Virus record (IMG/VR): IMGVR_UViG_3300033407_000067 | Location: 1-37,618 of that record | Direction: 5' to 3' (one strand) | DNA: 37,618 nucleotides | Source of the DNA: a virus | Lineage: Duplodnaviria; Caudoviricetes | Shown: piece by piece, positions 1 through 37,618 of the stretch | Position numbering within the stretch: position 1 is the stretch's first letter | Layout of the letters: the number at the start of each line of letters is the position of its first letter | Made by a program: the position numbers and the translations under genes | Notes under the pieces: generated by a model | Seen by the model: only the letters and a program-made list of their open reading frames with translations | Told to the model about the DNA's origin: nothing | The model's database searches: none

Positions 1-93
1 CACATTTATTCGCGGTCCTAATTTTGACGTTTGGCTAAAAATTATTTCTCGGCCCGAAAATAGCTGGCCTGGGTCTAGTGGAGAAATCAGTCT

Positions 94-498
94 ATGCGAG
101 GAGCCCCCCGGAAACCTGACGCGGTGAAACGGCGAGCTGAAACGGCGACGAAGAACAAACCGAAACCGCCGATGGAACTCGTAGAGACTAGCCTATCGCG
201 AGTTCCCCCCGCCCCCGCCTGGCTACCGAATGTCGCGGCCTTTAGAGAATGGGAACGCGCGTGCGATATCCTCGTGGTCAATAAGCTGTTAACCCCTAGC
301 TCTCTCAGCCCCCTCGGCGTACTGTGCGCGCTATTCGGGCAGCTAGTCGATATTTACGAAGATGGTCGCCAACCTAAAGCGGCAGATCTGGCGCAGTATC
401 GCGGGCTAGCGAATGATTTTGGGCTAACCCCGATGGCGCAGGCACGCATAAAACCCGCGTCGGATACGTCTGATGAAAACCCGTTCGACGAGTTCTAA
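94..498 (+). CDS. terS: Terminase small subunit (P27-like family)
   Basis: N-terminal RGAPRKP, PPAPAWL..A.REW and C-terminal FGLTP.A.ARI pattern; immediately precedes the large terminase. Confidence 0.85.
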   Translation: MRGAPRKPDAVKRRAETATKNKPKPPMELVETSLSRVPPAPAWLPNVAAFREWERACDILVVNKLLTPSSLSPLGVLCALFGQLVDIYEDGRQPKAADLAQYRGLANDFGLTPMAQARIKPASDTSDENPFDEF

Positions 499-2182
499 GC
501 CGAAAAGTTATTTAAAAATCGCCACTGGGTATGCGCGTAGGGCGATTGCGGACACCGACCAGGCGAACCACTGTAAATGGCTACGGTTAGCGGCGCAGCG
601 TTTCCTAGACGATTTAGAGCGGGCGGGGAAACCAGGCACCGGGTTCGCGTTCGACGAGGCGGAGGCCGACCGAGCGTGCCGATTCATCGAGCTGCTCCCG
701 CACATTGAGGGGGAGTGGTCCACGCCCACAATCACACTGGAGCCGTTTCAGGTCCTGTTCTTGGTCTGTCTATTCGGGTTTCGCAACCCGGACGGCACGC
801 GCAGGTTTACAACGGCGCTCCTCGCCGTCGGCCGCAAAAATGGTAAATCCGCATTTGCATCTGGCATCGCGCTATACGTGTTTTTATGTGAGGGGCATAA
901 TGGGCCGCAGGTTATAACAGCGGCGACCACAGGAGACCAGGCGAAAATAGTTTTCAGCGTCGCTAAGGCCATGGTGGAGAAAACTCCGGCACTCCGCAAA
1001 CGGTTCGACGTAAAAGCATTTGCCCGCGCCATATTGTGCAACCAGAACCACGGGACGATGAAGTATGTGTCGGCTAAGGCGTCGACTCAGGATGGCTTAA
1101 ACCCCGCTGCGATCGTGCTAGACGAGATACACGCGCATAAGACCCCCGACCTGCTCAACGTTTTAAAATCCGCCGCAGGCGCCCGAGCAAATCAACTGTG
1201 GTTGTACCTAACAACTGAGGGGTACGAAAATCCCGGCCCCTGGGCGGGTATGCGTAAATTCGCGCAGCAGGTATTAGAGGGACTGGTGGGGGCAGAGCAT
1301 TTCCTGTGTTTTTTATTTACGCTGGATAAAGACGACGACGAATATGATGAAAGGGTCTGGGTAAAAGCAAACCCGTTGATTGAGTCCAGCCCGCTATTAT
1401 TCGCGGCAATTAAAAGGGATGCGATTGAGGCGCAGGGTATTCCCAGCATGGCCTCGGAATTTAAAATAAAACGCTGCAATCTACCTGCGTCCGTCGCCGA
1501 CGGTTTTGTGGATATCCGCGTCTGGCGGAACAACGGGGTCGATCTCGATCTCGACATGCTGGAGGGGTACCCGTGTTACGCTGCGCTCGACCTGGCGTCG
1601 ACACGAGATACCACGGCGTGGCGTCTGGTGTGGGACGTCGACGGGACGTGGTACACGTGGGGCCGGTACTGGGTGCCGCGGGAGTGCGTGTTTCAGCGGA
1701 CACAGCGGGGCACAGCGGCATATGATCAATGGATCAGCGCCGGGTGGATGACGCAGACGGAGGGTAACGTGACAGATTACGCTCGCGTCTATGACAATAT
1801 CGTGGCGGACTGCGAGCGGTTTCGCCCCCGCGTCATCGCGTACGATGACTGGAACTCGGGGGAGATCGTGGCGAAACTGGCAGAGGACGAACTGCCCCTG
1901 CGGAATTTCATTCAGGGGCCACGATCGTATCACCCGGCTGTTAAACAATTCGAGCGCCTGTACCTGCGCGGGAAACTGAAACACAGCGGGGACCCCGTGT
2001 TGACGTGGCACGCGTCGAACCTGATAATGCGGTATGACGACAATCTCAACATGGCCCCGGATAAAAAACGGTCGGCTGAAAAAATCGATGGCATGGTGGC
2101 GCTGCTGATGGCCATCGGGGTCAGCATGAGTGCAGATGATATGGTGTCTGTCTATGAGGAGCGGGGACTGCTGAGTATATGA
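473..2182 (+). CDS. terL: Terminase large subunit (Terminase_1, HK97/cos type)
   Basis: LEPFQ adenine motif, Walker A VGRKNGKS, Walker B IVLDEIH, nuclease ALDLASTRDTTA and KIDGMVALLMA. Confidence 0.96.
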   Translation: MKTRSTSSKPKSYLKIATGYARRAIADTDQANHCKWLRLAAQRFLDDLERAGKPGTGFAFDEAEADRACRFIELLPHIEGEWSTPTITLEPFQVLFLVCLFGFRNPDGTRRFTTALLAVGRKNGKSAFASGIALYVFLCEGHNGPQVITAATTGDQAKIVFSVAKAMVEKTPALRKRFDVKAFARAILCNQNHGTMKYVSAKASTQDGLNPAAIVLDEIHAHKTPDLLNVLKSAAGARANQLWLYLTTEGYENPGPWAGMRKFAQQVLEGLVGAEHFLCFLFTLDKDDDEYDERVWVKANPLIESSPLLFAAIKRDAIEAQGIPSMASEFKIKRCNLPASVADGFVDIRVWRNNGVDLDLDMLEGYPCYAALDLASTRDTTAWRLVWDVDGTWYTWGRYWVPRECVFQRTQRGTAAYDQWISAGWMTQTEGNVTDYARVYDNIVADCERFRPRVIAYDDWNSGEIVAKLAEDELPLRNFIQGPRSYHPAVKQFERLYLRGKLKHSGDPVLTWHASNLIMRYDDNLNMAPDKKRSAEKIDGMVALLMAIGVSMSADDMVSVYEERGLLSI

Positions 2183-2364
2183 GCACACCGACGAACAGCC
2201 CAACCGCCCCGCGCATCCTGCTGGGCTTGGCGACGGACGCTGCGGCGCTCGCCGCCTACGCCTCGATTATCTACGGTACGTGGCAACTCTCCGAGCCCGC
2301 GGCGTACATCGCCGGCGGTAGCATCGGACTGGTCGCAGCTGTGCTGCTGGGGCGTCGAGTATGA
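2179..2364 (+). CDS. Small two-helix membrane protein between terminase and portal
   Basis: 61 aa, two hydrophobic segments, ATGA overlaps at both ends. Confidence 0.7.
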   Translation: MSTPTNSPTAPRILLGLATDAAALAAYASIIYGTWQLSEPAAYIAGGSIGLVAAVLLGRRV

Positions 2365-3554
2365 GCCTGATGCGCGCAATTTTCGGGTCGAACCAGGCGG
2401 CGTCGGACCCGAACCACTGGATCGTCAGGGCGGTCGGGTCAATGACTGCGGCGGGTGTCACGGTCAACGAGACCCTGGCGCTGAACCTTCCAGCGGTTTA
2501 TGCATGCGTCAACCGTATTGCTAACCCGCTGTCGTCGTTCCCGATCGGAATTTTTCGGCCTGACGCTGACGGACGACCGGTCCGCGACGACGCGCACCCC
2601 CTGAACAAACTGCTGAACCGCCAGCCGAACCCGTACATGAACCAACAGCGGATGCGTAAAACGGCGCAGTCGCACGCGTGTTTGTGGGGTAATGCGTACA
2701 TCGAGATCCAGCGGGACGGCGCCAACCGCCCTGTGGCGCTATGGCCCCTGATGGCCTGGGACACGTCCCCGCATAAATCGGACAGCGGCGAGGTGCGAAT
2801 TCGGACGAGGATCGACGGCTCGACGTTTTCGCTGCCACTCGACAGCGTGCTGCACGTCGCAGACATCTCTCTGGACGGCTACTGTGGTCTGTCTGTCATC
2901 CACCAGGCGCGAGCGGCAGTAGGCCTGGCGCAGGCGGCGGAGACGTTCGGTAGCAAATTTTTCGGGAACGACGCAAGATCTGGGGGCTTCCTGATGTACC
3001 CAGGCAAACTGGGCGAGAAGGGGCGCAGGAATTTAGGCGACTCGGTCAATGCCCGCGAGGATTCAGGGTTGGAAAACGCGCACCGCATCCGAATCCTCGA
3101 GGAGGGAACGAAATTCGTTCCTACGCAGATACCGCCGGATGACGCGCAGTTTTTGGCCACGCGGGAATTTCAAATCGGCGAGATCGCCCGCATCTACAAC
3201 GTCCCCCTGTTCTTGCTCCAGCACGAGTCCCCGGGCACTGTGTGGGGTACCGGCATGGAGCAGATGATGCTCGCTTTTATCGTCCACACGCTGGACCCCT
3301 GGGTCACTGCGTGGGAGGCCGAGTTTAACAACAAGCTGTTTACCGAGCGCGAGCGCGAGCATGGGTACTATGTCAAATTCAATATGGCCGCGCTGCTGCG
3401 CGGGGATATGGCCGCACGCGCCCAGTTCTATGCGTCTGGCATTGACGCGGGGTGGATGCTGCCGTCCGAGGCCCGCGAAAAAGAGGACCTGCCGTTTATC
3501 GAGGACCTGGACACTGTGGCCGAACGTAACGAGGGGGACAATCCCAATGGATAA
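2361..3554 (+). CDS. Portal protein, HK97 family
   Basis: AL.LPAVYACV..IA, LWGNAYI, GLSVI, DAQFLATREF...EIARIYNVP, LLRGD...R motifs; position after terL. Confidence 0.95.
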   Translation: MSLMRAIFGSNQAASDPNHWIVRAVGSMTAAGVTVNETLALNLPAVYACVNRIANPLSSFPIGIFRPDADGRPVRDDAHPLNKLLNRQPNPYMNQQRMRKTAQSHACLWGNAYIEIQRDGANRPVALWPLMAWDTSPHKSDSGEVRIRTRIDGSTFSLPLDSVLHVADISLDGYCGLSVIHQARAAVGLAQAAETFGSKFFGNDARSGGFLMYPGKLGEKGRRNLGDSVNAREDSGLENAHRIRILEEGTKFVPTQIPPDDAQFLATREFQIGEIARIYNVPLFLLQHESPGTVWGTGMEQMMLAFIVHTLDPWVTAWEAEFNNKLFTEREREHGYYVKFNMAALLRGDMAARAQFYASGIDAGWMLPSEAREKEDLPFIEDLDTVAERNEGDNPNG

Positions 3555-4467
3555 ACTGCTGCAACGGCTGGCATGCCACGGGCGAGCACCGGGGGGTGAC
3601 ACGGGCGCCGTGCTGAGCGCCCCGGTGCTCGACAACCTACGCGCTACGTGGGCGGGTCCAATCGCCTCTATCGACCCGGACCAGTTCGGGGCCTGGCTGC
3701 AAACCGCGCTCGGTAATATCGCAGCTGATGCGGGGGATCGGAGACTACCTGTAGCGGGTAACGTCGCGGTCATTCCGGTGCGCGGCGTGGTCACCCCCCG
3801 CCGCATGGAGTTTTATGAGCAGTACGGGCTGACGACCTCGGTCGACACGATCCGAGCGCAGCTCAGCGCAGCTCGCGGCGCGGAGGGGGTGGCGAAGATC
3901 CTGATGGTGTACGACACGCCGGGGGGTGGCACGTTCGGTGTCGACGAACTGGCCGCGGAGATCGCAGCGGCTGCTGCCGAAAAACCGGTCACCGCCCATG
4001 TCGAGTACATGGCCGCGTCCGCGGGGTACTGGTTGGCCGCGCAGGCGTCGCAGATCGTCGCATCCCCCAGTGCCCTGGTCGGCTCGATCGGCGTGTACAT
4101 GACCCACGTGGACGACACCGGTTGGCGCGAGCAGATGGGCGTCGCAGTCGAGTATATCAGCGCGGGACGGGATAAACTGCTCGGCGCGCACGGCCCGTTG
4201 ACTGACGGGGCACGGGAGTACCTGCAGGGGCTGGTCGACCAGACGTACGCCGATTTCGTGGGCGCGGTCGCCCGCGGTCGAGGCGTGTCAAAGTCGGTCG
4301 CTGCGGGAGATCAGTTCGGCGCGGGCCGCGTCGTCACGCCACGAGACGCGCTGGCGGCGGGGATGATTGACAGAGTGGCGACATTGCAGGACACTATTAA
4401 ACAGCTCGACGGACCCGGTGCGCGCACGCGTATCCGTCAGCGCGCACTGAACCTGATTGGAGGGTGA
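3547..4467 (+). CDS. Prohead maturation protease, S49/SppA type
   Basis: DTPGG, MAASAGYWLA and GSIGV motifs; start moved to ATG 3547 (GAGGGGG RBS, overlaps portal stop). Confidence 0.9.
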   Translation: MDKLLQRLACHGRAPGGDTGAVLSAPVLDNLRATWAGPIASIDPDQFGAWLQTALGNIAADAGDRRLPVAGNVAVIPVRGVVTPRRMEFYEQYGLTTSVDTIRAQLSAARGAEGVAKILMVYDTPGGGTFGVDELAAEIAAAAAEKPVTAHVEYMAASAGYWLAAQASQIVASPSALVGSIGVYMTHVDDTGWREQMGVAVEYISAGRDKLLGAHGPLTDGAREYLQGLVDQTYADFVGAVARGRGVSKSVAAGDQFGAGRVVTPRDALAAGMIDRVATLQDTIKQLDGPGARTRIRQRALNLIGG

Positions 4468-4471
4468 CCCC

Positions 4472-5782
4472 GTGACTAAAGTTGCGAAATTGCGAGAGAA
4501 GAAAGCGGCGCTGGTCGCGGACATGCGGGCGCTGCTGACTGCAGCGGAGACGGAGGACCGTGATTTGTCCGCCGAGGAATCCGCGACGTACGACGACGGC
4601 CTTGCCGCCATCGCGAAACTGGACACAGAGATCGGTCGTCTGCAGGCGCTGGAGGCCGCGGAGGCCGCGCTCGACACCCCGCAGCCGTCCGCCGCGTCCC
4701 GTTCAGCCGCCCTGCCGAGCCCCCCGCCCGGCCCGGAGGCGTCACGGGAGTTTGAGTCGTTCGGCGAGTTTGTGCACGCGACACGGTTTCGGCCGAACGA
4801 TCAGCGCCTGGCGAGCCTGTACCAGGATTTTGACCAGCACTCCGAGCAGCGCATGGACACCGGTTCCAGCGGCGGTTTTATGGTCCCCGAGCAGTTCCGC
4901 GCGGGGCTGCTGTCCGTGGACCCGACCGAGGCAGTCGTCCGTCCGCGTGCGACAGTGATTCCCGCGGGTACCCCGCCGGACGCCGCGATCAGTATGACCG
5001 CGCTGGACCAAACGGGGGACACCCCGGACAACATCTATGGCGGCATCACTGTGGCTAAGACCGGTGCGGTTGAGGGCGGTGACGTCTCAGTTAACGAGTC
5101 GGATTTTGACCTGCGCCAGATCAAACTGGAGCCGCACGAGTTCGCGGGGTTCACCACGGTTACTGACAAGTTGCTCCGCAACTGGACCGCAGCCAGCTCA
5201 CTGCTCGAGACTCAGTTTCGGCGCGCTATGATGGCGTCGGACGATCGAGAGTTTTTCAATGGCAACGGCATCGGTGGCCCCCTGGGCTACCTCAACGCCG
5301 GGGCGACGTACGACGTCACCCGCGAAACGTCCAACACGATCACCTACACCGACGTGACCGAGATGCTGGCGCGCCTGCTGATGCGCGGGGGCTCGCCGAT
5401 CTGGGTGGCGTCGCAGTCGATCATGACTACGCTGCTGCGCATGCGTAACCCGCAGGGCTCGCCGTACAACGGCGACGGGGCACTGATTTTCCAGCCGAGC
5501 GTCGTGCCCGGCGTACCGGCGATGCTGCTGGGCTACCCTATCGTGTGGCATGAGCGTGCATCTGCGCTGGGCAGCGCGGGCGACCTGTCACTGGTCGACC
5601 TGTCGTATTACCTGATCAAGGACGGCAGCGGCCCGATCATCGCCAGCTCGGAACACGTCAAATTCACCACCAACAAGACGGTATTCAAGATCCTCTGGAA
5701 CGTGGACGGCCAGCCGTGGCTGACCGCACCGCTCAAGCAGGAAGGCGGGTACGAAGTGTCGCCGTTCGTGGCGCTGAACTAA
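4472..5782 (+). CDS. Major capsid protein, HK97 fold with coiled-coil delta domain
   Basis: Helical N-terminal scaffold region, GGFMVPEQF, LLGYPI and GDLSLVDLSYYLI motifs; GTG start behind GGAGGG. Confidence 0.93.
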   Translation: MTKVAKLREKKAALVADMRALLTAAETEDRDLSAEESATYDDGLAAIAKLDTEIGRLQALEAAEAALDTPQPSAASRSAALPSPPPGPEASREFESFGEFVHATRFRPNDQRLASLYQDFDQHSEQRMDTGSSGGFMVPEQFRAGLLSVDPTEAVVRPRATVIPAGTPPDAAISMTALDQTGDTPDNIYGGITVAKTGAVEGGDVSVNESDFDLRQIKLEPHEFAGFTTVTDKLLRNWTAASSLLETQFRRAMMASDDREFFNGNGIGGPLGYLNAGATYDVTRETSNTITYTDVTEMLARLLMRGGSPIWVASQSIMTTLLRMRNPQGSPYNGDGALIFQPSVVPGVPAMLLGYPIVWHERASALGSAGDLSLVDLSYYLIKDGSGPIIASSEHVKFTTNKTVFKILWNVDGQPWLTAPLKQEGGYEVSPFVALN

Positions 5783-5809
5783 CACAGTTAAATCAGGAGC
5801 TTATGGGCC

Positions 5810-6187
5810 ATGAACAAACTGTCAGAGATCATCAACGTCTCAGATGCTGCGGACTGGGTGCCGATCGCGCTCTATACGCAGTTCACCGGATTCGGCGTCA
5901 TCGTGGACGCCGACGACGGGGAGGGTGTCACTGTCCAGCTGCGTAAAGCCACCAGCTCGGCTGGTGCTAACGCGGCGGACCATGGCGATGCTGTCACCGT
6001 GTCCTCAACCGACACAAACGTGACAGTTACCGCTATGACCTCCGCGTTCGCCGGGGACCTCGGCGAAACGGCAGGCGGCGTCGCGTATACCCACGTGTCC
6101 TGCACCATCACCGCAGCGGGCTCGCCCGCACCGGGTGAGACTACCTATGGCGGAGTGATTCGGTCTGATGGCCGGTTCAGCGAGTGA
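5810..6187 (+). CDS. Probable capsid decoration/accessory protein
   Basis: 125 aa, beta-rich and Thr/Ala/Gly-rich, AGGAG RBS, directly after the major capsid gene; function inferred from position. Confidence 0.55.
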   Translation: MNKLSEIINVSDAADWVPIALYTQFTGFGVIVDADDGEGVTVQLRKATSSAGANAADHGDAVTVSSTDTNVTVTAMTSAFAGDLGETAGGVAYTHVSCTITAAGSPAPGETTYGGVIRSDGRFSE

Positions 6188-6953
6188 CGACCGCTACACG
6201 GTACGGAGACCGTTTCTCGATCGGCGCACCGGGCTAACTCTGCCCGCGGGTGCGCCGTTTGTCGACCACACCCGCTACGCGCAGATGCTGCGTGACGCGG
6301 GGATAATCGACCCAGCGACGGTCCCGCCCGCCCGCCCGCAGCTTGATATTTTCCCACCAGACCGCTGGGTCGACGACACCGTCGCGATCATCGCTGGGGG
6401 GGCCAGTCTCAAATCCGAAAAACATCTGCCCCTGCTCGACGGCGTCAGCACCATCGTGGTTAATGACGCGTATCGGCTAAAACCAGATGCGGACATTTTA
6501 TACGCTGCGGACTACGCCTGGTGGGAGCACCATGGGTACGTGCCCGAGTTCGGCGGGCAGCGCTGGACGCAGCACCGCGGCACGACGGAGTGGGCCGCAC
6601 GGGCGCGGGAGCGGGGGTTATTCGTGGTCGAGTCCCGGATGGATTGCACGAGTCTGTCGATGGACCCGGCAGTCATACACACCGGGGCGAACTCCGCGTT
6701 TCAGGCGCTCAATTTAGCGGTGCTCGGCGGTGCTCGGCGCGTCCTCCTGCTCGGTGTCGATCTCAAGGGGCCACATTGGTTCGGGGACCACCCGACTGGG
6801 CTCAACCGCACCAGCCCGTACCCGGTGTTCAGGGCCTCGTTTGAGGCCGTAGCGCCGCAGCTCGCGGAAATTGGCGTCGAGGTTGTAAACTGCTCGAGGA
6901 GCTCGGCCCTGCAGTGTTTTCCGAAAATGACGCTCCGCGCCGCACTCAAATGA
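6168..6953 (+). CDS. Maf/DUF115/sialyltransferase-like Rossmann protein with small N-terminal domain
   Basis: VAIIAGGASL, IVVNDAY, DILYAAD..WW, GANSAFQALNLA...GARRVLLLGVD. Confidence 0.65.
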   Translation: MAGSASDDRYTVRRPFLDRRTGLTLPAGAPFVDHTRYAQMLRDAGIIDPATVPPARPQLDIFPPDRWVDDTVAIIAGGASLKSEKHLPLLDGVSTIVVNDAYRLKPDADILYAADYAWWEHHGYVPEFGGQRWTQHRGTTEWAARARERGLFVVESRMDCTSLSMDPAVIHTGANSAFQALNLAVLGGARRVLLLGVDLKGPHWFGDHPTGLNRTSPYPVFRASFEAVAPQLAEIGVEVVNCSRSSALQCFPKMTLRAALK

Positions 6954-7597
6954 CCGTCGAGTACCTCCCCGTCGCGCATCACCACGAGTCTGTCATCATT
7001 GTCGGCAACGCCCCCTCGGCGCGCCCCCTCACTACGCTCGCGTGTCCGGAGGCATCAGCGGTCATCGCGGTCAATGGCGCGGTTGAGTGGCTGCCGCGAG
7101 CGGACTACTGGTTTACGCTAGACCCTGACACGCGCAATCGCCGACGGATGCGGGAGCAGCGCCCAGGCACGTACTACTACGCAGCTGTGCCCCCCGAGTT
7201 CGGGCAGCGCGACGCACGGCTGCCGGTATGGCGGATGCCCCCCGAACCGCGTGTGCACTGGCTGCGACGCCGCATCGGATCCGGACCGCTATCCAGCCGA
7301 CGCGGGCTATCAGTGGACCCCGCGGCGGTCAACACGGGGAACTCAGCCTATGGTGCCCTGGGCCTGGCTTTGCATATGGGCGCCCGCCGCGTCGCGCTGT
7401 TCGGCGTGCAGGCGGACGGGGACGGGCGGATAACGGGCGGTCGTCCGGGCGACCTGGCGCATCTGCCGGAGCTGTTCGCTAGCGCGTTGCCCCAACTGCA
7501 CATCCGTGGTATTGATGTCGTAATCGCGGGCAAGTCACGAATCGACGGTTTCCCGCGCATGGGTGTTGAGGAGGCCCTCCGATGGGTTGCAGGATAG
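6950..7597 (+). CDS. Second Maf/DUF115/sialyltransferase-like protein
   Basis: VIIVGNAPS (cf. GNGPS of GT42 sialyltransferases), IAVNGA, DYWFTLDP, TGNSAYGALGLA..MGARRVALFGV; ATGA-coupled to the upstream paralog. Confidence 0.62.
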   Translation: MTVEYLPVAHHHESVIIVGNAPSARPLTTLACPEASAVIAVNGAVEWLPRADYWFTLDPDTRNRRRMREQRPGTYYYAAVPPEFGQRDARLPVWRMPPEPRVHWLRRRIGSGPLSSRRGLSVDPAAVNTGNSAYGALGLALHMGARRVALFGVQADGDGRITGGRPGDLAHLPELFASALPQLHIRGIDVVIAGKSRIDGFPRMGVEEALRWVAG

Positions 7598-8229
7598 GAT
7601 CGCGACTGGTGCAGACGACCGCACCAGCAGCTGACGTCATGACCCTCGCCGAGGCGCGGGCGCAGTGTCGAGTCGTGCCATACGGATCTCCCGTGGCGCA
7701 CGACGACGACGACCTGATTACGCGGCTGATCGCAGTCGTGACGGACGAACTGGATGGTATCGATGGGTGGCTCAACCGAGCGCTGATCAACCGCACGTTG
7801 CAGTACGCCCTGGACGGGTTCCCGCCGTGCAGCAACCGCATATACCTCCCCCTGACGTCCCCGACGACGGATGACGCCGCCACGCCGATCAGCTCAGTCG
7901 TGTATACGGACTCGAACGGTGACGCGCAGACGCTGGTCGAGGATACCGATTTTATTGTGGAAAAACGCAACGACCCAATATACATCGAGCCCGTCTACGG
8001 CAAATCCTGGCCCGCAATCCGGGCCGGAACGAACGCGGTGACGATCACGTACACCGCCGGGTATGGCGCCGCGGCGTCAGACATCCCGGAGGCGATCCGT
8101 AGCTATATGTTCGTGCGGCTCGGGCAGCTGCATGAATTCCGCGAGCTGGTAGTCGCGGGGGTGACGGTTGCTGAGGTCCCGTTCCTGCGCGACAGCCTGG
8201 AAAACAAACGCGGCCGGAGGCCCTGGTGA
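7582..8229 (+). CDS. Head-tail connector (gp6 / phiE125 gp8-like adaptor)
   Basis: TLAEARAQCRV...DDDLI..LI, RALI, V.ITYTAGYG.....IPEAIR; exact start uncertain. Confidence 0.88.
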   Translation: MGCRIGSRLVQTTAPAADVMTLAEARAQCRVVPYGSPVAHDDDDLITRLIAVVTDELDGIDGWLNRALINRTLQYALDGFPPCSNRIYLPLTSPTTDDAATPISSVVYTDSNGDAQTLVEDTDFIVEKRNDPIYIEPVYGKSWPAIRAGTNAVTITYTAGYGAAASDIPEAIRSYMFVRLGQLHEFRELVVAGVTVAEVPFLRDSLENKRGRRPW

Positions 8230-9026
8230 TGGAGTCAGTAGCCCGCATCTTCGTCGGCTGTGCGCCGAATCGGGAGGACGCCGAATCACAGGCAGTACTC
8301 GAGTACTCGATCCGTAAACATGCTAGCTGCCCCGTGGTGATCACGTGGATGAAACTGCGTCGCGATGATCCGATTTATGATGGCTGGCGGACCGAAAACT
8401 GGCCGACGCCGTTTTCGGGGTTTCGCTGGGCGGTGCCGGAGCTGGCCGGGTTCCGAGGCCGAGCGATCTATATGGACTCGGATGTCATCGTGCTGCGCGA
8501 CGTGGCGGAGCTGATCAACATGCCGCTCGGCGAGGGCAAACTGCTCGCCGCAAAATCCGCTCGGCGCCTGTGCGTGTCGTTATGGGACTGCGACCGAGCT
8601 GCCGCGCTGGTGCCTCGGATCGAGGACCAGAAACGGAGCCCCGATACGCACCTGATGATGCAGACGAAAATGCGCGGCAGCGCGCACGTGGTGCAACCGT
8701 TCGTCGGCAGCAACTGGAATAACCTCGACGGCGAGCCCAGCGAGCTGCCTGTCGGGGCGCTGCACTATACGTCTATGCCACACCAGCCCCACGTACCCCG
8801 CGCTCGTGCCCGCCTGGCACGATCAGGCTGGAAACACTGGTTTGACGGCGCCGCGAAACCGCACTGGAACACAGCGGTTGTAGAGCTGTTCGAGCAGATG
8901 CTCGCGGAGGCGATTGAGGCCGGGCACACCCCGGAGTCGTACTGCGCAGATCCGATCTACGGGGACTATCGCAAACGGTCGCTGGCCGCAATGAATGGTG
9001 CGGTACCGCACTGGGGGAGGTCATAA
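8226..9026 (+). CDS. GT-A glycosyltransferase (GT8-like)
   Basis: RIFVG...VLEYSIRKHAS, TPFSGFRWAVP, RAIYMDSD (DxD), WNNLD, LHYT. Confidence 0.82.
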   Translation: MMESVARIFVGCAPNREDAESQAVLEYSIRKHASCPVVITWMKLRRDDPIYDGWRTENWPTPFSGFRWAVPELAGFRGRAIYMDSDVIVLRDVAELINMPLGEGKLLAAKSARRLCVSLWDCDRAAALVPRIEDQKRSPDTHLMMQTKMRGSAHVVQPFVGSNWNNLDGEPSELPVGALHYTSMPHQPHVPRARARLARSGWKHWFDGAAKPHWNTAVVELFEQMLAEAIEAGHTPESYCADPIYGDYRKRSLAAMNGAVPHWGRS

Positions 9027-9676
9027 TGGTTGCGGTTGCGTGTGTGTGGGTCGGGACCGGGTATGGTGTCGAGTACGTCCAGCGGCTGCGCAACATGGTG
9101 CGACGGCATCTGCGATTAGAGCACCGGTTCATATGCCTGACGGATAAACCCGAAACGCACATCGACGGCGTCGATTTTGTGGACATCCGCCACCACAAAT
9201 GGCCGGGCTGGTGGTCAAAAATGGCGCTGTTCGATCCGGCCCTGCGGGGCATGTCAAACTGCGTCTATTTCGATCTGGACACCGTGATCGTTGGCGACAT
9301 TACCCCGCTGTTCGACTGTCGCGATTTCGCAATCTGTGAAAATTTCACGCGGGCTGCGGGGCACCCGACGTACCCGTGCTCCTATGGCTCCTGCGTCATG
9401 TACCTGCCCCTCGGGTTTGGGCGTCGAATTTTTCAGCGGTTTGAGGCTGACGCTGACGCGTTGATGGCTCGCCACGCCCAGTACGGCGATCAGCGCCTGA
9501 TAGAGGAGTACTACCCGTTTGCCACGCGTCTACAGCGCGTTATGCCGAGAGGATTTTTTGTCGGCCGTCGTGAGTTTTCGGACGGGGTGCCACCCGACGC
9601 CAGCGTAATGGTGTTCGCGGGGCCCGTAAAACCGCATAACACGGCGCACCCGTGGGTGCAGGAGCACTGGAGATGA
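9026..9676 (+). CDS. GT-A glycosyltransferase (nucleotide-diphospho-sugar transferase)
   Basis: VACVWVG..Y..EYV.RL.NMV.RHL, FICLTD, GWWSKMALF, YFDLDTVI (DxD), GDQ, F.G..KP. Confidence 0.82.
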   Translation: MVAVACVWVGTGYGVEYVQRLRNMVRRHLRLEHRFICLTDKPETHIDGVDFVDIRHHKWPGWWSKMALFDPALRGMSNCVYFDLDTVIVGDITPLFDCRDFAICENFTRAAGHPTYPCSYGSCVMYLPLGFGRRIFQRFEADADALMARHAQYGDQRLIEEYYPFATRLQRVMPRGFFVGRREFSDGVPPDASVMVFAGPVKPHNTAHPWVQEHWR

Positions 9677-10287
9677 TTAAAAACGGGCGGCAGTTCGGGA
9701 CCAGCCTACAGGACATCCGAGCGGATCATATCGAGCGGTACCGGTTCGCCGTGCGGATCGCGGAGCAGTCCTGCGAGGATGGCCCGCCGATCGGCACGGT
9801 GCTGGACGTCGGCGCCGGGACCGGGTACGGCGCGTACCTGATGGCGCAACGCGGTTACGCGGCAACCGCAGTGGAGATCGACGCGGCCGCGCATGCGCAC
9901 GGCGAGCAGCATTTCGCCCATCCCGGCGTGCAGCGCCTCAACTGCGACGTCCGCGAGATGCTGCCGGGCGTCTACGATATGACGACGTGTTTCGAGGTGC
10001 TAGAGCACGTCGACGACCCGGTCGAGCTGCTGGGCGCTATCCAGAGCCCACGGCAGTTGTTGATCTCCTCTGTGCCGAATGAGGTGGTGGTGCCGTTTGA
10101 CGCACCGGGCACGCACCGGGACCACAAACGCCATTTCACGCCCGCCGAGTTCCAGGCGCTGCTGGCGGCGGCAGGGTACGACATTGTGGAAATGGGCAGC
10201 CAGCGCGATAAAATCGGGGTGGGGGCTCAGGTGCGTCGGGGCGATACGGGGGGCCGCACGCTAGTAGCGGTTTGCCGAGCGTTATGA
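9673..10287 (+). CDS. Class I SAM-dependent methyltransferase
   Basis: HIERYRFA, motif I VLDVGAGTGYG, FEVLEHV, SVPN, H.RHFT; type common in glycan loci; ATGA-coupled. Confidence 0.88.
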   Translation: MIKNGRQFGTSLQDIRADHIERYRFAVRIAEQSCEDGPPIGTVLDVGAGTGYGAYLMAQRGYAATAVEIDAAAHAHGEQHFAHPGVQRLNCDVREMLPGVYDMTTCFEVLEHVDDPVELLGAIQSPRQLLISSVPNEVVVPFDAPGTHRDHKRHFTPAEFQALLAAAGYDIVEMGSQRDKIGVGAQVRRGDTGGRTLVAVCRAL

Positions 10288-10871
10288 TTGTCAGTCACAA
10301 ATGGCGGTTTATATTTCTCAAAACCCGCAAAACGGCAGGGTCATCGATCGAGGCGGCGCTAGCCCCCCTCCTCGGCCCGGAGGACCTCATAACCGGGTCG
10401 GCCCGTGACGGGACACCCCGACGCAACTGCCAAGACCGCATGACGGGGCATTGGGGCTGGCGACGGGTACGCGATTTTATAGGGGCCGAAACATTTGATC
10501 AATACCGGCGGGTATGCGTCGAGCGCGACGCATACGATAAATCGGTGAGCGACTGGCTGTACCACCGCGACGTCTTGAGCACCACGACGCTGGGCCTGGC
10601 CGAGTACATCCAGCAGCGCCGCCCCAGTGACTGGACGCGGTACGCTGAGGGGGACCAGCCCGTCGCTACGGTCCTGCGGTTTGAAAACCTCGCGGCCGAG
10701 TTCGGCGACTGGTGCGCGGCGACCGGCCTGCCCCCGGTCGGCATCGGCGCGTACCAGCTCAAACGCAATGCCTGCCGGGGGGTGGCGCGGGACTATCACG
10801 ACGCCGCCAGTTGCGCGGCCATTGCCGATGTGTTCGCGCGCGAGCTGGAGTACTACGGGTATCGCCTATGA
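10284..10871 (+). CDS. Sulfotransferase (Sulfotransfer_2-like)
   Basis: MIVSH..RFIFLKTRKTAGSSI (5'-phosphosulfate-binding loop), ERDAYDKSVSDW (3'-PB-like), LRFENL..EF, terminal YGY. Confidence 0.8.
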   Translation: MIVSHKWRFIFLKTRKTAGSSIEAALAPLLGPEDLITGSARDGTPRRNCQDRMTGHWGWRRVRDFIGAETFDQYRRVCVERDAYDKSVSDWLYHRDVLSTTTLGLAEYIQQRRPSDWTRYAEGDQPVATVLRFENLAAEFGDWCAATGLPPVGIGAYQLKRNACRGVARDYHDAASCAAIADVFARELEYYGYRL

Positions 10872-11695
10872 GGATCATAGCCTACGAACCAGGCTACAAC
10901 GAAAAACACTGTCGAGTGCTGCGCGCCCTAGCCGCGGGCATCCCCGGCTGCGAGGTCCGCCCGCTCGGGCAGTATGAGCCGTGCGACATCGCAATCATTT
11001 TCGGGGCGTACAAACGGGCGTATGCAAAAACGCTGCCAAAACTCGATATCCTCCAGCGCCACCACGGGCGGCAGCTGCTGATGGTCGAATCCGCGTTTGT
11101 CAAACGGGGCGAGTACTACCAGGTCGGCTGGGGCGGCTATGCTGGCAACGCAGATTTTAACACCCCCATACGCATGCCGTCGGATCGCTGGGACCGACTC
11201 GCGGTACCGGTCAGTCCGTGGCGCCGCCGCAGTACGGGACCGATCGTCGTGTGTGGTCAGCTCCCCTGGGACACGCAGGTGCAGGATGTCGACCACCGCG
11301 GGTGGTGTCGCGAGATGATCACTCGGCTCCATCGGGCGGGCCACGACGCCATTTTCGCGCCTCACCCGCGGATGCGTGACCTCGACGCGTACGGAGTGGC
11401 CCGAAAATACTACCGGCCTGGCCAGACACTGGCGGCGCTCCTCAAATCAGCCCGCGCCGTGGTAACATGGAACTCGACGTCGGCGGTCGATGCGATACTG
11501 CGGGGGGTCCCCGCGATCACCAGCCATCCTAGCTCGATCTCGCGAGCGGTCAGTCAACACACCGTCGCGGATGTTGAGCGGCTGGAGTACCCGGATCGGT
11601 CGGCGTGGCTGGCGAGGCTGGGGTATGCGCAGTGGACGCTCGACGAGATGGCGTCCGGCGAGACGTGGGACCACCTCAACCGGGAGTACGTATAA
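10868..11695 (+). CDS. KpsS/KpsC-like (capsule-synthesis, beta-Kdo transferase-like) GT-B protein
   Basis: VVCGQLPWDTQV (QxxxD), FAPHP (HP motif), VVTWNSTSAVDAILRGVP; ATGA-coupled start at 10868. Confidence 0.7.
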   Translation: MRIIAYEPGYNEKHCRVLRALAAGIPGCEVRPLGQYEPCDIAIIFGAYKRAYAKTLPKLDILQRHHGRQLLMVESAFVKRGEYYQVGWGGYAGNADFNTPIRMPSDRWDRLAVPVSPWRRRSTGPIVVCGQLPWDTQVQDVDHRGWCREMITRLHRAGHDAIFAPHPRMRDLDAYGVARKYYRPGQTLAALLKSARAVVTWNSTSAVDAILRGVPAITSHPSSISRAVSQHTVADVERLEYPDRSAWLARLGYAQWTLDEMASGETWDHLNREYV

Positions 11696-12039
11696 TGCGT
11701 GCCGGTCGGCTCGACACCCGCATGATTTTGCAGCGGAAAGTTGAGTCCCGCGATTCGGTCGGCGGCGTGTCGTGGGCGTGGGAGGATGTGGCCGAGATGT
11801 GGGCGGAGGTCCGTGGGCTGCAGGGCAGGGAGTTTTTCGCCGCGCAGCAGGTCAACGCCACGGCTACGCACCAGGTCACGATCCGGTACCGAGCGGGGGT
11901 GACCGCGAACATGCGATTCGTGGAAAAATCGGCGCCGACAGTTGGCTACGATATCATCGCTGCGCCGTCGAACCCCCGCCGCACCGAGATTGTGGCCGTG
12001 TGCGTCGTGCGCGAGGCGGATGGCTGGAGGGCGGATTGA
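11695..12039 (+). CDS. Head closure / head-tail joining protein (SPP1 gp16-like)
   Basis: MRAGRL..R..LQ, W.DVA..WAEV..L.GREF..A.Q, IRYR.GVT..MR; TAATG-coupled. Confidence 0.9.
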   Translation: MRAGRLDTRMILQRKVESRDSVGGVSWAWEDVAEMWAEVRGLQGREFFAAQQVNATATHQVTIRYRAGVTANMRFVEKSAPTVGYDIIAAPSNPRRTEIVAVCVVREADGWRAD

Positions 12040-12482
12040 TGGCGACTGGAGCAGTAACGGGCACTCCACAGTTGCTGCGCCAGCTGCGCCAGCTGCAGAA
12101 CAGCGTGCAGGCTCGGGCCGTGCGTAACGCGCTAGGCGCCGCGGCCCGTATCGTCGCGAAACGCGCCCGGCAGACCATACCCGTCGGGACTCAGGCGCAC
12201 CGCACCTATCGCGGTGTGCTGGTCGCGCCCGGATTCGCACGTCGATCCGTCGTGGTGCGCACGTCGATCAACAGACGGACTGGGCGCATAACCGCAGTAG
12301 TCGGGGTGCGGGCACAGGCATTTTACGCCACGCAATTCGTCGAGCTGGAGCGCGGCAACTCCAGCCGCACCGGCAGGCCCTGGCTGCGCCCCGCGTTTGA
12401 GGAGACCCAGCCGCAGCAGATCGCGGCGATTGATCGTGCCCTGGCGCGGGCCATACTGAGGGCTGTTAAAAATGCTGGTTGA
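12039..12482 (+). CDS. HK97 gp10-like neck/tail protein
   Basis: V.G...L.RQL.QL, FYATQFVE and RPWLRPAFE; TGATG-coupled. Confidence 0.82.
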   Translation: MATGAVTGTPQLLRQLRQLQNSVQARAVRNALGAAARIVAKRARQTIPVGTQAHRTYRGVLVAPGFARRSVVVRTSINRRTGRITAVVGVRAQAFYATQFVELERGNSSRTGRPWLRPAFEETQPQQIAAIDRALARAILRAVKNAG

Positions 12483-12867
12483 AGAGGCGCTGTATTCCCT
12501 GCTGACGGCAGACGCGGAGGTATCCGCCATCGTCGGCACCCGCGTGTTCCCGGGTGTCGCACCGCAAGATGTCGCGGCCCCCTACGTGCTGTACCGTAAA
12601 ACCGGGCGCGACCGGCGGTTTCTCCCGTGCGGTACGGACGGCACGATGGTGACGTCGTTCCAGATCGACTGCTATGCGGCGACGTATCTACAGTCCGTGC
12701 AGCTGGCACAGGCGGTAACCGATCGGCTAGAGCCATACAGGGGCGCTACTGGCTCGCCCGCGATTACGCTGGTACACTGGTTTCTAGACCGAGAGTTCGA
12801 TCTCTCAGACATTGAGCCCGGCCTGTTCCGCCAGTCCTGCGACTGGCGCGTATGGCACCACGACTAA
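12472..12867 (+). CDS. Tail completion/terminator protein (DUF3168-like)
   Basis: LYSLL.AD..V.AIVG.RVFP..APQ....PY, FQIDCYA; position before tail tube. Confidence 0.85.
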   Translation: MLVEEALYSLLTADAEVSAIVGTRVFPGVAPQDVAAPYVLYRKTGRDRRFLPCGTDGTMVTSFQIDCYAATYLQSVQLAQAVTDRLEPYRGATGSPAITLVHWFLDREFDLSDIEPGLFRQSCDWRVWHHD

Positions 12868-12882
12868 ATTGAGGATAGGCAG

Positions 12883-13311
12883 ATGCCCACGATTGCGGAT
12901 TCAACAGTTGGCAATTTTAAAATGTACATCGGCGACGCCGCGTCCCCCGAGTCATTCGACGAGTGGTGCGAAATTTTCAACATCCCGGAGTTTGGCCAGA
13001 CGAACGGGCTGGTCGACGTCACCGCGTTTTGTAATGGCGGCTTCCGCCAGTATAAAGGGGCACTCGCGGATGGCCTCGAGGTCGAGTTTCAGGGTAACCA
13101 CGTCCCGAACTCAACTGTGCAGAAGCGACTGCGCGATGCTGTCATCAACAAATCAAACATTAACATTCGTATCGATGACGAGAATATCAGCCCGACGGAG
13201 CAGTACACGCTCAACGTGGTGTCCCTCAGCTGGCGTATCGGCCCCGTCGTGGACAACCGCAACACGTTTATTTTCGGCTGTAAAATCAACACGATTACGG
13301 TGCCCGCGTAA
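12883..13311 (+). CDS. Major tail tube protein
   Basis: IGD.ASPESF, VDVT, ..GLAD-like (KGALADG) motif; GAGG RBS; canonical position. Confidence 0.82.
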   Translation: MPTIADSTVGNFKMYIGDAASPESFDEWCEIFNIPEFGQTNGLVDVTAFCNGGFRQYKGALADGLEVEFQGNHVPNSTVQKRLRDAVINKSNINIRIDDENISPTEQYTLNVVSLSWRIGPVVDNRNTFIFGCKINTITVPA

Positions 13312-13640
13312 TGAGCATCAAAACAGCACAGGCGTTTCTAGGCGCCGCAGCACTGCGCCGTAAGACGGTATCGGTCGACGGCGGAGAATTGACCATCCGC
13401 GAGATGTCGATCACGGAGCGCACTCAGTTCTCGCAGCTGTATGGGCAGGGCACATCCGACGCGCTGGCCTACCTGCTGGGCGTAGCCGTACTGGACCCGG
13501 ACACGGGCGCCGCGCTACTGTCCGGGGAGGACGCGCATCGCGCAGTCGCCGAGTCGGGTAGGTTCGTCAAACACGTGGTCGAGGAGATCCTCCTGCTGTC
13601 CGGACTGGGCGGGGATGACTCGGGAAACGACCGGAGCTAA
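13311..13640 (+). CDS. Tail assembly chaperone (gpG-like)
   Basis: Between tube and tape measure genes; ends with an in-frame slippery heptamer. Confidence 0.8.
   Translation: MSIKTAQAFLGAAALRRKTVSVDGGELTIREMSITERTQFSQLYGQGTSDALAYLLGVAVLDPDTGAALLSGEDAHRAVAESGRFVKHVVEEILLLSGLGGDDSGNDRS
13622..13628 (+). other. -1 programmed ribosomal frameshift site G GGA AAC
   Basis: X XXY YYZ heptamer in the correct phase; the -1 frame is open from here to 13948. Confidence 0.85.
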
Positions 13641-13948
13641 CCGATGCGGAGCGGTTTGAGCATCGGTTAGCTCTCGCCCTGGGCCGGACAGTACAGGAGC
13701 TGCGCGACACGATGGGCGCGGCAGAGTACATGCGATGGGGGGAGTACTATCGGTGCGAGCCCTGGGGCGCGACTCGAGATAACATGCACGCGGGCATCAT
13801 AGCCGCGGCACTCACGAACCCTCACCGTCGGCGTGGCACTCGGGCGCTGACGCACGATGATTTTATGCTGCGAGATTCGCGGACGCAGCACGCCGATCAG
13901 CGGCGGAAATTCCGCGAGTACCTACGGTCAATGGCGGTTAAAAAATAA
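13622..13948 (+). CDS. Frameshift extension of the tail chaperone (gpGT/gpT-like part)
   Basis: -1 frame reads GKRPELTDAERFEHRLALALGRTVQELRDTMGAAEYMRW..YY..EPWG, a gpT-like pattern. Confidence 0.8.
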   Translation, partial: GKRPELTDAERFEHRLALALGRTVQELRDTMGAAEYMRWGEYYRCEPWGATRDNMHAGIIAAALTNPHRRRGTRALTHDDFMLRDSRTQHADQRRKFREYLRSMAVKK

Positions 13949-16059
13949 TGGCAGATCTGGCGAAACTTCTTGTGCGGCTGGAGGGTGACAACATCAAGCT
14001 GATGAAGTCGCTCGACCAGGCCGACAAGCGCATTTCGCGGTTCGAACAGTCGGCCAACCGCAGCGCCGCCGCGTTCTCCCGCGGATTCAAGCGGGCCGTT
14101 GCGTCCGCAGCAGCGGCGGTTTCCGTGTTTTCCCTAGGTCGCATGGTCGAGGAAGCGATCGGACTCGAAGAGGCCAACGCTAAAGCAGCGCGCGGCCTCG
14201 GCCTGACATCGGCCGCTCTGAACGAGTACAAATTCGCCGCCGGTATTGCATCGGTATCGACGAAGGAACTGGAACTCGGGCTGCGCAACCTCAACAAACG
14301 CATGAGCGAGGCAGCGGGGGGCACGAAAACCGCGTCGAATATATTCGACACCCTGGGCGTCTCGGTAACGGACGCGTCTGGTAAAATCCGTAACGTCGAT
14401 GACGTGTTCGGCGATCTGATTGATCGGTTCTCCGCGGCGGAAAATAACGCAAACCGGACTCGAATCGCGCTGGAACTGTTTGGGCGGGCGGGGCAGAAGT
14501 TGATCCCGCTACTGGTCAGCGGCCGCGAGGAATTCGCTCGGCTGCGCAGTGAGGCCCGGCGTCTCGGACTGGTGCTGGACGGTGAGACATCCGCGGCCTC
14601 CGAGCGGTTTTTGGACAACCTCACGATTCTGCAGGCGCAGCAGCAGGGGTATAAAAACCAGCTCGCAACTCAGCTACTGCCGGCACTTGAGGATTTGTCG
14701 GGCCTCATGATCGAGCTGGCCGCAGACCACGAGGCGGTCGCGACGCTGGGTACCGTGCTGGCGGGGGTGCTCAAAGGGGTCGCGACTACGGCGCTCGCAC
14801 TCGGCACGACTTTTGCTAACGTCGGCCGGGCGATCGGCGGGCTGACCGCAGCGGCGCAGGCGGCGATCGAGGACACATCGATCAGCCTAGGCGGTGTCCT
14901 GCGCGGGTTCGCTCGCGGCGGGCTGGACGACGCGATCGCCGGATCCGTGGAGACCGGTTTCGGACGGGCCAGTACCATCATCGACCAGTTTACGGAGGAC
15001 AATGAGCGTGCGACACGCGAGGTCGAGGAGCGACTCGGCAAACTGTGGTCAAACGGTTTTAACGCCGCAGGGCAAGACGCCGCCGAGGTAGCCGCCCAGA
15101 TGCGCGAGCTGCGCGAGGAGTTAGGGCTGTCCGATCTCGGCGCGATACCGGTCGGAGTGGACGTTGATACACAAAGGGCCGAGGCCGCAGCGAAACAGAT
15201 CTCGAGGGTTATCGATCAACTGCGGCTACAGGTCGACACACTCGGCATGTCTGCGGACGCGGCGAAACGGTACGAACTGGGGCTGAAAGGCGCGTCGACG
15301 GAACAGCTGAAACTGGTAGAGTCGTTGCAGGAGCAGCTCCGGGCAGATGCTGAACTGCAGGCGTCACTCGATCGCGAGGCGGAGTCGCTCGAAACCGTTC
15401 GATCCGCGTGGTCCGATCTACGGGACCGCATGTCTGACATTGGGCCGGTCGCCCGCCAGTACATCGCAGATATCGGGGCGCTGAAACAGGCGCACGATGC
15501 GGGGGTGCTCAGTACCGACCAGTTCCGCGAGGCACTCGAAAAACTCGCGGATGGGTATACCTCGGCCGCGTCGGGCGCAGGGTCGTTCGAGGACCAGATG
15601 CAGCAGCTCAGCAAACGGATAGGGGATAACCTCACGCAGAGCCTGGAGGATTTCCTGTTCGATCCGATCGAGAACGGGTTCGACTCGATCGAGAAAAATT
15701 TCTCAACTCTGCTGCGGCGGATGGCGGCGGAGATCGCCGCGCGGGAGCTGATGAAACAGCTGTTCAAGGGGCTGACCTCGTCCGGCCTCGGCGACGTCGC
15801 GAACCTGCTCGGGGGCGCGTCCCTGGGCGCTCGCGCTACCGGCGGTCCGGTCACCAGCGGGACTCCATATCTCGTGGGCGAGCGCGGCCCGGAGCTGTTC
15901 GTACCGGCCGGTAGCGGCACGATCGTGCCCGCACATGACACGGCGGCGAGCGGCACGCGGCCGATCGTCATCAACGTGTCCACCCCGAACGCCGATTCGT
16001 TCCGCCAGTCCTCCCGCCAGATCGCAGGGGACGTTAAGCGCAAGCTGGGGGCGACCTGA
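13948..16059 (+). CDS. Tail tape measure protein
   Basis: 703 aa, Ala/Leu-rich helical; C-terminal RATGGPV...PYLVGERGPELFVP. Confidence 0.93.
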   Translation: MADLAKLLVRLEGDNIKLMKSLDQADKRISRFEQSANRSAAAFSRGFKRAVASAAAAVSVFSLGRMVEEAIGLEEANAKAARGLGLTSAALNEYKFAAGIASVSTKELELGLRNLNKRMSEAAGGTKTASNIFDTLGVSVTDASGKIRNVDDVFGDLIDRFSAAENNANRTRIALELFGRAGQKLIPLLVSGREEFARLRSEARRLGLVLDGETSAASERFLDNLTILQAQQQGYKNQLATQLLPALEDLSGLMIELAADHEAVATLGTVLAGVLKGVATTALALGTTFANVGRAIGGLTAAAQAAIEDTSISLGGVLRGFARGGLDDAIAGSVETGFGRASTIIDQFTEDNERATREVEERLGKLWSNGFNAAGQDAAEVAAQMRELREELGLSDLGAIPVGVDVDTQRAEAAAKQISRVIDQLRLQVDTLGMSADAAKRYELGLKGASTEQLKLVESLQEQLRADAELQASLDREAESLETVRSAWSDLRDRMSDIGPVARQYIADIGALKQAHDAGVLSTDQFREALEKLADGYTSAASGAGSFEDQMQQLSKRIGDNLTQSLEDFLFDPIENGFDSIEKNFSTLLRRMAAEIAARELMKQLFKGLTSSGLGDVANLLGGASLGARATGGPVTSGTPYLVGERGPELFVPAGSGTIVPAHDTAASGTRPIVINVSTPNADSFRQSSRQIAGDVKRKLGAT

Positions 16060-16745
16060 TGGCCCGGTTTATCGATGTGTACCTGGCGGACTGCGTGCCC
16101 GGCTACCCGTGCGCTAGCACCCCCCGGTTTTCGACGGCGATCGTAGCGGTGGACAGTGGGGCCGAGCGGGCGCGGCAGCGCTGGGAGCACCCCCTGCACC
16201 GGTTCACGCTGCCCGAGGCCGTTCGGGACCATGACGTATTCGAGGCGATCCACGACCACTGGCTGGTCATGGCCGGGCCCGCGCGTACGTTTCCTTTCCG
16301 GGATCCACTCGACTGCGCATCAGTGGCGTTGACGCAGCCAGTGACGGACGACTCGCTGCTGCCGACGATCTCCGGCACAGATCAGACGCTCGGGACGGGG
16401 GACGGCACAACCACGAATTTCCAGCTCGTGAAAACATACACACGCGGCCCCGGTACGTATACGCGGACCATCTATCATCCGGTCGTCGCGTCCGCGTCGG
16501 TTACCCTGGATGGCAACGATCCGCTGTCGTACTCACCCGCGTTCACGTACGCGATCGACCGGGACACGGGCGTCGTGACATTCGACACGCCACCGAATGC
16601 GGGTATGATCGTGAGAGCGGGGTTTTATTATGATGTCGAGGTGCGGTTTGAGAGCGACGACGCGTTCGACGGCATTGTGCGGACGTATGGCATTTCTGGC
16701 TTCGCGGATTTATCCCTAATTGAGGTTCGGCCCTGCGCCGATTGA
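16059..16745 (+). CDS. Distal tail protein, DUF2460 / GTA-type
   Basis: P.FST.IV...SG.E.R...W, F.FRDP.D, GTGDG....FQLVKTY, AGF.YDV.VRF. Confidence 0.88.
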   Translation: MARFIDVYLADCVPGYPCASTPRFSTAIVAVDSGAERARQRWEHPLHRFTLPEAVRDHDVFEAIHDHWLVMAGPARTFPFRDPLDCASVALTQPVTDDSLLPTISGTDQTLGTGDGTTTNFQLVKTYTRGPGTYTRTIYHPVVASASVTLDGNDPLSYSPAFTYAIDRDTGVVTFDTPPNAGMIVRAGFYYDVEVRFESDDAFDGIVRTYGISGFADLSLIEVRPCAD

Positions 16746-16753
16746 GGTGAGGT

Positions 16754-17812
16754 ATGGCTATTCGATGGGCGGAAAGTTTCGATTATTATGGGTTCACAGA
16801 AACAAACATGTCAGACGGTCTGTGGTCCTCGGCGTTGGGGACCTTGACGACGAGTTTCGCTCGAACAGGCACACACAGTTACCGGCCCACCACCGCCGAT
16901 TCCGCCAACCGCCGTATTTTCGGCGACGATCTAACAACATTCGGGATGGGGTTCGCCCTATACCTGACCGCGCTACCCGTACTCAACACTACGAACTACT
17001 TCGTATTCTGGGCATCCGAGGGGGCGAATGGCGCGTTCAGCCAGTTCACGATAAACATCACGTCGACGGGGACTGTGCAGGTCCGCAATCACTATCAGAG
17101 CGGGCCGATTGTAGCCGAGTCTGCGCAGGGGGTAATCACCGCGGAGACACACCAGCACATCGAGTTCAAAGCGACCGTCGGGAACACAGGCTCAATCGAG
17201 GTCCGCGTAAACGGCGTGACTGTCATAAACGAGGCGTCCGTGGACCTCCTGTACTATGAGGCGAACCCCACGGTTGCACAGTTCGGGATGTCCCGTGCCA
17301 CCTCGGGCGATGGGTCGGGGACGTACATCGACGATCTCATCATGTGGGATACGACGGGGTCCGGCAATAACGATTTCATCGGCGACAAACGCGTGTTTAC
17401 ACTTTTCCCGGACGGCAACACCGCGCAGGCCGATTTTTCGGTTGTCGGCGCGGCGTCTGGGTATGAGGCGATCGACGAGGCGGACCCGGACGATGACACC
17501 ACGTACATCTATGAGGACACGACGGGGAGCCCCGCCCCCAGCTCCGAGTTTACCCTCGACGACCTGCCCGCGGGCGCCGCGAACATCGTAGCGGTCATCC
17601 CGGTCGTCAGGGCACAAAAAGATGAGGCAGGCGATGCTAATTTAACCGTTGGGCTGGTATCCGGGGCATCTGAGGTCAATGGCGCGGACAACCCGATGAC
17701 GACCGAGTGGACGTATCGCGCAGACGTTTTCGAAACAGACCCGGCGACCGGTGCGGCATGGACCCCAACGGCAGTTGATGCGGTGCAACTCAAACTCGCT
17801 CGGACTCTGTAA
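16754..17812 (+). CDS. Virion tail-tip accessory protein (beta-sandwich/lectin-like, putative receptor binding)
   Basis: 352 aa, acidic and beta-rich, W.ESFDYY start, HIEFK...GSIEVRVNG, YIDDL.MWD; GAGG RBS; fold is inference. Confidence 0.55.
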   Translation: MAIRWAESFDYYGFTETNMSDGLWSSALGTLTTSFARTGTHSYRPTTADSANRRIFGDDLTTFGMGFALYLTALPVLNTTNYFVFWASEGANGAFSQFTINITSTGTVQVRNHYQSGPIVAESAQGVITAETHQHIEFKATVGNTGSIEVRVNGVTVINEASVDLLYYEANPTVAQFGMSRATSGDGSGTYIDDLIMWDTTGSGNNDFIGDKRVFTLFPDGNTAQADFSVVGAASGYEAIDEADPDDDTTYIYEDTTGSPAPSSEFTLDDLPAGAANIVAVIPVVRAQKDEAGDANLTVGLVSGASEVNGADNPMTTEWTYRADVFETDPATGAAWTPTAVDAVQLKLARTL

Positions 17813-17817
17813 CGGCG

Positions 17818-18939
17818 ATGGCCCGCCCGGAGGTAACGCAGGCCCCCGTACTCGTCGTCGCGGCTCCTGACGCGCAGACGCAGGTAACACAGGCCCCCGT
17901 ACTCGTCGTCGCGGCTCCTGAGGCTCCTGACGCGCAGACGCAGGTAACGCAGGCCCCCGTCCTGGTGCTCGGTGAGATCATCGAAAACGAGGTACGTGTC
18001 ACACAGGCCCCGGTCCTGGTCATTACCGGTTTTGATGCTCAGGTACGTGTCACACAGGCCCCCGCCCTGGTGCTCGCAGACTGGTCCCCGTGTTTCGCGC
18101 AGCAGGCCACCGTGTGGATTATCACGAGGACCGACGGCGAGGTATACGGTTTTACGGACCACGACCAGACGCTGACGTTCCGCGGCGTGTCCTGCAAACC
18201 GTGCGACTCGGTCAGTGGCTCGGCCGTTCAGCTGTCGGCGATCGTCGGGCAGTCCGGCAGCGTCGAGCTACGGGGTATCCTGGCATCTGGGGGCGTCGAC
18301 GAGGTCGAGCTGTACAGCGGCCTGTTCGACGGGGCGAAACTAGAGGTATGGCTAGTCCCGTGGGGCGATAACGAGACGGGCGAGATACCGCGGCGATTGA
18401 TGGGCGGGACCACCGGTGACAGCACGCAGGGCGAGATCAGTTTCTCACAGGAGATCCTGTCGGATCAGCAGTACCTGCAGCAGCACGCCCTGCCCGAAAC
18501 GTACACTGCCGATTGCCCATATGAGTTCGGCAACTCCAATGACTCACGCTGCCCGGTAGACCTCGGGCCACTCGTCGTATCCGGCAGTGTGACGGGGCTA
18601 GCCGTGCCTGACGCGATGACGAATTCCACACGGCGGATTTTCACGGATTCAACCCGTGTCGAGGCGGACCGCGAGTTTGAGCTCGGTCAGATCACGTGGA
18701 CCAGCGGCGACAATGCGGGGCAGACGTCATTCGTGAAGGATTTTTCGGGCGGCGCGTTCGTCCTGTGGGAGCCTCTGTTCTACCCGATCGAAATCGGCGA
18801 CGGTTACGACGCGACGCCCGGATGTGCGAAGACAAAATCTGCGCACCTGACGTACAACGCCGATCTGGTTGATTTCGGTGGGTACCCGGACATCCCCGGT
18901 ACCGACGCATTCAGGAGGGCACCAGATGCCAAAGAATGA
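17818..18939 (+). CDS. Baseplate hub protein, DUF2163/BR0599 type, with N-terminal repeats
   Basis: W.ITR.DG..YGFTDHD..L, GLFDGA, C...FG...RC.VDL, W.SG.NAG, GC.K, F.GYP.IPG. Confidence 0.85.
   Translation: MARPEVTQAPVLVVAAPDAQTQVTQAPVLVVAAPEAPDAQTQVTQAPVLVLGEIIENEVRVTQAPVLVITGFDAQVRVTQAPALVLADWSPCFAQQATVWIITRTDGEVYGFTDHDQTLTFRGVSCKPCDSVSGSAVQLSAIVGQSGSVELRGILASGGVDEVELYSGLFDGAKLEVWLVPWGDNETGEIPRRLMGGTTGDSTQGEISFSQEILSDQQYLQQHALPETYTADCPYEFGNSNDSRCPVDLGPLVVSGSVTGLAVPDAMTNSTRRIFTDSTRVEADREFELGQITWTSGDNAGQTSFVKDFSGGAFVLWEPLFYPIEIGDGYDATPGCAKTKSAHLTYNADLVDFGGYPDIPGTDAFRRAPDAKE
17830..18075 (+). repeat. Five coding repeats VTQAP[VA]LV[VLI]
   Basis: Core (acg/aca)caggcccc recurs five times; units 1 and 2 are near-identical (51 and 60 bp, the second with a 9-bp internal duplication). 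Confidence 0.9.
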
Positions 18940-19375
18940 CACGCTCCGTGACGCGATATGCGCCGAGGCCCGGCGCTGGCGGAAAACTCCGTACTGGCAC
19001 CAGGCCGCGCTGATCAGCGTGGGCGTCGACTGTGTCGGGCTGATCCGGGCCGTCGGTCACGCGTGCGGCGTGCTGGCGGATGACGCTGCGCAGTGGCGCC
19101 CGTTCGCGGCGTACAGCCGTCTTCCCCGCCCGGAGCGCATGGGCGAGGCGATGCGCACGTTCCTGCACGAGATCGACCCAGCGGATGTGCTGCCCGGAGA
19201 TATCCTGTGGATTCAATGGCGCGACGGGTTGCCGATGCATCTCGCGCTGTACCTCGGGGAAACGATCATCCACGCCCTGTACGATGTCGGGTTCGTCGCC
19301 GAGCATGGGTACTCTGCCGAGTGGCGCGAGCGCACGCACTCCGTGTGGCGGTACCCTGGGCTGGTTGGGCAATGA
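18926..19375 (+). CDS. NlpC/P60 tail-associated peptidase
   Basis: ARRW..TPY.HQA...GVDCVGLIR, PGDIL, HLALY, IIHA; AGGAGG RBS before ATG 18926. Confidence 0.9.
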   Translation: MPKNDTLRDAICAEARRWRKTPYWHQAALISVGVDCVGLIRAVGHACGVLADDAAQWRPFAAYSRLPRPERMGEAMRTFLHEIDPADVLPGDILWIQWRDGLPMHLALYLGETIIHALYDVGFVAEHGYSAEWRERTHSVWRYPGLVGQ

Positions 19376-21726
19376 GCGGATCTAGCGTCGGGCAGATCGT
19401 CGGCGGCGTAGTCGGCGGTGTCATCGGGTTTGTCTCGGGCGGTCCGGCCGGGGCGGTTAAGGGGTTTTCGATCGGCTACACCCTGGGCGGTATCATCAAC
19501 CCGCCGGACGGGCCGACGCTGGTCGGTCCGCGACTCGACGATCTGCGCGTTACCACGTCCACGTACGGCGCTGTTCAGGGGCTGGTGTACGGCCCGAAAA
19601 ACCGGGCATCGGGGAATGTCATCTGGTCAACCGGGCTAATCGAAGCGGTCAAAAAGAAAAAATCGGGTGGCAAGGGCGGCGGCGGGACGACCACGAAAAC
19701 GTACTCCTACTCCGTGTCGTTCGCGCTCCAGATCAACGCTCGGCCGAGTGCCCGGTTTAGCCGCATCTGGATGAATGGGAAACTAGTTTTCGACGCGGTC
19801 GGAATATCCCTGCCCGCCGTCGATCTAGTCAACGGGCAGCTGATCGACAAATCGTACGGTACTCATGTGGTTATGGACGAAGTCCGCTTCTGGCCTGGCT
19901 CCACCACCCAGATCGCAGACCCACTGATCGAGACATACCTCGGCGCGGGCGGGACCCCGGCGTTCCGTGGCCGGACGTACCTGACATTTAAAAATCTCCA
20001 GCTGGCGGATTTCGGCAACCAGATGCCGTACGCGATTGAGGTCGAACTGGTCGCAGACGAGGAGATAACCCTCGGGCAGGTCATACAGGACCTCACCGAT
20101 CGATCGGGCGTCGGTATCGTCAGCTGCGCGAACCACCGCGACCAGGTCGAGGGATATATGATCGGCGCGTCGATGTCCGTCTCTGCGGCCCTGGTCCCTC
20201 TCGCCACCGCGTATAATCTCGACATCGCCGAGCAGGGTGGACAGATCCGTTTCGTCAGCCGTCTGCGCGGGATGCGCGGGGTGATACCGACAGACGAGAT
20301 GGGCGGACGGGACGCAAACGCCGGGCCGATCGAGCCTGCACGGTACGCTAACCTCCGGTCGATCGGGCTACCGAAACAGGTCGCGCTCTCGTTCGCCGAC
20401 TCGGATTTCGACTACCAGACCAGCACCGTCAGCGCGATCCGGGATGGGGGGGACACGAGCAGTAAAACCGAGGTCGAGCTGGCACTGACACTGGATGCGG
20501 ACGCGGCGCGGCGTATCGCTGATCGGCTCCTGTGGGCGCCCTGGGCAGCTCGCCGCACCGTATCGTTCAGTACGTCCGACCAGTGGATGGGGCTAGAGGC
20601 GGGGGACTCAACCGGCGTACCGTTTGGCGAGCAGGCCCTCCCCTATAAAATCACGAGTAAAACCCGCGGTCATAATGGCGTCATCCAGTGGGAGGCGCAG
20701 CGGGATGACCACGAGATCTACAGCTCCGACGCGCTCGGGGCTGCGACGACGCTGCCGAGCAACGCCGTTGCGTTCCCCGGCGAGACTCGACTGCTGTTAC
20801 TCGACACTCCGATTTTCCGCGATCTGGACGACGACTCGGGGTTTTACTGGGCGGTCGATGCGGGGCAGTCTGGCTGGCGCGGCGCGTCAGTACAGCGATC
20901 GTCAGACGGCGGCGTGACGTACAACGAGTTGAGTGAGGCGTACCTGCGAGCCGAGACGGGCGACGTCGCGACCGCGATCGGGGATGGGCCGACAGCATCA
21001 TGGGATGACGGCAATGAGCTGGTCGTCGAGCTGCTCTACCCGAGCCATGCGCTCGAGTCCCTGTCCGACGAGGCGGTCCTGAGCGGCGGCAACGCGGCGT
21101 ACTACGGGCCAGCTGACGGGCAGGGCGGCGAGATCCTCCAGTTCGCGGACGCGACGTTGATCGCGACCAACACGTACCGGTTGACCAGGCTGTTGCGCGG
21201 GCGACTCGGCACCGAATCTGCAGTCGGCACGCACGGAGCTAACGAGGTATTTGTGGCTATAGCTCCGGATCGGATTAGCCGCTCGGATTTCGGCGCGGGC
21301 GACTGGGAGCGGGAGCGCCAGTATAAAGGCGTGTCAATTCTGACCGATATCGCGGACGCGACCGAACTCGATTTTACTAACGCCGGGGCGGGCAAAAAAC
21401 CGTACTCTGTGGTGCACCCCCTCGGGGTCCGGGACGGTAGTAATAACCTCACAATCACGTGGACGCGGCGATCCCGGTATCGTGCGCCCGGCCTGGGATA
21501 CGGTCCGGTCCCGCTGGGCGAGACGACCGAGCAGTATGAGATCGACATACTCGACAGTCCCGGGGGGACCGTACTGCGGACCATCACGGCGACCTCGGAG
21601 ACGGCGAGTTACACAGCGGCCCAGCAGACGACAGACGGGCTGACGCCGGGCGATTTAGTTGATATGGTAATCCACCAAATGAGTGACAGTATTGGGCGGG
21701 GTTTCCCCCGCGTAGCGAGGATATGA
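19372..21726 (+). CDS. Tail tip / host-specificity protein (GTA gp15-like, Phage-tail_3)
   Basis: Gly-rich N-terminus, GPRLDDL.V..S.YG, GNVIW, GGKGGG, PAFRG, LADFGN..P, LLRGRLGTE, WTRRSR; ATGA-coupled start 19372. Confidence 0.88.
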   Translation: MSGSSVGQIVGGVVGGVIGFVSGGPAGAVKGFSIGYTLGGIINPPDGPTLVGPRLDDLRVTTSTYGAVQGLVYGPKNRASGNVIWSTGLIEAVKKKKSGGKGGGGTTTKTYSYSVSFALQINARPSARFSRIWMNGKLVFDAVGISLPAVDLVNGQLIDKSYGTHVVMDEVRFWPGSTTQIADPLIETYLGAGGTPAFRGRTYLTFKNLQLADFGNQMPYAIEVELVADEEITLGQVIQDLTDRSGVGIVSCANHRDQVEGYMIGASMSVSAALVPLATAYNLDIAEQGGQIRFVSRLRGMRGVIPTDEMGGRDANAGPIEPARYANLRSIGLPKQVALSFADSDFDYQTSTVSAIRDGGDTSSKTEVELALTLDADAARRIADRLLWAPWAARRTVSFSTSDQWMGLEAGDSTGVPFGEQALPYKITSKTRGHNGVIQWEAQRDDHEIYSSDALGAATTLPSNAVAFPGETRLLLLDTPIFRDLDDDSGFYWAVDAGQSGWRGASVQRSSDGGVTYNELSEAYLRAETGDVATAIGDGPTASWDDGNELVVELLYPSHALESLSDEAVLSGGNAAYYGPADGQGGEILQFADATLIATNTYRLTRLLRGRLGTESAVGTHGANEVFVAIAPDRISRSDFGAGDWERERQYKGVSILTDIADATELDFTNAGAGKKPYSVVHPLGVRDGSNNLTITWTRRSRYRAPGLGYGPVPLGETTEQYEIDILDSPGGTVLRTITATSETASYTAAQQTTDGLTPGDLVDMVIHQMSDSIGRGFPRVARI

Positions 21727-21926
21727 CAATGCCACAGCAGGTACCATTGCGGGTACTGGCCCGCGCCACCGACCGCCACGGCGAGGACGTCCCCATAACG
21801 GACGTACGGCACATGCCGATGGGCAGGATCGGGGAGGGCGGCAGCATCTCGGTGCTGTTTGTAGGCGGAGAGCGTTTCGCCGCCCGAGCATTCGTGATCA
21901 AAAATCGCGAGTTGGTGGAGGTGTAA
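21723..21926 (+). CDS. Small hypothetical protein
   Basis: ATGA-coupled to the tip gene, fills the gap and supplies the RBS for the next gene. Confidence 0.55.
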   Translation: MTMPQQVPLRVLARATDRHGEDVPITDVRHMPMGRIGEGGSISVLFVGGERFAARAFVIKNRELVEV

Positions 21927-21929
21927 CCC

Positions 21930-22331
21930 ATGACGACAACTGCGGATCTGGGATTGCCGGAGATCGCATCCCAGCAGAGCCAGCCTGAGGTAACCCATAA
22001 TGAGGCGCTGCTGCTGCTGCAGGCGCTGCTCAACGGGGCTGCGTCGATCGGTGATAACACCCCGCCCGGTAGCCCGAGCGCGGGGGACATCTATGTCCTC
22101 GGCACATCCCCGACAGGGGCATGGGCGGGCCGGGCGAACTGTATCGCGATCTACTCCGGGACCGCGTGGGATTTCATCCCGGGCGAGGACGACGCGGGGA
22201 CGCCGATTACAATGGGCGCACGGCAGGCGGGTATGCGGGCCTGGGTCCGCGATGTGCGGGCTCTGTACATCTGGACGGACACCGGCGCCAGCCCCGCGGA
22301 TTATGCGTGGGTCGACTACGCGACGTTGTAA
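21930..22331 (+). CDS. DUF2793-like tail fibre/adaptor protein
   Basis: LGLP.I...QSQ.EVTHNEAL..L.AL, PP.SP..GD.Y, PTGAWAG, W.F; GGAGG RBS. Confidence 0.85.
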   Translation: MTTTADLGLPEIASQQSQPEVTHNEALLLLQALLNGAASIGDNTPPGSPSAGDIYVLGTSPTGAWAGRANCIAIYSGTAWDFIPGEDDAGTPITMGARQAGMRAWVRDVRALYIWTDTGASPADYAWVDYATL

Positions 22332-22352
22332 AAAAAAAACCCGCAGCGCGGG
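22330..22352 (-). terminator. Probable intrinsic terminator for leftward transcripts
   Basis: A10 followed by CCCGC-agc-GCGGG, i.e. a GC hairpin plus U-tract on the - strand, at the convergence of two operons; stem is only 5 bp. Confidence 0.55.
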
Positions 22353-22381
22353 GCATACGGGCGAAGGGGGGGTTTCGGGGG

Positions 22382-22492
22382 CTACAGCGCGTTAGTCAGA
22401 GTGCCGATCAGAGTGCCGATGAACCCGGCGGCAAACACCCCGATTGATAAGGCGACGTACAGAATCGCGGCGCCTGCGAGTTTGGATTTCAT
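22382..22492 (-). CDS. 36-aa single-pass membrane peptide (not in ORF track)
   Basis: MKSKLAGAAILYVALSIGVFAAGFIGTLIGTLTNAL; GAGG RBS 7 nt upstream. Confidence 0.6.
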   Translation of the reverse strand: MKSKLAGAAILYVALSIGVFAAGFIGTLIGTLTNAL

Positions 22493-22512
22493 AGTCGTAC
22501 CTCGAATGTGGG

Positions 22513-22542
22513 CATGAATGGGTCATCAGCGACCCATTCATG
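22513..22542. repeat. Perfect 12-bp inverted repeat with 6-nt loop
   Basis: CATGAATGGGTC-atcagc-GACCCATTCATG, intergenic, no U-tract. Confidence 0.85.
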
Positions 22543-22614
22543 GGCGGTCTGTGTACGTTCATCTACCGCTCCGGCCAGTACGCCCCGTCCGAACCCGGCG
22601 GCGGACCTCCATTT

Positions 22615-22827
22615 TCAGTCCTCCCCGTTGGCCCTGCGCGCATCGTCGATCAGCATACGGCGCTGCACGTCCAGCTCGGCGGCGTGCGGGACGCTAGAGT
22701 AAAACGAAAATTGTGAGCCGTCCGCACGCTGGGCTCGCCACATACCGGTGCGAAAACCGCAGCGGCCCGCAGGCCCCCCAAACACGTCTACGTCTGTGAT
22801 GGGGCTGGAGTAGATGTTAATGTTCAT
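22615..22827 (-). CDS. Hypothetical protein, first gene after the leftward promoter
   Basis: 70 aa, AGGAG RBS, downstream of a consensus-like promoter. Confidence 0.65.
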   Translation of the reverse strand: MNINIYSSPITDVDVFGGPAGRCGFRTGMWRAQRADGSQFSFYSSVPHAAELDVQRRMLIDDARRANGED

Positions 22828-22879
22828 GGCTCTGTATCTCCTGTAACAATGTGTGGGTCATCTCTGTGTCTACAACTAC

Positions 22880-22908
22880 AGTATCGGCGCTAGGGTGTTG
22901 ACTGTCAA
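22880..22908 (-). promoter_or_regulatory. Sigma70-type leftward promoter 1
   Basis: TTGACA-17 nt-GATACT on the - strand; spacer shared with the promoter at 28408-28436. Confidence 0.75.
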
Positions 22909-23019
22909 TAGAGGATCGAAAATATTTTTCGACCCGGACGCTGGCACGGGTCCTAGCGTTGCACTCGGCGGCTATCTCCACCGCTGTCCTGATATGCGGT
23001 ACGCCGCGTGGCGTACCGA

Positions 23020-23142
23020 TCAGCCATTGTGGTCATCGCGCAGGCCCCCCACGCAGACGACGATGCCCGCAGCGCAGACCAGCAGCGGGATGATCCCAGG
23101 CTGCACGTACACTAGGGGTGCGAGCGCTATCATAGCTGCCAT
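23020..23142 (-). CDS. 40-aa hydrophobic membrane peptide
   Basis: MAAMIALAPLVYVQPGIIPLLVCAAGIVVCVGGLRDDHNG; GGAGG RBS at the end of the upstream gene. Confidence 0.5.
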   Translation of the reverse strand: MAAMIALAPLVYVQPGIIPLLVCAAGIVVCVGGLRDDHNG

Positions 23143-23144
23143 GC

Positions 23145-23411
23145 TCAGTCCTCCACGGTCCAGTCGCGATCCCGCACCAGCGCACGCAGCTCCGCGAGAT
23201 CCTCCGCCGGGATGCACAGCCGCACCCGCAGCATGTCCGCCTCCTGCAGCAGGCGCGTCACAACCGCATGCAGCCGCTGGCGCGAGCACCCGATATCCGC
23301 AGCGACCTCGCTGAGTCCCTCCCGCTCGACGAGCACGCGCTGAGCCGCGGCCAGCATCCTAACGTTGATTTTTGTGGACGCCGCCACCTCGAGAAACTGT
23401 CGCTCTTTCAT
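23145..23411 (-). CDS. KorA/TrfB-like HTH transcriptional regulator
   Basis: QF.......I...ML.AA.RVLVE...LSEVAADIGCSRQRL..VV.R helix-turn-helix plus RVRLCIP dimerisation-like strand; start 1 nt after polymerase stop. Confidence 0.65.
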   Translation of the reverse strand: MKERQFLEVAASTKINVRMLAAAQRVLVEREGLSEVAADIGCSRQRLHAVVTRLLQEADMLRVRLCIPAEDLAELRALVRDRDWTVED

Positions 23412-23412
23412 G

Positions 23413-25653
23413 TCATTCTTTCCTGTACCGTTTGCCTGCCCAGCCACCCGACGCCCTGATCGGCCATCCCTCGGCCCAGCTCGGCATGACGCCCATCAAC
23501 CGCTCTAACTCCTCTACCGAACCGTACCCCTCTGGTACCTCAGCCACAATTTCGTCGTAGATGCGCAGCACCGTCGGGTAGTGGTGGTCCGCTAACCGCA
23601 GTATGGCATCGCGCAGGATGTCCCGCGCCGTCGCCTGCACGACGTTTTCGCACAGCGACCCCCCGTACGTCTCGATCCGAGTCCAGCCCCGTTCGCCCTT
23701 CGCCGGATTTTTGTTATTCGACATGTACGATATTTGCCAGTCCGTTGCACGTTTACGCGTCCCGAGATCGAGCCGCGCCTGGTGGTACGTCAACCGCCGT
23801 CCGGACGGTAGCTCTATATACATCGTGTCCGCCTCGGAAAATACCCGTACATCACGATCGGCGCCGAGCGTTATGCTAGTGCCGGGGTTGCCGATGACCG
23901 ACACCGCCGCGCCCTCCAGCCCGTACCGCTCGGGTTGCCCGTTGCGCACCTGGCCGCCCCAGAATTCCACGATATGTGGCGACGCGTCACGCCACGCCAG
24001 TACCAGCCGTCTAACCGCGTCGTCGTCGAGAGTCCCGGATTTATCAAACTGCCGCCACGCGCCGATCCAGCCGCCGAACCCGAGACCCAGCTCCGCCGGT
24101 TTGCCGATTTTCTGCCGGTCCGCGTGGTTTTCGCCGTGCTCGACCCGGTAAGCCGCGTACTCGTCGTAGCTGGTACCGGTGATCCGGGACGCCGAGCGTA
24201 GATATATATCGTCACCGCGGGCAAACGCATCGAGCCGCCACTGCTCGCCCGCCAGCGCCGCGGTTACGACCGCCTCGATCGCGGTATAGTCGCTACTGAT
24301 AAACTGGTGCCCCGGCGCGGCGATAAACAGCCCTCGGATGCAGCCCGCGATCGTCAGCAGCGCATCGCCGAAAAACTGCTCGACCAGGTCCAGATCGCCG
24401 AGCGCCATGAGCCGAATCGCGTGGTCCACCGCCTCGACGCTCCACGATCGCTCCACGGCGAACGCCGCGTCGGTGTCACACCAGGGGCACCGAGGGCGAC
24501 GGTGGTAGTACGGGCGCGAGCAACACTCGCACCATAGCAACCGCGGCCCATTTCTCGGCATATTGAGGGGCTGCGGCCCAGTACCGGTGTCGCGGCCCGT
24601 CCGTGCCCCGTGGTAAATCGTCAGATCGTGCAGGCGCCCATCGTCAGCGGTCTGCGCCCGGATAGCGTACAGTTTTTTGACACTGGCGGACCCGATCAGC
24701 TGGCGGATCTCCAGAGCGCGGCGGCACTGCGGCGGCAGATCGTCCCGAGCCAAGTAAGACTCGATGTGCTCGGCGTCGAGCGAGGTAACCCCCGCGCCAT
24801 TTGCGAGCAGCCATCCGGTGAGTTGCTGAATCTCAGACGCCTTTATGCCCGCGGTGATCAGTGCCAACTCGCTGTTGTACCGTGCGAACGCCTGCTCCAT
24901 GATCGCAATGCAGTAATCCACGGCGGGGATGTCGATGCCCACGCCGCGGGCGTTCGACAGCAAATCGTACTGCCAGAACCGCAGCTCCTGCTCGCACAGG
25001 TCTGGTATCCGCGTGGACGCCTCGTGCTCCGTGATGACATCCGTGTCGCAGTAATCGATAAACGGTGCGGCCCGGTCCGGGTGGTCCGCCATCCGGTTAC
25101 GGACCGCACCGCCGTTGCTTTTCGTGGGGTTGACAGGCACGGAGAAAAATTTGATCAGTGCGTCCCCGGCCTTGTCCTTCCTCTTGGCCAGACCCAGCGC
25201 GTCACCGAGCAGGCCCAGTGCGCCCGGCAGACAGTGCGCCCGCGCCTTCGCAGCGGAGCACCGCATCTGGTCGAGGCGCAGTTCGGGCCAGCCCAGTTTA
25301 ACAGCGCAGACGTACGTCCAGATATACCACTCGAATAGCGCGTTGTGCGCCTCGACCAGACCGCCGCCGCCGCCGCCGCGAACGTGCGCGAACAGGGGGT
25401 CCAGCACGTCCATGGGCTGACCCGGCTGCCAGCGGTATACCCAGCCCGCGGGGCCTCGGTACGAAACGGTCAGCACCTCGGTTAGCGGGTGGCGAGCGTA
25501 CTTAAACGCCCCCACAGCGAATAGCCCTCGCTTCTGAGCGTTCAGGCCGTGCGGCGCACGCCATTTCTGGGCGGCGGCGTCCCACTCGAACCCCGCGGGA
25601 CTGTACGTCTCGAAATCGAGCGTTACGACTGAGTGGGACGCCGCCGCCATCAC
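23413..25653 (-). CDS. DNA polymerase family A (APSE-like) with 3'-5' exonuclease
   Basis: ExoI DFETYS, AHNALFE, YC.TDV; HGARTGR, motif A DYTAIEA, motif B RQKIGKPAELGLGFGG, ENVVQATARD, motif C IYDEIV. Confidence 0.93.
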   Translation of the reverse strand: MMAAASHSVVTLDFETYSPAGFEWDAAAQKWRAPHGLNAQKRGLFAVGAFKYARHPLTEVLTVSYRGPAGWVYRWQPGQPMDVLDPLFAHVRGGGGGGLVEAHNALFEWYIWTYVCAVKLGWPELRLDQMRCSAAKARAHCLPGALGLLGDALGLAKRKDKAGDALIKFFSVPVNPTKSNGGAVRNRMADHPDRAAPFIDYCDTDVITEHEASTRIPDLCEQELRFWQYDLLSNARGVGIDIPAVDYCIAIMEQAFARYNSELALITAGIKASEIQQLTGWLLANGAGVTSLDAEHIESYLARDDLPPQCRRALEIRQLIGSASVKKLYAIRAQTADDGRLHDLTIYHGARTGRDTGTGPQPLNMPRNGPRLLWCECCSRPYYHRRPRCPWCDTDAAFAVERSWSVEAVDHAIRLMALGDLDLVEQFFGDALLTIAGCIRGLFIAAPGHQFISSDYTAIEAVVTAALAGEQWRLDAFARGDDIYLRSASRITGTSYDEYAAYRVEHGENHADRQKIGKPAELGLGFGGWIGAWRQFDKSGTLDDDAVRRLVLAWRDASPHIVEFWGGQVRNGQPERYGLEGAAVSVIGNPGTSITLGADRDVRVFSEADTMYIELPSGRRLTYHQARLDLGTRKRATDWQISYMSNNKNPAKGERGWTRIETYGGSLCENVVQATARDILRDAILRLADHHYPTVLRIYDEIVAEVPEGYGSVEELERLMGVMPSWAEGWPIRASGGWAGKRYRKE

Positions 25654-26648
25654 GCCTCCACAATCCCGCGCTGCACCAGCAACTCGTCAGTCCAGCCCAG
25701 CTGGATCAGCTGGTCGTAGGTGAGCCCGTTGGCCTTGTCCGTCAGCCGCGGTGCTGCCGGTGCAGTGACGGGCGGTGCTGCCGGGGGCGCCATATAGGAC
25801 GTATTCGGCACGGGCGGTGCTGCCGGTGCGGTGACGGGCGGTGCTGCCAGTGCTGCCGGTGCGGTGACGGGCGGTGCTGCCGGTGCTGCCGGTGCTGCCG
25901 GGGGCGCCATATAGGACGTATTCGGCACGGGCGGTGCTGCCGGTGCGGTGACGGGCGGTGCTGCCAGTGCTGCCGGTGCGGTGACGGGCGGTGCTGCCGG
26001 TGCTGCCGGTGCTGCCGGTGCTGCGGTTGCGCCCGGTGGCAACTGGCCCGGGCCGCCTGAAAAAGCGTCCGCCGCGCTCGGGCCGAGCACGATCTCCTCC
26101 CCGTGGCCCGACAGCTCGACCAGATCCAGATTGAGGTACAGCCCCGGTTTTGACGGCTCATTATTACCAACAACGCTACCCGCGACCCGGACGTAATACC
26201 CGAGGCGCAGCAGATGCGGATCAGTGATCTGCTCGTGCGGCTGGTAGTGCCCAGCGGGGAAACAACGCGGTGCAAAACCAGATGACAGCCGGACGACCCA
26301 GTGGCCAGCGAAACCCGGTTTCGCGGCGTTGGATTTGCCGGTTTGGTCGACGCCGTCGCCATCCACGATTTTCCATGCAAACTGTGGGTTTACACATGTC
26401 GTCGCGCCCCCCGGAAACAGCGCGGGGAAGGACGACTGCGCGACGCGGACCAGGGTGGCACGAAACTCCTCGAACGCCCGGTCGTCTTTGCGGAACGCCA
26501 CGGCGATGAAATATTGGGGGTTCGGCTGACCTGCATTCGGACCGGTTTTAATCACGCGGGGGTTACCCTGCATATCGGTCGTCTGTGGCTCAAAACAGGA
26601 TCCCTGCACCAGACGACCTACGGGGGTTATAAAACGTTCACTCGCCAT
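25650..26648 (-). CDS. ssDNA-binding protein (DUF2815/gp2.5-like) with Pro/Ala linker and small C-terminal domain
   Basis: TPVGRLVQG, FAWKIVDGDG, GYYVRV, GLYLNL; between nuclease and polymerase as in APSE-like modules. Confidence 0.72.
   Translation of the reverse strand: MASERFITPVGRLVQGSCFEPQTTDMQGNPRVIKTGPNAGQPNPQYFIAVAFRKDDRAFEEFRATLVRVAQSSFPALFPGGATTCVNPQFAWKIVDGDGVDQTGKSNAAKPGFAGHWVVRLSSGFAPRCFPAGHYQPHEQITDPHLLRLGYYVRVAGSVVGNNEPSKPGLYLNLDLVELSGHGEEIVLGPSAADAFSGGPGQLPPGATAAPAAPAAPAAPPVTAPAALAAPPVTAPAAPPVPNTSYMAPPAAPAAPAAPPVTAPAALAAPPVTAPAAPPVPNTSYMAPPAAPPVTAPAAPRLTDKANGLTYDQLIQLGWTDELLVQRGIVEA
25748..26024 (-). repeat. Nested coding repeats: 9-bp units (ggtgctgcc) inside a 117-bp tandem duplication
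   Basis: CATATAGGACGTATTCGGCAC at 25791 and 25908; encodes the 39-aa unit APPAAPAAPAAPPVTAPAALAAPPVTAPAAPPVPNTSYM. Confidence 0.9.
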
Positions 26649-27729
26649 TTTCAAATACCTCTCGGGTTATTTTGTCGTTTCCTATCATCAGTTTCACGGC
26701 GCCGGGTATCGACTCATAAAACGGTTTCAGCACGTCAGCAGGAACGGTTTTCTGCGCGAGGGCCTGCGCTACAGTCAGCGCCGCAGGCGGTTTACTGAGA
26801 TCCGCGCCCAGCAGTTTACCGGTCGAGATAATATCTGCATCGGTCATTTTCCATTTTTTCGATCCGCGCCCGCGGCCTAGGTAGCAATACTCCAGCGTCG
26901 CGCCCCCGGCTAGTAGGTTTTCGGCTCGCGCCTTCAGTTCGGCAATATAATAGCCCGTCAATTCCTCCTGCTCGGTTAATAGTCTCAGCGCCCTACCGAG
27001 GTATTCGTCGGGTATCTCGTGGGGCGCCGCGGGCATTATCTCGTGCGCCGAGGCGGCCGCGACTCTCAGCGCCGCGGGGCACCGGGTAATCGCCCGGCAC
27101 CGTTTACACCATGGTCCCGTCCGGCAGTCACCTGACCGCTCCGCATCCTCGATCGCCGCACGGATCGTATCAAAATACCCGCGCAGGTCCGAGAGTCGCA
27201 CAGACCAGACACGGATCGGCCCGTCTCTATGGACTCCACGGGGCTGTACGATATGCAGCCGGACGCGCCACACCTGGTCGTCAAACTCGGTAATGCTACG
27301 CGTCAGTAGGTACGCGTAGCACAGGAGCTGCCGGTTTTCGAACACCTCGACCGGCCCGAACCCAAATTTGAAATCAAACACGTCTAGGATCATTTCGGTG
27401 CGATCGATCGTGTATGCGTCTATCGTGCCACCCCAGCCGTTCACCTCTCGGCGCTGCTCAACAGCGGGGTTAACGCCTCGCTGCGCTGCGATCTGCCCGA
27501 CATACTCGACGTACGACCGGGCCGCGACGATCATCTCCTGCGATACGTCGTCGGGGAACACGGTGTGCCCGCGAAACATGTTCTCAGCGATGGCGTGCGC
27601 TCGCGTGCCCTCCTGCGCCTCCGGGCCGGACTCCTCGGCGGGCAGTGCGGCGTTCAGTGTCGCCCATCCGGCGCAGTGGATCCACTGCTCAGCGCTACTA
27701 GGGCGGATCAGCTCAGCTACCGATCGCAT
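26638..27729 (-). CDS. Cas4-like PD-(D/E)XK exonuclease (DUF2800)
   Basis: PSSA..WI.C, EGTRAH, GTIDA, DFKFG, QL..YA, IVQPR, C-terminal WCKRC...RC cluster. Confidence 0.85.
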   Translation of the reverse strand: MRSVAELIRPSSAEQWIHCAGWATLNAALPAEESGPEAQEGTRAHAIAENMFRGHTVFPDDVSQEMIVAARSYVEYVGQIAAQRGVNPAVEQRREVNGWGGTIDAYTIDRTEMILDVFDFKFGFGPVEVFENRQLLCYAYLLTRSITEFDDQVWRVRLHIVQPRGVHRDGPIRVWSVRLSDLRGYFDTIRAAIEDAERSGDCRTGPWCKRCRAITRCPAALRVAAASAHEIMPAAPHEIPDEYLGRALRLLTEQEELTGYYIAELKARAENLLAGGATLEYCYLGRGRGSKKWKMTDADIISTGKLLGADLSKPPAALTVAQALAQKTVPADVLKPFYESIPGAVKLMIGNDKITREVFENGE

Positions 27730-28363
27730 CGTTCAGGTGCTCCATAAATTGCGGAATTTTATCCATGCATACCGTCAGCTCCACGATGTTGTTGAGCCCG
27801 ATCGTGGCGCAGATCTCAGTGACCCGGTCGGGCGTTACCCGCCCCGCGGTGATCAGCTCGGACGTAACCGCAATGACCTCACTGTAATCCGTCGCGCTGA
27901 GTGGGGGCTGAGCCACTGGAGCGGGGGGTATCGGGGCGTGGTCCGGCGATAGAGCGAATACGTCCGCCGCGTCGACCGGCTGCTCTGCGGGGGCCGTACA
28001 GGTCGCGCCCAGCAGCTCGGCCTCAACCTGCGCTACGACAGCGGGGTCGACACCGCGCCGCCCGCGCCAGCTGCCATCCTTATTGCGCGCTCGGGAACCG
28101 GAGTGTATGCGGTCGTCCCACGGCATCCCGCGAGTGTCGCATTCGCCCGCCGTATCCGTACTCGCGGCGACGGCGGGCGATGTAGTGTCCGGCTCGACCG
28201 TGAGTACCGGGCCTGGTGGCCCGGGCTCCAGCTCGAAGGGCCCCCCAAACTCTAGGGGCAGTGTGGCGGTATCCGCCTCGACGCCTAGCGCGTCGATCAC
28301 CGCATGGGCGCGTTGGTACTCCTCGGGCGTCGGTAGATCTGGCAGGGTAATTGTGATTTGCAT
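27713..28363 (-). CDS. Acidic hypothetical protein of the replication module
   Basis: GAGGA RBS; compact D..G.PWD.RIHS....NKDGSWR.RRGVD segment. Confidence 0.7.
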   Translation of the reverse strand: MQITITLPDLPTPEEYQRAHAVIDALGVEADTATLPLEFGGPFELEPGPPGPVLTVEPDTTSPAVAASTDTAGECDTRGMPWDDRIHSGSRARNKDGSWRGRRGVDPAVVAQVEAELLGATCTAPAEQPVDAADVFALSPDHAPIPPAPVAQPPLSATDYSEVIAVTSELITAGRVTPDRVTEICATIGLNNIVELTVCMDKIPQFMEHLNDAIGS

Positions 28364-28395
28364 CGTGCGGTTCCTCAAAATTTTTGTTCTCAGCG

Positions 28396-28424
28396 TTGAC
28401 GAGGCCCAATCTAATCGCTAGGGT
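28396..28424 (+). promoter_or_regulatory. Possible overlapping rightward promoter for the helicase operon
   Basis: TTGACG-17 nt-TAGGGT; weak -10. Confidence 0.4.
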
Positions 28425-28436
28425 GATGACTGTCAA
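28408..28436 (-). promoter_or_regulatory. Sigma70-type leftward promoter 2
   Basis: TTGACA-17 nt-TAGATT on the - strand, in the divergent intergenic gap. Confidence 0.75.
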
Positions 28437-28468
28437 CCCCTATCTGACCGATACCACGCGAGGACTTG

Positions 28469-30196
28469 ATGCAGCTCCACGACTACCAGCAGCACATGGT
28501 CGGTGACATTCGCGCCGCATGGTCCGCGGGTGCCCGTAACGTCATCGGGCAGCTGCCAACGGGCGGCGGTAAGACAGTCGTCATGTGCCACATGATCGAC
28601 GCGGAGCCGGGCATCTGCCTGGCGATCGCCCACCGTCAGGAGCTGGTATCCCAGATCTCCCTAACCCTGGGCCGGTATGGGATACCTCACGGCGTGGTCA
28701 CGCCTGATCCAGTAACACGAGGCATCATCGCCGCGCATGTTGACGAGCTGGGGCGCAACTTTATCCGGCCGCGCAGTCCACGAGTCTATGTCGCCAGTGT
28801 GGACACCCTGATACGGCGGGAGCCTCCCTGGCTGCGCGATGTGTCGATGTGGGTCATCGACGAGGGGCACCACGTCCTGGCGGGTAATAAATGGGGCCGC
28901 GCCGTCGACATGCTCCCTGTCACGTCGCGGGGGCTGCTACTGACCGCCACGCCGAACCGATCTGATGGCAAGGGGCTGGGGCGCGCACACGACGGGGTGG
29001 CTGATGCGCTAATCCTCGGCCCCTCGCAACGGGAGCTGATCCGCCGCGGGTATCTGTCTGAGTACTCCGTCGTGTGCGCAACGTCAGATATCGAGCTGCA
29101 GGACGATGATGTGACCGCCAGCGGCGACTACTCCCCGCGGGCGCTGAAAGCCGCGGCGAAAAACTCCCGGATCGTCGGCGACGTGGTGAGTGAGTACGTA
29201 CTGCGGGCGCGGGGCAAACCCGGACTGACATTTGCAACCGACGTCGAGACTGCTGAGGCCATCGTCCGCAAATACCAGGCGGCGGGGGTGCCTGCGGAAA
29301 TGCTGTCCGCGAAGACTCCAGGGGACGTACGTAGGACCATCATGAGCCAGTTCCGGGCGCGGCAGATCCTGCAGATCGTCAACGTGGACATCCTCGGGGA
29401 GGGTTTCGACGCGCCCGCAGTCGAGGTCGTATCAATGGCGCGCCCGACTAAATCGCTCTCGCTGTACATGCAGCAGCTCGGTCGGGGCCTCCGCGTGCTG
29501 GAGGGTAAATCGCTGGCGCTGATCATCGATCATGTGGGTAATATCGCGGAACACGGGCTCCCCGATCGAGCGGATCGGCACCTAGACTGGACACTGGAGC
29601 CTACGAAGGGGCGGCGGGGGTCATCTGACATCCGCGTCTGCAAGAGCCCGGATGGCCCCCTCGGCGCGGGCATACCATGTCTGCAACCATATGAGGCGTA
29701 CCTGACTCAGTGCCCCGTCTGCGGCTATGCTGCTACAGCGGGCCGGGGGTCCGGCGCTGCGGCGCGATCTGAGCCTGCGCAGGTGGATGGTGACCTGGTC
29801 GAACTGGACGCCCGAGTACTGGCAAAAATGCGCGGCGACGTCACCGCGTTCGACGGGCGTACCATCGAGAGCGAGCGAGCTCGGATGTCCGAGCGCGGGT
29901 TGCCCGCGAAATTCATTGCGCGCAACCTGAAACATTTCCGGGCCGACACGGACAACCAATCCGCACTGCGCGAGCAGATGGCCCTGTGGGGCGGATTGCA
30001 TACGGCGCGGGGCTTATCGGACCGCGAAATTCAAAAGCTGTTTTACTTGACATTCGGGTGGGACGTTTTATCGGCGCAGGTTTTGAAATCTGCCGAGTCT
30101 ACCGAATTAAAATCCCGGATAGAGACGGAGATAATAAAATGCTCAACCACTGGGGCAAGCGCTGGAATATACCGGCGGCCGCAATCGCCGAGTTAA
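28469..30196 (+). CDS. SF2 DEAD/DEAH-box helicase with C-terminal Cys cluster
   Basis: L.DYQ, LPTGGGKT, AHRQEL, IDEGHH, TATP, EGFDAP, QQLGRGLR, IIDHVGN; CPVCG. Confidence 0.93.
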   Translation: MQLHDYQQHMVGDIRAAWSAGARNVIGQLPTGGGKTVVMCHMIDAEPGICLAIAHRQELVSQISLTLGRYGIPHGVVTPDPVTRGIIAAHVDELGRNFIRPRSPRVYVASVDTLIRREPPWLRDVSMWVIDEGHHVLAGNKWGRAVDMLPVTSRGLLLTATPNRSDGKGLGRAHDGVADALILGPSQRELIRRGYLSEYSVVCATSDIELQDDDVTASGDYSPRALKAAAKNSRIVGDVVSEYVLRARGKPGLTFATDVETAEAIVRKYQAAGVPAEMLSAKTPGDVRRTIMSQFRARQILQIVNVDILGEGFDAPAVEVVSMARPTKSLSLYMQQLGRGLRVLEGKSLALIIDHVGNIAEHGLPDRADRHLDWTLEPTKGRRGSSDIRVCKSPDGPLGAGIPCLQPYEAYLTQCPVCGYAATAGRGSGAAARSEPAQVDGDLVELDARVLAKMRGDVTAFDGRTIESERARMSERGLPAKFIARNLKHFRADTDNQSALREQMALWGGLHTARGLSDREIQKLFYLTFGWDVLSAQVLKSAESTELKSRIETEIIKCSTTGASAGIYRRPQSPS

Positions 30197-30609
30197 TAAC
30201 TACGCTAGGCACGGGGGGACACAAGCGGATTGAAAACCCCCGACTAGAGTCGGATGTGCAGAATAATATACGGCTCAAAGCTGGTCGCGATCCAGACCTG
30301 GTACTGTGGCGTAATAACATCGGGGCCTGCAAATCCGCGGACGGTCGATTCATACGGTTCGGGCTGGCCAACGACTCGGCGCAGGTAAACCAGCTGATTA
30401 AGTCGGCGGATCTAATCGGCATCCGCCGCATACTGGTCTCGCCGGATATGATCGGGCGGTATGTCGGGCAGTTCGTCAGCATCGAGTGTAAACGTGCGGA
30501 CTGGGTCTACCGCGGGACGGACCGCGAGGAGGCCCAGCAGAGATGGGCGGCGACCATAACAGCGATGGGCGGCGATGCGCGTTTCTGCCGATCTGAGGAC
30601 GACCTATGA
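30139..30609 (+). CDS. VRR-NUC-like nuclease / resolvase
   Basis: ESDVQ..IR, LWRNNIG, SADLIG, FVSIECK, Q..W...I...GG; GGAG RBS before ATG 30139. Confidence 0.8.
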   Translation: MLNHWGKRWNIPAAAIAELITTLGTGGHKRIENPRLESDVQNNIRLKAGRDPDLVLWRNNIGACKSADGRFIRFGLANDSAQVNQLIKSADLIGIRRILVSPDMIGRYVGQFVSIECKRADWVYRGTDREEAQQRWAATITAMGGDARFCRSEDDL

Positions 30610-32981
30610 CCGACCCACTAGCTGCGCTGAAACAGCGCACCCAGTTTGTCCTGTATAAATCGGTCCCGAAAAGAGGCAACCCCGACAAACTGGATAAAAT
30701 CCCGGTCGATCCGCGCACCCTCGCCGCCGTCGATCCGATCAACCCGGGCAACCACATGGGTTACGCTGAGGCCAAGGCATTCGCTGCGCTCTACAGCCTC
30801 CCGTACGGCGTCGGATTCGTGTTTACCCGTGACGATCCGCACTGGCTGCTCGACATCGATGATTGCTACGATCCGGAGCGCGGCGACTGGACCGACACGG
30901 CGAAGTCTCTGTGCGCGGCGCTGGCCGGGTGCGCGGTCGAGGTGTCTGTGTCCGGCCGCGGGCTCCACATCATTGGGTCGAGCGCGCTGGATCTGTCCGA
31001 CGTCGGCACTCGCTGCGGTGCGCTCGGACTGGAGTTTTACACGCACTCCCGGTTCGTGGCGCTGACCGGCACCAACGCGGTGGGGGACGCGGGCCACGAT
31101 TCGCCTGGTCTAGCCGGAGTCGTCGCTGCCCATTTTACCCGGCAGGCCGTAGCAGCGGATGTGGACTGGACGGATGGGCCCGTCTCGGGGTGGGATGGCT
31201 ACGACGACGACGACGAACTGATAGCTGCGGCGTGCGCCAGCCAGTCAGCCAGCTCGCTGCTCGGCGGCGCTGTCTCGTTCCGCGACCTGTGGGGGGCGAA
31301 CGAGGCGGCGCTGTCCGAGCGCTACCCCGACGGTGGGGGGCGGGGTCGGGCGTTCGACGGTAGTCAGGCCGACGCCGCGCTGGCGCAGCACCTGGCATTC
31401 TGGACCGGCAGCGACTGCGAGCGCATGCAGCGCCTGATGTGTCGGTCCGCGCTGGCGCGAGATAAATATGAGCGCGACGATTATCTGCCGCGGACCATAA
31501 TGCGGGCGTGTGGGCTGCAAACGTCCTGGCACCAGCGACACCAGTCGAGCACCCCCACGCAGCAGGCCCTGACCGAGGAGGACATTTTAGATCATGGGTC
31601 GTCGTTTCTCGCCGTTTCTGACCAGATCGAATTTTTCGGGGGCTGTGTATATGTACGCAACCGGCACGCAGTATATACGCCGGGAGGGGCACTGCTGAAA
31701 CCCGACGTTTTTAAAGCTGTTTACGGGGGATATGTATTCGCGCTCGACCTGCGCAACACTAAATGCGTTTCGAACGCGTGGCAGGCGTTCATCGAAAATC
31801 GAGCGCACCGCTGGCCGCGGGTAACCGACACGGTTTTTGACCCGACACGAAGGCCGGGCGAGATAATCACAATTGAGCAGCAGGATTTTGTGAATTTCTG
31901 GGAGCCCGTCGATGTCGACCGCACGCCCGGGGATATATCGCCGTTTACCCGGCACCTCGGGTTATTATTCCCCGACGCCCGAGACCGTGAAATTATACTG
32001 TGCTATATGGCTGCGTGCGTTCAACACGTCGGAGTTAAATTCCAGTGGTGCCCGTTGGTACAGGGTACCCCCGGTAATGGCAAGACCCTATTATCTAGAT
32101 GCGTGTCCGCCGCAGTCGGGCAGCGATATAGTTATGCCCCGACCGCGAAAGAGTTGGCGGATAAATTCAACGACTGGCTCTATGCGCGGGTGTTTATCGG
32201 GGTCGAGGACATATACGTACCTGAGCATAAAGCCGAGCTGATCGAAACGCTAAAACCCATGATTACGAATGACAGGCTCGAGATACAGGGGAAGGGGGAT
32301 AAAAAAGAAATGCGTGAAATCTGCGCGAATTTTTTCCTCAACTCGAACCACCGGGCAGGGATTCAAAAATCGCGGGACGACCGGCGGTTCGCGATTTTTT
32401 ACTGTCCGCAGCAGAGTAAATCTGATCTGGCCCGCGACGGCATGAACCGTGATTATTTCCGGGGCCTGTACGGTTGGCTACTAAATGGGGGGTACGCGAT
32501 TGTTTCCGAATACCTGCATACATATCGGATCGCTGATGAGTTCAACCCTGCCCGCGGCGATCCGGCCCCCGATACCTCGTCGACCGCGGATGCTATACGC
32601 GAGGGGCTCGGCTCAATCGAGCAGGAGGTGCTCGAGGCGATCGAGACGGACGAAATCGGTTTCCGGGGCGGGTGGGTATCGTCGATATTTCTGGGGCGTC
32701 TCTTGGACCACATGCGGGCAGGCCGCGTGGTGCCGCCGACGAAACGGCGCGAGATGATGCAGACCCTGGGGTACGATTGGCACCCTGCGCTAGACGGCGG
32801 GCGAGCGCGGACGGCGGTCAGTCCGGACGGCGGGAAACCCCGGCTATATATACGCACAGGGCACATATCCGCGAATCTGACGGACCCCGCCGCTGTTACC
32901 GCCGCGTATAGTGCCGCGCAGCAGGGGGATGATGGCCGCGCCGCCGCAGTATTCAACCAGGGAAAACTTGGGGGTGAGTGA
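30606..32981 (+). CDS. Primase-polymerase (NrS-1-like AEP) fused to SF3-type helicase
   Basis: GVGFVF...LDIDDC, EVSVSGRGLHI, EFY..SRFVALTG, D.SQAD.AL...LAFWTG..R.K helix bundle, Walker A GTPGNGKT, DRRF. Confidence 0.88.
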   Translation: MTDPLAALKQRTQFVLYKSVPKRGNPDKLDKIPVDPRTLAAVDPINPGNHMGYAEAKAFAALYSLPYGVGFVFTRDDPHWLLDIDDCYDPERGDWTDTAKSLCAALAGCAVEVSVSGRGLHIIGSSALDLSDVGTRCGALGLEFYTHSRFVALTGTNAVGDAGHDSPGLAGVVAAHFTRQAVAADVDWTDGPVSGWDGYDDDDELIAAACASQSASSLLGGAVSFRDLWGANEAALSERYPDGGGRGRAFDGSQADAALAQHLAFWTGSDCERMQRLMCRSALARDKYERDDYLPRTIMRACGLQTSWHQRHQSSTPTQQALTEEDILDHGSSFLAVSDQIEFFGGCVYVRNRHAVYTPGGALLKPDVFKAVYGGYVFALDLRNTKCVSNAWQAFIENRAHRWPRVTDTVFDPTRRPGEIITIEQQDFVNFWEPVDVDRTPGDISPFTRHLGLLFPDARDREIILCYMAACVQHVGVKFQWCPLVQGTPGNGKTLLSRCVSAAVGQRYSYAPTAKELADKFNDWLYARVFIGVEDIYVPEHKAELIETLKPMITNDRLEIQGKGDKKEMREICANFFLNSNHRAGIQKSRDDRRFAIFYCPQQSKSDLARDGMNRDYFRGLYGWLLNGGYAIVSEYLHTYRIADEFNPARGDPAPDTSSTADAIREGLGSIEQEVLEAIETDEIGFRGGWVSSIFLGRLLDHMRAGRVVPPTKRREMMQTLGYDWHPALDGGRARTAVSPDGGKPRLYIRTGHISANLTDPAAVTAAYSAAQQGDDGRAAAVFNQGKLGGE

Positions 32982-32982
32982 C

Positions 32983-33234
32983 ATGTACAGAGAGATACGG
33001 GACGGCCGTACAGTGCGGGTACGGAAACCGCACGCGTGTGAGTGGTGCGGGGGGCGGATTACGCCCGGATTCGAGGCGATATCCCGCGTGTACGTGTGGG
33101 ACCGAAACCTGGTCAACGCGTGGCAGCATATCGAGTGCTATGTGGCGATGGACGAGTCGGCCGACATGATTGACGACGGGTTTACGCCGGGGTCGTTCCG
33201 CCGCGGCAAGCCCGCGCGGGAGGAGGACCTATAG
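32983..33234 (+). CDS. Small Zn-binding hypothetical protein
   Basis: RKPH.CEWC...I.PG...HIEC (CxxC/HxxC). Confidence 0.7.
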   Translation: MYREIRDGRTVRVRKPHACEWCGGRITPGFEAISRVYVWDRNLVNAWQHIECYVAMDESADMIDDGFTPGSFRRGKPAREEDL

Positions 33235-33414
33235 CCATGTCACAATACACTCAGCGCCGTAAAACGCATATGCGATGCACCCGCACCGGGTGCCGCCGCA
33301 GGTGGGGCCGTCCTGGTCACATTCTGCGCCCCATAGGCGCGGATCGGGGAATTGCCCGCACTAGCCGCGCGTGATATCGTGGGGCTAATGTGCCCACTAC
33401 GATAGGAGCCGGAA

Positions 33415-33927
33415 ATGGCTAGCGAGAAACCCGCCCCCGAAACCAGCGACGAGAAACCCCGCCGGAAACCCCGTGCCACCCCAGCCACCATCATATGCTC
33501 CGAGCACCCGGACGGGATCCGGATGAAAATCACGCGGGACGACGAGGCGTACGAATTCGACACGGCGAAACTGCCTCGCGCCCTGCTGCACCTGGTATTG
33601 TCCATCGGGGTGGAGCACCTTATACGTAAGCACATGCGGGTCCACGGCATCCCTCGAGTGCTGGAGGCACTGGCATCCGGCATCCTCCCTGCGATCGAGC
33701 ACGGGAGGCCGGGTCGCCCCTCCAATTTAGCCGTAGCCGTAGCCCGTGTGGCCGGCTGCACAATCGACGACGCGATGGACCGGCTCTCCCAGCTATCCCC
33801 GGAGGAGAAACGCGACGTACGGCTCAGTCCAGAAATCGCCGGGGAACTGGCCCGCGTCCAGCGCGGGAATTTGGGCGGCACCGTACGCCCACTGGGGGAG
33901 CTGATCGCGCCGCCTGCTCGCGAGTAG
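33415..33927 (+). CDS. Hypothetical protein, possibly DNA-binding
   Basis: AGGAG RBS, helical, GRPGRP basic hook. Confidence 0.6.
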   Translation: MASEKPAPETSDEKPRRKPRATPATIICSEHPDGIRMKITRDDEAYEFDTAKLPRALLHLVLSIGVEHLIRKHMRVHGIPRVLEALASGILPAIEHGRPGRPSNLAVAVARVAGCTIDDAMDRLSQLSPEEKRDVRLSPEIAGELARVQRGNLGGTVRPLGELIAPPARE

Positions 33928-33968
33928 CGTCAGGCATGCACGGGCGCTATACTGGACCCACAACACAC

Positions 33969-33981
33969 GGGGGGGGGGGGG
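33969..33981 (+). repeat. G13 homopolymer at the RBS position of the lipoprotein gene
   Basis: 13 consecutive G ending 3 nt before ATG 33985. Confidence 0.75.
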
Positions 33982-33984
33982 CGT

Positions 33985-34281
33985 ATGAAAACCGCAATAT
34001 GTGGGGTGATACTCGGGTTACTGCTACTGCTACTGCTGCCGGGCTGCGCAACGGACGGTGCGCTAACGGTGCGCCCCGAATCGCCCTTGGCCGACGGCTA
34101 CCAGATCGGAGACCTGGCACGGGAGGCGCTGCTGCTGCAGGACGACGTATGCCGGCGCAGCGACCCCGTATCCCGTGTGCTGCTGCTACGCCTGCTGGGC
34201 GATGCGGGCCTCGAGCACGACGGGCAGAATATCTGCGAGATCGATATTATCCGTTTGCTGCTGGATGATGCCTCGGAATGA
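33985..34281 (+). CDS. Lipoprotein
   Basis: MK + hydrophobic h-region + lipobox-like LPG-C. Confidence 0.72.
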   Translation: MKTAICGVILGLLLLLLLPGCATDGALTVRPESPLADGYQIGDLAREALLLQDDVCRRSDPVSRVLLLRLLGDAGLEHDGQNICEIDIIRLLLDDASE

Positions 34282-34303
34282 ATCTCTCGGCGCAGTGATT
34301 TAC

Positions 34304-34333
34304 ACCCGGTATTCGCCAGGCGTTTTTTTTTTT
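34304..34333 (+). terminator. Possible terminator at the operon convergence
   Basis: T11 tract (34323-34333) after an imperfect GC hairpin. Confidence 0.35.
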
Positions 34334-34352
34334 CCGATTTGCGGCCATGCCG

Positions 34353-35000
34353 TCAGATGTCGTGTGCCCTCCCCACGGCCAGCGAGATAACGTACCGCGG
34401 CATACCATGGGACTCCCAGCAGTTAGCCCCGTATGCAGGCAGCAGAACGGGCGCCACCGTCCGACCCCCGAAGCCAGCCGTACGTATCCAGTCGTTTTTG
34501 ATCCTATAGCTAGTGGTCCGCAGGCCCAGCCCCGCATAGTGCGCCCGGCTGCCCCCGTAGTGCCCTGCGGGCTCGGCGAATAGTACCACCTCGGGGACCT
34601 CGAGCCCGCGCAGGTGCAGGTACCTTGCCAGATGGGGCGCTATCGCCGCCCCCATACTATGCCCTGTGACTACATAGGACCACCGGGGGTCGAGGTCCCG
34701 GACGAACGCGTCTACCCAGAGATACGCGCCGCGCATGAAACCACGGTGGGCTCGGACGCCCGTGACCGGGCATCGCCACGGAATAGCGCACAGGTCGCGC
34801 ACTATGTCCACAAGATTCGACAGGCGCCCGCCTACCTCGGTGCCTCGGACCGCTAGGACGCGGACATCCGGGTGGTACGCGGGGGAGTAAACGCTCACCT
34901 CCACCTCCCGCCGGGACAATACGCTGGGGCCGCGGTCCCCGTACGCCCGGCGGCAACACTGTGCGAGGTAAACGTGGGACAACCCAGGCGTCCGTTTCAT
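34353..35000 (-). CDS. Class 3 lipase / alpha-beta hydrolase
   Basis: LAVRGTE oxyanion motif, AHRGF, VTGHSMGAA nucleophile elbow, NDWI (Asp), SHG (His). Confidence 0.88.
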   Translation of the reverse strand: MKRTPGLSHVYLAQCCRRAYGDRGPSVLSRREVEVSVYSPAYHPDVRVLAVRGTEVGGRLSNLVDIVRDLCAIPWRCPVTGVRAHRGFMRGAYLWVDAFVRDLDPRWSYVVTGHSMGAAIAPHLARYLHLRGLEVPEVVLFAEPAGHYGGSRAHYAGLGLRTTSYRIKNDWIRTAGFGGRTVAPVLLPAYGANCWESHGMPRYVISLAVGRAHDI

Positions 35001-35611
35001 TCCGCCACCTCCTCACAATGTTTTATTTGCTCAGCGCTCAGATGCTCCGCTGCGTACATCAGTGCGGCCCTGGGCCACTGCTGGGCGCAGTCGTCGAGGC
35101 GCTCGGCGGTCAGACGATCCGCCGCGTATATCAGTGCGTACCAGGGCCCCTGCCGGGCGCAGTCGTCGAGGCGCTCGGCGGTCAGACGATCCGCCGCGTA
35201 CTGCAGTGCAACCGTGGGCTCCCGGCGGGCGCAGTCGTCGAGGCGCTCAGCGGTCAGACGATCCGCCGCGTATACCAGTGCGGCCGTGGGCTCCCGGTGG
35301 GCGCAGGCGTCGAGACGCTCAGCGCTCAGTCGATCCGCTGCGTACTGCAGTGCGTACCCCGGCTCCTGCCGGGCGCAGTCGTCGAGGCGCTCAGCGGTCA
35401 GATACCCCGCTGCGTATCTCAGTGCAACCGCGGGCTCCCGGTGGGCGCAGGCGTCGAGGTGCGTCGCGTCGATCAGCTCCGGAAAATGTGCCGCACCCCA
35501 CAGATAATGCTCAGGCCGTAACCGGAGCAGATCCCCGGCGCAGGCGAGGTAGTCCCCCAGGCCGTAGCCGCAGACACCCAGCGCCCGCAGTTGTTCGATC
35601 GTTGGTTTCAT
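34997..35611 (-). CDS. 24-aa helical repeat protein A (6 repeats; DUF4116-like)
   Basis: N-cap MKPTIEQLRALG.C, repeats CAxxxPxxALxYAADRL[TS]AERLD[DA], C-cap EQIKHC; ATGA-coupled at both ends. Confidence 0.85.
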   Translation of the reverse strand: MKPTIEQLRALGVCGYGLGDYLACAGDLLRLRPEHYLWGAAHFPELIDATHLDACAHREPAVALRYAAGYLTAERLDDCARQEPGYALQYAADRLSAERLDACAHREPTAALVYAADRLTAERLDDCARREPTVALQYAADRLTAERLDDCARQGPWYALIYAADRLTAERLDDCAQQWPRAALMYAAEHLSAEQIKHCEEVAE

Positions 35612-36147
35612 ACTGCTACCCCGCAATGTTTTATTTGCTCAGCGGTCAGACGATCCGCCGCGTATATCAGTGCGGCCCTGGGCCACTGCCGGGCGCAGTC
35701 GTCGAGGCGCTCAGCGGTTAGATACCCCGCCGCATACTGCAGTGCAGCCCTAGGCCACTGCCGGGCGCAGTCGTCGAGACGCTCAGCGCTCAGTCGATCC
35801 GCCGCGTATACCAGTGCGGCCCAGGGCCCCTGCCGGGCGCAGTCGTCGAGGCGCTCAGCGCTCAGTCGATCCGCTGCGTACTGCAGTGCGTACCCCGGCT
35901 CCTGCCGGGCGCAGTCGTCGAGGCGCTCAGCGGTCAGATACCCCGCTGCGTATCTCAGTGCGTACCCTGGCTCCCGGTGGGCGCAGGCGTCGAGGTGCGT
36001 CGCGTCGATCAGCTCCGGAAAATGTGTCGCACCCCGCAGATAATGCTCAGGCCGTAACCGGAGCAGATCCCCGGCGCAGGCGCGGTAGTCCTCCAGCCCG
36101 TACCCACAGGCGCCCAGCGCCCGCAGTTGTTCGATCGTTGGTTTCAT
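35608..36147 (-). CDS. 24-aa helical repeat protein B (5 repeats)
   Basis: Paralog of A (5 differences in the first 56 aa) with a different cassette order; ATGA-coupled. Confidence 0.85.
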   Translation of the reverse strand: MKPTIEQLRALGACGYGLEDYRACAGDLLRLRPEHYLRGATHFPELIDATHLDACAHREPGYALRYAAGYLTAERLDDCARQEPGYALQYAADRLSAERLDDCARQGPWAALVYAADRLSAERLDDCARQWPRAALQYAAGYLTAERLDDCARQWPRAALIYAADRLTAEQIKHCGVAV

Positions 36148-36632
36148 ACTGCTACCTCACAAGAGAGTATCCATTCGGCTACACGGGCGGCGCGAGCGGG
36201 ACAGTCGACCCGTGCGTACCGGCTATCGAGTATCTCGACGGCGGCACGGTCCCACGCGTGTAGATTCACCGCTGTCAGCATCCGCCGAAACCCGCGCAGG
36301 CGGGCATAACCCAGCTGAAACGACATGTTGATGATCGCCCGGCGGGTGGGGAATGGCATACCCCCGAGGCCGGGGAGCAGTTTCACCGCGTCCGCGATCG
36401 CCGCGTCCAGGGAGCGGTGAAGCAGCGTCTCGACGATCGCGTCGCTGAAATGCCCGCCATTATCGCACAGAGCGCGCATTACCCCGGCGGGCAGGCCGTG
36501 AGCCTCCAGATTCCATCCGACGCCCACCGTCCAGATGCCTCGACTGTCGCGATACGGTTTCAGGCGTACCCCCTCATCGCGGTAGAGGTCATCATTGATG
36601 ACCTCCCGCTCCCGTGGCGTTAGTACACTCAT
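36144..36632 (-). CDS. Lysozyme/endolysin, GH24 T4-like
   Basis: Catalytic E-x8-D-x5-T (DEGVRLKPYRDSRGIWTVGVG), INMSFQLG, F.RML.A, DSRYA...P.RA.R. Confidence 0.92.
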   Translation of the reverse strand: MSVLTPREREVINDDLYRDEGVRLKPYRDSRGIWTVGVGWNLEAHGLPAGVMRALCDNGGHFSDAIVETLLHRSLDAAIADAVKLLPGLGGMPFPTRRAIINMSFQLGYARLRGFRRMLTAVNLHAWDRAAVEILDSRYARVDCPARAARVAEWILSCEVAV

Positions 36633-36814
36633 TTTACGCTCCCCCGTCCCAGTCCACCCGCCCGCCGGATCATACGATCGATGCGGCTCGCGATCACCTC
36701 GGCCTCGAGGCGGTTAGTCGTCATGCGCCCTCCGGGAAGCGCCCAAACGCGTTGTGTGACGGCGGGGACGGTCGCCTCCCCTACATGTATGTCGTGTGCG
36801 CTCAGGTCAAACAT
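36629..36814 (-). CDS. Small protein resembling DUF1317 (lambda Orf60a-like)
   Basis: HDI.VG..T.P....W.LPGG....NRLEA...A..ID pattern recognised by eye. Confidence 0.55.
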   Translation of the reverse strand: MFDLSAHDIHVGEATVPAVTQRVWALPGGRMTTNRLEAEVIASRIDRMIRRAGGLGRGSVK

Positions 36815-37616
36815 TCTGGACCCCCCCGCAATGTTCTATTTGTTCAGCGGTCAGACGATCCGCCGCATACTGCAGTGCGTACCCCGGCTCCTGCCGGGCG
36901 CAGTCGTCGAGACGCTCAGCGCTCAGTCGATCCGCCGCATACTGCAGTGCGACCCAGGGCCCCTGCCGGGCGCAGGCGTCGAGGCGCTCGGCGGTCAGAC
37001 GATCCGCCGCGTACTGCAGTGCGACCGTGGGCTCCCGGTGGGCGCAGGCGTCGAGGCGCTCGGCGGTCAGACGATCCGCCGCGTACTGCAGTGCGACCGT
37101 GGGCTCCCGGTGGGCGCAGGCGTCGAGGCGCTCAGCGCTCAGACGATCCGCCGCATACCGCAGTGCGACCCAGGGCCTCCGCCGGGCGCAGGCGTCGAGG
37201 CGCTCCGCGGTCAGTCGATCCGCCGCATACTGCAGTGCGACCCAGGGCCCCTGCCGGGCGCAGGCGTCGAGGCGCTCAGCGGTCAGACGATCCGCCGCAT
37301 ACTGCAGTGCAACCGTGGGCTCCCGGTGGGCGCAGGCGTCGAGGCGCTCGGCGGTCAGACGATCCGCCGCATACTGCAGTGCGTACCCCGGCTCCTGCCG
37401 GGCGCAGGCGTCGAGGCGCTCGGCGGTCAGACGATCCGCCGCGTACTGCAGTGCAACCGTGGGCTCCCGGTGGGCGCAGGCGTCGAGGCGCTCAGCGGTC
37501 AGACGATCCGCCGCATACTGCAGTGCGTACCCCGGCTCCTGCCGGGCGCAGTCGTCGAGACGCTCAGCGCTCAGTCGATCCGCCGCATACTGCAGTGCGA
37601 CCCAGGGCCCCTGCCG
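36807..37616 (-). CDS. 24-aa repeat protein C, 5'-truncated by the window edge (at least 11 repeats; missing from ORF track)
   Basis: Stop-free frame RQGPWVALQYAADRLSAERLDDCA...RQEPGYALQYAADRLTAEQIEHCGGVQNV*; stop overlaps the next ATG. Confidence 0.85.
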   Translation of the reverse strand, partial: RQGPWVALQYAADRLSAERLDDCARQEPGYALQYAADRLTAERLDACAHREPTVALQYAADRLTAERLDACARQEPGYALQYAADRLTAERLDACAHREPTVALQYAADRLTAERLDACARQGPWVALQYAADRLTAERLDACARRRPWVALRYAADRLSAERLDACAHREPTVALQYAADRLTAERLDACAHREPTVALQYAADRLTAERLDACARQGPWVALQYAADRLSAERLDDCARQEPGYALQYAADRLTAEQIEHCGGVQNV

Positions 37617-37618
37617 GG
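36851..37618 (-). repeat. 72-bp tandem repeat array (coding)
   Basis: tcag[at]cgatccgccgc[ag]tac[tc]gcagtgc recurs every 72 bp; the same unit occurs at about 35040-35460 and 35640-36000. Confidence 0.95.

Follow-up and report, generated by a model that had tools for sequence, protein, structure and literature searches.

Ser-Pro loops of a phage as likely serine acceptor sites for a self-made glycan coat, with a candidate initiating transferase of predicted Maf fold

Main finding and proposed mechanism

The particle proteins of the tailed phage analysed here (IMG/VR record IMGVR_UViG_3300033407_000067; the window is the whole stretch of 37,618 nucleotides) carry Ser-Pro loops that, judging from sequence comparison and structure models, are likely serine acceptor tags for a glycan coat made by the phage itself. 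We consider the loops likely sugar attachment sites because in relatives they are mostly found together with a Maf-fold gene that lies among the head genes. From the predicted fold of its product, we infer that this gene (6168-6953) encodes a protein O-glycosyltransferase that transfers a CMP-activated ulosonic acid to Ser/Thr. It would attach the first sugar to the Ser of x-Ser-Pro loops in the capsid, decoration, connector, terminator, tube and tail tip proteins. The host would supply the donor, a CMP-activated ulosonic acid and in the simplest case CMP-Kdo: the window shows no recognisable sugar-synthesis gene, and Kdo is a sugar that Mafs can transfer to Ser/Thr. A paralog (6950-7597) and three other transferases would extend the glycan, a methyltransferase and a sulfotransferase would cap it, and the resulting coat might mask the particle or tune adsorption.

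Ser-Pro sites in the window

A preliminary description of this DNA had noticed the tripeptide Gly-Ser-Pro and held it to be confined to virion proteins. All seven sites match exactly, two in the capsid protein (5390, 5456) and one each in the decoration (6119), connector (7684), terminator (12751), tip accessory (17525) and DUF2793 (22068) proteins, and the near variants TGASPAD, DAASPE, ENISPT and SYSPAF are all present. The other 42 of the 48 genes defined in the window hold no GSP, a zero that against about 1.8 expected is by itself not significant. The codons vary (GGCTCGCCG and GGCTCGCCC at two sites each; GGATCTCCC, GGGAGCCCC and GGTAGCCCG at one each), as they do over the 105 modules described below, in which both Ser codon boxes are used at Ser-Pro (143 TCN, 81 AGY); because the codons differ between sites, an origin as a DNA repeat is ruled out. 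Against 5000 within-protein shuffles the virion proteins do show an excess of GSP (7 observed, 1.23 expected, P 6e-4), but this excess fails under multiple testing and post-hoc selection, because the tripeptides REF (6 vs 0.54) and EVR (7 vs 1.1) outrank GSP in the same scan. Within-genome statistics were dropped as proof for this reason, and it is the comparison with relatives, not single-genome counts, that carries the Ser-Pro result. The strict tripeptide also had to be given up, since ASP, DSP, VSP, LSP and ISP fill the same loops; the motif is corrected to x-Ser-Pro, x being mostly G, A or D. The idea that the tags are short loop insertions held, x-Ser-Pro being found in inserted loops of virion proteins.

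Sites were compared across 55 relatives of the window's capsid lineage, split by the presence of a gene of the 6168-6953 family, where 'enzyme-less' mostly means that the gene is absent from a contig fragment. All features given below lie on the + strand. In the HK97-fold major capsid protein (4457-5782), the candidate tag GSP at 5456..5464 (Ser335) sits in an insertion of about eight residues in the A-domain hairpin, which aligns to the RcGTA capsid 6TBA; the predicted model shows a flexible loop of coil in which pLDDT falls locally to 66, and SP occurs there in 12 of 19 enzyme-bearing and 0 of 36 enzyme-less relatives. The other capsid GSP, at 5390..5398 before a core strand, had been taken for a tag as well and was rejected: it is ordered (pLDDT 93), immediately precedes strand 184-187 of the model and is family-typical, at similar frequency with and without the enzyme (9/19 vs 14/36, p 0.58). 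The putative decoration protein (5810-6187), whose role is inferred from its position and which has no Pfam or PHROG family, carries a candidate tag GSP in a loop at 6119..6127 (Ser105; SP in 15/18 vs 0/32). In the head-tail connector (7582-8229), the candidate tag GSP at 7684..7692 (Ser36) lies in an inserted loop with SP in 8/13 vs 1/36, and where enzyme-less relatives keep this loop it reads TGTP or AVTP.

In the tail, the terminator (12472-12867) has a candidate tag GSP at 12751..12759 (Ser95), with SP in 3 of 11 enzyme-bearing and 0 of 25 enzyme-less relatives (p 0.02). The tail tube (12883-13311) has two candidate tags: ASP at 12940..12948 (Ser21) in the beta1-beta2 loop, immediately before profile position 23, which the alignment equates with residue 35 of lambda gpV, where the outer O-loop ends, and ISP at 13186..13194 (Ser103) in a hairpin turn, a 3-residue insertion relative to lambda gpV. 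Suspected earlier of being family-typical, the tube motifs are instead among the best enzyme-linked sites (11/11 vs 1/21 and 10/11 vs 0/21). Alignments of few rows bear on the next two sites. The position of the candidate tag YSP at 16530..16538 (Ser159) in the distal tail protein DUF2460 (16059-16745) also has SP in L001 and L004/L083 and reads VP in the enzyme-less L038; the insertion with candidate tag GSP at 17525..17533 (Ser259) in the tip accessory protein phrog_2448 (16754-17812) is common to L004/L083 and missing in L038, L082, L411 and L412. In the DUF2793 protein (21930-22331), the same suspicion seems to fit the GSP at 22068..22076, a possible tag that is widespread in its family: of 96 homologs, counted regardless of gene context, 54 have GSP and 71 have SP. 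The candidate tag ASP at 22287..22295 (Ser121) near the C terminus of this protein lies in an insertion whose columns are gapped in 92-94 of the 96 rows, one other homolog having an SP insertion of its own.

The enzyme cluster

The candidate initiating transferase at 6168..6953 (261 aa; PmgO/phrog_4603 family) lies inside the phage head operon and begins with a fused small head-gene domain of about 55 aa. It matches phrog_4603 (E 4e-37, over 1-173 of 178) and P1 PmgO (E 4e-22). Its PF01973 match is weak (E 0.014, 15.6 bits vs a gathering cut-off of 34.6), that family being marked in many of its homologs, and a PDB sequence search with the enzyme profile gave weak CstII matches only (E 0.07). 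The predicted fold is of Maf/CstII type: the flagellin O-glycosyltransferase Maf 5MU5 ranks first in both Foldseek and VIA (for VIA, Z 16.3, rmsd 2.9, 179 residues aligned at 16% identity, Maf residues 260-511), the MptE-type diphosphokinase HPPK is the second-best match (Z 12.4) with thiamine pyrophosphokinases (TPK) lower, and sialyltransferases take ranks 3, 5, 6, 8 and 9 (VIA).

The genes that follow, up to 11695, encode the paralog of the initiator at 6950..7597 (PmgP/phrog_2111 family; hhalign prob 99.3 to 6168-6953, E 1e-33 to P1 PmgP), a likely second sugar transferase; a GT8-like glycosyltransferase at 8226..9026 (PF01501, E 6.5e-5, just under the cut-off); a glycosyltransferase of the PmgQ/phrog_1962 family at 9026..9676 (phrog_1962 E 9e-32, P1 PmgQ E 3e-17); a SAM methyltransferase at 9673..10287 (PF13489, E 6e-15); a sulfotransferase-like protein at 10284..10871, which has no Pfam match of its own (ESM Atlas score 0.97, TM 0.88 to PF03567 clusters); and a Capsule_synth-like putative glycosyltransferase at 10868..11695 (weak PF05159 match, E 0.04; 18% of its Atlas clusters carry PF05159). 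An NCBIfam search named no cluster enzyme beyond generic methyltransferase models. The enzyme pattern is estimated to recur in some 730 of the stored IMG/VR stretches.

Co-occurrence in relatives

The loops had been proposed to be surface Ser tags for a co-encoded transferase. Their co-occurrence with the enzyme family across the 55 relatives and across 105 modules from several capsid lineages (the window's clade left out), together with the candidate initiator, favours this proposal for the sites other than 5390 and 22068. Where the loop persists in relatives without the enzyme, its Ser is gone (AVTP in L015/L017, TGTP and VP in L038, ATPT in L341, AEPE in L019), and L015/L017 nest with the enzyme-bearing L009 (98*). 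Over the 105 modules, SP ranks first among the 400 dipeptides in the connector, terminator, tube, closure and decoration proteins (226 vs 43), TP and PS are not enriched, and GSP is seen 58 times with the enzyme (9.4 expected) and 8 times without (4.8 expected); terminase, portal, protease, chaperone and tape measure together hold 5 (18.4 expected). Tags occupy non-homologous positions, both loops and C-terminal tails, in at least four capsid lineages, and each of the 15 C-terminal SP tails belongs to a locus with the enzyme. The enzyme family is present in 47 of the 51 modules with at least three SP, followed among accessory genes by methyltransferases (31) and Capsule_synth-like genes (22). 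Enzyme and tags also occur together in prophages of cultured environmental strains of Mesorhizobium (L172, L180) and Pseudoduganella (L173).

The pooled effect weakens with harder dereplication (Mann-Whitney p 1e-10, 5e-4 and 0.019 at 90, 75 and 60%). The enzyme family also occurs without tags, in P1, PAJU2, S20, L261, L273, L301, L315, L270, L326 and L183; P1's 22 annotated virion genes hold 17 SP (22.6 expected) and no GSP. A whole-record enzyme search, run without a positive control, matched 0 of 5 records. One capsid control scan returned 9 loci and another none, a tip-accessory scan returned 3 loci, one of them the window's own DNA, and a tube query found no match among cultured phages.

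Alternative readings

The same enzyme family might act on the Ser-Pro loops by some chemistry other than simple O-glycoside formation, such as a phospho- or phosphodiester linkage, or the loops might dock the enzyme or a further particle protein non-covalently; we think this unlikely. The HPPK and pyrophosphokinase matches point that way, as does P1, where pmgP and pmgQ flank a Ser/Thr phosphatase gene, and the A-loops of SPP1 dock an accessory protein (PMC6813328); yet Maf is clearly ahead of the kinases, sialyltransferases recur among the best matches, and the neighbouring genes encode glycosyl-, methyl- and sulfotransferases. Tag flanks vary freely and tags also occur as bare C-terminal tails, and so look more like a minimal acceptor than like a surface for binding. 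That the loops are glycosylated but receive their first sugar from some other enzyme, whether a transferase of the host or the product of a further phage gene, with the Maf-fold protein merely extending or capping, appears quite improbable to us: no other phage gene tracks the tags equally, and L012, L103 and L124 are tag-rich (8, 5 and 5 SP) with the Maf-fold gene as their sole recognised enzyme. The genomes that carry prophage loci of this type are labelled Alpha-, Beta- and Gammaproteobacteria, among other groups, a spread that therefore fits one host enzyme poorly. To be set against this are the tagless carriers P1, PAJU2 and S20, and L204, the most SP-rich module, which has a different enzyme cluster and no match to the family in a 64%-complete record searched without a positive control. 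CstII and eukaryotic sialyltransferases of the same fold act on glycans, which also counts for another initiator.

The remaining reading, that the motif favours turns and has travelled along with the gene cluster by common descent, without any functional link to it, we regard as very improbable. Tree-independent contrasts are too few for significance: capsid-tree contrasts over 7 pairs gave 1.9 concordant and 1.1 discordant for at least two SP, and 3.1 vs 0.0 for the connector (p 0.25), portal-tree contrasts over 8 pairs gave 1.3 concordant and 2.1 opposite, and contrasts in the window's lineage over 3 pairs gave 2.7 vs 0.0 (p 0.25), none of them significant. Loops often contain G, S and P, two of the sites (5390 and 22068) are typical of their families, and the enzyme-bearing set was mostly fetched by the enzyme profile, the control set by capsid queries. 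Hitchhiking nevertheless sits badly with the lack of any excess of TP or PS, with SP at unrelated positions of unrelated capsid lineages, with the loss of Ser from loops that outlast the enzyme, and with nearest-neighbour pairs that run 15 to 4 with 1 tie (p 0.019, the pairs not being strictly independent).

Novelty and significance

To our knowledge, phage particles are generally held to be unglycosylated, save those of a few mycobacteriophages, and the published literature that we searched yielded no Ser-Pro tag/Maf-fold virion system. The glycan-tag reading specifies which enzyme acts, on which residue and with which probable donor, and is therefore testable with two genes. If it is true, glycosylated virions would be a common feature of HK97- and lambda-like proteobacterial phages and prophages, with attachment sites predictable from sequence; a phage-encoded, sequon-based cytoplasmic O-glycosylation system would also be a compact protein-glycosylation tool, and might give glyco-engineering a small transferase together with a portable tag. 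The chances seem to us about even that a wider picture applies, namely an unrecognised, widespread class of proteobacterial phages with a self-made glycan coat over the whole particle, in which Ser-Pro serves as a two-residue sequon for a minimal, free-standing transferase of Maf type, tags are gained and lost by short loop insertions together with the enzyme, and a variable extending, methylating and sulfating cassette diversifies the glycan.

Comparison with known systems

Freeman and colleagues reportedly placed mycobacteriophage glycans on C-terminal serines of the capsid and tail tube in 2023. Like those phages, the present one is a tailed phage with several glycosyltransferase genes of its own (GT8-like, phrog_1962 and phrog_4603, the last with a predicted Maf fold), and would bear a covalently bound glycan shield on the proteins of its particle. 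Unlike them, it has as candidate sites internal x-Ser-Pro loops in up to seven particle proteins, a candidate initiator of predicted Maf fold, and enzyme genes inside the head-neck operon. The mycobacteriophage-type C-terminal Ser is absent from the window, where the capsid ends in SPFVALN, the tube in ITVPA and the candidate sites are internal, whereas some relatives end in SP tails. For Che8 and relatives, PMC11256854 describes glycans on the capsid protein.

Mafs O-glycosylate Ser/Thr and accept Kdo, according to the main text of a preprint (10.1101/2020.06.03.131540), in which the words 'sequon' and 'consensus' do not appear. The candidate initiator shares with these flagellin nonulosonic-acid O-glycosyltransferases a predicted central CstII-like modified GT-A domain, a proposed Ser acceptor and a proposed CMP-sugar donor. 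Maf is a multi-domain protein of about 600 aa that acts on flagellin, whereas the phage-encoded protein is a domain of about 200 aa lacking Maf's other domains, with virion proteins as its proposed substrates and a short sequon implied. A further parallel is in P1, where pmgO, pmgP and pmgQ ('putative morphogenetic function') are homologs of 6168-6953, 6950-7597 and 9026-9676 and are all listed as non-essential in a table of PMC10695390. Unlike in the window, P1 virion genes show no SP excess, and P1 PmgO falls, with weak support (SH-aLRT 82), among enzymes from phages poor in tags. For these three P1 genes, long without an assigned function, the present reading would offer a first hypothesis.

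Ser-Pro motifs in the genome and its capsid lineage

The window, an entire virus record of 37,618 bases, is annotated with head genes (terminase, portal, S49 protease, HK97-fold capsid), then neck genes, and a siphophage tail leading to a gene-transfer-agent-like tip (DUF2460, hub, NlpC/P60, Phage-tail_3 with Rcc01698_C, DUF2793), and its head-neck operon is split by seven enzyme genes between 6168 and 11695. Five VTQAP-containing repeat copies precede the Pfam domain at the hub N terminus (17818-18100). The minus strand carries two tandem paralogous proteins with repeats of ~24 aa, for which annotation yielded no family (34997-36147), a protein whose long Pro/Ala-rich tail is duplicated (25650-26654), flanked by what we take, by eye, to be DNA polymerase and exonuclease genes, and, distant from the tail genes, genes for a class 3 lipase-like protein and an endolysin (34353-35000, 36144-36632).

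All seven Gly-Ser-Pro (GSP) coordinates of the preliminary description were reproduced, within 6 virion proteins of the 48 genes defined, and the count exceeds the 1.23 expected (P = 6e-4). The tripeptides REF and EVR outscore GSP in the same scan; because of this, the excess alone is unconvincing after a post-hoc choice of motif, and evidence must therefore come from relatives.

An initial set of 80 related-capsid loci was annotated against the window's proteins, and 80 metagenome loci were added later. Of the 159 loci counted in the window's capsid lineage, the 66 callable ones, with an enzyme match or with closure or terminator reached without one, were reduced by removal of identical capsids to 55 (19 with the enzyme, 36 without). 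The sites at capsid 5456, decoration protein 6119, connector 7684 and terminator 12751 are insertions with varying flanks and a constant Ser-Pro (SP), and they occur where the module has a homolog of gene 6168-6953. The co-occurrence with the enzyme that had been proposed is seen in SP at the aligned sites, with versus without: 12/19 versus 0/36 at capsid 5456, 15/18 versus 0/32 in the decoration protein, 8/13 versus 1/36 in the connector, 3/11 versus 0/25 in the terminator, and 11/11 versus 1/21 and 10/11 versus 0/21 in tail tube loops 1 (12940) and 2 (13186), although Fisher p values overstate independence, since some of the 55 rows are closely related to the window. At capsid 5390 the counts are 9/19 versus 14/36. 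Where a loop is retained without the enzyme, its Ser is gone (AVTP in L015 and L017, TGTP in L038); L015 and L017, both short contigs read only as far as the closure gene, nest with the enzyme-bearing L009. The tip proteins are concordant with the enzyme link, on few rows. The suspicion that SP in DUF2793 is family-typical applies to 22068, where GSP is common (54/96 family members), but not to the ASP at 22287, which is an insertion. The feature is real, one or two of the seven sites listed are coincidental, and the four unlisted variants likely belong to it.

Comparison across capsid lineages

A search with an enzyme alignment that joined the window's domain to 89 of 120 homologs among the matches listed (90 sequences) returned 80 viral and 45 genome loci, and queries with capsids of other lineages supplied the control loci. 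Capsid, connector and terminator or tube were present in 162 of 330 annotated loci; with the window, L001-L008 and L083 left out, dereplication at 90% capsid identity gave 105 modules (67 with the enzyme, 38 without). In their connector, terminator, tube, closure and decoration proteins SP ranks first of 400 dipeptides (226 versus 43), with an observed/expected ratio of 1.79 with the enzyme versus 0.70 without, and of 6.1 versus 1.7 for GSP; TP and PS have no excess in the same proteins. Terminase, portal, protease, chaperone and tape measure hold 5 GSP versus 18.4 expected. The SP effect is weaker but persists at 75% dereplication (p 5e-4; 50 versus 16 modules) and at 60% (p 0.019; 37 versus 9), and nearest-neighbour pairs stand at 15 to 4, with one tie. 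Such x-Ser-Pro tags lie at unrelated positions in four or more capsid lineages, with mostly G, A or D preceding Ser. Proteins ending in an SP tail fall in enzyme-bearing loci in 15/15 cases, some of them duplicates. Among them are capsid, tube and closure proteins (L088, L127, L136, L143, L188, L120, L141, L228).

Several results run against the link. Tree-independent pairs were too small in number and did not reach significance; those on the portal tree lean the opposite way (1.3 same, 2.1 opposite). Whole-protein presence of SP or GSP did not differ significantly in capsid, terminator or closure of the pooled set, whose signal stems from connector and tube and most of whose controls come from a single capsid neighbourhood (L241-L320). 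The enzyme family is also present in P1, PAJU2, S20 and several contigs where these proteins hold 0-1 SP or show no enrichment; in the enzyme tree some of these form a weak group, a hint at possible subfamilies that would use other acceptors. L204, the most SP-rich module found, gives no hit to the enzyme family in its record, which is 64% complete. It carries a different cluster (L204:5533-11854) with radical SAM and methyltransferase genes and two putative glycosyltransferase genes, and this cluster may supply a different initiator for that tag. A tag-less clade with related capsids has genes (L027:4685-6211, L034:11849-12598, L040:3543-4613, L041:4869-5621) that by eye presumably resemble sialic-acid synthase, CMP-sugar synthetase and a CstII-like protein, the last with what we take to be an intein-like insertion in some copies (509 versus 250 aa).

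The enzyme and the position of the sites

Gene 6168-6953 is a phrog_4603 member and a homolog of P1 PmgO. Its family occurs in 47/51 tag-rich modules, is the only gene found in most of them, and is the sole recognised enzyme in L012, L103 and L124. The other six enzyme genes are a paralog, GT8-like, phrog_1962, methyltransferase, sulfotransferase-like and Capsule_synth-like genes; Capsule_synth members are generally regarded as Kdo transferases. The best match of the model (pLDDT 96) by Foldseek and VIA-align is the Maf glycosyltransferase 5MU5, which in VIA-align (Z 16.3, rmsd 2.9, 179 residues) stands above HPPK diphosphokinase (12.4) and a Campylobacter sialyltransferase (11.2). The predicted Maf fold says nothing of function by itself; Mafs transfer CMP-activated ulosonic acids, Kdo included, to flagellin Ser/Thr (10.1101/2020.06.03.131540). 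A small gene after the decoration gene is a separate ORF in L001-L008, L330 and L331 and is fused in frame to the enzyme N terminus in the window (6168-6340) and in P0002 (66% identical, from another contig). The fusion may serve to anchor the enzyme at the head.

Site 5456 falls in a coil of the capsid model where pLDDT drops to 66, with 91 and 86 on either side; site 5390 is in an ordered stretch directly next to a core strand. The hairpin carrying 5456 aligns to the RcGTA and HK97 capsids and is, we assume, the A-loop. In SPP1, likened to the window through that assumed identity, the A-loop turns outward in hexons and remains inward in pentons (PMC6813328). Tube loop 1 aligns immediately ahead of lambda gpV residue 35 and so inside the O-loop (residues 24-38), the part that makes up the outer surface (PMC10721106).

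Proposed mechanism and known systems

The loops, their co-occurrence with the enzyme and the predicted fold are observations; from them we infer a catalytic step, a donor and a purpose. We consider it quite probable that the Maf-fold protein adds the first sugar to Ser of exposed x-Ser-Pro loops, which it would do in the cytoplasm, probably from a host CMP donor; the variable accessory genes would then extend and cap the chain, and the resulting coat would mask or re-address the particle. The literature search, in which subscription papers and supplements were mostly outside the scope and a report could be missed, turned up neither a Ser-Pro sequon nor a Maf-like enzyme described for phage particles.

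Three window enzymes (6168-7597, 9026-9676) are homologs of coliphage P1 pmgO, pmgP and pmgQ (L414:29592-32150). Among its pmg genes P1 carries a phosphatase gene, and it shows no SP excess. The three P1 genes are given as non-essential in PMC10695390. C-terminal glycosylation occurs in mycobacteriophages, and the short SP tails of the loci noted bear a likeness to it. Of the known systems, virion glycosylation in mycobacteriophages comes closest (Freeman et al. 2023, as relayed by PMC11256854).

What the first reader, a model, noticed from the sequence alone, without database searches (positions are those of the whole stretch)
34997..37618. Three paralogous 24-aa repeat proteins written in a small reusable cassette alphabet (TALE/PPR-like modular logic)
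Seen: at least 22 units of 72 bp with a near-constant scaffold AL-x-YAADRL[TS]AERLD[DA]CA and a 6-residue variable block around an invariant Pro. Gene A (N to C): HREPAV, RQEPGY, HREPTA, RREPTV, RQGPWY, QQWPRA. Gene B: HREPGY, RQEPGY, RQGPWA, RQWPRA, RQWPRA. Gene C (partial): RQGPWV, RQEPGY, HREPTV, RQEPGY, HREPTV, RQGPWV, RRRPWV, HREPTV, HREPTV, RQGPWV, RQEPGY. A second variable site (AL-x-Y) takes Q, R, V, I or M. The same few cassettes recur in different orders, with apparent hybrids (HREPGY, RQGPWY). N- and C-caps are shared where visible. Inference: helical solenoids whose binding face is reprogrammed by recombination between units, a diversifying binder family (anti-defence, host-protein or nucleic-acid recognition) that needs no reverse transcriptase.
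Basis: partly seen in the sequence, partly recalled or inferred. Interest (0 to 1): 0.8.

Follow-up and report, generated by a model that had tools for sequence, protein, structure and literature searches.

The report
Phage quartet of reshuffled repeat binders
A soil phage carries four related genes for small proteins built from 24-residue repeats with a nearly fixed framework, a few variable positions predicted to lie on one helix face, and signs of recombination between repeats; they likely act as a renewable set of protein binders against the host, but no target is known.

Summary
In detail: 22 units of 72 bp in three genes, as listed. A sister contig (L020) adds a fourth paralogue (D, 6 units) and the start of C, giving 31 units (6/14/5/6). 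They lie in one coupled operon with a lysozyme and a lipase, behind a sigma-70-like promoter. AlphaFold gives a confident helical solenoid. A profile links the unit to DUF4116, though these proteins miss the Pfam cut-off. The family is large (646 clusters) and unnamed. Variation concentrates at unit positions 3, 5, 6 and 9. Units are recombinant mosaics (p=0.001) and there is no reverse transcriptase. The framework is under purifying selection. Excess amino-acid change at the four sites is clear in six young arrays pooled (ratio 3.0), but not in this phage alone (1.5, p=0.15). The TALE/PPR reading is not supported: the proteins are acidic and show no small residue code. Only 2 of 17 cassettes recur across genes. 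A second strain showed no new units. Best reading: early-made, recombination-diversified protein binders, probably anti-defence, working like fungal high-internal-conservation repeats. The target is untested. This scan noted similar binder panels, with other repeats, in other genomes.

The parts
34997..35611 (-). Gene A, 204 aa: 56-aa cap, 6 units, short C-cap
   Evidence: starts at an ATGA overlap with the stop of B
35608..36147 (-). Gene B, 179 aa: cap, 5 units, C-cap
   Evidence: ATGA overlap with the lysozyme stop
36807..37618 (-). Gene C, last 11 units. Its cap and 3 further units lie on L020:2403-2859 (likely 14 units in all). Gene D (203 aa, 6 units) lies just upstream on L020:1795-2406
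36144..36632 (-). Phage lysozyme (PF00959, phrog_7) inside the paralogue cluster; its last codons equal the junction that precedes the cap of D
36629..36814 (-). 61-aa DUF1317-like ORF between C and the lysozyme
   Evidence: 23.2 bits, cut-off 22.3
34353..35000 (-). Lipase_3-type esterase, coupled to the stop of A
35452..35620 (-). Cap and ribosome-binding junction of A; the four caps differ by only 1-9 of 168 nt
   Evidence: collapsed cap contig at depth 38 against about 10 in run X2
37492..37618 (.). 127-bp exact repeat of 36844-36970 at which the assembly breaks
25650..27729 (-). ssDNA-binding/annealing protein and exonuclease: candidate recombination machinery (role inferred, not tested)

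Best explanation
The four genes encode proteins predicted to fold as small helical solenoids whose fixed framework likely displays a variable binding stripe, which recombination between repeats likely renews, and the phage likely makes them early to bind host proteins, most probably defence proteins. Shown by sequence: four intact coupled paralogues, near-identical caps, 31 units, variation focused on positions 3, 5, 6 and 9, and mosaic units. Predicted: each unit is a helix, a one-residue turn, a Pro-started second helix and a short turn. Positions 5, 6, 9, 10 and 13 point one way and stack into a stripe, while Ala7, Leu8 and Ala11 pack the core. Inferred: unequal crossover and gene conversion between 76-87% identical units (perhaps helped by the phage's exonuclease and annealing protein) change unit number and mix half-cassettes, and selection keeps new surfaces. 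Also inferred: early expression from a sigma-70-like promoter near the genome end, and a protein target. Step confidences: solenoid 0.95, recombination 0.9, protein binder under selection 0.7, anti-defence or host-takeover role 0.5.
For: Fold: pLDDT 87 for A alone; 95, pTM 0.87 for D with 20 sequences. Helix-wheel angles 0/100/40/140/80 degrees for positions 5/6/9/10/13 against 200/300/240 for 7/8/11. This is the spacing of alphaRep variable positions 18, 19, 22, 23, 26 (PMC3754942, passages), which bind proteins on the concave face (PMC6362204, passages). Family-wide, positions 9, 6, 3 and 5 differ most often between adjacent units (0.81, 0.78, 0.75, 0.71 of 161 pairs); position 5 is 26% Trp and position 10 is 92% aromatic (the pattern required Y/F/H/C/W at 10). 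Recombination: 90 of 136 site pairs fail the four-gamete test, fewer among close sites, permutation p=0.0012; 96 of 103 units have their nearest neighbour in their own phage. Selection: framework ratio 0.28 here; four-site ratio 3.0 in six young arrays pooled, p=7e-7; L013 has 7 amino-acid changes at these sites and no silent change. Context: TTGACG-16-TATACT upstream of D; coupled stops and starts. Homologue neighbours are RecT/RecE, DNA methylases, a Lar-like protein and replication genes, with no head, tail or lysis family as best hit (139 same-strand ORFs of 17 loci). A complete primase relative lacks the family. Early strong promoters marked anti-defence genes in archaeal viruses (PMC11065993, abstract).
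Against: No target, no expression data and no characterised relative. In this phage alone the four-site ratio is 1.54, p=0.15; in seven older arrays it is 1.0. The young/old split was made on overall identity, which can favour arrays with few silent changes, and the four sites were picked from proteins that partly overlap the loci tested. Strain X2 showed no new unit; it differs by 2 substitutions and 2 one-base indels in two flanking contigs of 1111 and 743 bp, so fast reshuffling is not shown. A lysozyme and a lipase in the same operon are odd for an early anti-defence unit. Fold matches are weak (Z 6.8-8.7, none at Foldseek E<=0.001). The one-face claim rests on helix geometry, not coordinates.
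Confidence: 0.5

Rival explanations
1. Relaxed repeat churn. The proteins fold and may have one fixed generic role; surface positions merely drift while slippage and conversion reshuffle units without benefit.
For: Four-site ratio not significant in this phage (p=0.15) and 1.0 in seven older arrays. Patchy family with no conserved neighbour in 32 loci. 67 of 156 proteins yielded one unit by the pattern. No new unit in strain X2.
Against: Ratio 3.0 in six young arrays pooled, 4 of them significant alone. Amino-acid differences at the four sites exceed those elsewhere in 16 of 16 other loci with three or more units (some loci are related). Four intact paralogues with a framework ratio of 0.28.
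Confidence: 0.2
2. TALE/PUF-like nucleic-acid reader: each unit reads one base through positions 5, 6 and 9.
For: PUF domains are among the fold neighbours, and the i, i+1, i+4 spacing matches the PUF code (recalled). Repeats are fused to IncQ-type RepC in 5 of 58 long members and to an HTH in 1; an HNH-like tail is visible by eye in P0105.
Against: pI 5.0-5.7 and mean unit charge -0.46; 233 triplets among 314 units, so no small code; position 6 is mostly Ala or Thr. Most members have 1-6 units. The unit is 24 aa, against 33-34 with two variable residues in TALEs (PMC10392669).
Confidence: 0.12
3. Interchangeable adaptors or inhibitors for a constant phage protein: the near-identical cap plugs into a phage enzyme (or the coupled lysozyme or lipase) and the solenoid aims or restrains it.
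For: Caps differ by 1-9 of 168 nt. An AC-x-x-G/A/P cap motif occurs in 82 of 136 members of 200 aa or less. The genes are translationally coupled to lysozyme and lipase.
Against: Apart from the repeat genes, only the helicase of this phage has matches in the 32 other loci; no lysozyme or lipase does, and no other family recurs in three unrelated groups. Gene conversion alone explains the cap identity.
Confidence: 0.12
4. Targets of a diversity-generating retroelement acting in trans.
For: A few hypervariable codons in a frozen frame resemble DGR output; the records are incomplete.
Against: No RVT_1 in 10 of 10 records, nor among the four L020 ORFs scanned. Only 25 of 38 polymorphic columns include A, and 5 invariant columns are A. 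In L013, 3 of 5 variable face columns lack A.
Confidence: 0.02

Closest known systems
High-internal-conservation (HIC) repeats of fungal NLRs, e.g. Podospora HNWD WD40 domains (PMC13449251, abstract and passages read)
   Same: Near-identical repeats (Psim 0.78-0.88 here, their threshold 0.7), four hypervariable positions, repeat exchange within and between genes
   Different: Stand-alone 180-400 aa phage proteins with a 24-aa helical unit; no NACHT/NB-ARC or death domain; length polymorphism between strains not shown
DUF4116 (Pfam PF13475)
   Same: Shared AL-x-YA motif and helical solenoid; our profile retrieves PF13475 proteins in 19 of 21 long hits; two family members pass the cut-off; top viral fold neighbours
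   Different: Window proteins miss the cut-off (best 19.3 against 24.9 bits); 24-aa unit with Pro4 and Cys23, against 25 aa in P0204; own N-cap; DUF4116 has no known function
Leucine-rich repeat variant protein, PDB 1LRV (Pfam PF01816)
   Same: Best Foldseek PDB row (E 0.056); Z 7.4/rmsd 3.9/182 aligned/20% identity and Z 6.8/5.6/189/19%; 24-residue period (recalled)
   Different: No PF01816 hit and no sequence hit to 1LRV; Z is within the range of common helical arrangements
alphaRep artificial HEAT-like binders (PMC3754942, PMC6362204; passages)
   Same: Same spacing of variable positions on the second helix; Z 6.8-7.2 to 4XL5 and 7P0H
   Different: Engineered, longer unit, 5-7% identity
TAL effectors / PPR / PUF
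   Same: Modular helical repeats with localised variation
   Different: Unit length, charge and lack of a small code; no Pfam hit
Flavobacterium psychrophilum LRR loci (PMC10392669, parts 1-2 of 6 read)
   Same: Tandem paralogues with variable unit number and recombination without mobile genes
   Different: Bacterial, secreted, LRR fold, with broken fragments; here phage, no signal peptide evident, intact genes

Membership tests
DUF4116 (PF13475) | Pfam score at or above 24.9 bits | tested here: not met
   C 19.3 bits, A, B and D no hit; relatives P0084 and P0086 pass at 25.1 and 26.2
DUF4116 (PF13475) | Profile-level sequence kinship | tested here: met
   19 of 21 long hits carry PF13475; apart from P0084, which is itself a close family member, the best is E 1.8e-22. 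Repeats inflate such scores
DUF4116 (PF13475) | Same fold | tested here: inconclusive
   Top BFVD rows but E 0.0025 and weaker
LRV (PF01816) | Pfam or sequence match | tested here: not met
LRV (PF01816) | Same fold | tested here: inconclusive
   Z 6.8-7.4, tied with HEAT proteins
HIC diversifying repeats | Psim at least 0.7 | tested here: met
   0.78-0.88 for the four genes (own implementation of the measure)
HIC diversifying repeats | A few hypervariable positions under diversifying selection | tested here: inconclusive
   Met for six young arrays pooled (3.0); not significant in this phage alone (1.54, p=0.15)
HIC diversifying repeats | Repeat exchange within and between genes | tested here: met
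HIC diversifying repeats | Repeat-number polymorphism between strains | tested here: inconclusive
   One independent run, kept as short contigs; order and number unreadable
NLR with HIC repeats | NACHT or NB-ARC ATPase | tested here: not met
TAL effector | 33-34 aa repeat with two variable residues | tested here: not met
   24 aa, four or more variable sites (definition in PMC10392669)
TAL effector / PUF / PPR | Sequence-specific nucleic-acid binding | not testable with these tools
   Charge argues against it
Diversity-generating retroelement | Reverse transcriptase in the genome | tested here: not met
   0 of 10 records; 9 of the 10 are under 90% complete
Diversity-generating retroelement | Adenine-specific variation | tested here: not met
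Phage anti-defence protein | Rescue of phage from a defence system | not testable with these tools
   Only context: promoter, position, neighbours

The most novel reading that the evidence does not exclude
Phages carry a natural, recombination-driven binder library, a counter-immune analogue of fungal HIC receptors. A constant cap plus a solenoid whose stripe is rewritten by swapping half-cassettes between paralogues lets one phage neutralise changing host defence proteins without reverse transcriptase. The 24-aa unit would be a very compact natural binder scaffold.
Probability: 0.3. Interest if true: 0.85.

Novelty: new variant of a known kind. Interest (0 to 1): 0.62.

Why it matters
If these are binders, they are a widespread and unnamed phage family (646 clusters at 50% identity; almost absent from cultured phages) that diversifies the way fungal immune receptors do. 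They would point to an adaptable arm of phage counter-defence and give a small natural scaffold for binder design. Four paralogues with one framework and known unit differences make the target question directly testable. If the surface only drifts, this is an ordinary expanding DUF4116-related repeat.

Tried and rejected
Pfam, PHROGs, NCBIfam and PADLOC name no family for A, B or D (D was not scanned in PHROGs). For C, PF21234 passes on summed 14-residue stretches and was rejected as spurious; three unknown-function PHROGs hit weakly. PDB sequence search with the 40-row profile gave one chance hit. Single-protein and exact-pattern scans of viral contigs found nothing; profiles were needed. Cultured phages: one weak hit with A, none with P0005; plasmids none with P0005. 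ESM Atlas: only unnamed phage clusters under 0.9. The cap resembles YdhT_N/Imm5-like N-termini at TM 0.66, under the naming bar, so it is a lead only. No RNA holder was listed. Blocks seen in runs X1 and X2 but absent from the window first looked like strain variants; compared by eye they match D and the start of C on L020, and the 'HREPWT' in my second note is unit D1. The X2 cap that looks like an A/B hybrid is the cap of C and D. Array C was laid only up to 36990. No conserved partner among neighbours. Three loci had under three units and were left out; one search used 13 arrays, dropping related or very short ones (L009, L015, L038, L042). Literature searches listed no paper on this family. 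The supplements of PMC10392669 (thousands of candidate clusters) were not seen and may include it.
Full report
Observation. The 22 units and their order are as reported, with strong 72-bp periodicity. The window is a whole linear virus record, 78% complete. It is a siphophage: terminase, portal, capsid, gene-transfer-agent-like tail, DNA polymerase A, annealing protein, exonuclease, helicase and primase. The terminase is 50-54% identical to those of Pseudomonas phages. The record breaks at a 127-bp exact repeat inside gene C.

The missing piece. A metagenome scan returned L020 (2859 bp), from the same assembly as L019, a record of the window's length. It overlaps the window end by 75 bp exactly. 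It holds gene D (cap; RRGPWT, QRSPRA, QRSPRA, RQEPTV, QRSPWY, WRSPWY) and the start of C (cap; HREPAV, RRRPWV, HREPTV), and at its far end an HNH gene. The overlap also fits a second place, but depths in run X1 favour 14 units in C. The operon reads promoter, 52-aa ORF, D, C, DUF1317-like ORF, lysozyme, B, A, lipase. Stops and starts overlap from D to the lipase, and TTGACG-16-TATACT lies at L020:1565-1592 (a consensus match only). HNH beside the small terminase suggests that this is the genome end that enters the cell first (recalled from lambda-like phages; L020 does not overlap the window start). The junction before D equals that before B, and that before C equals that before A, which suggests a duplicated two-gene block. 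Yet the caps of C and D differ by 1 nt, B by 2-3 and A by 7-9, which suggests later gene conversion.

Fold. AlphaFold gives a regular helical solenoid: pLDDT 87 for A alone and 95 for D with relatives. Numbering a unit from its first variable residue, helix A ends at 2, residue 3 is the turn and helix B starts at Pro4. Positions 5, 6, 9, 10 and 13 fall within 140 degrees; Ala7, Leu8 and Ala11 face away. This is the spacing of alphaRep variable positions (PMC3754942, passages), which bind on the concave face (PMC6362204, passages). Fold neighbours are 1LRV, HEAT/alphaRep and PUF at modest scores, and DUF4116 proteins of giant viruses.

Family. A 7-row profile found 81 proteins. A 40-row profile found 646 clusters at E<=0.001, 313 at 1e-10 and 59 at 1e-30. 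Typical short members have a cap with an Ala-Cys motif (82 of 136) and a few units. Several phages carry 2-4 paralogues (L010, L014, L021, L027, L033). Longer hits lead into DUF4116 (19 of 21). Of the 58 longer representatives scanned (out of 119 new), 5 are fused to RepC and 1 to an HTH. Same-strand neighbours within 3 kb at 17 loci are recombination, methylase, replication and unknown genes. A complete primase relative lacks the family, so it is accessory.

How it varies. In 314 distinct units, positions 9, 5, 6, 1, 13, 3 and 22 are the most diverse; 9, 6, 3 and 5 differ most between neighbours (nine positions were constrained by the extraction pattern). Here 10 of 24 positions are invariant, 7 of them with silent variation. 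Units are mosaics: 90 of 136 site pairs are incompatible, with close sites less so (p=0.0012). Units resemble their own phage's units in 96 of 103 cases. What is reused is mostly half-cassettes; only 2 of 17 whole blocks occur in more than one gene. Counting minimal changes in codons 1-18, the four sites have a ratio of 1.54 here (p=0.15), 3.0 in six young arrays pooled and 1.0 in seven older ones; the framework has 0.28, 0.52 and 0.31. These counts are uncorrected and the split may bias them upward. There is no reverse transcriptase and no adenine bias.

Other samples. Two soil runs of two studies hold the region; X1 may be the source. X2 matches A6, B3, B5, D1, D5-D6 and the first unit of C, and shows about four caps by depth. 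It differs by 2 substitutions and 2 one-base indels in the flanks, two of them at the very end of C (compared by eye). So the arrays are real, but fast reshuffling is not shown.

Mechanism. Most likely (0.5) these are early protein binders aimed at host proteins, probably defence systems, renewed by recombination and selection. The rivals are relaxed churn (0.2), a nucleic-acid reader (0.12; acidic proteins, no small code), adaptors for a constant phage protein (0.12; no shared neighbour) and a DGR target (0.02).

Known systems and novelty. It works like fungal HIC repeats (PMC13449251, passages) but is not an NLR, a TALE or a DGR target. It is a DUF4116-related branch that misses the Pfam cut-off. 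Nine literature searches listed no description. Earlier notes of this scan describe similar binder panels with other repeats in other genomes (unchecked); none matched by sequence. Verdict: real, a new variant of a known kind, interest 0.62.

Noticed in passing
L020:1056-1428: 66-nt inverted repeat (91%) with a nested 47-nt one, between two divergent sigma-70-like promoters; possible origin or regulatory switch
   Followed up: no
window 34353-35000 and 36144-36632; L020:533-904: Lysozyme and lipase sit in the paralogue operon, while a hydrophobic, holin-like ORF (phrog_1024, unknown function; holin-like by eye) lies on the opposite strand beside the HNH gene
   Followed up: partly
window 33985-34281 (+): 98-aa ORF with a hydrophobic leader and lipobox-like Cys, facing the lipase; no family hit; spanin or exclusion lipoprotein by eye
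   Followed up: no
window 6168-10287 (+): Glycosyltransferase, sialyltransferase-like and methyltransferase genes among the head and head-tail genes; possible virion glycosylation
   Followed up: no
window 25773-26018: Perfect 117-bp tandem duplication in the low-complexity tail of the ssDNA-binding protein
   Followed up: no
P0093, P0096, P0115, P0146, P0179: IncQ-type RepC fused to long degenerate arrays of this repeat; no cultured plasmid covers the fused form
   Followed up: partly
L010:41-7787: Four paralogues in a large low-GC phage, next to a peptidase and an ATPase of phrog_249
   Followed up: no
L013:5170-5645: Array with 95% identical units, no silent difference, and 5 of 6 variable columns at positions 3, 5, 6 and 9, beside RecT and exonuclease genes: the cleanest example of the pattern
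   Followed up: partly
L008:4950-5828: Degenerate member in Dolichospermum phage Dfl-JY45, the only cultured phage hit, in a region that looks plasmid-like by eye
   Followed up: no
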